Source of the DNA: Isurus oxyrinchus
Lineage: Eukaryota
Direction: 5' to 3'
DNA length: 64,000 nt
NCBI GenBank assembly: GCA_026770705.1
Contig: JANJGN010000323.1
Coordinates: 62,001-126,000 of the forward strand
Below the pieces are notes generated by a model. That model had not been told where the DNA came from and did no database searches. It saw only the letters and a program-made list of their open reading frames with translations. Each line of letters starts with the position of its first letter. Position 1 is the first letter of the stretch. The position numbers and the translations under genes were made by a program. Of the stretch, positions 1 through 64,000 are shown piece after piece.

Positions 1-35
1 TCCCAGATATTTCCTCAGCTTCTAACTCTGAAGTT
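1..35 (-). other. 5'UTR part of the signal-peptide exon of a fourth Siglec gene (D) that continues off the left edge; mirror of gene C
   Basis: Positions 1-35 are the reverse complement of 41971-42005, including the acceptor (CT at 36-37). The ATG would lie just outside the window. Confidence 0.75.
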
Positions 36-443
36 CTGAAAGAGAAAGGAGTTAATGAGACCTCACCTCTTGTCCGAATGCTCTTGAGAGATCAGAACTG
101 CTTTTAGACAATATCTTCACAGACAAATTTGATTCTCTGTGGGATGATAGGTGCTCTGCAGAGAGTTACAAGGCTTTAAGAAAGAAAAACACTGAAGGAC
201 TTGCATTTCTATAGCACCTTTCACCACCTCAGGACACCCCAAAGCTCATGTCCCTGCTCTTCTCTCATCCCTTGAGCTAGAAAGATGTTCTGTACAACAG
301 ACTTGAGCCTCACACCCAGATCTCAATAATCAGTAGAAATCTTTCAAAGGCATCAATCATTGGAATCTGTCTTTATAAAGTCACAACATCAACAAAGGAG
401 GGTGTTGGTGGTGGAAGTGAATTCCAATCATTCCGTTACTTAC

Positions 444-585
444 CCAGGACCTGTCCGACTGCTCGCCTGGGGATGAACTGCCCACACGCTCTGCTTGGGC
501 TGAATGACCTCTTCCTGTGCTGATCCATCTGTGTATTTAATTAGAAAGGATTGATGTGTCTCTGTGAGACAAAATGAGGAAGTTG
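444..585 (-). promoter_or_regulatory. Putative promoter and non-coding exon 1 of gene D
   Basis: Conserved block with a PU.1/ETS-like AAAATGAGGAAGT (571-583), ending in the donor CCTGG|GTAAGT. Confidence 0.55.
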
Positions 586-689
586 GAACAAAGTGAGTGA
601 ACAGCACTTTGCTGTGCACTGTCAGTAAACCCTGTGTCTGTATAAGAATATAAGAACAGAACAAGTAGGATCAGCTGGACACCCTGACA

Positions 690-2640
690 TTTTCACTCCT
701 TATATTCCATCCACTCATTTTTTTATCCACTCACTGAAACTATTTATCTCCCTCTGCAGCCTCTTTGTGTCCTCCTCACAACTTGCTTTCCTGCCCAGCT
801 TATATATTTCCTACCTATCTTCACCATATAGTCAGAAAATCTGCCGACAGTACAGTCAGTCCCTTCATCCAAGTCACTAATGTAGATTGTGAATAGTTGA
901 GGCCTCAGCACTGATCCCTGTGGCTCTCCACTAGTTACAGTTTACCAAGCTGAAAATCACCCATTTATCCTGGCTCTCTGTTTCCTGTCAGTTAGCCAGT
1001 CCTCTATCCATATTAATATATCCCCCCCAACACCATCCAATTTCACCCTGTGCAGTATCCTTTGATGTGGCTCCTTATCGAATGCCTTTTGGAAATCCAA
1101 TGTCACGAAGAGATATTTGTGTGTAAAATGTGCTTGGAAATTATTAATAAAATAGAATTCTAGTGGTGGTCCATGTATAGGTGTGTGTCTGGGTGTGTCT
1201 TAATTGGATTAAAGCCAACTGGTCTGTGTGTTTTGATGTTTAATAGTTTTGAGATGTTAATTGGGTGAATTGTGAGGAGAACAGTAAATTGTTCATTTGC
1301 AATTGTTGAATAAACCATTCCAGACTGGGGGTAAAATCTTGCACCTAGTTAGAAGGAGCCAAAAGATGTGTTTTTTCTTGAACTTACTAATGAAATTGGT
1401 GCTATGAAAGGGGGTTTTATTGTTCGAAGAGGTGGAGTTCAGAAGACCGAGTGATACAATGGAAAATTTACATTCAAAGGGAAAGCTAGCTATATAAAGG
1501 AAGGAGTTTGTGTGTGTGAGGCAGGAGCATTTCAGACCTAACCAGCCTGTAGCCTCCAACCAACTTGCAAAGGAACCTCATTCGGAATTCGTAATGTCAA
1601 ATGTGCTTTGCCTGGTGTTTATATTATGTGAATGGTTCATTGTTGCCTTAGTAGAGATTTACGTGGGGGTGATTAATTGGGGGATTTGTTAAAAAGTTAT
1701 TATAGTAGTTATTTGTAGCCAATGTGTATGTGTTAAATTAATAAATGGTTTATTTAATTTTATATAAAAAACCCTCAATCCTCGGTCGTCTTATTCCTAC
1801 TGAATTCAAAGTCTTCATCTCGAAATTACAAACAGCAAAATTGCGTTACGACAGTTGTTTCAATTTTCCCTCTGGGATTTGAACAACTCAGCCTTTACCC
1901 TTGGCTGTGTCATAGTCCCTAATACACCACATCTACAGGTTCCCCTTTATCCAATCCACTTGTTACATCCTCGAGGAAATCTAATTATTTTTTCAAACAT
2001 GATATCCCTTTCACAAACCCATGTTGACTCTGTCTGATTGAATTATGGTTTTCTAAATGTCCTGCTGCTCCCTCCTTCATAATGAATTCTGGTATTTTCC
2101 CAATGACAGATATTAGACTAACTGACCTGTAGATTCTTGCTTTCTACCTCCCCCCTTTATTGAACAGAAGTGTTTCATTTATGTTTTTCCAATCCGCTGG
2201 GACCTTCCCATAACCTAAGGAATTCTGGAAGATTACAACCAATGCATCCACCGTCTCTGCAGCCATTTCCTTTCAGACCCTCACATTCAGGCCGTCTGCT
2301 CCATGGGACTTGTCAGCATTTGTCTCATTAGTTTTCTTAATACTTTTTCTCTGGTGATAGTGATTGTTTTATGTTCCTCCCTCCTTGTTGCACCGTGACT
2401 TTCTCCTGCTATTGGGATGGTTTTAGAGATTTTTACTGTGAAGACAGACCCAAAATTCTTGTTGAAAGTCTCTGTCATTTCCTTGTTTCCCATTATTAAT
2501 TCCCCAGTCTGATTTTCTTTGTGTCCCATTATTACTGTAGCTTCTCTCTTATTTTAATGTACAACATCTCACTGTCATTGTTTATGGTTCTTGCTAGTTT
2601 ACTCTCATATCATCATTTCTGCCTCTTTATTATTCTGCTG
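690..2640 (-). mobile_element. Degenerate CR1-type LINE fragment interrupted by an LTR-like insertion
   Basis: The mirror copy at 39749-40030 encodes IFQNSLDYGKVPADWK...NYRSVSL...SQHGFVKG (CR1 ORF2). Confidence 0.75.
1101..1915 (+). mobile_element. Solo LTR-like element inserted in the CR1
   Basis: Starts TGT, contains TATA and AATAAA, ends GCTGTGTCATA like the related elements at 5011-5748, 15481-16253, 58770-59660 and 63520-63818. Confidence 0.5.
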
Positions 2641-4069
2641 GGATCCTTCAGGTCAGATTTTTGACCTCGGCAGGGGTGCACAGGGCTGGGGGCGGTGAGG
2701 AATCCGACTATCGCCCGCGATCAGCTCCGCACTGCGATTTTACGCGGCCGGGCTAATTAAGGCCTGCCAGCATAAGATGTGGCTGCAGAATGAGTGCAAA
2801 GGGGCGGGCAGAGGTGGGTGCTTAGTGACTGCTTGGACCAATGGTGACCCAGCGGCCGATTCAAATCTGGCCACGGCAACCTTCAAAAGGCTTCCGGTGA
2901 AGGACGTTGAAATCATGGTGGACAGCGTTCCGGGTGGAGGGGCATTCGGCCCTGCGTTTCCCTGATGAGTGATGCTGCCCTCCTGGAGGGTGTGGATATT
3001 GACCCCACTGATCCCCCTCCCCCACTCCGCCATTCTATCCTGGGAGACCTGCCAGGTTCCTTTTTCCAGCTGCGATGGGCAGTCCTTCCACACTTTCCTG
3101 TGGGCCCCGCCCTTCATGTCCAAAAGCGCTAAGTTAGAGCAGGGATGGAGAAATGAACAAGGGGTGTGGGATAAGTGTGGGGGTCTCACAGCCAGAACAG
3201 ATGCTGCCTCGGGAGGGGGGGGGAGGTTTCACCAGCTCTCTGTCTTAACAACATCGTAACCACAGTGTGAAGATTGTCCCCATTCCCTGTATCTTAATAA
3301 TATTGTAAAGACAACTGGGAGATGTGCTGCAATCGCTGAGAAAGTATTTGGTGTGCTTACAGCACCACCACTGGCAAGAGAGTGTAAGTACAGTGTGACA
3401 TGTTTACATGGGAAATTTTCATGATAAATGCGGACACAGGAATTTACATAATTTGGTGGGGAAATGCAATGACATGAATTAACAGATTGGAGCAGGAAGG
3501 TTGTCCCAGAGTAAGATGTTTAATAAAAATATATCTGTACAGAGTTGTCTGGGCATTTCAATCCCTTGTGACAATAAATGTAATATTATAGAAAATGCAA
3601 AAGCTTCTTGTAATCTATCACAGAATAAACAAGTTGCAGAATTCAGAAAGCACATTCTGAAATGTTAACAAAGTTCAGTGATGTCACATTTCTGCTAATT
3701 ACTATTTGGCCATGTTGGCTGCACGCAGTCAGACAGTCCCTCGGTTGTGATGTGTCCACACAGCAGGACTGGGATGCATCAGCATCAAAGGACATGCTTA
3801 GTTGTTGCTGTGCAATGCATTTATTGCGAGCCTGTTGCACACATGCCCTGTCGAAGGTTTCTAGGTGTTTCCATTCTGAATCGAGGCAGATCAACGTTAC
3901 TACAACAACTTGCATTTATATAGCAACTTAATGTAGCAAACTGTCCCAAAGCTCTTCAGGGGATTGTTAACCACATATAAATCCATCTCTGAGACAAATA
4001 ATGAGATATAAGGGACAGGTGACAAAAAGCTGAGTTAACAAAGCCAGTTAATAAGGACCATGTTAAAGG

Positions 4070-4205
4070 AGGAGAGCGATAGACAGAGATGCAGAGGGAG
4101 AGAGACAGAGAGAGAGAGACAAAGAAGGAGAGAGAGACGGAGAGAGAGAGAGAGACAGACAGAGAATGAGAGAGAGATAGAGAGACAGACTGGGAGAGAG
4201 AGAGA
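4070..4205. repeat. (GA)n-rich microsatellite in the 3' region of A; mirror at 37855-37950
   Basis: Visible directly. Confidence 0.85.
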
Positions 4206-4405
4206 CACTGAATCTCTGTCCCCAATGACTCAGCATAAAGTCGTCTCTGGGGAAACATTTCATTCCAAACCACACCAACCACAGACCCATTCAGTCCCTT
4301 CCTCCCTCTCTCCCCCTCTCCCCCAGTGGGTTGTCTCATGTTCCAAGGAATCACAATCCCTGCCCCCATCCACAAACCTCCTCACCCCCTCTCCCCGTTT
4401 CACAC

Positions 4406-4654
4406 TCAGTTTTGCTTGAATCTGATCTGTGCGTATTCTGTCTCCTCTTCCCTGTGGACAGACCCATCACCACTGGGCACCCTGAAGACTTGGGGATTGG
4501 CGTAGAGAAGGTCGCCGGGTTTGTTGTGATTCCAATGTCCAGCATCGCCTCCCACTGGACCTTCAGAGAGATCCCGGGGAGCTGGGGTCTCCCCCTCACT
4601 AGTTGTGTCTCTGGTTGTGTTCCGGGCCTCAGTAATCAGCACGTTCTGTTTACC
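4406..4654 (-). CDS. Gene A terminal cytoplasmic exon (LLYANP; TEYAQI)
   Basis: 249 nt to the TGA; two Tyr motifs placed as in CD33-related Siglec tails. Confidence 0.85.
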   Translation of the reverse strand, partial: GKQNVLITEARNTTRDTTSEGETPAPRDLSEGPVGGDAGHWNHNKPGDLLYANPQVFRVPSGDGSVHREEETEYAQIRFKQN

Positions 4655-7600
4655 CTACAGGGAAATGGAAACAGAAGACATCCTCACATCATTTACTGGC
4701 ACTGATAGGGTTAAATTATTGTGCAGCCGCGTTAGGGTCAGTCGTGTCTCAGTTGGTTTAACTCTGTCTCTCATATCATATAAAAGAAACCACCTATGAC
4801 AGGGCAGCACTCCCTCAGTACTGACCCTCCAACAGTGCAGCACTCCCTCAGGACTGACCCTCTGTCAGTCTCGCACTCCCTCGGTAATGTCTCTGGCGAG
4901 TGCCGGCTTGGATTCTGCACTCAGGTGCCTGACGTGAGGCTCATTAACATGAACCTTGTAATCAGAGAGAGGATGAGAGGGAAGAGAAAGAGAGAAAGAG
5001 AGAGATAGGGTGTTATTAATCTATTAATGTATGTAATGTAAGTGGAAATTGTCATTTTAAACAGGGGTTTAGTCTGTGGGTGTGTCTGTGAGAGTTTTAA
5101 TTGGATTAAAGCCAGCCAGTCTGGGTACTTTGATGTCAAGTAGTTTTGAGATGTAAACAAAGAGGTAAAGGGGTAATTTGCATTTTTAAACAGAGCACTC
5201 AATGTCTGAAAGTGAAACCTTAAACGAATCAATGTTTATATTACTAATAATATTGATACGATGAAGGGTGGAGTTCAAAGGTCCTGATGATTCAATGAGA
5301 ATTTACATTCAAAGAGAAGAGCTGGGTATAACTTGAGCAGTTTTGTGTGTGCAGAGCAGAGGCTTGTAACATCAAAGCAGCTGTAAGCCTTCACCTGTCT
5401 GCAAAGGAACCAAAGTGAAAGGAACCTCATTTGGAATTTGTGAGGTGAAAATGCTTTGCTTGGAATCTGCTTAAAGTCTATGGGTTGTCTTAGAGGAGAT
5501 TAGTTTGGGAATTTGTTAAAAAGTTATGATAATACTAGTGTTTAGCCATGTGCATATGTTTAACTTGTGTAAATTAATAAATGTCTCATGTAGATTGATA
5601 TAAAACCATCTCGAGAACTGGTGGTCTTATTCCTGAATTTAGAGCTGCATCTCAAACATTCCACTGGGAAATATAGGTTATGACAGTTGTTTAAAGTTTC
5701 CCTCTGGGATTTTAAACAACAGCCTTTACCAGTTGCTGTGTCATAACAGAGAGACAGCATGATACTGAACCATTGCTGACTCCACAGGTACAAATCAGTG
5801 GGTCACTGGGCTGGGAATCTGGGACATGTGTTGTCTACACACTGAGATTGAAGCTTTGGAGTGAGTGTAAACAGCTCCTGTACCTGGTGCTTCACAGAGA
5901 GTGGACTGGGGGTCAATGCAATGTCACTGGTCCCTGAAACTCTCTCCTCCATCGCTGTCTTTCTCCTGCAATAACACAATATCACACTGTGGTTATCATA
6001 TAGCAGAGAGTCAGTGCAGCACAGACACAGAGCCCACTGTAACCTTCCACCAACAACTGGACTGTCTGTTTAAATCACTTCTGCACAAATCACAGAATCA
6101 AGAAGCTTGACACCATCCACAACAAAGCAGCCCGATTGATCAACACCCCATCCACCACATTAAACATTCACTCCCTCCACCACGAACACACAGTGGCAGC
6201 AGTGTGTGTACCATCTACAAGATGCACTGCAGCAACTCAGCAAGGCTCCTTCAACAGCACCTTCCAAACCCACGACCTCTACCATCTAGAAGGACAAGGG
6301 CAGCAGACACATGGGAACACCACCACCTGGAAGTTCCCCTCCAAGTCACTCACCATCCTGACTTGGAAATATATCACCGTTCCTTCACTGTCGCTGGGTC
6401 AAACTCCTGGAACTCCCTCTCTAACAGCACTGTGGGTGTACCTACACCACATGGACTGCAGCGGGTCAAGAAGGCAGCTCACCCCCACCTTCTCAAGGGG
6501 CAATTAGAGATGGGCAATTTAATAACGGCCTCACCAGTGACAGTCACATTCGATGAAAGAATTTAAAATCTCACAGCTCAGGAGGAAGCCACTCAGCCCA
6601 TCGTGCATGTGCTGGCCCTTTGTAAAAACTGTCCAATTAGTCCTAAGCAAATGTTTATATTAAAATCAAGTTAAATCTTCAGACTTACTTTCTCACACAG
6701 ATGAAGATGAAGATTCCAGCCAGGAAAACACTCAACATGATCCCAGCCGTGAACAATCCTACTGTCCATTTACTGGAGTCTCTACCTGTAAAAACAGCCA
6801 TTAGTTACTGCACTACAGGTTTACAATGATGCTCCGATGTATCTCGAGAAGCGATACACTCACTCAGTGTTTAAATACTCATTCTCGGGCAATGCTGACA
6901 TTTATTGTCCATCCCTAGTTTCCCCTTGAGAAGATGGTGGGGGGTCTTCCTCCTGAACCACTGGTTTGTCCCAAACTGGGAGACCAGTTCAGAGGGCAGG
7001 TCAGAGTTAACCATGTTGGTGTTTGAGACTGGAGTCACATATACACCCAGACCTGTTAAAATGGACAGGTTTCCCTCCCTTAAGATCATTAGTGACCCAT
7101 ATTATATATGTAATTTCTATATATATGTATCAAATAACCTCAGTAAAATAATAAATTATCACCTCAATTTCACGCTGTTGTTTGTGGGATCTTGCTGTGT
7201 ACAAATCAACTGTTGCGTTTCCTACATGACAACAGTGAGCTCACTTCGAAACTGCTTCATTGGTTATCGAGCGTTTTGGGAATTTCTAAGCATTTTATCA
7301 ACACAAGTCTTGCATTTCGATGTAATCAATCTAACATTTATATATAATATTTATCAATGTGATCCCTATAACATTAATGTATAATATTTAGCAATGTAAT
7401 CTATGTAACATTTATATATAATGTTTCTCGATGTAATCTATGTAATGTTTATATATAATATTTAGTCGTTTGGGAGGAGACCCTGAGTATTGCTGAGAAA
7501 GGACATTTTGTCAAAGCTTTCTGTCTTGCACCCAATCAAGCAGCTTATCTGGGGGAGAGGGTTCCAGATTTCCACTCCCCTTTGTGTGAAGAAGTGCTTC

Positions 7601-10600
7601 CTGACATCACCCCCTGAATGGCCTGGCTCCAATTTGACCAAGTGTTGCCATTGTCACATGAGGTCAGGTGATTCAAAGCTTGGTCAAAGGGGTAAGTTGT
7701 ACACAGCATCTTAGAGGAGGTAGAGAGAGAGGTGGAGAGGTTGAGGGAGGGAATTCTCGAGTTTAGGGATCAATCCAGCTGAGTGGAGATCGATCCTGAG
7801 CGATTCTGTCACCTTTGACCCACAGATACACTTTGAACATGGCTTCCCCATGTGGGTTTTGAACTGAGCAGGATGCCATCACTCCCCCCTCATCCTGGGG
7901 TCTCATCAGGGCGAGGGAACCAGTCACCAGATGCCCATCTCTGACCTGCCACGACACAAAACCTCCGTGTGTTTGGTTACCACTGATGTTTGCACTGGGC
8001 AGGTGCCAGGTGAGGTCTCCCGGTGGGTTGGATTCGGCCACACAGACACAGGTGACCCCCTCTGACCTCTGAGTGCACTCCGATTGCTGGGAAATCTCCG
8101 GCTTATCTGAGGAGGGAAGGACAACAATGAGACAACGTCTTGGCAAAGTTAGAGCGTAAGATAGAATCTTCACACTGAAACATTCATTCCTGCCTTTGTT
8201 ACCTCCGCACTCGACTATCCCAACACTCTCCTGCCCGACCTCCCATCTTCCACTCTCCATAAACATCAGCTCATCCCAAACTCTGCTGTCCCCATGTCCT
8301 AACTCACACCGAGTCCCGTTCACACATCACTCCCTGTTGGTCACTGAGCTACACTGGCTCCCGGTCCGACAATGACACAATTTTAAAATTAACATCGTTT
8401 CAAATCCCTCATTACCCCCTCCCTATCTCTGTAACCTCCTCCAGCCCCTATAACCCTCCCTATCTCTGTAACCTCCTCCAGCATCTACATCCCTCCGAGG
8501 TCTCTGCGCTCCTCCAATTCCGGCCTCTTGACCATCCCCCGATTCCTATCGCTCCACCATTAGCGGCCGTGCCTTCAGCTGCCTGGGCCCCGAGCTCTGG
8601 AATTCCCTCCGTAAACCTCTCCATTTCTATCTCTCTCCTCATTTCAGACACTCCTTAAAATCCGGCCTCTTTCTCTGAGCTTTCAGTCCCTGTTCTAATA
8701 TCTCCTGATGTATCTCGGAGAGGCGCAGGGTGAAAAAAGCAGGGAGGTGATGCTAGTTATGCTAAACCACAGCAAGGAAGCTGCCCTCAGACAGAAAGTG
8801 TTTGAGTTTTAAGCAGAGACAGGGGGAGTAAAATGCTTACATTGTACGTTCAGGTGGGTGATGTTGGAGGTGCTGTTACCCACCGGGTTCCTCGCTGTGC
8901 AGTAGAAACCTGCATCATTCTCCCGTGTTACAGGAGTGAAGGAGAGAGTGCGGCTACTTGTGTTTAACTGGGTGCTGGTGTTCCCCTCGATCCTGAACCA
9001 GGTGTAATGAGATATCGGTGGGACACTTTCACTGGAGCAGGTTAATGTGATATTGCTTCCCTCTCTTATCCCACCTGAGGAACTGCTGATGGACACCATC
9101 GTCTCCTGTGGGGGATCTGGAACAAAGACAGAGAACAATCAGCAGATAATCCCCACACCCCACAGCTCTCCGAAATCTCTGCGCTCCTCCAATTCTGACC
9201 TCTTGGACATTCTCCCATTCCCATCTCTCCACCATTGGCGGCCGTGGCTTCAGCTGAGAAACCCTCCAGTCCAGTCACTAGTGCGGAGTTCAGATCCCCT
9301 CCCACATTCTTTCTCTGGGACATCGATGACTGTTTCGATGCTGCTTCATGCTCAGTCTGGACCTGGGAAGATTTATCTATTTTGCTTCCAATTTTCCCCC
9401 TCCATCATTCTCACAGGGTCCATCTCTGACACTTCCCTTCCCTTCCTTGATCTCCCTGTCTCAACTTCTGGTGATAGACTGTCCACCAATATCCATTACA
9501 AACCCACTGACCCCCACACAGACCTCGAATTCAGCTCCTCACACCCCGCTTCCTGTAAGGACTCCATCCCATTCTCTCAGTTCCCTCGCCTCTGTCGTAT
9601 CAGATCTGATGATGCCACTTTCCAAAACAGCCCTTCTGACATGTCCTGCGTCTTCATTAACCAAGGTTTCACACCCATGGTGGGTGACGGGGCCCTGAAC
9701 CATGTCTGGCCTATCTCCCATGCATCCGCCCTCACACCTTCCTCTCCCTCCCTGAACCATGATGAGGTCCCCCTTGTCCTCACTTATCACCCCACCAGCC
9801 TCCGCATTCAAAGGATCATCCTCCGCCATTTCCATCAACTCCAGCATGATGCCACCACCAAACACATCTTCCCTTCACCGCCCACTGTTGGCAATCCATA
9901 GGGATCGTTCTCTCCAGGACACCATGGTCCATTCCTCCATCACCCTCAACACCTCAACCTCCACCCATGGCATCTTCCCATGCAATTACAGAAGGTGCAA
10001 CACCTGCCCCTTTACTTCCCCCCTTCTCACCGTCCAAGGGCCCAAACACTCCTTCCAGGTGAAACAGCATTTCACTTGCGCTTCCCTCAATTTGTTCTAC
10101 TGCATTCGCTGCTCCCAATGCGGTTTCCTCTACATTGGAGACACCAAACGGAGATTGGGTGACAGCTTTGCAGAAGACCTTTGGTCTGTCCACAAGCATG
10201 ACCCAGACCTCCCTGTCACTTGCCATTTTAACCCTCCACCCTGCTCCCATGCCCACATGTCTGTCCTTGGCCTGCTGCATTGTTCCAGTGAAGCCCAACG
10301 CAAACTGGAGGAACAGCACCTCATCTTCCAACCTGGCACTTTACAGCCTTCCGGACTGAATATTGAGTTCAACAATTTCTGGTCATGAACTCTGTCCTCG
10401 ATCTTCACTGCTTTTTGAACCCTTTTTTATGTATTCGTTTTAATTGTTTTATTTGTTAACTGTTTTCCACTTATTTTTATTATTATTATTTGAAATTCAT
10501 TTCCATTTTTATTGATTGTTTTATCCGCAGATTTTAGTCTATTTTCGATGTTTATTCCCTCCACTGTCCCCTCCCCCTGCCACACCCCCACGAGGGCCAT

Positions 10601-13600
10601 CTGTCTCTTTCCAGAGTGCTTACCCTGGTCCGCCCATTATCACACTCTGCTTAATGTCACCATTAGCACCTCCTTTATCCAATACCACCACTGTTAACAA
10701 CCCATTGACCTTTTGTTTATGACATCTTCCACAATCTCTCCATTGCCTCCACCTATCGCTGGTTTTCTATCCAGCTCCACCTGTCCCATCGCCCCCCCTT
10801 AGACAGGATATATTTCACCACATGTATACTTCCCTTTAGCTCTGAAGAGGAGTCTTACGGACTCCAAACGCTAACCCTGTCTTTCTCTCCACAGATGCTG
10901 CCAGATGCTCAGAATCAGCTGGATGGACAGAAAGACCAATGAGTGGCTTAGATCAAGAGGAGATGTTCAGCAATTAAAAGGGTTGTTCAGGACAGTTAGA
11001 GAGAGAAAGGTCGTCAAGTACGGAGATTGGAAACGAAGACCTGACAGCCTTGTCCTGACAACCATTGAAGGAGAAACTGAGAGCAAAAACAGAAAGGGAG
11101 AGGAAAAATTGGATGTGTGGATAACGTGGACTGAGCGAGGATTGAAGAAAACTGGATTAAAAACAACACGATCCCAATGGCTCCACGGAGACCACGGAGA
11201 CAACAAACAAACAAATGTATCTCCACACTCACATTCCACAGTGATGGTTATGAACCCCTCCACTGCTCCATGTTCATTCTCTGCCACACACTGATAGTCA
11301 CAACCTGGGCCCCCTCTGACCTATCAGGTTGGGATAAACAATCCCAAGGGTCAATACAAGGAAGAGCTCTCCCTGGTCAATATCACTCATTAGAAAAGGA
11401 CCAGTTTTGTCTTCAAGTGATGTTTGTGGGATCTTGCTCTGCACATTATATCCTAATACCGCTAATATAGAATAAAGGATGTCCATACTTACATTGTACA
11501 GTCAGTACGAGGGTCCGCTCCGATGAAACAGATGGATATCTCACTATGCAGCTGAGAGTGTGTCCGTGGTGTTTGAGTGATGGGATCAGGGTCAGAACAG
11601 AAGTATAGGTCAGAGTGACACCATGCTGAGTTACAGTGTTTGACACTGATCCAGGTACGTCAGTGGGAGTGTCCCAGGTTAAGACAGGTGCTGCTGTTCC
11701 ATTGCACGTTGTGTTGAAGGTGCAGCTTACATCCACACGCTTTCCTGCAATAATTTCAGCAGGGAATATCGTGGGTTTATCTGTGAAATCTAACAGACAG
11801 AGAATGGATCCTTTTAGAGAAATATAACATGAAGCGTCAGCTCAAATAGAAACCACAGACCCACAAGAGAAAGCACTTTTACAAGGATGATATCAGAACT
11901 GAGATGTTTCAACGATACTGATAGACTGTTAGACACAATTAGAGTGATCAATGGGAGTGGAATACATTTAATCATTGATATTAAAGTGAGTATTAGAGTT
12001 TGCTTTAGGACTGAACTGGAAGTAATCACGAGGTTATTGAGAATTAGACAGTGTGTTATAATAAGCTGTGTTTTGTGTTAATGTGTAAATGTCACAGTTT
12101 GTGTTATTTCCCATTGAGTGCTGAATGTGAATTGTTGAGTAATTATAACACAGCACTTACCAGAAACGTGAAGCTGGGTTACAGGGTAATAGTTATGGCT
12201 CGGACCATTGTCAAATTCTATTCTGAAAAAATAAGGTCCTTCATCTTCCCGTCTGATGTTGTTTATAATCAGGGAACAGTCACCATCTTTCAAGTCTCCA
12301 GACAGCCGGGTCCGATGGTGGTACCGTGGTAACTCGTGACTGTGATCCTTGGAGTGAAAGGCAATGGGAGCCCAGGGAATCTGATTCTCATTATTAAACC
12401 AGACTCCACCTCGCGGTTGGTTTTCCAGACACGATGGATAACTGTAATGACATGGAATCTGTACACACGAACCTTCCTGTGCTGTCACCTCTCGTGGAGT
12501 GTCACCTTTCCACTCTTGTGAGGGTTCAGCTGGGGAGAGAAATCTCAATATTTAACTCTGGATGGTTTGTGGATCCACTGAACCCGATATTTACAGATGA
12601 GGCTGAATTGGGGGGATGGTCAATACTGAGGAGGACTGCAACAAATTACAGGAAGATATACATTCTGATGAAGAATCATACGGACTTGAAACGTTAACTC
12701 TGTCTTCCTCTCCACAGATACTGTCAGACCTGCTGAGATTTTCCAGCAATTTTTGTTTTTGTTACAGATTTCCAGCATCTGGAGAATTTTGCCTTTATAT
12801 TACAGGAAGATATTAATTAACTTGCAGAATGGGCAGGTCATTGACAAATGAATTTCTACGTTAATAAATGTGAGGCATTACATTTTGTTCAGGAGAATGA
12901 GGAGCTTGTATCTTACCTCGAAAATAAGAATCTAATTGGGAAAGAGGAACAACGTGATCTGGGGCAGAAATACAGGAATCAGTAAACGTGGGGACACAGG
13001 TTAACAAGGGGATTAAACATACATACTAAAGACTCGAGATTATTTCTCCAGGGATTGAATTGAAAAGTAGAGAAGAGATGTGAAACTTGTCCTGAACCTT
13101 GGTCTGACTGCACCTGGAGTCACGTGTGCAGTTCTGGTCCCCATATTGTAAAAAGGATGTGGAGACACTGGAGAGGGTGGTAAAAAGCTTCACAAGGATG
13201 ATCTCAGCAATGTGAGGCTTTACCTATCAGGAGAGGCTGAACAGGCTGGGACTCTGTTCTCTTGAACAGAGAAGGTTGAGGGGTGGCCTCATTTGACCTT
13301 TGAAGTAATGAAAGGTTTTGATCGAGTAGACATGGAGAGAGTGTTTCCACTCCTCACAATGAAGAAAACCAGAGGCTGACAATATAACATCCTCACTAAT
13401 AAATCCAATGGGGAATTCAGGAGAAACTTCTTTACCCAGAGAGTGGGGAGAATGTGTGGTTCAAGAATCACTTCATTGGCTGTGAAATTGATTTAGGATT
13501 GTCCTGAAGTGGTGAAAGGCGCTATGGAAATGTGAGACTTGCTTTTGTATTTTGAAAGCAGGTTTCCAAGGATGAGATGGGAACTGAGAGGTAACAACAA

Positions 13601-16600
13601 TCAGCAGCAACTTTCCTATTTTCAAACTTGGTGGGGAATGTGTCACTGAGCTCAATACACTTTCACTCCCAGACCCTTGAATTGCCAACACCGGGGTGTG
13701 GGTGATGGAGCAGTCCACAGCTCATGGAACCCTGGCTCATCATTCTCTCAGAGATCTGGGTCACTGATCCCATTGCTCTCTGTGGGAGCTTCCTGTGCAC
13801 AAACTCACTGCCACGTTAGACAGTGACTATACTTCAAGAATTTCTTCATTGTCTGTGAAGTGAATTGTCATGTGCTGAGGTGGTGAAACTTGCTACAGAA
13901 ATGCAAGTCTTTACTATGTCGATTTGCCAGACTTTTAAATGGGGATTAGAGAAATCGATGGGAGTGGATAACCTGATAACATTGATGGACACAGTCAACA
14001 CATTTTATCATTCATGTTAAAGTGAATATTAGAGGTTGCTTTCGGACTGAGCTGGAAGCTACCACCAGGTTATTGAGAATCAGACAGTGTGTTATAATAA
14101 GCTGTGTTTTGTGTTAATATGTAAACGTCACAGTTTGTGTTATTTCCCATTGAGTGTTGAATGTGAATTGTTGAGTAATTATAACACAGCACTTACCAGA
14201 AACGTGAAGCTGGGTTACAGGGTAATAGTTATAGCTCGGACCATTGTCAAATTCTATTCTGAAAAAATAAGGTCCTTCATCGTCCCGTCTGAAGTTGTTT
14301 ATAGTCAGGGAACAGTCACCATCTTTCAGGTCTCCAGACAGCCGGGTCCGATGGTGGAACCGTGGTAACTCGTGACTGTGATCCTTGGAGTGAAAGGCAA
14401 TGGGAGCCCAGGGAATCTGTTCCTCATTATTAAACCAGACTCCACTTCGCGGTTGGTTTTCCAGACACGATGGATAACTGTAGTGACATGGAATCTGTAC
14501 ACACGAACCTTCCTGCGCTGTCACCTCTCGTGGAGTGTCACCTTTCCACTCTTGTGAGGTTCAGCTGGGGAGAGAAATCTCAATATTTCCCTCTAGATGG
14601 TTTGTGGATCCACTGAACCCGATATTTACAGATGAGGCTGAATTGGGGGGATGGTCAATACTGAGGAGGACTGCAACAAATTACAGGAAGATATACATTC
14701 TGATGAAGAGTCATACGGACTCGAAACATTAACTCTGTCTTCCTCTCCACAGATGCTGTCAGACCTGCTGTGTTTTTCCTGCAATTTTTCTTTTTGTTAC
14801 AGATTTCCAGCATCTGGAGAATTTTGCCTTTATATTACAGGAAGGTATTAATAAACTTGCAGAATGGGCAGGTCATTGACAAATGAATTTCTACGTTAAA
14901 TGGGAGGCATTACATTTTGTTCAGGAAAATGAGAAGCTTGTATCTTACCTCGAAAATAAGAATCTAATTGGGGTAGAGGAACAACGTGATCTGGGGCAGA
15001 AACACAGGAATCACTAACCGTGGGGACACAGGTTAACAAGGGGATTAAACATACAAACTAAACACTCGAGATTATTTCTCCAGGGATTGAATTGAAAAGT
15101 AGAGAAGTGATGTGAAACTTGTCCTGATCCTCGGTCTGTCTGCACCTGGAGTCACGTGTGCAGTTCCGGTCCCCATATTATATAAAGAATATAGAGACAC
15201 TGGAGAGGGTGGTAAAAAGCTTCACAAGGATGATCTCAGCAATGTGGTAGTGTACCCATTAGTAGGAAAACATAATAATTTTCATAGTGGTAATTTAATT
15301 TATTGTAAGCTAGGAATAGAGGGGTCTTGATANNNNNNNNNNNNNNNNNNNNNNNNNNNNNNNNNNNNNNNNNNNNNNNNNNNNNNNNNNNNNNNNNNNN
15401 NNNNNNNNNNNNNNNNNNNNNNNNNNNNNNNNNNNNNNNNNNNNNNNNNNNNNNNNNNNNNNNNNNNNNNNNNNNNNNNNAAATATGGCTGGGCTGAACG
15501 TTTTGAAGTCTCAGAAAAGAAGCTAAATTTGAAATGTTTAATAGGTAAACATAGCCAGAGTTTTAGAATGGGAGGTGCGAAAGGAGAATTTGCAATTTCT
15601 ACATAGTCCTGAATTTCAATGAGGTGCTTAAATGTTACACCTAGTGAAGAGAGGCTAAGGCAAACAGCGTTTTTATTATTCACAATTTTACTGAGAAACT
15701 TGGTACCATGAAAGATTTCTATTATTGGAAATGTAAAGTCCAATGACATATTGGAACAATGGGGTTTACATTCAGAAAGGGAGAAACATCTCTAAATGAA
15801 ATTAGGTTATGTGTAAGGGAAGGCATTGAAAGATCTACAAGTGTGAAATGCCTCTGTGCCCCTAATTGCTGTCTGCAAGAACTGAAGGAAAGAAAATTCA
15901 CTTTGAATTTAACTGTTCAGGGTATTGTGTTACTTCCTCTGAGGCTTTTTAAATCTGCTTGTTTTACTGTTGCTTTACCAGAGGAGTAACTGGGAGTCAG
16001 ATTAATTAGGGAAGCTAAGAATTAGCATAGCAGTAAATTGTAGAACTGTGTATGTGTTTAAAATTATTTCTTTTACTAATAAATGCTGAATTTAGTTTTG
16101 CCAAAACCTTCTCGACCTGGTGGACTCATTACTACTGAATTCAAGGGAAACAACTCAACATAAAAATACAACTTGCAAAACAGTTGTGGCAGCTGTTCCA
16201 AGTTTACTTTGGGATTTGAGCAGCTCAGCTTTTACCGTCTGCTGTGCCATAACACTATCAGGAGAGGAAGGACGGTCCGGGCCTGGTTTCTCGTGAACAG
16301 AATAGATTGAAGAGGTGACCTTGGGGAGGTGGCTACGATTCTGAAATATGCTGACAGAGTCGACGCACAGAGAGAAAGTTTCCCCAGGTGGAGAGGAGGA
16401 AAAGCAGAGGCAGAAATTACCCCCCTCGGGGTGGGGGAGGTGGGGGGGGGGTGTTGCCTGTGCAGGGTTGGCAGGGGTGGGCGTGAACCCGATTGGTGCC
16501 CCCGATCGAAGCTGTGCCGCCATTTGACGTGGGCCGGACAGTTCGGGCCCGCCCAGCGTGACGGGTGCCCGGGAGCGTGGGCGGGGGAGGGGAGGGGAGG

Positions 16601-18964
16601 GGGATTCCCTGAGGTGCCTCGGGGAGATGAGCTTCAGGTTTAAGACACGTCCCCTCATGTGACAGTGCCTCATGAGCTGGGACATGCTCATCAGTTTTGA
16701 TGGAACAATTTTGTGTCATGAAGGAAAACTTCAGGAAAGCTCCTCCGGCCTGCGGATGAGGCTCCATGAAAACTACAAAGGATGCCTGGAGGTTAGACGA
16801 GCAGCCCTGATCCTTGTTTAAATGACTATTTCAATGTCCTTCACGGGCCTTGGACAATTGGGCGTGCAGGCTGCGACCCCCGCTGAACTGACATTCGAAA
16901 TGATGCGCAGGGACGTTGGGACATCCGCCCGACATCATTTCACTGTACGCGAGCAGACCCCACCCACACTCACCGAGACAAGAATTCCACCCCCCCCCCC
17001 CCCCACCCCCCCCCCCCCCCTCCCCCCCGCCACCCCAGCAGGGACCAGCAAGGTATGAAATCCCAGCGGGAATTCAGGAGGAATTCCTTTCCCCAGGGCT
17101 GGGGAGAATGTGCAATTCAGCAATTATCTCATTGTCTGTGAAGTGATTTGGTGCATGCTTGAGGTGGTGAAAGGCGCTATAGGAATGCAAGTCTTTCGTT
17201 TGTTGATTTGTCGGACTTTTAAAAAGCATTAGGTAGACTGATGGGAGTGGATAACCTGATAACACTGATGGACACAGTCAATACATTTAATTATTGATAT
17301 TAAAGTGAGTATTAGAGGTTGCTTTAGGACAGAACTGGAAGCTATCACCAGGTTATTGAGAATCAGACAGTGTGTTACAATAAGCTGTGTTTTGTGTTAA
17401 TATGTAAACGTCACAGTTTGTGTTATTTCCCATTGAGTGTTGAATGTGAATTGTTGAGTAATTATAACACAGCACTTACCAGAAACATGAAGCTGGGTTA
17501 CAGGGTAATAGTTATGGCTCGGACCATTGTCAAATTCTATTCTGAAAAAATAAGGTCCTGCATCTTCCCGTCTGATGTTGTTTATAATCAGTGAACAGTC
17601 GCCATCTTTCAGGTCTCCAGACAGCCGGGTCCGATGGCGGAACCGTGGTAACTCGTGACTGTGATCCTTGGAGTGAAAGGCTATAGACGATGTTCTCCAT
17701 TCCTCATTATTAAACCAGACTCCATCTCGTGGCTGAATTTTCAAATCTGTTGGGTAACTGTAATTAAATGGAATCTGTACACAGGAACCTTCCTGCGCTG
17801 TCACCTCTCGTGGAGTGTCGCCTTTCCACTCTTGTGACAGTCCAACTGGGGAGAGAAATATCAATATTTAACTCTGGATGGTTTGTAGATCCACTAGACT
17901 CGATATCCACCCCCTCCATCACTGGGGCACAGTGGCTGCAGTGTGGACCATCTACAGGACACACAAGGAACTCCACAAGGTATCACAACGGAGGGAAGAG
18001 AATCCTGGACACAGGAGTGGACAAGTTCATTCTACATTGGCTCATGGTCCTCAGGACCCTGTTTAGTGAAGCCAGTCTTCCACCCAACACAGTGTCTACA
18101 AGATACACAGGGAAACTGTGTAAACATCTCATCTCTCTACACCGACTGGTTTGAGCTTCAGTTTAACTTTCAGTTATTTTACTTCCTTATTGTGGTTGCT
18201 ATGGTGAAACTGTGCAGGAAGTGCGAGGGCTGGACTCTCTGTCTATTCTCACTGCAGCTGTGATGTGGTCGTGGTGATTCTCAGTAAAATGAAACCCTCT
18301 GAGCTCCTCCATCCCCGAGGTTTAGGGAGTGAATTCCAGAGCTCAGGCCCCAGGCAGCTGAAGGCCCAGCCGCCAATATTGGAGTGATGGGAATCGGGGG
18401 ATGGTCAAGAGGCCGGAATTGGAGTAACACAGAGATCTGGGACGTTGGTTGGGAGAGTTGCAGGAGGTGACAGAGATAAAGAGTCAGTTTGTGGCAATGG
18501 AGGCATTTCAACACAGTGCTCTGAATTTTATGTTTGTGATGTTGTAGGACCAGGAGTCAGAAAACACAGGTGTGAACGGAGAATGGGGCTTGGTGTGAGT
18601 TTGCACATTGGGTCACTGCTGAATCTGAACCCAAACAGAGCTCAGTAAGAATCTTAAGATTCTGCTTGAGCTACAACAAACTTGCCTATCTCTGTAACCT
18701 CCTCCAGCCCCTACAACCCTCTGAGATCTCTGCTCTCCCCCCGTTCTGCTGTCAGACAGGGAGTCAGTGTATATCAGTGAGCACAGGGGTGATGGGTGAA
18801 TGGGACTTGGTGTGAGTTTGTACACTGGCTCACTGCTGAATCAGTTCCCAGTCACAGCTCAATAAGAATGATCTTTTACAAAGACTATTAATCATAAATC
18901 TGTCCGAGATGACGATGATATTACCTTGGAGAAGTGACAGGAGGAAGTAAGATTTCCCGATCAT
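4406..18964 (-). CDS. Siglec gene A (multi-exon model): signal, V1, [V2 frameshifted], V3, C2, C2, C2, TM, two cytoplasmic exons; 689 aa if V1+V3 are spliced
   Basis: Exons 18925-18964, 17480-17845, 12161-12529, 11493-11789, 8841-9116, 7813-8106, 6689-6785, 5884-5965 and 4406-4654 all have AG/GT ends and compatible phases (total 2070 nt). Siglec V motifs [17 protein letters not shown] and GPYFFRIE are present. An assembly gap at 15333-15480 lies inside the model. Confidence 0.8.
5011..5748 (+). mobile_element. Solo LTR-like element (TGTTAT...ATAACA) in the last intron of A
   Basis: Short terminal inverted repeats and an internal AATAAA; absent from the homologous intron of C. Confidence 0.6.
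5884..5965 (-). CDS. Gene A cytoplasmic exon 1
   Basis: 82 nt, phase 2-0; [27 protein letters not shown]. Confidence 0.8.
6100..6570 (+). mobile_element. 3' fragment of a shark-type LINE (HER1/CR1-L2 group); mirror at 35500-35960
   Basis: Matches the 3' end of the longer copy at 60290-60735. Confidence 0.65.
6689..6785 (-). CDS. Gene A transmembrane exon
   Basis: 97 nt; [33 protein letters not shown], with no charged residue in the TM. Confidence 0.85.
7813..8106 (-). CDS. Gene A membrane-proximal C2 exon (MAG Ig5-like CxCxxxSNP)
   Basis: 294 nt; KPEISQQSECTQRSEGVTCVCVAESNPPGDLTW. Confidence 0.87.
8841..9116 (-). CDS. Gene A C2-set exon (YPPQETMVS...YCTARNPVG), unique to A in this window
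   Basis: 276 nt, phase 1-1, canonical C...W...YxC Ig pattern. Confidence 0.88.
9250..10905 (+). mobile_element. Penelope-like retroelement fragment (RT C-terminus, GIY-YIG endonuclease, terminal repeat)
   Basis: LPFLDL...YKPTD and FTC..NL.YCIRCSQCG.LYIGDTKRRL (GIY-YIG); frameshifted. Confidence 0.8.
11233..11304 (-). pseudogene. 3' remnant of the repeated C2 exon ([22 protein letters not shown])
   Basis: Matches the 3' end and donor of the gene C repeat exons; no proper acceptor. Confidence 0.7.
11493..11789 (-). CDS. Gene A Ig domain-2 (C2-set) exon
   Basis: 297 nt; DFTDKPTIFP...[18 protein letters not shown], with the Siglec domain-2 extra Cys. Confidence 0.88.
12161..12529 (-). CDS. Gene A V-set exon V3 (AEP-type)
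   Basis: 369 nt, open; AEPSQEWKG...[15 protein letters not shown]...GPYFFRIE; good acceptor TTTCTCTCCCCAG. Confidence 0.88.
12580..13460 (+). mobile_element. CR1 LINE 3' fragment with a short Penelope terminus; duplicated at 14615-15245
   Basis: Typical CR1 3' region (...GGAGAAACTTCTTTACCCAGAGAGTG). Confidence 0.6.
14197..14564 (-). pseudogene. Gene A V-set exon V2 (AEP-type), frameshifted
   Basis: 368 nt. GTGAGGTTCAG versus GTGAGGGTTCAG in V3 is a 1-nt deletion near 14558 that gives an early TGA; it could be a homopolymer sequencing error. Confidence 0.75.
15333..15480. other. Assembly gap (others at 54764-54969, 62019-62271, 63196-63350, 63374-63512)
   Basis: N runs. Confidence 0.99.
15481..16253 (+). 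mobile_element. LTR-like element (5' end in the gap)
   Basis: 3' end ...CTTTTACCGTCTGCTGTGCCATAACA shared with the family. Confidence 0.45.
17480..17845 (-). CDS. Gene A V-set exon V1 (VGL-type; B-strand Cys replaced by Phe)
   Basis: 366 nt, open; GSCVQIPFNYSY...GDCSL...GPYFFRIE; AG/GT boundaries. Confidence 0.85.
18925..18964 (-). CDS. Gene A signal peptide exon ([13 protein letters not shown], phase 1)
   Basis: ACAATG start, hydrophobic run and CAAG|GTAA donor; same peptide in B and C. Confidence 0.85.
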
Positions 18965-19414
18965 TGTCCACTCCCAGATATTCCATCCACTTCTCACTCT
19001 CAAACTGTGAAAGAGAAAGGAGTTAATGAGACCTCACCTCTTGTCCGACAGCTCTCGAGAGATCAGAACTGCTTTTAAACAATGTCTTCACAGACTAATT
19101 TGATTCTCTGTGGGATGATAGGTGCTCTGCAGAGAGTTACAAGGCTTTAAGAAAGAAAAACAATGAAGGACTTGCATTTCTATAGCACCTTTCACCACCT
19201 CAAGACATCCCAAAGCTCATGTCTCTGCACTTCCCTCATCCCTTGAGCTAGAAAGATGTTCTGTGCAACAGACTTGAGTCTCACACCCAGATCTCAATAA
19301 CCAGTAGAAATCTTTCAAAGGCATCAATCATTGGAATCTGTCTTTATAAAGTCACAACATCAACAAAGGACGGTGTTGGTGGTGGAAGTGAATTCCAATC
19401 GTTCCGTTACTTAC

Positions 19415-19556
19415 CCAGGACCTGTCCGACTGCTCGCCTGGGGAGGAACTGCCCACACGCTCTGCTTGGGCTGAATGACCTCTTCCCGTGCTGCTCCCTC
19501 TGTGTGTTTAATTAGAAAGGGTGGATGTGTCACTGTGAGACAAAATGAGGAAGTGG
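19415..19556 (-). promoter_or_regulatory. Putative promoter and non-coding exon 1 of gene A
   Basis: Same conserved block with AAAATGAGGAAGTG at 19542-19555 and a GTAAGT donor; acceptor of the signal exon at 19005-19006. Confidence 0.55.
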
Positions 19557-19780
19557 GTAACCAGTGAGAAGATCGAGGATGTTTTGCGCTCTCAGCAAAA
19601 CGTTTACCATGTGATGATCTGTCAGCTCATATTTGGGCAGCTGTAGTCATGAAGCTTCTCCATTGGCTCCGTGGGATTAGACTCCTGCCCCTCACTTCGG
19701 AGGCTGAAACTCAGGCGATAAGAGTTCCCAATACAGGTCTCTGGCCTTATGATACATTTCAACGATCCCTGATCATTACG

Positions 19781-21970
19781 GAGGGAGTGCTGCACTGTCA
19801 GCGGCACTGTACTGTGGGAGTGCTGCACTGTCAGAGAGTCAGTAATGTGGGAGGGCTGCACTGTCAGAGGGTCAGTAATGTGGGAGTGCTGCAACATCAG
19901 AGGGTCAGTAATGAGGGAGTGCTGCACTATCAGAGGGTAAATAATGTGGGAGTGCTGAACTGTCGGTGGGTCTGTACTGAGTGGGTTCCGCACAGTTGGA
20001 GGGTCAGTATTGAGGGGGTGCCGGACTGTGGGAGGGTTAGTACTGAGGTAGAGTGGAGTGTGAGGAGATATCCTTTTATGGCAGAGTTTAACTGGAATTT
20101 ATTTAAACACAATTCTTGTACTGTGTGTTATTGCAAAAGAAAGGATTTGAGGAACTAAGTCTTGTTCCCGTAAGCCTAAAAATAATTTTCACGGATTTCA
20201 ATGATTTAGCATTGAAACCTCGCTCTTTGGGCACCAGTCCTGATTGAAACAACTCGCACAGCACAGTGGGAGGGTGAGTACTGAGGGTGTGCTGCACTGT
20301 GGGAGGGTGAGTACTGAGCGCGGGCTCACTGTGGGAGTGTGAGTACTGAGGGAGTGCTGCACTGTGGGAGACTGAGTACTGAGAGAGTGCTGCACTGTCA
20401 GAGGATCAGTAATGAGGGAGTGCTGCACTGTCAGAGGGTCAGTAATGTGGGAGGGCTGCACTGTCAGAGGGTCAGTAGTGTGGGAGGTCTGCACTGTCAG
20501 AGGGTCATTAATGTGGGAGGGCTGCACTGTCAGAGGGTCAGTAATGTGGGAGGTCTGCACTGTCAGATGGTCAGTAATGAGGGAGTGCTGCACTGTCAGA
20601 GGGTCAGTAATGTGGGAGGGCTGCACTGTCAGAGGGTCAGTAATGTGGGAGGTCTGCACTGTCAGGTGGTCAGTAATGAGGGAGTGCTGCACTATCAGAG
20701 GGTCAGTAATGTGGGAGGGCTGCACTGTCAGAGGGTCAGTAATGTGGGAGGGCTTCACTGTCAGAGGGTCAGTAATGTGGGAGGTCTGCACTGTCAGGTG
20801 GTCAGTAATGTGGGAGGGCTGCACTGTCAGAGGGTCAGTAATGTGGGAGTGCTGCACTGTCGGAGGGTCTGTACTGAGTGAGTTCCGCACAGTTGGAGGG
20901 TCAGTATTGAGGGGGTGCCGGACTGTGGGAGGGTTAGTCCGGGGTTTGATTATTGATTCTGAACGGCGTTTGATTATTGATACTGAACGGGGTTTGATTA
21001 TTGACATTGAACGGGGTTTGATTATTGATTCTAAACGGTGTTTGATTATTGATTCTAAACGTTGTTTGATTATTGAACCTGAATGGAGTTTGATTATTGA
21101 TTCTGAACGGGGTTTGATTATTGATCCTGAAAGGGGTTTGATTATGGATTCTGAACGGGGTTTGATTATGGATTCTGAACGGGGTTTGATTATTGATTCT
21201 GAAAGGGGTTTGATTATTGATACTGAACGGGGTTTGATTATTTGTGTTATTGCAAAAGAAAGGATTTGAGGAACTAAGTCTTGTTCCCGTAAGCCTAAAA
21301 ATAATTTTCACGGATTTCAATGATTAAGCAATGAAACCTCCCTCTTTGGGCACCAGTCTTGATTGAAACAACTCGCACAGCACTTCGGGAGAGTGAGTAC
21401 TGAGGGAGGGCTGAACTGTGGGAGGGTGAGTCCTGAGGGAGTGCTGCACTGTGGGAGGGTGAGAATTGAGGGAGTGCTGCACTGTGGGAGGGGGAGTACT
21501 GAGGGAGTGCTGCACAGTGGGAGGGGGAGTACTGAGGGAATGCTGCACTTCGGGAGAGTGAGTACTGAGGGAGGGCTGCACTGTGGGAGGGTGTGTACAG
21601 AGGGAGGGCTGCACTGTGGGAGGGTGAGTACTGAGGGAGTGCTGCACTGTGGGAGCGTCAGTACTGAGGGAGTGCTGAACTGTCGGAAGGTCAGTAGTGA
21701 GGGAGGGATACAGTATCAGAGGATCAGTACTGATGGAATGCTGCACTGTGGGTGAGTGAGTACTGAGGGAGTGCTGCACTGCCAGATTGTCATCCATGAG
21801 GGAGTGCTGCACTGTCAGAAGGTCAGTGCTGACGGGGTGCTGCACTTGAAAAGGGTCAATAATGAGGTAGTGCAGCACTGTCAGAGGGACAGTAATGAGG
21901 GAGCGCTGCACTGACGGAGGGTCAGCACTGAGGAAACGCTGCACTGTCAGTTCTGAGCGTGGTCTGCACT
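19781..21970. repeat. 33-bp GAGGGAGTGCTGCACTGTCAGAGGGTCAGTACT minisatellite blocks (19781-20045, 20262-20937, 21380-21970)
   Basis: Tandem units visible directly; they produce the TDPLTVQHS / VRGSVLREC repeat ORFs. Confidence 0.9.
20941..21240. repeat. 24-bp tandem repeat GGGGTTTGATTATTGATTCTGAAC (about 12.5 copies)
   Basis: Visible directly. Confidence 0.9.
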
Positions 21971-22834
21971 GTCCTAAGTGCATTCTAGGCACTGCCCAAG
22001 GTTCCGCCTGATGTCCGTGTAACAACAACATCATGTACACGTCGAGAATATTTCTCAGTTTGGTGCAGCAAGACAGTTTTGGAATGGCACCACCACTGGC
22101 AGGAGTGTGAAACTACAATGTGACATGTTTACATGGGAAATTTCTATTATAAAGATGGGCACAGGAATTTGTATGATAGAACAAATGTGACAACATGAAG
22201 TAATGTCTTTGAGCCAAAAATATTTTGTTAAACAGCGAAACGAACAACAATCTGGGAAACAGGGAAACAATTTGTTTGGAGATTTGAGAAATTCTCTGCA
22301 GCTTAGAGGATAACAGATGTGCTACAGTGCCAGCAATGATGGGAGTTCATCAGTACAACGTGACATGTTTACATTGATATAGCCAATGAACATAGGAAAT
22401 TATGATGTGAAAAATTGGTTGCAGGTTTATCTTCTTCAATATGTCATGGATGGATGAGACAGCTTTGATAACAGAATGAGATACAGCTGCAATAAACCTC
22501 AATTTTAGTCTTTCACACTTGGAGAGTACAATTAGCATCCATTCTGAAGGCTGAGTGGATGGGTGGACTGTGCGATGTGTTACAGATTACAGAGACCAAC
22601 ATCCTTGATCCTGGTTCTGCTCTGTGTTTGATGAGATGCTTGGATAAAAGATTGGGAAAATAAATAATCCTCCTGCATTGATCTGTATCTGGTCTCTCCC
22701 TCTATCAATGTCCTGAGGACAGAATTGGGTTCCATGTCCAAAATCAGACACATGCTTTGACTGCCCATTGAATCGGAACAGGAGGAGGCCATTCAGCCCC
22801 CTCGAGCCTGCTACACAGGAACAAGAGGGCACCT

Positions 22835-23045
22835 GAAACAAAAACAGAAAATGCTGGAGAAACTGAGTAGGTCTGGCAGCATCTGTGCAGAGATAAACAG
22901 AATAATCATTTCGAGTCCGTATGACCCTTCTTCAGAGTCTCAAAGCAAAAACTCTGTTTCTCTCTCCACAGCTGCTGCCAGACCTGCTGAGTTAATGCAG
23001 CATTTTCTGATTTTATTTAGATTTACAGCATCTGCAGTATTTATT
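22835..23045. mobile_element. Inverted pair of Penelope terminal repeats
   Basis: GGTCTGGCAGCATCTGTG...CACAGCTGCTGCCAGACC self-complementary arms. Confidence 0.55.
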
Positions 23046-23049
23046 TTTA

Positions 23050-25250
23050 ATGAGAGGAGGACATTCAGCAGCTCAAGCCTGTTACACAGGAACAGGAGGA
23101 GGCCCATTCAGCCCCCTCGAGCCTGTTACACAGGAACAGGAGGAGGCCCATTCAGCCCCTCAAGCCTGTTACACAGGAACAGGAGGAGGCCCATTCAGCC
23201 CCCTCGAGCCTGTTACACAGGAACAGGAGGAGGCCCATTCAGCCCCTCAAGCCTGTTACACAGGAACAGGAGGAGGCCCATTCAGCCCCTCAAGCCTGTT
23301 ACACAGGAACAGGAGGAGGTCCATTCAGCCCCTCGAGCCTGTTACACAGGAACAGGAGGAGGCCCATTCAGGCCCTCGAGCTTGTTACACAGGAACAGGA
23401 GGAGGCCCATTCAGCCCCTCGAGCCTGTTGCACAGGAACAGGAGGAGGCCCATTCAGCCACTCAATCCTGTTACATGAGGACAGGAGAAGGCCCATCAGC
23501 CTCATGAGCCTATTACACAGGAACGGGAAGAGGACATTCAGTCCCTCAACACCCTTCCACAGGAACAGGAGAGACTCTCAGCCCCTCGAGCCTGTTACAC
23601 AGGAAAAGGAGGAGTCCTATTCAGCCCCATAGAGCCTGTAACACAGGAACAGGAGGAGGCCATTCAGTCACCTGAGCCTGTTACCCAGGATCAGGAAGAG
23701 CACATTCAGTCTCTCAACCCTCTTACACAGGAATAGGAAACCTATTCAGTCCCTCGTGCCTGTTTTACAGGATCAAGAGGAGGCCCATTCTGTCCCCTCG
23801 AGCCTGTTACACAGGAACAGGAGGAGGCCCATTCAGCCCCCTCGAGCCTGTTACACAGGAACAGGAGGAGGCCCATTCTGTCCCCTTGAGCCTGTTACAC
23901 AGGAAGAGGAGGCCCATTCAGCCTCCACAAGCTTGTTACACAGGAACATTAGGGGCTTCATTCAGCCACTCAAGCCTGTTCCACATGAACGGGAACAAAA
24001 ACAAAAATAGCTGGAAAAACTCAGCAGGTCTGACAGGATCTGCGGAGAGGAACACACTTGACGTTTTGGGTCTGTATGACTCTTCATCAGAACTAAAGGA
24101 ATCGAGAAATGAGGTGACGTTTTAGCTGGTAGAGGGGGGTGGGACAGGTAGAGCTGGATTGTGGGCCAGTGATAGGTGGAGGTAAAGAAGAGGTTGCCAA
24201 AGATGTGATAGACAAAAGGACAAAGGGGTGTTGATGGTGGTGATATTATCTGAGGAATGTGCTAATGGGGACATTAAGGGTAGAAAGCAGGACGAGCAAG
24301 AGACAGATAGTCCTAGTGGGGGTGGGGTGGGGGGAAAGGATTGAAATAGGCTAAAAGGTAGAGATACAACAACAGATGTAAAACATTTAAAAATAATGGA
24401 AATAGGTGGGAAAAGAAAAATATATGAATAAGAAAAATATTAAAAATGATAAATTATTGGAAAAAGGGAGATTGGAAAGGGGGTGGGGATGGAGGAGAGA
24501 GTTCATGATCTGAAAGTGTTGAACTCAATATTCAGTCCGGAAGGCTGTAAAGTGCCTAGTCGGAAGATGAGGTGTTGTTCCTCCAGTTTGCGTTGGGCTT
24601 CACTGGAACAATGCAGCAGGCCAAGGACGGACATGTGGGCATGAGAGCAGGGTGGGGTGTTAAAATGGCAAGCGACAGGGAGGTCTGGGTCATGCTTGTG
24701 GACAGACCGAAGGTGTTCATGAGAGCGATCACCCAGTCTGTGTTTGGTCTGTCCCATGTAGAGGAGACCACATTGGGAGCAGTGAAGGCAGTAGATTAAA
24801 TTGAGGGAAGTGCAAGTGAAATGCTGCTTCCAATGATGCTCCTAATGTACTCGAGCCTGGTACACAGGAACTGGGGAAGGCCAATTCAGCCCCTTTAGCC
24901 TTTTACACAGGAACAGGAGGAGGCCCACTCAGCCCCTCGAGCCTATAACACAGGAACAGGAGGAGGCCCACTCAGCCCCTCGAGCCTATAACACAGGAAC
25001 AGGAGGAGGCCCACTCAGCCCCATGAGCCTGGTACACACTGAGAGAAGGAGGCCATTCAGCCCACCTGAGCCTGTTGCACAGGAAAAGGAGACCCATTCA
25101 GTCCCTTGAGCCTATAACACAGGAACAGGAGGAGACCCATTCAGCCCTCTCAAGCCTGTTACACAGGAACAGGAGGAGGCCCGTTCAGCCCCTCGAGCCT
25201 GTTACTCAGGAACAGGAAGAGGCCCATTCAGTCCCTCGAGCTTGTTGCAT
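23050..25250. repeat. About 42-bp minisatellite CCTGTTACACAGGAACAGGAGGAGGCCCATTCAGCCCCTCGAG, split by a Penelope insertion
   Basis: Visible directly; the unit resembles a LINE/SINE 3' segment. Confidence 0.9.
23995..24830 (-). mobile_element. Penelope-like 3' fragment inserted into the 42-bp minisatellite
   Basis: GIY-YIG C-terminal peptide TKHRLGDRSHEHL...LEEQHLIFRLGTLQPSGLNIEF. Confidence 0.75.
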
Positions 25251-25351
25251 GTGAACAGTCGATGGCCCTTCAACCACATTCTTGGCACGCAAAGGGTTAA
25301 CTGTTTTCTAACTGTGCGAGGCAAAGAGCTGCTTTCTCACTTGGTACCAAG

Positions 25352-25491
25352 CACTTCCTCATTTTGACTCACAGAGACACATCCACCTTTCTAATTAAAT
25401 ACACAGAGGGAGCAGCACAGGAAGAGGTCATTCAGGCCAAGCAGAGCGTGTAGGCAGTTCCTCCCCAGGCGAGCAGTCGGACAGGTCCTGG
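25352..25491 (+). promoter_or_regulatory. Extra upstream copy of promoter/exon 1 for gene B
   Basis: CACTTCCTCATTTTGACTCA (ETS site next to AP-1 TGACTCA), followed by CCTGG|GTAAGT. Confidence 0.5.
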
Positions 25492-25569
25492 GTAAGTAAC
25501 AGAACGATTGGAAATCACGGGGGGAGTTCTGAGGGCTCCTAATCCATTGTCCTGTCTTGTAAATCAGCA

Positions 25570-25782
25570 CCTTAATACTGACCCTTCAACAGTGCGGCAC
25601 TCCCTCAGTACTGATCCTCCAACATTGCAGCACTCCCTGATTAATGTCCCCCTGACAGTGCAGCACTCCCTCAGTACTGACCCTCAAACAGTGGAGATCT
25701 CCCTCAGTACTGACCTTACAATAGTGCAACACTCGCTCAGTAATGACCATCCGACAGTGCAGCACTTGCTCAGTACTGACAC
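25570..25782. repeat. 33-bp minisatellite
   Basis: CAGTGCAGCACTCCCTCAGTACTGACCC units. Confidence 0.85.
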
Positions 25783-26010
25783 TGGGGAGTTTCAGTCTAC
25801 TCTGTGGGGCAGATGTCCCCTGAATGGGGTCTTGAATCCCACAACATTCTGACCCCCTGAATTTGGCTGTGAAACCCACTGACCCACAGGAGAAACTCCT
25901 GGTCAATGACTGTCCACCTGTGAGCAGAAATATCACCACAGGGTCAGGACACAAAGGGTTAACAGTTCACCAACATCTCAAAACATGAGCTGCTCTGTCA
26001 CTTTGATCCA

Positions 26011-26150
26011 ACTTCCTCATTTTGTCTCACAGAGACACATCAATCCTTTCTAATTAAACACACAGAGGGAGCAGCACAGGAAGAGGTCATTCAGCCCAAA
26101 CAGAGCGTGTGGGCAGTTCCTCCCCAGGCGAGCAGTCGGACAGGTCCTGG
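26011..26150 (+). promoter_or_regulatory. Putative promoter and non-coding exon 1 of gene B
   Basis: ACTTCCTCATTTT followed by CCTGG|GTAAGT; the signal-exon acceptor ends at 26560. Confidence 0.55.
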
Positions 26151-26600
26151 GTAAGTAACGGAACGATTGGAATTCACTTCCACCACCAACACCGTCCTTT
26201 GTTGATGTTGTGACTTTATAAAGACAGATTCCAATGATTGATGCCTTTGAAAGATTTCTACTGATTATTGAGATCTGGGTGTGAGGCTCAAGTCTGTTGT
26301 ACAGAACATCTTTCTAGCTCAAGGGATGAGGGAACTGCAGAGACATGAGCTTTGGGACGTCCTGAGATAGTGAAAGATGCTATAGAAATGCAAATCAATC
26401 ATTGTTTGTCTTACTTAAAGCCTTGTAACTCTCTGCAGAGCACCTATCATCCCACAGAGAATCAAATTAGTCTGTGAAGACATTGTCTAAAAGCAGTTCT
26501 GATCTCTCGAGAGCTGTCGGACAAGAGGTGAGGTCTCATTAACTCCTTTCTCTTTCACAGCTTGAGAGTGAGAAGTGGATGGAATATCTGGGAGTGGACA

Positions 26601-26640
26601 ATGATCGGGAAATCTTACTTCCTCCTGTCACTTCTCCAAG
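26601..26640 (+). CDS. Gene B signal peptide exon
   Basis: ATGATCGGG...CCAAG|GTAA. Confidence 0.85.
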
Positions 26641-29600
26641 GTAATATCATCATCAGCTCGGACAGATTTATGTTTAACAGTCTTTGTAAAAGATCATTCT
26701 TATCTCTTTATCTCTGTAACCTCCTGCAACTCACCCAAACAACTTCCCAGATCTCTGTGTTACTCCAATTCCGGCCTCTTGACCATCCCCCGATTCCCAT
26801 CACTCCAATACTGGCGGCCGGGCCTTCAGCTGCCTGGGGCCTGAGCTCTGGAATTCACTCCCTAAACCTCGGGATGTAGGAGATCAGAGGGTTTCATTTT
26901 ACTGAGAATCACCACGACCACATCACAGCTGCAGTGAGAATAGACAGAGAGTCCAGCCCTCACTCTTCCTGCACAGTTTCACCATAGCAACCACAATATG
27001 GAAATTTAAAAATACTGAAAGTTAAACTGAAGCTCAAACCAGTCAGTGTAGAGAGATGAGATGTTTACACAGTTTCCCTATGTATCTTGTAGACACTGTG
27101 TTGGGTGGAAGACTGGCTTCACTAAACAGGGTCCTGAGGACCATGAGCCAATGTAGAATGAACTTGTCCACTCCTATGTCCAGGATTCTCTTCCCTCCAT
27201 TGTGAAACCTTGGGGAATTCCATGTGTGTCCTGTAGATGGTCCACACTGCAGCCACTGTGCCCCAGTGATGGAGGGGGTGGATATCGAGTCTAGTGGATC
27301 TACAAACCATCCAGAGTTAAATATTGATATTTCTCTCCCCAGTTGGACTGTCACAAGAGTGGAAAGGTGACACTCCACGAGAGGTGACAGCGCAGGAAGG
27401 TTCCTGTGCACAGATTCCATGTCATTACAGTTACTTATCAAATTTCGTAGGGAGATCACGTGTCGGAATCTGGTTGAAAGGAATAGATGGGAACCCACAG
27501 CCGAAATGGTCTATAGCCTTTCACTCCGAGGGTCACAGTCACAGGGATCAAAGATTCCACCATCGGACCCGGCTGTCTGGAGACCTGAAAGATGGCGACT
27601 GTTCCCTGATTATAAACAACATCAGACGGGAAGATGCAGGACCTTATTTTTTCAGAATAGAATTTGACAATGGCCGAGCCATAACTATTACCCTGTAACC
27701 CAGCTTCACGTTTCTGGTAAGTGCTGTGTTATAATTACTCAACAATTCACATTCAACACTCAATGGGAAATAACACAAACTGTGACATTTACATATTAAC
27801 ACAAAACACAGCTTATTATAACACACTGTCTGATTCTCAATAACCTGGTGATAGCTTCCGGTTCAGTCCTAAAGCAACCTCTAATACTCACTTTAATATC
27901 AATGATTAAAAGCATTAACTGTATTATCAGGTTACCACTCCCATCAATCTCTCCTGTCCCGTTTAAAAGTCTGACGTATCGATAAAAGAATGATGTGCAT
28001 TTCTGCAGCGCAATTTACCACCTCAGGAGGATCCAAATCCCTTCACAGCCAATGAAATTATTCCTGAATTGTAGTCACAGATGTTAAACACAGCAGGCAG
28101 TTTGTGCACAGCAAGATCCAACAAACCACAAGGTGATAAATCACCCAGATCACTGAGGAAATGAGAAGCCAGTGAACTCAAACCTCTGGTCTGATGAAGA
28201 GTCATACGGACTCGAAATGTTAACCCTGTCTTCCTCTCCACTGATATTATTCTTATTCTTTCCATCAGCACAAACAGCAATTTCCAAGCGGACTCCCATC
28301 AGCAGACAGTGTGCAATGAAACATCGGCATGCCTGCTTCTTAATGTACGGAGAGAAACCTGGAACGAGAGATTCTCCTTCTTCTCCTCAGCAAGCTGAAA
28401 CTTTTCCTTATACCTGGTGCTCCCCAGTCCTGCTGTGTGGACACATCATAACCACGGCATTGTCTGGCTGTGTGCAGCCAACATGGTCGAATAGGAATGA
28501 ACAGAAATGGGACGTTGCTAAACTCTGTTCTCTGATTGGAATGTGCTTTCTGAATGCTGCACCTTTTTCATGCTGCGATAGATTGTAAGAAGCATTTGGG
28601 TTATGAATAAAATTACATTGATTAACTCAAGTGATTAAAATGCTCAGCCTGTTCTGTAAATATTTATAGATTAAAATTCTGGTTTTGCTGCAAAATTCTT
28701 GGCTCAAAGACATAGCTGCCTGTTGTCACGTTTTCCAATCAGATGAATTCCTGTGACCATCTTTGTAATAGAAATTTCCAAAGTAAACATGTCACATTGT
28801 AGCTGCACACACTTGCCAGTGGGTGGTGGAATATGAAGGCTGCCTTGCTGCTCAGAAACAGTGAGAAATATTCCTGTTGAATGCGTGAACTTCATGTGTG
28901 CATGAGACACAGGCATCAGATGCAATTTTGTTCAATTGTACAATATTCTTTGGACAGCGCAGCACTGCCTCATTTCAGACCCTCCGACAGTGCCGCAATC
29001 CCTTAGTACTGACCCTCTGATAGTGCAGCACTCCCTCAGTTCAGACCCTCTGACTTTGCAGCACTCCCTCAGTTCAGACCCTCCAACAGTGCAGCACTCC
29101 CTCAGTACTGACCCTCTGACAGTGCAGCACTCCCTCAGTTCAGACCCTCCAACAGTGCAGCACTCCCTCAGTACTGACCCTCCGACAGTGCAGCACTCCC
29201 TTAGTACTGACCCTCCAACAGTGCAGCACTCCCTTAGTACTGACCCTCCGACAGTGCAGCACTCCCTCAGTGCTGACCCACCAACAGAGCAGCACTCCCT
29301 CAGTACTGACCGGCCGACAGTGCAGCACTCCCTCAGTATGACCCACCAACAGTGAAGCGCTCCATCAGTACTGACCCTGTGACACTGCAGCAGTCCCTCA
29401 GTGCTGACCCTCCAATAAAGCAGCACTCCCTCGCTCCTTATCTTCCAACAGTGTAGCACACCCTAAGTACTGACCCTCCGACATTGCAGCACTTGCTCAG
29501 TATTTATCCTCCGACAGCAGATTTAAATATCAACCCTCGGAGCCAGGGTAGAAATTTGAAGTTACCAAACAGCAAACAACAAAAGAGAAACAACACATAG

Positions 29601-32600
29601 TCATGATGAAATGGCCAACAGTTTGATTCTGTTGTAACACATTGTGTAATTACGCACTCGTTCCTACTGCCTTTCATCATGCCTTTCAGCACCTCTGTAC
29701 GTTGCAAATGGATTCACAACCAATGAAATAATTCTTGAAATGTAGCCCTTGTTGTAATATGGGACACACAGCTGAACCCTCACAAGAGTGGAAAGGTGAC
29801 ACTCCACGAGAGGTGACAGCGCAGGAAGGTTCCTGTGTACAGATTCCTTGTCATTACAGTTATCCATCGTGTCTGGAAAACCAACCGCGAGGTGGAGTCT
29901 GGTTTAATAATGAGGAACAGATTCCCTGGGCTCCCATTGCCTTTCACTCCAAGGATCACAGTCACGAGTTACCACGGTTCCACCATCGGACCCGGCTGTC
30001 TGGAGACCTGAAAGATGGTGACTGTTCCCTGATTATAAACAACATCAGACAGGAAGATGCAGGACCTTATTTTTTCAGAATAGAATTTGACAATGGTCCG
30101 AGCCATAACTATTACCCTGTAACCCAGCTTCACGTTTCTGGTAAGTGCTGTGTTATAATTACTCAACAATTTCCATTCAACACTCAATGGGAAATAACAC
30201 AAACTGTGACGTTTACATATTAACACAAAACACAGCATATTATAACACACTGTCTGATTCTCAATAACCTGCTAATAGCTTCCAGTTCAGTCCTAAAACA
30301 ACCTCTAATACTCACTTTAATATCAATGATTAAATGTATTGACTGTGTCCATCAATGTTTTCGGGATATCCACTCCCATCGATCTCCCTAACCCTGTTTG
30401 ACAGTCTTACATATCGACAAAAGAAAGATTCGCATTTCTATAGCGCCTTTCAGCACCTCTGTACGTTGCAAATGGATTCACAACCAATGAAATAATTCTT
30501 GAAATGTAGCCCTTGTTGTAATATGGGACACACAGCAGCCAATTTATTCACAGGATACTCCCAGAAACAGCAATGTGATCAATAACCTGATCATCTGCTT
30601 TAGATGCCGGTTCAGTGATTGGTTCAAATGGATTCTCTCCTGCTGGGGACAGGATAGAATTTAAATCTGGCAGATTTCAGAGAAAGTAACAAGCCAGTGT
30701 GTCAGGAACTGTGAGCTGCTCCCCCACCCTCACCTGGGATTGTCAATTCAATTGTTTCAAAGTGGAAGTGAATTCATCTGAGTGACAGAAACTCCCCTAA
30801 GTCTGAAAATAGGAAATTCTCTCCTGATCGTTGTAATCTCTCAGTTCTGATATCATCCTTGTAAAAGTGCTTTCTCTTGTGGGACTGTGATTTCTATTTG
30901 AACTGATGCTTCACGTTATATTTCTCTAAAAGGATCCATTCTCTGTCTGTTAGATTTCACAGATAAACCCACGATATTCCCTGCTGAAATTATTGCAGGA
31001 AAGCGTGTGGATGTAAGCTGCACCTTCAACACAACGTGCAATGGAACAGCAGCACCTGTCTTAACCTGGGACACTCCCACTGACGTACCTGGATCAGTCT
31101 CAAACACTGTAACTCAGCATGGTGTCACTCTGACCTATACTTCTGTTCTGACCCTGATCCCATCACTCAAACACCACGGACACACTCTCAGCTGCAGAGT
31201 GAGATATCCATCTGTTTCATCGGAGCGGACCCTCGTACTAACTGTGCAAGGTAAGTACTGACACCCTTGATTCTATATTAGCGGTAATAGGATATAATGT
31301 GCAGAGCAAGATCCCACAAACACCACTTGGTTGAAGACAAAACTGGTCCTTCTTTAATGAGTGATATTGACCAGGGAGAGCTGTTCCTTGTATTGACCCT
31401 TGGGATTGTTTATCCCAACCTGATAGGGCAGAGGGGGCCCAGGTTGTGACTATCAGAGTGTGGCAGAGAATGAACATGGAGCAGTGGAGGGGTTCATAAC
31501 CATCACTGTGGAATGTGAGTGTGGAGATACATTTGTTTGTTTGTTGTCTCCGTGGTCTCCGTGGAGCCATTGGGATCGTGTTGTTTTTAATCCAGTTTTC
31601 TTCAATCCTCGCTCAGTCCACGTTATCCACACACCCAATTTTTCCTCTCCCTTTCTGTTTTTGCTCTCAGTTTCTCCTTCAATGGTTGTCAGGACAAGGC
31701 TGTCAGGTCTTCGTTTCCAATCTCCATACTTGATGAACTTTCTCTCTCTAACTGTCCTGAACAACCCTTTTAATTGCTGAACGTCTCCTCTTGATCTAAG
31801 CCACTCATTGGTCTTTCTGTCCATCCAGCTGATTCTGAGCATCTGGCAGCATCTGTGGAGAGAAAGACAGGGTTAGCGTTTGGAGTCCGTAAGACTCCTC
31901 TTCAGAGCTAAAGGGAAGTAGACATGTGGTGAAATATATCCTGTCTAAGGGGGGGCGATGGGACAGGTGGAGCTGGATAGAAAACCAGCGATAGGTGGAG
32001 GCAATGGAGAGATTGTGAAAAATGTCATAAACAAAAGGTCAAAGGGTTGTTAACAGTGGTGGTATTGGATAAAGGAGGTGCTAATGGTGACATTAAGCAG
32101 AGTGTGATAATGGGCGGACCAGGGTAAGCACTCTGGAAAGAGACAGATGGCCCTCGTGGGGGTGTGGCAGGGGGAGGGGACGGTGGAGGGAATAAAGATC
32201 GAAAATAGACTAAAATCTGCGGATAAAACAATCAATAAAAATGGAAATGAATTTCAAATAATAATAATAAAAATAAGTGGAAAACAGTTAACAAATAAAA
32301 CAATTAAAATGAATACATTAAAAAAGGGTTCAAAAAGCAGTGAAGATCGAGGAGAGAGTTCATGATCTGAAATTGTTGAATTCAATATTCAGTCGGGAAG
32401 GCTGTAAAGTGCCAGGTCGGAAGATGAGGTGCTGTTCCTCCAGTTTGTGTTGGGCTTCACTGGAACAATGCAGCAGGCCAAGGACGGACATGTGGGCATG
32501 AGAGCAGGGTGGGGTGTTAAAATGGCAAGCGACAGGGAGGTCTGGGTCGTTCTTGCAGACAGGGTGAAGGTGTTCATCAGAGCGATCACCCAGTCTGTGT

Positions 32601-35600
32601 TTGGTGTCTCCAATGTAGAGGAGACCACATTGGGAGCATTGAATGCAGTAGATTAAATTGAAGGAAGTCTGCATGAAGCGCTGCTTCACCTGGAAGGAGT
32701 GTTTGGGTCATTGGACAGTGAGGGGGGAGGAAGTAAAGGGGCAGGTGTTGCACCTTCTGTAAATACATGGGAAGATGTCATCGGAGAGGGTTGAGGTGCT
32801 AGGGGTGATGGAGGAGTGGACCAGGGTGTCCTGGAGGGAATGATCCCTGTGGAATGCCAACGGGGTGGGGGTGAAGGGAAGATGCTTTTGATGGTGGTCA
32901 GATTTTGTCCAAAGGAGGTGAGAAATGAGGGAGGGAATTCCAGAGGTTAGGATCCAGGCAGCTGAAGGCACGGCTGCCAATGGTGGAGCGATAGGAATCG
33001 GGGGAAGGTCAAGAGGCTGGAATTGGAGGTGCATCGAGATCTCGGAGGGTTGTAGAGGCTGGAGGAGTTTACAGAGATAAGGAAGGTTGTAGGGGCTGGA
33101 GGAGGTTACAGAGATAGGGAGGGTTGTAGGGGCTGGAGGAGGTTACAGAGATAGGGAGTGTTGTAGGGGCTGGATGAGGTTACAGAGATAGTGAGGGTTG
33201 AAGGGTCTGGAGGAGGTTACAGAGATAGGGAGGGTTGTAGAGGCTGGAGGAGTTTACAGAGATAGGGAGGGTTGTGGGGGCTGGAGGAGGTAACAGAGTT
33301 AGGGAGGGTTGTGGGGGCTGGAGGAGGTTACAGAGATAGAGAGGGTTGTGGGGGCTGGAGGAGGTTACATAGATAGGGAGGGGTGTAGGGATGGAAGGTG
33401 GTTGCGGAGTTAGCGAGTTTTATAGGGGCTGTAGGAGGTTACAGGGATAGGGACGGTTGTGGGGGTTGGAGGAGGTTACAGAGATAGGGAGGGTTATAGG
33501 TGCTGAAGGAGGTAACAGAGATAGGAAGGGTTATAGGGGCTGGAGGAGGTAACAGAGATAGGGAGGGGGTAAGGAGGGATTTGAAACGATGTGAATTTTA
33601 AAATTGTGGCATTGTCGGACCGGGAGCCAGTGTAGCTCAGTGACCAACAGGGAGTGATGTGTGAACAGGACTCGGTGTGAGTTAGGACATGGGGACAGCA
33701 GAGTTTAGGATGAGCTGATGTTTATGGAGAGTGGAAGATGGGAGGTCGGGCAGGAGAGTGTTGGGATAGTTGAGTGCAGAGGTAACAAAGGCAGGAATGA
33801 GTGTTTCAGTGTGAAGATTCTATCTTACGCTCTAACTTTGCTATGACGTTGTCTCATTGTTGTCCTTACCTCCTCAGATAAGCCGGAGATTTCCCAGCAG
33901 TCGGAGTGCACTCAGAGATCAGAGGGGGTCACCTGCGTCTGTGTGACCACCTCCAACCCACCGGGAGACCTCACCTGGCACCTGCCCAGTGCCAACATCA
34001 GTGGTAACCAAACACACGGAGATTTTGTGTCGTGGCAGGTCAGAGATGGGCATCTGGTGACTGGTTCCCTCACCCTGATGAGACCTCAGGATGAGGGGGG
34101 AGTGATTGCATCCTGCTCGGTTCAAAACCCACATGGGGAAGCCATGTTCAAGGTGTATCTGTGGGTCAAAGGTGAGAGACTCGCTCAGGATCGATCTCCA
34201 CTCAGCTGGATTGATCCCTAAACTCGAGAATTCCCTCCCTCAACCTCTCCACCTCTCTCTCTACCTCCTCTAAGATGCTGTGTACAACTTCCCCCTTTGA
34301 CCAAGCTTTGAATCACCTGACCTCATGTGACAATGGCAACACTTGGTCAAATTGGAGCCAGGCCGTTCAGGGGGTGATGTCAGGAAGCACTTCTTCACAC
34401 AAAGGGGAGTGGAAATCTGGAACCCTCTCCCCCAGATAAGCTGCTTCATTGGGTGCAAGACAGAAAGCTTTGACAAAATGTCCTTTCTCAGCAATACTCA
34501 GGTTCTCCTCCCAAACGACGAAATATTATATATAAACATTACATAGATTACATCGAGAAACATTATATATAAATATTACATAGATTACATCGAGAAATAT
34601 TATATAGAAATATTACATAGATTACATTGATAAATATTATATATAAATATTACATAGATTACATCGAGAAAAATTATATATAAATGTTACATATATTACA
34701 TTGCTAAATATTATACATTAATGTTATAGGGATCACATTGATAAATATATATAAATGTTAAATTGATTACATCGAAATGCAAGACTCGATAACCAATGAA
34801 GCAGTTTCGAAGTGAGCTCACTGTTGTCATGTAGGAAACGCAACAGTTGATTTGTACACAGCAAGATCCCACAAACAACAGCGTGAAATTGAGGTGATAA
34901 TTGATTATTTTAGTGAGGTTATTTGATACATATATATATAGAAATTACATATATAATGTGGGTCACTAATGACCCTTAAGGGAGGGAAACCTGTCCATTT
35001 TAACAGGTCTGGGTGTATATGTGACTCCAGTCTCAGACACCATCATGGTTAACTCTTACCTGCCCTCTGAACTGGTCTCCCAGTTTGGGACAAACCAGTG
35101 GTTCAGGAGGAAGACTCCCCACCAGCTTCTCAAGGGGAAACTAGGGATGGACAATAAATGTCAGCATTGCCCGAGAATGAGTATTTAAACATTGAGTGAG
35201 TGTATCGCTTCTCGAGATACATCGGAGCATCATTGTAAACCTGTAGTGCAGTAATTAATGGCTGTTTTTACAGGTAGAGACTCCAGTAAATGGACAGTAG
35301 GATTGTTCACGGCTGGGATCATGTTGAGTGTTTTCCTGGCTGGAATCTTCATCTTCATCTGTGTGAGAAAGTAAGTCTGAAGATTTAACTTGATTTTAAT
35401 ATAAACATTTGTTGAGGACTAATTGGACAGTTTTTACAAAGGGCCAGCACAGGCACGATGGGCTGAGTGGCTTCCTCCTGAGCTGTGAGATTTTAAATTC
35501 TTTAATCAAATGTGACTGTCACTGGTGAGGCCGTTATTAACTTGCCCATCTCTAATTGCCCCTTGAGAAGGTGGTGGTGAGCTGCCTTCTTGACCCGCTG

Positions 35601-37656
35601 CAGTCCATGTGGTGTAGGTACACCCACAGTGCTGTTAGAGAGGGAGTTCCAGGATTTTGACCCTGCGACAGTGAAGGAACGGTGATATATTTCCAAGTCA
35701 GGATGGTGAGTGACTTGGAGGGGAACTTCCAGTTGGTGGTGTTCCCATGTGTCTGCTGCCCTTGTCCTTCTAGATGGTAGAGGTCGTGGTTTTGGAAGGT
35801 GCTGTTGAAGGAGTCTTGCTGAGTTGCTGCAGTGCATCTTGTAGATGGTACACACACTGCTGCCACTGTGTGTTCATGGTGGAGGGAGTGAATGTTTAAT
35901 GTGGTGGATGGGGTGTCGATCAATCGGGCTGCTTTGTTGTTGATGGTGTCGAGATTCTAGATTCTGTGCTTTGTGCAGAAGTGATTTAAAGAGACAGTCC
36001 CAGTCATTGGTGTAAGTTACAGTGGGCTCTGTGTCTGTGCTGCACTGACTCTCTGCTATATGATAACCACAGTGTGATATTGTGTTATTGCAGGAGAAGG
36101 ACAGCAATGGAGGAGAGAGTTTCAGGGACCAGAGACATTGCATTGACCCTCAGTTCACTCTCTGTGAACCACCAGGTACAGGAGCTGTTTACACTCACTC
36201 CAAAGCTTCAATCTCAGTGTGTAGACAACACATGTCCCAGATTCCCAGCCCAGTTACCCACTGATTTGTACCTGTGGAGTCAGCAATGGTTCAGTATCAT
36301 GCTGTCTCTCTGTTATGACACAGCAACTGGTAAAGGCTGTTGTTTAAAATCCCAGAGGAAACTTTAAACAACTGTCATAACCTATATTTCCCAGTGGAAT
36401 GTTTGAGATGCAGCTCTAAATTCAGGAATAAGAGCACCAGTTCTCGACATGGGTGTTATATCAAACTACATGAGACATTTATTAATTTACACAAGTTAAA
36501 CATATGCACATGGCTACAAGCGAGTATTATCATAACTTTTTAACAAATTCCCAAACTAATCTCCTCTAAGACAACCCATAGACTTTAAGCAGACACCAGG
36601 CAAAGCATTTTCACCTCACAAATTCCAAATGAGGTTCCTTTCACTTTGGTTCCTTTGCAGACAGATGTAGGCTTACAGCTGCTTTGATGTTACAAGCCTC
36701 TGCTCTGCACACACAAAACTGCTCAAGTTATACCCAATGCTTCTCTTTGAATGTAAATTCTCATTGAATCATCAGGACCTTTGAACTCCACCCTTCATCG
36801 TATCAATTTTATTAGTAATATAAACATTGATTCGTTTAAGATTTCACTCCCAGACATTGAATGCTCTGTTTAAAAATGGAAATTACCCCTTTACCTCTTT
36901 GTTTACATCTCAAAACTACTTGACATCAAAGTACCCGGACTGGCTGGCTTTAATCCAATTAAAACACTCACACACACACACCCACAGACTAAACCTCTGT
37001 TTAAAAAGACAATTTCCAATTACATTACATACATTAATAGATTAATAACACCCTATCTCTATCCCTTTCTCTCTTTCTCTTCCCTCTCATCCTCTCTCTG
37101 ATTACAAGGTTCTTGTTAATGAGCCTCACGTCAGGTACCTGAATGCAGAATCCAAGCCGGCACTCGCCAGAGACATTACCGAGGGAGTGCGAGACTGACA
37201 GAGGGTCAGTCCTGAGGGAGTGCTGCGCTGTCGGGGGTCAGTACTGAGGGAGTGCTGCCCTGTCATAGGTGGTTTCTTTTTTATGATATGAGAGAGAGAG
37301 TAAAACCAACTGAGACACGACTGACACTAATGAGGCTGCACAATAATTTAACCCTATCAGTGCCAGTAAATGATGTGAGGATGTCTTCTGTTTCCATTTC
37401 TCTGTAGGGTAAACAGAACGTGCTGATTACTGAGCCCCGGAACACAACCAGAGACACAACTAGCGAGGGGGAGACCCCAGCTCCCCGGGGTCTCTCTGAA
37501 GGTCCAGTGGGAGGTGGTGCTGGACATGGGAACCCTGACAATCCCAACGACCTTCTCTACGCCAATCCTCAAGTCTTCAGGGTGCGCAGTGGTGATGGGA
37601 CTGTCCACAAGGAAGAGGAGACGGAATACGCACAGATCAGATTCAAGCGAAACTGA
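26601..37656 (+). CDS. Siglec gene B (multi-exon model, possibly a pseudogene): signal, [V1 frameshifted], V2, C2, C2, TM, two cytoplasmic exons; 475 aa if V1 is skipped
   Basis: Exons 26601-26640, 29772-30140, 30954-31250, 33878-34171, 35274-35370, 36094-36175 and 37408-37656 are phase-compatible. It is an inverted paralog of gene A. V1 has a 1-nt deletion and V2 lacks a polypyrimidine tract. Confidence 0.7.
27343..27716 (+). pseudogene. Gene B V-set exon V1 (VGL-type, most divergent loops), frameshifted near its 3' end
   Basis: 374 nt. AATGGCCGAGC versus AATGGTCCGAGC in paralogs is a 1-nt deletion near 27674; stop at 27696-27698. Confidence 0.75.
28955..29518. repeat. 33-bp minisatellite
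   Basis: CAGTGCAGCACTCCCTCAGTACTGACCCTCCGA units. Confidence 0.9.
29772..30140 (+). CDS. Gene B V-set exon V2 (AEP-type) with a weak, replaced acceptor
   Basis: 369 nt, open; preceded by ...GGGACACACAG instead of TTTCTCTCCCCAG. Confidence 0.75.
30954..31250 (+). CDS. Gene B Ig domain-2 exon
   Basis: 297 nt, near-identical to the A and C copies. Confidence 0.87.
31443..31514 (+). pseudogene. 3' remnant of the repeated C2 exon (Cys to Ser)
   Basis: [22 protein letters not shown]|GTGAGT. Confidence 0.7.
31840..32900 (-). mobile_element. Penelope-like fragment in gene B
   Basis: LIYCIQCSQCGLLYIGDTKHRL GIY-YIG peptide. Confidence 0.8.
33045..33570. repeat. About 37-bp minisatellite GGAGGAGGTTACAGAGATAGGGAGGGTTGTAGGGGCT
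   Basis: Expanded in B; only about 2 copies at the mirror site 8420-8490. Confidence 0.85.
33878..34171 (+). CDS. Gene B membrane-proximal C2 exon
   Basis: 294 nt, paralog of 7813-8106. Confidence 0.85.
34520..34780. repeat. AT-rich tandem repeat (TATATAAATATTACATAGATTACATCGAGAAA); mirror at 7310-7460
   Basis: Visible directly. Confidence 0.8.
35274..35370 (+). CDS. Gene B transmembrane exon
   Basis: 97 nt hydrophobic exon with AG/GT ends. Confidence 0.85.
36094..36175 (+). CDS. Gene B cytoplasmic exon 1
   Basis: 82 nt; [27 protein letters not shown]. Confidence 0.8.
36311..37050 (-). mobile_element. Solo LTR-like element, mirror of 5011-5748
   Basis: TGTTAT...ATAACA termini. Confidence 0.6.
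37408..37656 (+). CDS. Gene B terminal cytoplasmic exon (LLYANP; TEYAQI)
   Basis: 249 nt to the TGA. Confidence 0.85.
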   Translation, partial: GKQNVLITEPRNTTRDTTSEGETPAPRGLSEGPVGGGAGHGNPDNPNDLLYANPQVFRVRSGDGTVHKEEETEYAQIRFKRN

Positions 37657-39369
37657 GTGTGATACGGAGAGAGGGGGTGAGGAGGTTTGTGGGTGGGGGC
37701 AGGGATTGTGATTCCTTGGAACATGAGACAACCCACTGGGGGAGAGGGGGAGAGAGGGAGGAAGGGACTGAATGGGTCTGTGGTTGGTGTGGTTTGGAAT
37801 GAAATGTTTCCCCAGAGACGACTTGATGCTGAGTCATTGGGGACAGAGATTCAGTGTCTCTCTCTCTCCCAGTCTGTCTCTCTATCTCTCTCTCCTTCTC
37901 TGTCTGTCTCTCTCTGTCTCTCTCCCTCTGCATCTCTGTCTATCTCTCTCCTCCTTTAACATGGTCCTTATTAACTGGTTTTGTTAACTCAGCTTTTTGT
38001 CACCTGTCCCTTATATCTCATTATTTGTCTCAGAGATGGATTTATATGTGGTTAACAATCCCCTGAAGAGTTTTGGGACAGTGTGCTACTTTAAGTGTGC
38101 TATATAAATGCAAGTTGTTGTAGTAACGTTGATCTGCCTCGATTCAGAATGGAAACACGGAGAATCCTTCGACAGGGCGTGTGTGCAACAGGCTCGCAAT
38201 AAATGCATTGCACGGCAACAACTAAGCATGTCCGTTGATGCTGATGCATCCCAGTCCTGCTGTGTGGACACATCACAACCGAGGGACTGCCTGACTGCGT
38301 GCAGCTAACATGGCAGAGTAGTAATTAGCAGAAATGTGACGTCACTGAACTTTGTTAACATTTCAGAATGTGCTTTCTGAATTCTGCAACTTGTTTATTC
38401 TGTGATAGATTAAAAGAAGCTTTTGCATTTTCTATAATATTACATTTATTGTCACAAGGGATTGAAATGCCCAGACAACACTGTACAGATATATTTTTAT
38501 TAAACAGCTTACTCTGGGACAACCCCCCTGCTCCAATCTGTTAATTCATGTCATTGCATTTCCCCACCAAATTATGTAAATTCATGTGTCCACATTTATC
38601 ATGAAAATTTCCCATGTAAACATGTCACACTGTACTTACACTCTCTTGCCAGTGGTGGTGCTGTAAGCACACCAGATACTTTCTCAGCGATTGCAGGACC
38701 TCTCCGAGTTGTCTTTACAATATTATTAAGATACAGGGAATGGGGACAATCTTCACACTGTGGTTACGATGTTGTTAAGACAGATAGCTGGTGAAACCTC
38801 CCCCCCCCACTCCCGAGGCAGCATCTGTTCTGGCTGTGAGACCCCCACACTTATCCCATGCCCCCTGTTCATTTCTCCATCCCTGCTCTAACTTAGCGCT
38901 TTTGGACATGAAGGGCGGGGCCCACAGGAAAGTGTGGAAGGGCTGCCCATCGCAGCTGGAACAAGGATCCTGGCAGGTCTCCCAGGACAGAATGGCGGAG
39001 TGGGGGAGGGGGAGCAGTGGGGTCAATATCCACACCCTCCAGGAGGGCAGCATCATCAACGCAGGGCCGAATGCCCCTCCACCCGGAACGCTGTCCACCA
39101 TGATTTCAACGTCCTTCACCGGAAGCCTTTTGAAGGTTGCCGTGGCCAGATTTCAATCGGCCGCTTGGTCACCATTGGTCCAAGCAGTCACTAAGCACCC
39201 ACCTCTGCCCGCCCCTTTGCACTCATTCTGCAGCCACATCTTATGCGAGCAGGCCTTAATTAGCCCGGCCGCGTAAAATCGCAGCGCGGAGCTGATCGCG
39301 GGCAATAGTCGGATTCCTCACCGCCCCCAGCCCTGTGCACCCCTGCCGAGGGCAAAAATCTGACCTGAA

Positions 39370-41340
39370 GGATCCCAGCAGAATAATAAAGAGGCAGAAA
39401 TGATAATATGAGAGTAAACTAGCAAGAACCATAAACAATGACAGTGAGATGTTGTACATTAAAATAAGAGAGAAGCTACAGTAATAATGGGACACATAGA
39501 AAATCAGACTGGGGAATTAATAATGGGAAACAGGAAATGACAGAGACTTTCAACAAGAATTTTGTGTCTGTCTGCACAGTAAAAATCTCTAAAACCATCC
39601 CAATAGCAGGAGAAAGTCACGGTGCAACAAGGAGGGAGGAACATAAAACAATCACTATCACCAGAGAAAAAGTATTAAGAAAACTAATGAGACAAATGCT
39701 GACAAGTCCCATGGAGCAGACGGCCTGAATGTGAGGGTCTGAAAGGAAATGGCTGCAGAGACAGTGGATGCATTGGATGTAATCTTCCAGAATTCCTTAG
39801 ATTATGGGAAGGTCCCAGCGGATTGGAAAAACATAAATGAAACATTTCTGTTCAATAAAGGGAGGAGGCAGAAAGCAAGAAACTACAGGTCAGTTAGTCT
39901 AATATCTGTCATTGGGAAAATACCAGAATTCATTATGAAGGAGGGAGCAGCAGGACATTTAGAAATCCATAATTCAATCAGACAGAGTCAACATGGGTTT
40001 GTGAAAGGGATATCATGTTTGAAAAAATAATTAGATTTCCTCGAGGATGTAACAAGTGGATTGGATAAAGGGGAACCTGTAGATGTGGTGTATTAGGGAC
40101 TATGACACAGCCAAGGGTAAAGGCTGAGTTGTTCAAATCCCAGAGGGAAAATTGAAATAACTGTCATAACCTAATTTTGCTATTTGTAATTTCGAGATGA
40201 AGACTTTGAATTCAGTAGGAATAAGACCACGGAGGCTTGTGGGTTTTTTTATATAAAACTAAATAAACCATTTATTAATTTAACAACAAAATTAACACAT
40301 ACACATTGGCTACAAATAACTATTATAATAACATTTTAACAAATCCCCCAATTAATCAACCCCACGTAAACCTCTACTAAGGCAACAATGAACCATTGAC
40401 ATAATATAGACACCAGGCAAAGCACATTTGACATTACGAGTTCCGAATGAGGTTCCTTTGCAAGTTGGTTGGAGGCTACAGGCTGGTTAGGTCTGAAATG
40501 CTCCTGCCTCACACACACAAACTCCTTCCTTTATATAGCTAGCTTTCCCTTTGAATGTAAATTTTCCATTGTATCACTCGGACTTCTGAACTCCAGCTCT
40601 TCGAACAATAAAACCCCCTTTCATAGCACCAATTTCATTAGTAAGTTCAAGAAAAAACACATCTTTTGGCTCCTTCTAACTAGGTGCAAGATTTTACCCC
40701 CAGTCTGGAATGGTTTATTCAACAATTGCAAATGAACACTTTACTGTTCTCCTCACAATTCACCCAATTAACATCTCAAAACTACTAAACATCAAAGCAC
40801 ACAGACCAGCTGGCTTTAATCCAATTAAGACACACACAGACACACACCTATACATGGACCACCACTAGAATTCTATTTGAAAATATAATTTCCAAGCACA
40901 TTTTACACACAAATATCTCTTCATGACACTGGATTTCCAAAAGGCTTTCGACAAGGTGCCACATCAAATGATACTGCACAGGGTGAAATTGGATGGTGTT
41001 GGGGGGGATATATTAATATGGATAGAGGACTGGCTAACTGACAGGAAACAGAGAGCCAGGATAAATGGGTGATTTTCAGCTTGGTAAACTGTAACTAGTG
41101 GAGAGCCACAGGGATCAGTGCTGAGGCCTCAACTATTCACAAACTACATTAGTGACTTGGATGAAGGGACTGACTGTACTGTAGGCAGATTTTCTGACTG
41201 TATGGTGAAGATAGGTAGGAAATATATAAGCTGAGCAGGAAAGCTAATTGTGAGGAGGACATAAAGAGACTGCAGAGGGAGATAAATAGTTTCAGTGAGG
41301 GTATAAAAAAATGAGCGAATGGAATATAAGGAATATAAGG
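39370..41340 (+). mobile_element. Degenerate CR1-type LINE fragment with an LTR-like insert at about 40095-40929
   Basis: CR1 ORF2 peptide remnants, DFQKAFDKV motif region near 40932. Confidence 0.75.
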
Positions 41341-41439
41341 GTGTCCAGCTGATCTTACTTGTTCTGTTCTTATATTCTTATACAGACACAGGGTTTGCTG
41401 AAAGTGCGCAGCAAAGTGCTGTTCTCTCACTTTGTTCCA

Positions 41440-41579
41440 ACTTCCTCATTTTGTCTCACAGTGACACATCAGCCTTTTCTAATTAAATACACAGATGGAT
41501 CAGCACAGGAAGAGGTCATTCAGCCCAAGCAGAGCGTGTGGGCAGTTCCTCCCCAGGCGAGCAGTCGGACAGGTCCTGG
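41440..41579 (+). promoter_or_regulatory. Putative promoter and non-coding exon 1 of gene C
   Basis: ACTTCCTCATTTT followed by CCTGG|GTAAGT; the signal-exon acceptor ends at 41970. Confidence 0.55.
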
Positions 41580-42012
41580 GTAAGTAACGGAACGATTGGA
41601 ATTCACTTCCACGACCAACACCGTCCTTTGTTGATGTTGTGACTTTATAAAGACAGATTCCAATGATTGATGCCTTTGAAAGATTTCTACTGATTATTGA
41701 GATCTGGGTGTGAGACTCAAGTCTGTTGTACAGAACATCTTTCTAGCTCAAGGGACATGAGCTTGGGGACATCCTGAGGTGGTGAAAGCGGATATAGAAA
41801 TGCAAGACCTTCATTGTTTTTCTTTCTGAAAGCCTTGTAACTCTCTGCAGAGCACCTATCATCCCACAAAGAATCAAATTAGTCTGTGAAGATATTGTCT
41901 AAAAGCAGTTCTGATCTCTCGAGAGCATTCAGACAAGAGGTGAAGTCTCATTAACTCCTTTCTCTTTCAGAACTTCAGAGTTAGAAGCTGAGGAAATATC
42001 TGGGAGTGGACA

Positions 42013-42052
42013 ATGATCGGGAAATCTTACTTCCTCCTGTCTCTTCTCCAAG
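42013..42052 (+). CDS. Gene C signal peptide exon
   Basis: ATGATCGGG...CCAAG|GTAA. Confidence 0.85.
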
Positions 42053-45000
42053 GTAATACCATCGTCAACTCAGACAGATTTATGGTTAATAGTCTTTGTA
42101 AAAGATCATTCTTATTGAGCTCTGATAGGGAACTGAATCAGCAGTGATCCAGTGTACAAACTCACACCAAGTCCCATTCATCCATGACCACTGTGCTCAC
42201 TGATATACACTGAATCCCTGTCTGACAGTAGAATTGGAGGACAGCAGAGGTCTTGCAGGGTTGTAGGGGCTGGAGGGGTTTGCAGGGATAGGCAGGTTTG
42301 TAGCAGCTAGAGCAGAATCTTAAAATTCAGTTGCTGTCGGACGTTGGTCACTGAGCGATTGGGATTGATGGGTTGAGTAGAGAAGCAGGGATAAATACTG
42401 GTGGATGAAGTCTATCCTGCTGCGAGGTCTCCGATAGCAATGGCCTGAAATTTGTGTCCTTTCCTGCCTTTATTCAAAATTTCCCATGAAGACAACACAG
42501 CAGCTCCTAGAATAGACAGGCTGTTCAGTGTCACACTTCCTGTCCATTCTCACCTTGCTAGATACTTCAATAAGGGAGCAAGATAACTGAAAGAGAGAAG
42601 TAGATAAAGCCGTTTGTGTGTAATTCTGTCAAATATTCTGAGTTATCATGATTGTCTCTGATCTGCTGCAGAGTTTAAATTTCACAGAATCTGAGCACTT
42701 TGCAGCTCAGAGAGAGACCATTGACTCACTGCCTGAAAGGGCGGTGGAAGCAGATTCAACAGGAACTTTCAGAAGGGGAACTGGATAAATACTTGAAGGG
42801 AAATTTGCAGGGCTGTGTGAAAGGTGCTGGAGAGGAATTGGGAAAGAGCCAGCACATGCACGATGGGTCAAATGAGCTCCTCCTGTGTTGTATCATTCAA
42901 CAATCAGACAATTTAAGACCCTTGTCAGCAAATCTTCAGAATCCTGCTGAATCACAGATGTTTCAGAAGGACAGGGAACAAGAGGTTTCTGGTATCAGCG
43001 CTTCATGTGGGGCCCAGTTCAGTTTGAACAAATAAACAACGTCATCTTTGAAAGTCATGAACCCACCACTGCGGCACCTCCGGCACATGCAGAGCTCAGT
43101 CCAGAGGCACTTTGTTAGTGTGTTTCACAGTGTCTGCTGGAGTAGGGTCAGTGCTGAGCTTGGGGACAAGTCAGTCTACAATGCTGCATTGGAATCAACA
43201 ATACAACAATATGGGGTTTGGATCAGAAATAATCCCCTAGACAATGAGGATCCAAAGAGATTCTTCAGACAATGAGGATCCAAAGAGATTCCTTAGACAA
43301 TGAGGATCCAAAGAGATTCCTTTGGCAGTAAGAATCCAAAGAGATTTCTCATTCCATCGGTTGTCTAACTGGGGTCCATAATTTTCCAAGGGGTCCTTGG
43401 CAGAATCAAATTATCGAGCAATAGTGTGTAAAATACCGGAGAGAACGGGAAAGGTGGGATCAATGGAAAACTGTTCACTCTGTTTACACTAATGGGAGTT
43501 AGTCTCAGTAATGGAGACCATGAAACTATCATCGATTGTCATACACACCCATCTGGTTCACTAATGGCCTTTAGGGAAGGAAATCTGCCGTCTATATCTG
43601 GTCTGGCCTACATGTGACTCCAGACTCATAGCAACGTGGTTCCTCTGAAATGTCCGAGCAAACCATCCAGTTCTCACCATGCTAGAAACTTCAATAAGGG
43701 AGTAAGATAACTGAAAGAGAGAAGGAAGGTAAAGCTGTTCATGTGGATAGATGTCAAATATCCTGAGTGATCATGATTGTCTCTACTCTGCTACAGAGAT
43801 TATGTCACGGGACATTAGAGATGGGCAGCAAATGCTGGCCTTGGCAGCGACGCCCACATCCCATGAATGAATACATTTACAAAATCTTATTACTTGGAAG
43901 GTGCAAGTGCAGGTTGTTATGATCCTTGAGCAGACCCTCTCAGCACTGACCCTACTCCAGCAGACCCTGTGAAACACACTAACAAAGCGCCTCTCGCCTG
44001 AGCTCTGCATGTGTCGGAGGTGCCGCTGTGGTGGGTTCATGACTTTCAAAGATGGTGTTGTTTATTTGTTCAAACTGAACTGGGCCCCACACAAAACGCT
44101 GATACCAGAAACCTCTTGTTCCCTGTCCTTCTGAAATATCCGTGACTTCAGCAGGATTCTGAAGAGTTGCTGATGGAGGAACAGGCACCCAATTTTTTTT
44201 GATAATTTACAGTTAGGAACCAATAATATTTTGTTTCAAGTAGACGAGGTTTGAGATTTAAGATGCTTGCAAAGAGAATAAAGCTACAAGATTCCATGGC
44301 TTTTAAACAAACAAAAATAAACTTTACTGCACCAGCTCAGAAAGATAAAATAATTCACAATATCCACCTTATACCCTAACATTCTGGATTAATATGAGCT
44401 CATGTGAATTAACAGGCAAACTGTGGTCTCACAGACACATTACTCATTAAATTGTAAACGCGACCAAGATAGAGCCCATGGATTTCACAACAACCCACCC
44501 GGACATCAGTGAACACTGTCAGTCAACCAATCTCACTGAAACTCTGTTTCTCTCATGAGGGATTCCAGTCTTCAACTTCGAAGATCTTGCCTTGGAATTC
44601 TCTCCAAAAGTCGCTTCAACTCGGATGGCCTCAGTGACGTTCCACCTCCCTTGGTTTCCATCTCTTCTCCTGAGGCTCCATTGCCCTGGATTCCCGACTA
44701 TATACTCAAGCACCACTAGGATTAGATGAAAGGTTTTGATTGACTGGGTAGACAGAGAATGTTCCCTCTTGTGGGCAGGAGAATAACTAGAGGCCGAGTG
44801 ATTGGTGATTCCTTAAACATTGAAGAGGGAATGAACACCAATCAGATTGAATCAGATTAGCCAATCAGCTGTGTTGAAGAGCAGACAGGAATGTTAGGCT
44901 AATTAGTGATTCATGACGGTGATAATGGGGGGAGTTCTGAGGGCTCCTAATCCATTGTCCTGTCTTGTAAATCAGCACTGAATGGATCTCAATTGGTGCG

Positions 45001-47401
45001 TCTTGTAGACACTGTGTTGGGTGGAAGACTGGCTTCACTAAGGGGAAGTGGTAGCAGAGAGGTATTGTCACTGGGCTAGTATTCCAGAGGCCCAGGGTGA
45101 TGCTCTGGGGCCCTGGGTGTGAATCCTATCACAGCAGATGAATGGGATTAAAAAGCCTGGTTCACTGATCACCTATAGGGAAGGAAATCTGCCACTCTTA
45201 CCCAGTCTGGCCTACATGTCACTTCAAACCCAAAGCTATGTGGTTGACTCTTAAATACCTCTGATGGACATGGGATGGGTAATAAATCCCATGAATGAAT
45301 AATTTGAAAAAAAGCTAAACAGTGTCCTGAGGACCATGAGCTTATGTAGAATGAACTTGTCCACTCCTGCGTCCAGGATTCTCTTCCATCCATTGTGAAA
45401 CCTTGAGGAGTTCCTTGTGTGTCCTGTAGATGGTCCACACTGCAGCCAATGTGCCCCAGTGATGGAGGGGGTGGATATCAAGTCTAATGGATTGAAAAAA
45501 CATCCAGAATTAAGTATTGATATTTCTCTCCACAGTTGGACTGTCACAAGAGTGGAAAGGTGACACTCCACGAGAGGTGACAGCGCAGGAAGGTTCCTGT
45601 GTACAGATTCCATGTCATTACAGTTATCCATCACATTTGGAAAAGCAACCACGAGTTGGAATTTGGTTTAATAATGAGGAATGGAGAACATCGTCTATAG
45701 CCTTTCACTCCAAGGATCACAGTCACGAGTTACCACGGTTCCACCATCGGACCCGGCTGTCTGGAGACCTGAAAGATGGTGACTGTTCCCTGATTATAAA
45801 CAACATCAGACGGGAAGATGCAGGACCTTATTTTTTCAGAATAGAATTTGACAGCAGAAATAAATACAGCTACTATCCTGTAACCCAGCTTCACGTTTCT
45901 GGTAAGTGCTGTGTTATAATTACTCAACAATTCACATCCAACACTCAATGGGAAATAACACAAACTGTGACGTTTACATATTAACACAAAACACAGCTTA
46001 TTATAACACACTGTCTGATTCTCAATAACCTGCTGACAGCTTCCAGTTCAGTCCTAAAGCAACCTCTAAAATCACTTTAATATCAATGATGAAAAGCATT
46101 AACTGTATTATCAGGTTATCCACTCCCATCAATCTCTCCTGTCCTGTTTAAAAGTCTGACGTATCGATAAAAGAAAGATGTGCATTTCTGCAGCGCAATT
46201 TACCACCTCAGGAGGATCCAAATCCCTTCACAGCCAATGAAATTATTCCTGAATTATAGTCACAGATGTTAAACACAGCAGGCAGTTTGTGCACAGCAAG
46301 ATCCAACAAACCACAAGGTGATAAATCACCCAGATCACTGAGGAAATGAGAAGCCAGTGAACTCAAACCTCTGGTCTGATGAAGAGTCATACGGACTCGA
46401 AACGTTAACCCTGTCTTCCTCTCCACTGATACTATCAGACCTGCTGAGTCTTTCCAGCAATTTTTGTTTTTGTTTCAGATTTCCAGCATCCGCAGTATTC
46501 TGCTTTTAACTCCAATCTCTGGTCTGAGCCTCTTCTCTCATCCAGTATTCTCAATTCACATGTCTCGGAGTGAACGTGTATTAAGCTGAGAGACAGAAAC
46601 ACTACTGCCAAAGAGCAAGAAAATCTTTCCTGATCATTGTAACCTCTCAGTTCTGATATCATCCTTGTAAAAGTGCTTTCTCTTGTGGGACTGTGGTTTC
46701 TATTTGAACTGATGCTTCACGTTATATTTCTCTAAAAGGATCCATTCTCTGTCTGTTAGATTTCACAGATAAACCCATGATATTCCCTGCTGAAATTATT
46801 GCAGGAAAGCGTGTGGATGTAAGCTGCACCTTCAACACAACGTGCAATGGAACAGCAGCACCTGTCTTAACCTGGGACACTCCCACTGACGTACGTGGAT
46901 CAGTCTCAAACACTGTAACTCAGCATGGTGTCACTCTGACCTATACTTCTGTTCTGACCCTGATCCCATCACTCAAACACCACGGACACACACTCAGCTG
47001 CAGAGTGAGATATCCATCTGTTTCATCGGAGCGGACCCTCGTACTAACTGTGCAAGGTAAGAATGGACACCCTTCATTCTACATTAGCTAGAAAGCTCTA
47101 CATAGTACATTGCAAGATCCCACAACTGCATTGTGTTTAGCAACAAATCAATAGTCTTTAACTGATACAAATTCACCTCTGACACTGCAGCAGTCCCTGA
47201 ATACTGATTCTCCAACACTGCAGCACTCCCTCAGTACTGAGTCTTGTTCACAATGAAATCTTTAATTGTTCTTAGATGCACCACAGAATCTCTCATTTAC
47301 TTCGCTTGATATGATTAATGCTTCATCGATCAATATAATTGAGGGGTTCATAACCATCACTGTGGAATGTGAGTTAATGCAAACTTCAACATCACTCACA
47401 C

Positions 47402-47440
<39 letters not shown>

Positions 47441-48352
47441 CAGAAACACACACAATCTCAACTCACACAAGCACACACACACACACATGCATAGACAGAC
47501 ACACGTGCGCACACACACACAAACACACATGAGTACGTGCACACACACAGATCCTTATTTTACAGAAACATACACACACACAAGCCAACACACACATACA
47601 CACACAAAAACATGTGGGTTCCCTCTCCTCTCCCAGTGCTGCACTGGAGTCTCAGTATCAGCTCCGAATCTGTGTTGAAGGAAGGTAAACTCCAGATCAT
47701 CAAGACACTGAACTGGATGGAGCAACCTCCTGAACAGTGAATTGTAGATTTACCCCTCAGTGCTCCATTGGTCAAATACAATTCATTGCCTTTGAAGCCC
47801 TTGGGGACATCCTGAGGATCTGAAAGGGAGTTTCCTGCATTCTAGATGGACACCTCCACTGGTGGGAGAATGTAACTGCAGTGTGACAGTTTACATAGGC
47901 AGTGCCCGTTGTAAATGTGAAATAAGTTCTTATCCTGAGGGAATGTACCTGGAAATGCATTCAGACATCAGATACAGAGACATGATGCATGGAGTCTTGC
48001 TGTGCACTATATTTGCTCATATTAAAATCTTTCTATGTTTATAGATGCACCACGGAATCTCTCAGTTACTTCTCTTGGTGTGATTAACGCTTCATCGATC
48101 GATGTAATTGAGGGGAATTCTGCAGTGATAATCTGCTCTGTCGAGAGCTTCCCAGCTTCTAACCTGACGTGGCGACATCTTAATGTCCCAATGAACAGAA
48201 CAAATTCGAACAATGAGCTGTGGTTGGTGATTCCTCACGTTACATCCAGGGACACTGGAGACTATCAGTGTGTGGCAGAGAATGAACATGGAGCAGTGGA
48301 GGGGTTCATAACCATTACTGTGGAACGTGAGTTGCTGCAAACTTCAACATCA

Positions 48353-48411
<59 letters not shown>

Positions 48412-50355
48412 ACACTACTCATAAACATACACACACATTCACTCATGCACAGAAATATACACAAAGACACACTTACATATGCGCAAACACATACACACAC
48501 GCACACACAGACGCATGCGTGCATACTCACACAAACACACTCACATGTGCAGAAACACAAACACAAACACATACACACACATGAGGTCCCTCTCCTCTCT
48601 CAGTGCCGCACTGGAGTCTTGGTATCAGCTCTGATTCTGTGTTGAAGGAAGGTAAACTCCAGATCAGCAAGACCCTGAATTGGATGAGCAACCTCCTGAA
48701 CAGAGAATTGTAGATTTACCCCTCAGTGCTCCATCGATCAAATACAATTCATTCCCGTAAATCCCTTGGCAAAATCCAGAGGATGTGAAAGTTTCTTTCA
48801 TTCTAGGTGAACAGCACCTCTACTGGTGGGAGAATGTAACTGCAGTTTGACTGTTTACATAGGCAGTGCCCATTATAAATTTGACAGTGGAAGTTATATG
48901 GAGGGAAGGTACCTGGAATTGCATACAGACATCAGATACAGAGAGATGATGCATGGAGTCTTGCTGTAAATTGTGCTTGCTCACATTAAACACTTGATTT
49001 GTTTTTAGATGCACCACAGGATCTCTCATTTACTTCACTTGAAATGATTAATGCTTCATCGATCAATATAATTGAGGGGAATTCTGCAGTGATAATCTGC
49101 TCTGTCGAGAGCTTCCCAGCTTCTAACCTGACGTGGCGGCATCTTAATGTCCCAATGAACAGAACAAGTTGCAACAATGAGCTGTGGTTGGTGATTCCTC
49201 ACGTTACATCCAGGGACACTGGAGACTATATGTGTGTGGCAGAGAATAAACATGGAGCAGTGGAGGGATTCATAACCATCACTGTGGAATGTGAGTGCAC
49301 ACAGACATCTACATCACACACACACACTCACACATGCAAAAACACTCATGTGTAGACACAAACATGCACGCTTACACACAAACATACGTTCAAACACATA
49401 CACAGAAACACACACAAACTCAACTCACACATACAATCATTCATGCGCACACGTAGACACACGTATACAGACACACTCCCTCAAGCACAGATGTACACAC
49501 GCAGACCCACATACACACGCGTGCCCACACATGCGCAGACAGACACGCGCATACACACAAATACAAACTCACTTGTGCAGAAATACACACACACACACAA
49601 GTGTGAGATCCCTCTCCTCTCTCAGTGCTGCACTGGAGTCTTGGTATCAGCTCTGATTCTGTGCTGAAGGAAGGTAAACTCCAGATCAGCAAGACCCTGA
49701 ATTGGATGAGCAACTTCCTGAACGGAGAATTGTAGATTTACTCCTCAGTGCTCCATCGATCAAATACAATTCACGGGCTTTCAATCCCTTGGGGGCATCT
49801 TGAGAGTGTTAAAGGATGTTTGTTTCATTCTAGGTGGACAGCAACTCTGTTGCTGGGAGAATGCAACTGCCGTGTGACAGTTTACATAGGAAGTGCCCAT
49901 TATAAATGTGACAGTATTTTTTCCTGCGGGAAGGTACCTGGAAATGCATTCCAACATCAGATACAGAGAGATGATGCATGGAGTCTTGCTGTGCACTGTG
50001 TTTGCTCACAGTAAAATCTTTATTTGTTTTTAGATGCTCCACAGAATCTCTCAATTACTTCTCTTGATATGATTAATGCTTCGTCGATCAATATAATTGA
50101 GGGGAATTCTGCAGTGATAATCTGCTCTGTCGAGAGCTTCCCAGCTTCTAACCTGACGTGGCGACATCTTAATGTCCCAATGAACAGAACCAGTTCCAAC
50201 AATGAGCTGTGGTTGGTGATTCCTCACGTTACATCCAGGGACACTGGAGACTATCAGTGTGTGGCAGAGAATGAACATGGAGCAGTGGAGGGGTTCATAA
50301 CCATCACTGTGGAATGTGAGTTAACACAAACTTCAACATCACTCACACGCACACA

Positions 50356-50394
<39 letters not shown>

Positions 50395-51395
50395 ATGTAG
50401 GCACACACATGCATAATTATACACACACAGTCATACACGTACAAACACATACACAGGAAAATACACACCCATCTCAAACACACACATATTCATGCCCACA
50501 CATAGACACACACATGCACATACTCTCACTCATGGACAGACGTAGACACACAGACACACGCGCATGCACACACACAGATACATGTGTGCATACACACACA
50601 AACACACTCACATGTGCAGTAACACAAACACACACATACACACGCGTGAGTTCTCAGTGCTGCACTGGAGTCTTAGTATGAGTTCCGATTCTGTGTTGAA
50701 GGAAGGTAAACTCCAGATCAACAAGACCCTGAATCGGATGAGCAACCTCCTGAACAGAGAATTGTAGACTTACCCCTCAGTGCTCCATCGATCAAATACA
50801 ATTCATTGCCTATCAAGCCCTTGGGGACATTCTGAGGATGTGAAAGCAAGCTTCTTTCATTCTAGATGGGCAACACCTCTGCTGGTGGGAGAATGCAATT
50901 GCAGTGTGACAGTTTACATAGGCAGTGTCAATTATAAATGTGCCATAAGACCTTATCCTGAGGGAAGTTACCTGGAAATGCATTCAGACATCAGACACAG
51001 AGACATGATGCATGGCGTCTTGTGCACTATGTTGCTCACGTTAAAATCTTTATATATATATATAGATGCATCATTGAATCTCTCAATTAATTCTCTTGAT
51101 ATGATTAACGCTTCATGGATCAATATAATTGAGGGGAATTCTGCAGTGATAATCTGCTCTGTCGAGAGCTTCCCAGCTTCTAACCTGACGTGGCGACATC
51201 TTAATGTCCCAATGAACAGAACAGGTTCCAACAATGAGCTGTGGTTGGTGATTCCTCACGTTACATCCAGGGATACTGGAGACTATCAGTGTGTGGCAGA
51301 GAATGAACATGGAGCAGTGGAGGGGTTCATAACCATCACTGTGGAACGTGAGTTAATGCCAACTCAACATCTCTCTCACACACGCACACACACAC

Positions 51396-51431
<36 letters not shown>

Positions 51432-53740
51432 GCACACACACACACACACACTCATGTGTAGACACATACGTGCACATTTACACACACAGTCATACACGTG
51501 CAAAAACAGACACAGAAACACACATACACTCAACTCACACGCACACACTCACACAGGCACACATATAGACATACACATGCACTCACGTTCACTCATGCAC
51601 AGACGTATACACAAAGACACACTCACATATGCGCAAACACATACACACACGCACACACAGACACATGCGTGCATACACACACAAACACACTCACATGTGC
51701 AGAAACACAAACACACACATACACACGCATGAGGTCCCTCTCCTCTCTCAGGGCTGCACTGGAGTCTTGGTATCAGCTCCGATTCTGTGTTGAAGGAAGG
51801 TAAACTCCAGATCAACAAGATCCTGAATTGGATGGAGCAACCTCCTGAACAGAGAATTGTAGACTTACCCCTCAGAGCTCCATCGATCAAATACAATTCA
51901 TTGCCTATCAAGCCCTTGGCAAAATCCTGAGGATGTGCAAGGAAGTTTCTTTCATTCTAGGTGAACAGCGCCTCTACTGGTGGGAGAATGTAACTGTAGT
52001 TTGACTGTTTACATAGGCAGTGCCCATTATAAATTTGACAGTGGAAGTTATATGGAGGGAAGGTATCTGGAAATGCATACAGACATCAGATACAGAGAGA
52101 TGATGCATGGAGTCTTGCTGTGCATGCTGCTTGCTCACATTAAAAACTTTATTTGTTTTTAGATGCTCCACAGAATCTCTCAATTAATTCTCTTGATATG
52201 ATTAACGCTTCATCGATCAATATAATTGAGGGGAATTCTGCAGTGATAATCTGCTCTGTCGAGAGCTTCCCAGCTTCTAACCTGACGTGGCGACATCTTA
52301 ATGTCCCAATGAACAGAACAAGTTCCAACAATGAGCTGTGGTTGGTGATTCCTCACGTTACATCCAGGGACACTGGAGACTATCAGTGTGTGGCAGAGAA
52401 TGAACATGGAGCAGTGGAGGGGTTCATAACCATCACTGTGGAACGTGAGTTAACATAAGCTTCAACATTACTCTCACATATACACAGACACACTCATACA
52501 CACACACTCACACAAACACACACACACACACACGTGCACACAAACAAGCATTCATGTGCAATCCCACATGTCCACAGGTGTGTACGCCTGCATGCTCACA
52601 CACAGAAGGAAACATACACAGAATCACACGTGTGCTTGCTCACACACACACACACAGACATGTGTGAGTTGTCTGTTCTCCCTGTGCTGCACTGGAGCGT
52701 TGCTCCAGATTCTGCTCTGAAACACTGACGACATCAGCTGAACAAGACCCTGTATTGGACGAGCAGCCCCCTGCACAGAGAATTGTAGGTTTATCACCCC
52801 ATTATTCTAAAGCAATTCCTCCACTGTCAAATCTCCATAAACATCCTGATGATTTGAAAGACATTTTCTTTTCTTCTAGCCCGACAGTGTCTCCTCTGGT
52901 GGAAGGCTGTAATTACAGCGTGAAAGTTTACATATCCACATGCAGCAAGAGCTGAACAACACTCAGCTTGGGCTGAGACAATTAATGCATCACAAGTACC
53001 AGGCAGTGATCATGTCCAACAAGAGAGAATCTAACCATCTCCCCTTGATGTTCAGTGAGTTTACTATCACTGAATCCCCCACAATCAACATCCTGGGGGG
53101 TGTTAACCAAACAACTAACTGGACCGGCCATAAATACTGTGGCTACAGGAGCCGGTCAGAGGCTGGGAATCCTCTGGAGGTGAAAAACTCACCACCACCT
53201 CCTCAAGGGCAATTAGGGATGGGTAATAAATGCTGGTCTAGATAGATACAGCCACTTCCCATGAATGTACAAAAAGAAAAACGCCGGCAGTGACCATTAT
53301 AAAAGTTGACATAGAAACTTAAAACAGGACAGAAACCTTGAAATGCACATAGACACCAAATAGAGAGAGATGATACCTGGAGTCTTGCTGTGCACTGTGT
53401 TTGCTCACAATGAAACCTTTATTTGTATTTAGATGCACCACGGAACCCATCAATTACTTCTCTTGATATGATTAACGCTTCATCGATCAATATAATTGAG
53501 GGGAATTCTGCAGTGATAATCTGCTCTGTCGAGAGCTTCCCAGCTTCTAACCTGACGTGGCGACATCTTAATGTCCCAATGAACAGAACAAGTTCCAACA
53601 ATGAGCTGTGGTTGGTGATTCCTCACGTTACATCCAGGGACACTGGAGACTATCAGTGTGTGGCAGAGAATGAACATGGAGCAGTGGAGGGGTTCATAAC
53701 CATCACTGTGGAACGTGAGTTACTGCAAACTTCAACATCA

Positions 53741-53786
<46 letters not shown>

Positions 53787-56700
53787 TAGGCACACACATG
53801 CACACTTATACACACACAGTCATACACGTGCAAACACATACAGAGGAATATATATACACAACTCACACACACACACAATTTCATGCCCACACATAGACAC
53901 ACACATGCACATTCACTCACTCTTGGACAGACATTGACACACAGACATGCGTGCATGCGCACACACAGATACATGTGTGCAGACACACACAAGCACACTC
54001 ACTTGTGCAGAAACACAAACACTCACACACTCACACACATACACAAATGTGATTTCCCTGTCCTCTCTCAGTGCTGCACTGGAGTCTCAGTATCAGCTCT
54101 GATTCTGTGTTGAAGGAAGGTAAATTCCAGATCAACAAGTCCCTGAATTGGATGAGCAACCTCCTGAACAGAGAATGGTAGATTTACCCCTCAGTGCTCC
54201 ATCAATCAAACATTGCCTGTCAAGCCATTGGCGAAATCCTGAGGATGTGAAAGAAAGCTTCTTTCAATCTAGATGGACAACACCTCTACTGGTGGGAGAA
54301 TGCAATTGCAGTGTGACAGTTTACATAGGCAGTGTCCATTAAAAATGTGGCATAAGATGTTATCTTGAGGGAAGTTACCTGAAAATGCATTCAGACTTCA
54401 GATACAGAGACATGATGCATGGAGTCTTGCTGTGCACTATGTTTGCTCACGTTAAAATCTTTATATGTTTTTAGATGCACCACGGAATCTCTCAATCAAT
54501 TCTCTTGATATGATTAACGCTTCATGGATCAATATAATTGAGGGGAAATCTGCAGTGATAATCTGCTCTGTCGAGAGCTTCCCAGCTTCTAACCTGACGT
54601 GGCGACATCTTAATGTCCCAATGAACAGAACAAGTTCCAACAATGAGCTGTGGTTGGTGATTCCTCATGTTACATCCAGGGACACTGGAGACTATCAGTG
54701 TGTGGCAGAGAATGAACATGGAGCAGTGGAGGGGTCCATAACCATCACTATGGAACGTGAGTTNNNNNNNNNNNNNNNNNNNNNNNNNNNNNNNNNNNNN
54801 NNNNNNNNNNNNNNNNNNNNNNNNNNNNNNNNNNNNNNNNNNNNNNNNNNNNNNNNNNNNNNNNNNNNNNNNNNNNNNNNNNNNNNNNNNNNNNNNNNNN
54901 NNNNNNNNNNNNNNNNNNNNNNNNNNNNNNNNNNNNNNNNNNNNNNNNNNNNNNNNNNNNNNNNNNNNNAACATGCGTTCATATTTAATCCCATGTCTGC
55001 ACAGGTGTGCACGCCTGTATGCTCACACACAGAAGCATACATACAGAATCACACGTGTGCTTGCTCACACACACACAGACATGTGTGAGTTGTCTGTTCT
55101 CCCTGTGCTGCACTGGAGTGTTGCTCCAGATTCTGCTCTGAAACACTGACGACATCAGCTGAACAAGACCCTGTATTGGACGAGCAGCCCCCTGCACAGA
55201 GAATTGTAGGTTTATCACTCAATACCTCATTATTCTAAAGCAATTCCTCCACTGTCAAATCCCTGTGAACATCCTGACAATGTGAAAGACATTTTCTTTT
55301 CTTCTAGCCTGACAGTGTCTCCTCTGGTGGAAGGCTGTAATTACAGCGTGACAGTTTACATATACACACGCAGCAAGAGCTGAATAACACTCAGCTTGGG
55401 CTGAGAAATGACAATTAATGTTCATGCCGCACAAGTACCAGGGAGAGCTGTTCCTTGTATTGACCCTTGGGATTGTTTATCTCAACCTGATATGCAGAGG
55501 GGGCCCAGGTTGTGACTATCAGAGTGTGGCAGAGAATGAACATGGAGCAGTGGAGGGGTTCATAACCATCACTGTGGAATGTGAGTGTGGAGATACATTT
55601 GTTTGTTTGTTGTCTCCGTGGTCTCCGTGGAGCCATTGGGATCGTGTTGTTTTTAATCCAGTTTTCTTCAATCCTCGCTCAGTCCACGTTATCCACACAT
55701 CCAATTTTTCCTCTCCCTTTCTGTTTTTGCTCTCAGTTTCTCCTTCAATGGTTGTGAGGACAAGGCTGTCAGGTCTTCGTTTCCAATCTCCATACTTGAC
55801 GACCTTTCTCTCTCTAACTGTCCTGAACAACCCTTTTAATTGCTGAACTTCTCATTCTTTAATTGATAAATATTATATATAAATGTTACATGGATTACTT
55901 TGAAATGCAACACCTGTATTCATAAATTGCTTAGAAATGACTAAACATTCAACAGCCAATGAAGCATTATCGAAGTAAGCTCACTGTTGTAAAGGAGGAA
56001 ACACAGGTACTGATTTGTACACAGCAAGATCCCACAAACCACCGTGTCTTAATGACCTGATCGGCGATTATTTCAATGAGGTTGGTTGTTACATGTGTAG
56101 AGACTACATACCCTTTAGGGAGGGAAGCATGTCTCGATGTGGATGTGACTCCAGTCTCAGACACCAACATGGTTAACTCACACCTGCCCTCTGAACTGGT
56201 CTCCCAGTTTGGGACAAACCAGTGGTTCAGGAGGAAGACCTCCCACCACCTTCTCAAGGGAAACTAGGGATGGACAATAAATGTCAGCATTGCCCGAGAA
56301 TGAGTATTTAAACACTGAGTGAGTGTATCGCTTCTCGAGATACATCGGAGCATCATTGTAAATCTGTAGTGCAGTAATTAATGGCTGTTTTTACAGGTAG
56401 AGACTCCAGTAAAGGGACAGTAGGATTGTTCACGGCTGGGATCATGTTGAGTGTTTTCCTGGCTGGAATCTTCATCTTCATCTGTGTGAGAAAGTAAGTC
56501 TGAAGATTTAACTTGATTTTAATATAAACATTTGCTTCAATGTTCTTTCCTGAAGTCGGTGATTGTTTCCCTTGTGTTAAGCGCCAGATGCCTCTCCGTA
56601 ACTGGTCTCTTTATCCGTTATGATCCAGACAGTGTTTTTCATTGCCCGTTATCCAGATGAATAATAATCAGTTGCTGTGATCTGGAAGGTGCTGCCTGAA

Positions 56701-58475
56701 AGGGCAGTGGAAGCAGATTCAATAGGAACTTTCAAAAGGGAAATTGGATAAATACTTGAAGGGGGAACATTTGAAGGGCTATGGGGGGAAGAGCAGGGGT
56801 GGAGGGGGGGTCAAAGATATGGCGTGTTATTATAATGATATTATACCTTAGGCTTATTTACTGTATAAGACAGAAAACACCAAACACTCATAGGGGATTT
56901 GGTGAGAATGTTAATGATTTGTTTATCAGGACTCAGCAGGAGAACAGTTATACATACGGAGAAAGCTTGAAGGCATCAGAGCTGTGAGTGTGTGCTCTGC
57001 TCAAAGCAAAAGTCAAACTGAGATTGGATCACATGACACACTTCCATTATAGTGATGTCACGCTGATACCCCTTATTGGAACAAGAGACAGTCCAGTCAT
57101 TGGTGTAAGTTACAGTGTGCTCTGTGTCTGTGCTGCACTGACTCTTTGCTATATGATAACCACAGTGTGATATTGTGTTATTGCAGGAGAAAGACAGCGA
57201 TGGAGGAGAGAGTTTCAGGGACCAATTACATTGCATTGACCCTCAGGTCACTCTCTGTGAAGCACCAGGTACAGGAGCTGTTTACACTAACTCCAAAGCT
57301 TCAACCTCAGTGTGTAGACAACACGTATACCAGATTCTCAGCCGGGTTACACACAGATATCGCCCTGTGAAGTGAGCAATGGCTCAGTGGTCAGCACTGT
57401 CTCTCGCTCCCTGCCTCTGTCTCCCTCCATCACTCGCTCTTTGACCAGAAACCTGAACACAATAATGACAAGGCACCTGATGTCAGTAGTGAGGGAGTGC
57501 TGCACTGTCAGAGGGTCAGTAGTGAGGGAGTGCTGCACTGTCGGAGTGTCAGTACTGAGGGAGTGCTGCACTGTCGGAGGGTCAGTACTGAGGGTGTGTT
57601 GCACTGTCAGAGGATCAGTACTGAGGGAGTGCTGCACTGTCAGAGGGTCAGTACTGAGGGAGTGCTACACTGTCAGAGGGTCAGTATTGAGGGAGTGCTG
57701 CACCGTCAGAGGATCAGTACTGAGGGAGTGCTGCACTGTCAGAGGGTCAGTATTGAGGGAGTGCTGCACTGTCAGAGGGTCAGTATTGAGGGAGTGCTGC
57801 ACTGTCAGAATGTCAGTACTGAGGGAATGCTGCACTGTCAGAGGGTCAGCATTGAGGGAGTGCTGCACTGTCAGAGGGTCAGTACTGAGGGAGTGCTTCA
57901 CTGACAGAGGGTCAGTACTGAGGGAGTGCTGCACTGTCAGAGGGTCAGCACTGAGGGAGTGCTGCATTGTCAGAGGGTCAGTACTGAGGGAGTGCTGCAC
58001 TGTCTGATGGTCAGTATTGAGGGAGTGCTGCACTGTTGGAGTGTGATAGAGATTAAATTATAAAGAGAGAGAGAAAGCGAGAGAGAAAGAGAGACAGAGA
58101 AAGAGAGTGAAAAAAAGGCTTAAACCCACTGAGACACGACTGACACTAATGAGGCTGCACAATAATTTAACCCTATCAGTGCCAGTAAATGATGTGAGGA
58201 TGTCTTCTGTTTCCATTTCTCTGTAGGATGAACAGAACTTGCTGATTACTGAGCCCCGGGAAACAACCAGAGACACAACTAGTGAGGGGGAGACCCCAGC
58301 TCCCCGGGATCTCTCTGAAGGTCCAGTGGGAGGCGATGTTGGACATGGGAACCCCGACAATACCGCCGACCTTCTCTACGCCAACATCAACTTTTCAAAG
58401 CTGCCCGGCGGTGACAGGACTGTGCACAGGAGCGAGGACACGGAATACGCACAGATCAGGTTCCAGAAAAACTGA
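42013..58475 (+). CDS. Siglec gene C (multi-exon model): signal, V, C2, at least 7 repeated C2, TM, two cytoplasmic exons with ITIM and ITSM; 1034 aa with 7 repeats
   Basis: Exons 42013-42052, 45536-45901, 46760-47056, seven 282-nt phase-1 exons, 56397-56493, 57187-57268 and 58227-58475 are open and phase-compatible. The gap at 54764-54969 may hide more repeats. Confidence 0.85.
43235..43350. repeat. About 28-bp tandem repeat TAGACAATGAGGATCCAAAGAGATTC, 4 copies
   Basis: Visible directly. Confidence 0.8.
45536..45901 (+). CDS. Gene C V-set exon (VGL-type; [13 protein letters not shown])
   Basis: 366 nt, open; all three Siglec V cysteines and the essential Arg are present. Confidence 0.9.
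46376..46410 (+). ncRNA. Putative minimal hammerhead ribozyme motif in a Penelope terminal repeat
   Basis: CTGATGA-A-GAGTC-ATACG-GACTC-GAAA-CGTT: conserved core boxes, 5-bp stem II and palindromic AACGTT; variants at 12665, 14700 and 28191 (+), and near 22910 and 24060 (-). Confidence 0.5.
46760..47056 (+). CDS. Gene C Ig domain-2 exon
   Basis: 297 nt. Confidence 0.88.
47276..47368 (+). other. Internally deleted (93 nt, in-frame) copy of the repeated C2 exon
   Basis: Both splice sites are intact; 189 nt were removed between two GAGGGG hexamers. Confidence 0.75.
48045..48326 (+). CDS. Gene C repeated C2 exon R1
   Basis: 282 nt, phase 1-1; [14 protein letters not shown]...GDYQCVAEN. Confidence 0.85.
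49009..49290 (+). CDS. Gene C repeated C2 exon R2 (extra Cys in NRTSC)
   Basis: 282 nt. Confidence 0.85.
50034..50315 (+). CDS. Gene C repeated C2 exon R3
   Basis: 282 nt. Confidence 0.85.
51066..51347 (+). CDS. Gene C repeated C2 exon R4 (acceptor is (TA)nG, possibly weak)
   Basis: 282 nt. Confidence 0.8.
52163..52444 (+). CDS. Gene C repeated C2 exon R5
   Basis: 282 nt. Confidence 0.85.
53433..53714 (+). CDS. Gene C repeated C2 exon R6
   Basis: 282 nt. Confidence 0.85.
54475..54756 (+). CDS. Gene C repeated C2 exon R7
   Basis: 282 nt, followed by an N gap. Confidence 0.85.
55509..55580 (+). pseudogene. 3' remnant of the repeated C2 exon (Cys to Ser)
   Basis: Same remnant and flanks as in A and B. 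Confidence 0.7.
56397..56493 (+). CDS. Gene C transmembrane exon
   Basis: 97 nt; [32 protein letters not shown]. Confidence 0.85.
57187..57268 (+). CDS. Gene C cytoplasmic exon 1 (contains TNYIAL)
   Basis: 82 nt. Confidence 0.8.
57480..58040. repeat. 33-bp minisatellite in the last intron of C
   Basis: About 17 units, versus 2-3 at the homologous sites in A (about 4800-4880) and B (about 37180-37260). Confidence 0.9.
58227..58475 (+). CDS. Gene C terminal cytoplasmic exon with ITIM LLYANI and ITSM-like TEYAQI
   Basis: 249 nt to the TGA. Confidence 0.87.
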   Translation, partial: DEQNLLITEPRETTRDTTSEGETPAPRDLSEGPVGGDVGHGNPDNTADLLYANINFSKLPGGDRTVHRSEDTEYAQIRFQKN

Positions 58476-58679
58476 GTGTGAAACAGGGAGCGGGGCTGTG
58501 GGGTGTGTGCAGCCAACATGGCCAAATAGTAATGAACACAAATATGATGTTGCTGAACTTATTTTTTATCAATTCTGACTGAACTGTCTGAATGCTGCAC
58601 CTTTTTCCATGCTGTAAAAGATTGTGAGAAGCTTATGAATTATGTATAATTTAACATCTGTTAATACAAGGTGAGGTGA

Positions 58680-60740
58680 GAGTGACTGTCTTTGACATCA
58701 AGGCTGCATTTGACCGAGTGTGGCATCTAGGATCCCGAGCATAACTGCAATCAATGGGAATCAGGGGTGGTACAAAAGCATAATAATTTGCTTAATATTT
58801 TCCTGGTTTGTTGTAAACTAGGTTTATGGGTGTGAGTGTAGATGAGTCTGTCTGTGTGGCTTAATTACATCTGGAGTCAGGCAGACTGCAAGCTTGAGAT
58901 TATCAAAAGAAGCTAGATGTAGAAATGTACTTGAAATGCTAATGAGAACACAGGGAGGCTGTGTTAACTTGTAAGGTGTGAAGGGGTTGTTTAGATTTCA
59001 AAGGGATGTTGGTCTGTTTGGGACAAGCCCAATAAGCAAAGCTAAGGAGTTTTTTTTTTAATTTTACCCAAACTTCATTGACAATATTGGCAACATGAAA
59101 GTTTATATTATGGGAAATGTACAGTTCCAAAGAATTTACACATCAAAGAGTGAGAAACATTTATAAAGGAGAATGAAAGGCTATGTTGGGGGCCATGTAA
59201 GATCTAACAGGAGTGTGTGAAACAGGCTTGAAGAAGCCTCCAGGCATTTGTGCATAAGTCTGTTATGTTCAGTAAATAAAGTTGGAGAAATCCATTTAGA
59301 ATTCCAGTGTCAAGTGTGTGCTGTGTTAACTCGCTGGGTTTGTTTTTAATCTAAAATCTTATTTTGGACTGTTGCCTTAAACGGGCTCTGTAACTGGGAG
59401 TCAGGTTAATTAGGAATTTGAGAATTTATTTTAGCTGTAACTAACCGTGGTATTATGTCTGTGCTTGAAATCTTTTATTTTGTTAATAAATATCTTAATC
59501 CAATTTTTAAAATCTCTAAAGGTTGTGGTCAACTCATTGCTCCTGAATTCAGTGCACGCTTCTTGTAATAAATACAAATTGCAAAACTATTGTGATAGCA
59601 TGACCAATTTTCCCTTGTGGATTTGGAGCACCAAGCACACATCATCTGCCATGTCATATCACAGGGAAAACTCTCCACTCGTTGGATTCATACCAAGTAC
59701 AAAGGAAGGTGGTTGTGGTTGTTGGAGGTCAGTCATCTCAGTTCCAGGACATCACCGCAGGAGTTGCTCAGTGTAGTGTCCTAGGCCCAACCATCTTCAG
59801 CTGCTTCATCAATGACATTCATTCTATCAGATGGTCAGAATTATGGATGGTCGCTGATGATTGCACAACGTTCAACATCATTCATGACTCATCAGATGCT
59901 GAAGCAGTCCATGTCCAAATGCAGCAAGACCTGGACAATATCCAGGCTTGGCCTGACAAGTGGCAAGTAACATTCATGCCACACAAGTGCCAGGCAATGA
60001 CCATCTCCAACCAGAGAGATTATATCCATCTCCCCTTAATGTCCAATAGCATCACCATTGCTGAATCCCCCACTATCAACACTCTGGGGGTTACCAATGA
60101 CTAGAAACTGAACTGTACTAGCCATATAAACACTGTGACTACAAGAGCAGGCCAGAGCCTGGGAATCCTGTGGTGAGTAACTCACCTCCTGACTCCCCAA
60201 AGCCTGTCCACCAACCTCAAGGCACAGGTCAGAAGTGATGGAATACTCTCCACTTTCCTAGATGAGTGCAGCTCCAACAACACTCAAGAAGCTCGACACC
60301 ATCCAGGACAAAGCAGCCCCGCTTGATTTGCGCCCCGTCCACAAACATTCTCTCCCTCTACAACTGACGCACAGTGGCAGCAGTGTGTGTACCATCTACA
60401 AGATGCAACGCAGGGAGTCACCAAGCCTCCTTAGACAGCACCTTCCAAACACATGATCACTACCATCTCGAAGGACAAGGGCAGCAGACACATGGGAACA
60501 CCACCACCTGGAAGTTCCCCTCCAAGTCACTCACCATCCTGACTTGGAAATATATCACCGTTCCTTCACTGTCGCTGGGTCAGAATCCTGCAACTCCCTC
60601 CCAAACAGTTCTGTGGGTGTACATACACCACAGGGACTGCAGCAGCTCAAGAAGGCAGCTCACCCCCATATTCTCAAGGACAATTAGGGATGGGCAATAA
60701 ATTCTGGCCTAGCCAGTGTCAGTGAATGAATACAAAAAAG
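58680..60740 (+). mobile_element. Degenerate LINE RT fragment (HER1-like) interrupted by an LTR-like element at about 58770-59660
   Basis: VVVGGQSSQFQDITAGVAQCSVLGPTIFSCFIND...ADD RT motifs; GAATGAATA-A-rich tail. Confidence 0.75.
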
Positions 60741-63700
60741 AAGCAATTAAAATGCCCTGACATTTCTGTACATTTTTATCAAATTAAATACGTACTCTAG
60801 TGAATAATTCCATTCTCCAAGGCACCACTTCCTGTTGTCACATGTCCTTCTGATTATTTAAATTCCTGTGTCATTGGTAATGGAACATTCCCATGTAAAC
60901 ATGTCACACTGTAATTACAGCCTCCTACCAGTGGTGGTGCTTTAGTGTCCTAGTTTTGCTTCTCAGAGACTGGAGGAGCTGGAAACGTTGTGTTTACAAT
61001 ATAAGTAACACTCAGGAGTGACCAGGGGGATTCTTTTGGCCAAGTCTACGATGTTGCTAAGATACAATGGCCCCGTAGGATTTTTCCTACTGCGTTTACA
61101 AGGTTGAATTGAAGAGATTTTTGAAGTGTCTGGCACAGTTTTATTAAGGTCCCCTCACACCCAATCTGGAGTCACTGGGTTCAGTTCTGGGTCCGGCACC
61201 TCAGGGAGGATATATTGTCCTCGGAGGGGGTGCTGTGCAGAGTCACCAGAACGATCCCGGGGCTGAAAGGGTTAAATCCCGAGGACAGGTTGCACAGACC
61301 AGGCTTGTGTTCCCTCGAGTCTCGAAGATTAAGGGGTGATCTAATCGAGGTGTTTAAGATGAGCCGTCTCTGTGACCTGCTTCAACCCTGTGAGTCAGCA
61401 ATGACAACATGAGTTGATGTTAGCCTGATATGTAGTGCATGGAGGGATATTACTCTCCAGGGTGTGTGTGCATCACAGTGCTCATTCACATGTGTTCCAT
61501 GTGCACCTACATCAGCTGTGTAGACATACAAGCCTCAATGCTGCATCCGGGGAATGTGCCATGTCTCACACCTTAGCTGCAGCACGACCCTTCCCTTGGA
61601 GCTCTGTGTGCTCGAGACATATTTTGTTATTTTTTCCTGCCGTCTCTGTGTCCTCCGACCCGGGAGTGAAAATCCGGCCTTAACTTCCACTTTCTAGTGT
61701 CTGAGACAAGAGGCAATGAGTGAGTGGGCTGACGGTCAGGATTAATGCTGTTAATCTGTGTTTGAGGGGCTGTGAATTCTCGGGGGACTAGTTACTCTCT
61801 GAGCTGCAGCTTCCAAATCCTTATTTGATGCCGTGCATGTGGGGTTGGAAGATTTTTTTTAAAACCACAGGCAGTTCACAGAAACCCACAGGAAACCCAC
61901 AGAGAGACAGTCACTGAGAAAGTCACTCACTCCTTGTGGTTTCACCTTTTAACCACATCCTGTCTGTGTGGCTTAAATGTTAAACACAGTGGCCAGACTC
62001 AAGGAGGTTTCACTCTGTNNNNNNNNNNNNNNNNNNNNNNNNNNNNNNNNNNNNNNNNNNNNNNNNNNNNNNNNNNNNNNNNNNNNNNNNNNNNNNNNNN
62101 NNNNNNNNNNNNNNNNNNNNNNNNNNNNNNNNNNNNNNNNNNNNNNNNNNNNNNNNNNNNNNNNNNNNNNNNNNNNNNNNNNNNNNNNNNNNNNNNNNNN
62201 NNNNNNNNNNNNNNNNNNNNNNNNNNNNNNNNNNNNNNNNNNNNNNNNNNNNNNNNNNNNNNNNNNNNNNNNCAGACAGACACAAACACACACATTCACA
62301 CACACACACACACATTCACTCACACACACACATTCACTCACACACTCACTCACACACACAAACACACACACAAAGACAATATCCCAATGACAACAAACTG
62401 CGATTAAGAGCTTCCTACAACTTAACTAAGAGACCAAAGACATATTGAACTGTCTAAAAGTGACCTGTTTTTCAAAGAAATACAAGATTGTACACAGATC
62501 AAAAATGGCTGACACAAGTCACCTGATTGCTGATACTGTGAAGTTGATCACTTCTCTGGAAAGGTTCAAATGAATTGCACTGCAGACCTGTTGCATGGAA
62601 GTTCACGCCTGGGGTGTGTCAGGGTCCACTTCAAATAGAGACACTCTTAAAAGGAAGGCATTAAAATGCAAAGTGCTGGACTTTGATCAGCTGTAGTTCA
62701 ATCAAAACATTGGGAACTGCTCACCAAGCAGATAATCATCAACCATTCAAAACCCCCTGTGGAAGATACAATACCCCCGTCTCCTGTTGATTTATATCTT
62801 GAAATGCATCAAAGGTTTCAGAGATGCAAAGATAAAAAAATGGGAATACTAGGTCTATAACAATGAATGCAAAACATGCTGATCGAATTGACTTCAGGGA
62901 TATACAGACAGGAGTTTAACAAATGGTTCTGCCAAGCAGATATAAGAGAAAGGAGGGGAAAAAGAAATATGGCAGTCTTCCACAAACACTGCTGGAAAAG
63001 AGCAGAAATGATTTCTCCCTCTCTATCTCTCTGTCTGAAGCTAACAGAATGTCTTCAACAATGTGCAAGTCTGAGCCAGATAAAATACAGGAATCTACAG
63101 AAAACCAACTAATTTAAAACAGCTTCAAACTTCACAGCCTACGTTGTAGTACAAGCAAACGACTCTTTTAATTTTTTATTGGACTCTATAATTATNNNNN
63201 NNNNNNNNNNNNNNNNNNNNNNNNNNNNNNNNNNNNNNNNNNNNNNNNNNNNNNNNNNNNNNNNNNNNNNNNNNNNNNNNNNNNNNNNNNNNNNNNNNNN
63301 NNNNNNNNNNNNNNNNNNNNNNNNNNNNNNNNNNNNNNNNNNNNNNNNNNCTGTGTGTGTGCATTTGTCTGTCNNNNNNNNNNNNNNNNNNNNNNNNNNN
63401 NNNNNNNNNNNNNNNNNNNNNNNNNNNNNNNNNNNNNNNNNNNNNNNNNNNNNNNNNNNNNNNNNNNNNNNNNNNNNNNNNNNNNNNNNNNNNNNNNNNN
63501 NNNNNNNNNNNNATTATTTTTCCTCCAGTTAGGTAACTAATAAACTTACTCTTTCTTTGACTCCACCAAACGTGGTTTAATTGGTTCATTCTTAACAATC
63601 AAAGAGACTTGCTTTGGAAATTGCATTTGGGGGAAAATATATTTTAAACCCTTTTTTTCAACCAACCATAATTACCTCTTAAACATCTTAATCTCATTAC

Positions 63701-64000
63701 TACTGAATTCAAAGCCCACATCTCAAAACATACAAGTTGGAAATTAGTTGTGACAGTTGTTTCAAGTTTCCCTCCAGGGTTTGAACAGCTCAGCATTTAC
63801 CATCTGTTATGTCATAACAGAGCTTCCTTCAACTTAACCAACGAGCCAAAAACGTATTGAACTGTTTAAAGGAGACCTGTTTTTCAAAAGTACAAGATTA
63901 GGCATTGATCAAAAATGGCTGTCACGAGTCACCTGATTGCTGATACTGCAAACTTGATCACTTCTCTGGACAGCTTCAAATGAATTGCACTAAAGACATG

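Follow-up and report, generated by a model that had tools for sequence, protein, structure and literature searches.

A Tandem Array of Siglec Genes with Three Tail Classes in a Lamniform Shark, Likely an Immune Paired-Receptor Family

INTRODUCTION

MAG (Siglec-4) is a conserved, single-copy neural gene, and human CD33-related Siglecs number about 10. Paired receptors, Siglec-5/14 and Siglec-11/16, are included among the mammalian CD33-related Siglecs in two studies (PMC5701461, PMC4384638); the second gives 4-5 CD33-related Siglec genes in three primates and links Siglec number to lifespan in mammals. For the chicken CHIR genes, a published survey lists 103 loci (22 are inhibitory, 25 are activating, 15 are bifunctional and 41 are pseudogenes) and describes expansion by block duplication (PMC1458963).

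Here we analyse a stretch of 64,000 nucleotides from Isurus oxyrinchus (the window), which a first-pass annotation had read as a lineage-specific cluster of Siglec genes in a probable shark, with three ectodomain architectures on a shared transmembrane (TM) segment and tail. We found no paper treating the relatives of these genes as a family, counting their copies or separating their tail classes; a chondrichthyan Siglec survey may exist in Angata 2004, Bornhofft 2018, Cao 2009 or supplements such as whale shark Supplementary file 9.

RESULTS

The three gene models of the window are confirmed as real. Exon limits were set by AG/GT flanks (Table 1), and the exon models and open spliced frames specify type I membrane proteins with V-set followed by C2-set domains. 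Gene A, on the minus strand, has the order signal peptide (SP), V, broken V (368 nt), V, C2a, C2c, C2d, TM and two tail exons, and must skip its frameshifted V exon. Gene B (plus strand) runs SP, broken V (374 nt), V, C2a, C2d, without C2c; it is probably damaged, because its first V exon is frameshifted and the acceptor of the second lacks a pyrimidine tract. Gene C, also on the plus strand, has SP, V, C2a and seven 282-nt C2b exons, lacks both C2c and C2d, and is the sole clean gene in the window, with an open spliced model of 1034 aa.

Table 1. Coordinates of Siglec-family features in the window
Feature	Positions	Strand	Basis
Fourth family gene, truncated; 5' part of signal exon region, runs on left of the window	1..89	-	
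Exon-like element U, lying upstream of the signal exon of the fourth gene; sequence of the first tail exon of YxN-class genes	440..528	-	
Gene A last tail exon (LLYANP, TEYAQI, stop)	4406..4654	-	spliced joint in contigs
Gene A first tail exon	5884..5965	-	spliced joints in contigs
Gene A TM exon, uncharged, ITIM/ITSM class	6689..6785	-	exon model
Gene A C2d exon, homologous to MAG domain 5	7813..8106	-	exon model + alignment
Gene A C2c exon, homologous to MAG domain 4	8841..9116	-	exon model + alignment
Gene A C2b remnant, 72 nt (3' end + donor)	11233..11304	-	
Gene A C2a exon, Siglec domain 2	11493..11789	-	exon model
Gene A internal V exon; Arg present, additional BC-loop Cys	12161..12529	-	exon model
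Gene A V exon with frameshift and intact splice sites, 368 nt	14197..14564	-	
Gene A first V exon; Arg present, Phe at B-strand Cys position	17480..17845	-	exon model
Gene A signal peptide coding exon	18925..18964	-	exon model + contig joint
Gene B signal peptide coding exon	26601..26640	+	exon model
Gene B first V exon; frameshift near end	27343..27716	+	
Gene B second V exon, open; 92-bp copy of 30445-30536 in place of acceptor pyrimidine tract	29772..30140	+	
Gene B C2a exon	30954..31250	+	exon model
Gene B C2b remnant	31443..31514	+	
Gene B C2d exon	33878..34171	+	exon model
Gene B TM exon	35274-35370	+	exon model
Gene B tail exons (LLYANP, TEYAQI)	36094-36175, 37408-37656	+	exon model
Gene C signal peptide coding exon	42013..42052	+	exon model
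Gene C V exon; essential Arg, Siglec cysteines	45536..45901	+	exon model + alignment
Gene C C2a exon	46760..47056	+	exon model
Gene C C2b mini-exon, 93 nt, internally deleted, in frame	47276..47368	+	
Gene C C2b exons, seven in tandem, all open and 282 nt long; homologous to MAG domain 3	48045..54756	+	
Gene C C2b exon starts	48045, 49009, 50034, 51066, 52163, 53433, 54475	+	
Gene C C2b remnant copy	55509..55580	+	in 418-bp block 98% identical to A and B
Gene C deletion junction, C2c + C2d lost relative to A	55853..55862	+	
Gene C TM exon	56397-56493	+	exon model
Gene C tail exons (LLYANI ITIM, TEYAQI ITSM)	57187-57268, 58227-58475	+	exon model

Much of the first-pass annotation stands. The genes are Siglecs (the top 17 PDB matches are all Siglecs) and the DNA is from a shark; signal, domain-2 and TM exons are near-identical among A, B and C, as claimed (97.5-100%, 97.3-99.0% and 99-100%); gene B does lack the exon at 8841-9116, which is single copy on the whole 646-kb contig; the loss of C2c and C2d from gene C, placed at an intron jump near 55850, is now located between 55853 (A 10960) and 55862 (A 7358); and the proposed 1-1 phase holds for all intact Ig exons, each of a length divisible by 3. 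Other statements needed amendment. The 72-nt C2b remnant, first described for A and B, has a copy in C as well; C carries, beside the seven full C2b exons described, the deleted 93-nt one; and sharing of TM and tail holds for the TM exons but not for the tails, the last tail exon of C being only 85.6% identical to those of A and B. The V exons of the three genes are 82.5-97.6% identical (15 pairs).

Contigs of public runs, presumed to be RNA (none is recorded as such) and derived from related genes, not necessarily the window copies, span the SP-V, V-C2a, C2b-TM, TM-T1 and T1-T3 joints at the modelled boundaries, with GT..AG ends. No V-to-V joint is among those listed from these contigs. An extra tail exon of gene A at about 4900-4955 was ruled out, as contigs splice 4653 straight to 5883.

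The window holds three of roughly 500 tandem family copies in the assembly; many of these copies are damaged, and some may have been counted double. Exact-word patterns, each with a reversed-pattern control of 0, counted 479 domain-2 (C2a), 634 V and 510 TM exons in an array of about 14 Mb, hundreds of copies where a cluster of three genes had been described. The array also contains about 100 truncated V exons that belong to a second family, and satellite DNA flanks its anchored edge. In the sampled annotation 18 of 48 TM-bearing units are fully intact, as are 4 of 13 units with arginine in the membrane (Arg-TM). Within 1.3 Mb annotated, 37 units display 20 architectures, each of which can be derived from a five-domain plan like that of MAG, in agreement with the modular gain and loss of phase 1-1 exons first proposed. 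A horn-shark relative (P0061) can be aligned with MAG over D1-D5, each domain with its counterpart (E 2.7e-61); all five domains are retained in none of the 37 sampled units and in none of A, B and C. Four-gamete incompatibility climbs with distance from 49% to 64% (permutation p 0.035). Unequal crossing-over and gene conversion between blocks of 97-99% identity would lead to gain and loss of exon cassettes, an exchange that would be tolerated because all Ig exons are in phase 1-1, and that would yield new head, stalk and tail combinations together with many pseudogenes, by birth and death.

It might be argued that the copy number is mainly an effect of the assembly, with both haplotypes, and possibly false duplications, present as separate scaffolds. 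The array is spread over 17 smaller scaffolds besides C34, and some of these may be alleles, because C121 and C150 are collinear over 38 kb (99.1% and 98.5% identity over 25.6 and 12.5 kb) and LSR is found on two small scaffolds with identical scores; uncollapsed haplotypes could halve the counts. However, in-cis duplicates on one gapless contig are likewise 98.0-98.9% identical over 7-21 kb, and therefore such identity need not mean alleles. Scaffold C52 alone has 153 TM exons, and C52, C71 (first 2 Mb) and C323 display no collinearity beyond chance (254 markers in all), with shared marker runs of at most 3-4, the same as when shuffled. Furthermore, 62 of 68 intact V exons are distinct sequences, and 28 full TM exons lie in cis on the gapless 646-kb contig, which upholds the original view of the copies as paralogs rather than alleles. 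Allelism explains a factor of two at most, and we regard an assembly effect as a very improbable main source of the array. A long-stalk gene on C121 and C150 was dropped as single-copy proof of allelism, as 16 full-length V copies exist. Gene-family surveys probably undercount this region because it is mostly on small separate scaffolds.

Three TM/tail classes exist across the array, rather than the single one ascribed to the family: ITIM/ITSM-type (188), Arg-TM with a short tail (216; the pattern has 217 matches including 1 off the array) and YxN-type (106). Genes of the inhibitory-motif and Arg-TM classes are interleaved in array positions, and only the ITIM/ITSM class occurs in the window. 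The gene C tail has a canonical ITIM, LLYANI, with TEYAQI, and those of A and B have LLYANP with TEYAQI; among 29 last tail exons the Y+3 residue is I in 11, P in 17 (including A and B), which gives YANP in place of the canonical proximal motif, and T in 1. All three tail types also terminate proteins of other sharks. The membrane Arg lies at about the same depth as in P0177 and P0239, which we take to be Siglec-14-like proteins. As in paired receptors, ectodomains are similar between the inhibitory-motif and charged-TM classes of the same cluster, with V identity of up to 99.2%: for 4 of 12 distinct Arg-TM V exons the nearest V belongs to another tail class (identity up to 99.2%), and for 8 it belongs to their own. 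Between gene C and a YxN-class gene the V identity is 99.2%.

The essential F-strand Arg aligns with that of Siglec-5, CD33 and sialoadhesin and is found in all intact V exons of the window and in 57 of 67 intact V exons sampled. The Siglec cysteines (the intra-sheet B-E pair and the V-to-domain-2 pair) are matched by alignment, except that the first V of gene A is without the B-strand Cys. Up to seven V exons, all in phase 1-1, stand behind one signal exon, and these could be alternative cassettes used one at a time on a shared stalk, so that gene A would give several one-V receptors. One contig does splice a first-type V straight to C2a, a joint that a single-V paralog explains equally well. 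Against such use, an extra BC-loop Cys that would stay unpaired in a one-V product is found in 29 of 31 inner V exons and in only 1 of 36 others (0 of 17 first, 1 of 19 single), and the Arg is absent from 9 of 17 first V exons and 1 of 50 others, correlations whose Fisher p-values overstate independence because they rest on related copies. We consider alternative cassettes decidedly unlikely; it is likely that the V exons of a tandem set are joined in a single chain, in which an inner V would present a cysteine mimicking domain 2.

Divergence is concentrated in the V domain (dN 0.120, versus 0.025 in C2a) and within it in the loops (0.23, versus 0.04 in the framework). Pairwise NG86 estimates of dN/dS are 0.73 for V, 0.85 for loops, 0.42 for the V framework, 0.80 for C2a and near 1 for tails, and no exon class has a value significantly above 1. 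Rapid evolution, as first suggested, is seen in turnover and loop divergence but, by these pairwise estimates, not in positive selection, and the values fit relaxed selection too. Such values raise the possibility that amplification was mostly neutral, in a segmental-duplication array located beside satellite DNA, with a small number of Siglec genes of importance and the majority of copies carried along under relaxed selection. The 30 of 48 sampled TM units that are not fully intact, the dN/dS of tails and C2a, the truncated second-family V exons carried along and the satellite DNA at the anchored edge are all consistent with this. On the other hand, by these estimates the V framework is under purifying selection while the loops diverge, the three tail classes and two CC' loop types (alignment judged by eye) recur in other sharks and rays, and family transcripts are spliced. 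Mostly neutral amplification is, on balance, unlikely.

The family has 120 relatives at 53-91% V identity, many labelled MAG-like in RefSeq, where names are automatic best-hit labels. It spans sharks and rays, and its expansion is independent of the mammalian one; because of this distribution it is not lineage-specific, contrary to what had been supposed, although its copies are recently homogenised. In a tree of 46 of 78 rows (LG+G4; 32 near-redundant or long-branch rows, including the Siglec-15-like outgroup, were dropped), built without MAG, CD22 proper, Siglec-1 and Siglec-15, and with group labels checked by name for 20 added rows and guessed from sequence for the remainder, the family forms a separate clade (support 100/100). 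In this tree without MAG, neither sisterhood with the bony-vertebrate CD33-related clade (p-AU 0.35) nor a grouping with shark CD22-like proteins (p-AU 0.08) is rejected; nesting among mammalian CD33-related Siglecs is rejected (p-AU 1.6e-5). Domains 1-2 score 128 bits to CD33 and 108 bits to MAG, which makes a sister-group relation to CD33-related Siglecs possible; the parallel first drawn with these keeps its independent expansion and may go beyond mere parallel.

These comparisons bear on whether the family is the shark MAG lineage, acting in myelin or neural adhesion instead of immunity. The collinear five-domain plan and the MAG-like names would fit this, as would the location: at the one anchored edge, array genes are interleaved with FFAR genes, and human MAG and CD22 sit beside FFAR genes as well (a MAG-CD22-FFAR block). 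However, a 1:1 ortholog of MAG would be single copy, and 479 domain-2 exons were counted here; hundreds of copies, Arg-TM short tails and hypervariable loops are traits of immune receptors; and domains 1-2 score higher to CD33. A neural role as the MAG lineage is, in our judgment, barely credible. Two degenerate motif patterns for true MAG had no match genome-wide, and no MAG V exon was found in C452:60-230 kb downstream of LSR or in C34:15.0-15.6 Mb, results that do not imply absence.

DISCUSSION

We consider it likely that this elasmobranch Siglec family is an immune paired-receptor system, whose members would probably bind sialylated glycans and probably signal off or on by which of three tails they carry. 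Weighing against it are the dN/dS values, the low share of fully intact units, the eight Arg-TM V exons that are nearest to their own class and the YANP motif of most last tail exons. From mammalian Siglec biology we infer that the V domains would bind sialic acid via the essential Arg, that the ITIM/ITSM tail would recruit SHP-1/SHP-2, that the membrane Arg would pair with an ITAM adaptor (DAP12 or FcR-gamma) and that the family is presumably expressed in leukocytes; the YxN tail would take a Grb2-type adaptor. A broader proposal, which we offer tentatively as possible rather than probable, is that sharks have the largest known Siglec repertoire, with 100-250 working germline receptors per genome that combine CDR-like loops, activating and inhibitory tails and head/tail shuffling for broad innate glycan sensing, and share a common ancestor with mammalian CD33-related Siglecs at the MAG/CD22/FFAR locus. 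If this were true, the origin of paired CD33-type Siglecs would move to the first jawed vertebrates, overturning the published view of fish genomes as being without inhibitory CD33-related Siglecs.

With hundreds of Siglecs that bear ITIM, ITSM or Arg-TM features in one array next to FFAR genes, large paired repertoires of this family would prove to be ancient and to have expanded more than once, and their size could match or exceed that of chicken CHIR. Three questions become testable: the point at which MAG and CD33-related Siglecs diverged, the effect of loop variants on specificity for glycans or proteins, and the extension to long-lived sharks of the relation of Siglec number to lifespan given for mammals in PMC4384638.

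The closest described systems each match the shark family in part. Like mammalian CD33-related Siglecs, it has a V-set domain with the essential Arg and Siglec cysteines, a domain 2, in some copies such as gene C an ITIM plus ITSM-like tail, clustered genes, a variable number of C2 domains and ligand-binding exons that are near-identical between inhibitory-type and activating-type genes. Unlike them, it has copies in the hundreds and not in one-digit to low two-digit numbers, as many as seven V domains in tandem, YxN tails as a third class and an anchored array edge beside FFAR genes, whereas the mammalian cluster lies by the kallikrein genes. With MAG it shares the domain order of its full-length form and a neighbourhood matching the human MAG-CD22-FFAR block, but the sampled shark units have lost that full plan and the first two domains lean toward CD33. 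Like chicken CHIR, it combines massive tandem expansion by block duplication with hypervariable ectodomains; however, CHIR are Ig receptors of the leukocyte receptor complex and not lectins, whereas the shark array consists of Siglecs and, counted by copies, exceeds CHIR by a factor of about two to five.

Gene models and domain plan

Self-comparison and exon mapping bear out the three Siglec genes proposed in the first-pass annotation, A, B and C (see table), with their architectures and the exon deletions among them. They cannot be alleles, as all lie on one gapless contig. The spliced model of gene C is open, at 1034 aa, while those of A (689 aa) and B (475 aa) are open only if a frameshifted V exon is skipped. 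Only C is a clean gene: in B the remaining V exon no longer has a pyrimidine tract at its acceptor, and in A the first V exon lacks a conserved Cys. The 72-nt remnant of the C2b exon (a homolog of MAG domain 3, D3) is present in A and B but is not restricted to them as first described; gene C has a copy too, with an additional, internally deleted 93-nt C2b exon. GT..AG joints in contigs of public runs from related animals (four runs, at most two samples, presumed RNA with the type guessed by the tool) link five predicted exon pairs.

A retroelement-like insertion common to A and B lies in the intron between C2a (domain 2) and C2c (D4), beside the C2b deletion. A 33-bp minisatellite is dispersed in introns and intergenic DNA, and a separate repeat of ~43 bp lies between A and B; both yield long spurious ORFs.

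Coordinates of the features discussed (G000, this genome assembly; C323, the contig of the window; other C numbers, other scaffolds)
Feature	Location	Strand	Basis
Gene A	window 4406-18964	minus	self-comparison, exon mapping
Gene B	window 26601-37656	plus	self-comparison, exon mapping
Gene C	window 42013-58475	plus	self-comparison, exon mapping
Retroelement-like insertion	window 9011-11000, 24029-24830, 31842-32897		
33-bp minisatellite	window 19768-21950, 25570-25784, 28953-29517, 57480-58044		
~43-bp repeat	window 23011-25280		
Upstream exon-like element / YxN first tail exon sequence	window 440-528, 19411-19499, 41495-41583; C323:291310-291397		
Arg-TM genes, seven tandem V	G000:C189:686780-712965; C52:3531380-3557561		
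Genes with tandem tail exons	G000:C323:624868-644506 and 224547-243862		
FFAR-like loci	G000:C34:15265279-15266158, 15292739-15293758, 15508783-15509664		
Second Siglec-like family	G000:C121:1419371-1442166; ~119 matches array-wide; C323:8821, 132725		
Divergent Siglec-like clusters	G000:C34:1.1-2.0, 7.54, 10.78-11.18 Mb		

The top 17 of 36 PDB matches to the gene C V domain are Siglecs, with the essential Arg aligned. White shark (91%) and basking shark (90%) provide its closest protein relatives among 120 matches. As all 119 named matches come from sharks, rays or skates, the source animal is most probably a lamniform shark, and the family spans elasmobranchs instead of being lineage-specific as first proposed. 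In a horn-shark relative the domains run V-C2a-C2b-C2c-C2d and align collinearly with MAG domains 1-5 (E 2.7e-61); A, B and C are therefore readable as putative derivatives of a five-domain plan, A by loss of D3 and gain of V exons, B by loss of D3 and D4, and C by loss of D4 and D5 with multiplication of D3.

Size of the array

The gene C V exon has at least 150 genomic matches at 85-100% identity, from 1079 candidates. Exact-word counts across the genome gave 188 ITIM-class, 106 YxN-class and 217 Arg-TM transmembrane (TM) exons (1 of the last off the array), 479 C2a exons and 634 V exons; as 61 of 81 sampled V exons contain the V word, the true number of V exons is nearer 800. C2d (D5) has 64 near-identical copies. 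Matches lie on 17 smaller scaffolds and on C34, and the array spans ~14 Mb, summed from known scaffold lengths and furthest matches. The window's contig, gapless except for masked bases, is array from end to end, with 40 full V, 29 C2a and 28 TM exons.

Scaffolds C121 and C150 are collinear across 38 kb at 98.5-99.1% identity and LSR is present on two scaffolds; the assembly therefore probably contains uncollapsed haplotypes. However, duplicates in cis are 98.0-98.9% identical across 7-21 kb. Against C323, 200-kb samples of C189 and C52 give patchwork matches only. Compared by the order of their TM markers, C52 (153 markers), C71 (73, first 2 Mb) and C323 (28) have runs of just 3-4 markers in common, equal to shuffled orders. 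We take 250-510 units (gene-like groups with a TM exon) as the range per haploid genome. Across the annotated 1.3 Mb, all exons are intact in 18 of 48 TM-bearing units, and 26 retain one or more intact copies of every needed exon, the grouping being automatic, so that neighbouring fragments may be merged. Scaling by class puts the potentially coding genes of the assembly at about 180-255, or at 90-130 should all of them be present twice.

Genes of a second Siglec-like family are interspersed through the array, with a MAG-like V lacking the essential Arg and ~12 tandem C2 domains; 16 of its V exons are full-length and ~100 are truncated at one common point by a retroelement-like insertion. More small clusters on C34 hold divergent Siglec-like genes that have a MAG-D5-like domain; some of these genes have the Arg and others lack it.

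Tail classes and V exons

Class 1 (ITIM/ITSM-type) has an uncharged TM, a proximal YANI or YANP and a distal TEYAQI; class 2 (YxN-type) has an uncharged TM and YEN, YAN and YGN motifs; class 3 has an Arg inside the TM and a tail of about a dozen residues with no tyrosine. Each occurs at the ends of proteins from other sharks. Units that have a signal, a V and a TM exon number 37 and fall into 20 architectures, in which V exons range from 1-7 and C2b exons from 0-8. V exons cross these classes: identity reaches 99.2% between an Arg-TM and an ITIM gene, and likewise between gene C and a YxN gene. However, for 8 of 12 Arg-TM V exons the closest V exon is one of the same class, which counts against cross-class exchange.

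Two Arg-TM genes have seven tandem V exons, the first without the Arg and with a basic and aromatic CC' loop. Two genes on C323 carry both tail exons in tandem, two to four times; these pairs may provide alternative tails with differing tyrosine motifs. An exon-like element (41 copies on C323) that precedes most signal exons by ~450 bp shares its sequence with the first cytoplasmic exon of YxN-class genes, and proteins of sevengill shark and sawshark conserve the encoded tail. A neighbour's 5' exon may have been recruited as a tail by one class, or the reverse.

V exons diverge about five times as much as C2a, and the divergence sits in the BC, CC' and FG regions (dN 0.23 versus 0.04 in framework). 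Four-gamete incompatibility among V exons, high throughout, increases weakly with distance (p 0.035), and inspection by eye finds two CC' loop types again in catshark, sawshark or sawfish; we therefore read the pattern as suggesting old loop variants shuffled onto homogenised frameworks. dS is likewise raised in the three loop regions, and no exon class has dN/dS significantly above 1; relaxed selection on V exons stands as an alternative to loop shuffling. Among related, and so not independent, copies, the Arg is missing from 9 of 17 first V exons of tandem genes versus 1 of 50 others, and an extra BC-loop Cys is present in 29 of 31 inner V exons versus 1 of 36 others. The Cys counts favour putative V-V chains rather than alternative V cassettes; the joints listed from the public-run contigs include no V-V splice.

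Genome position and descent

At 15.13-15.27 Mb of C34, a 19.9-Mb scaffold, four edge genes or fragments are interleaved with FFAR2/3-like genes, with a scaffold gap and satellite DNA to their left; human MAG and CD22 adjoin FFAR genes too. Of three FFAR-like loci on C34, one is broken, and a Siglec fragment lies between the first two. A domains 1-2 profile scores CD33 at 128 bits, Siglec-5 116, Siglec-10 113, MAG 108, CD22 57 and Siglec-15 50. In a domains 1-2 tree (46 rows, none of them MAG), the elasmobranch family is one clade (100/100), apart from the bony-vertebrate CD33-like clade (98/92) and from CD22-like and related proteins (98/94). Topology tests on this tree rejected nesting with mammals; they did not reject a sister position to the whole CD33-like clade (p-AU 0.35) or grouping with shark CD22-like proteins (p-AU 0.08). 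The family is predicted to work as CD33-related Siglecs do; by descent, judged on a tree without MAG, it is a candidate member of that group.

Comparison with known systems

Our search turned up no study of a shark Siglec array and no report of an array of such scale; key subscription papers fell outside its scope, so absence from print is unproven. Double counting in the assembly is possible. Many members are already represented in RefSeq by automatic models. In the passages checked, Siglecs come up once in the whale shark genome paper, a teleost study describes inhibitory CD33-related Siglecs as absent from fish genomes, and PMC13262535, PMC7916940 and PMC3338513 have nothing on sharks. The first-pass reading, an immune Siglec family diversifying by exon gain and loss, had the right direction and put the scale too small. 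Judged from sequence, this is a predicted paired immune-receptor array made of Siglecs. The likeness of V exons across tail classes resembles the primate Siglec-11/16 pair, whose likeness is maintained by gene conversion according to PMC5701461. In scale, the nearest analogue is chicken CHIR, for which 103 loci are reported.
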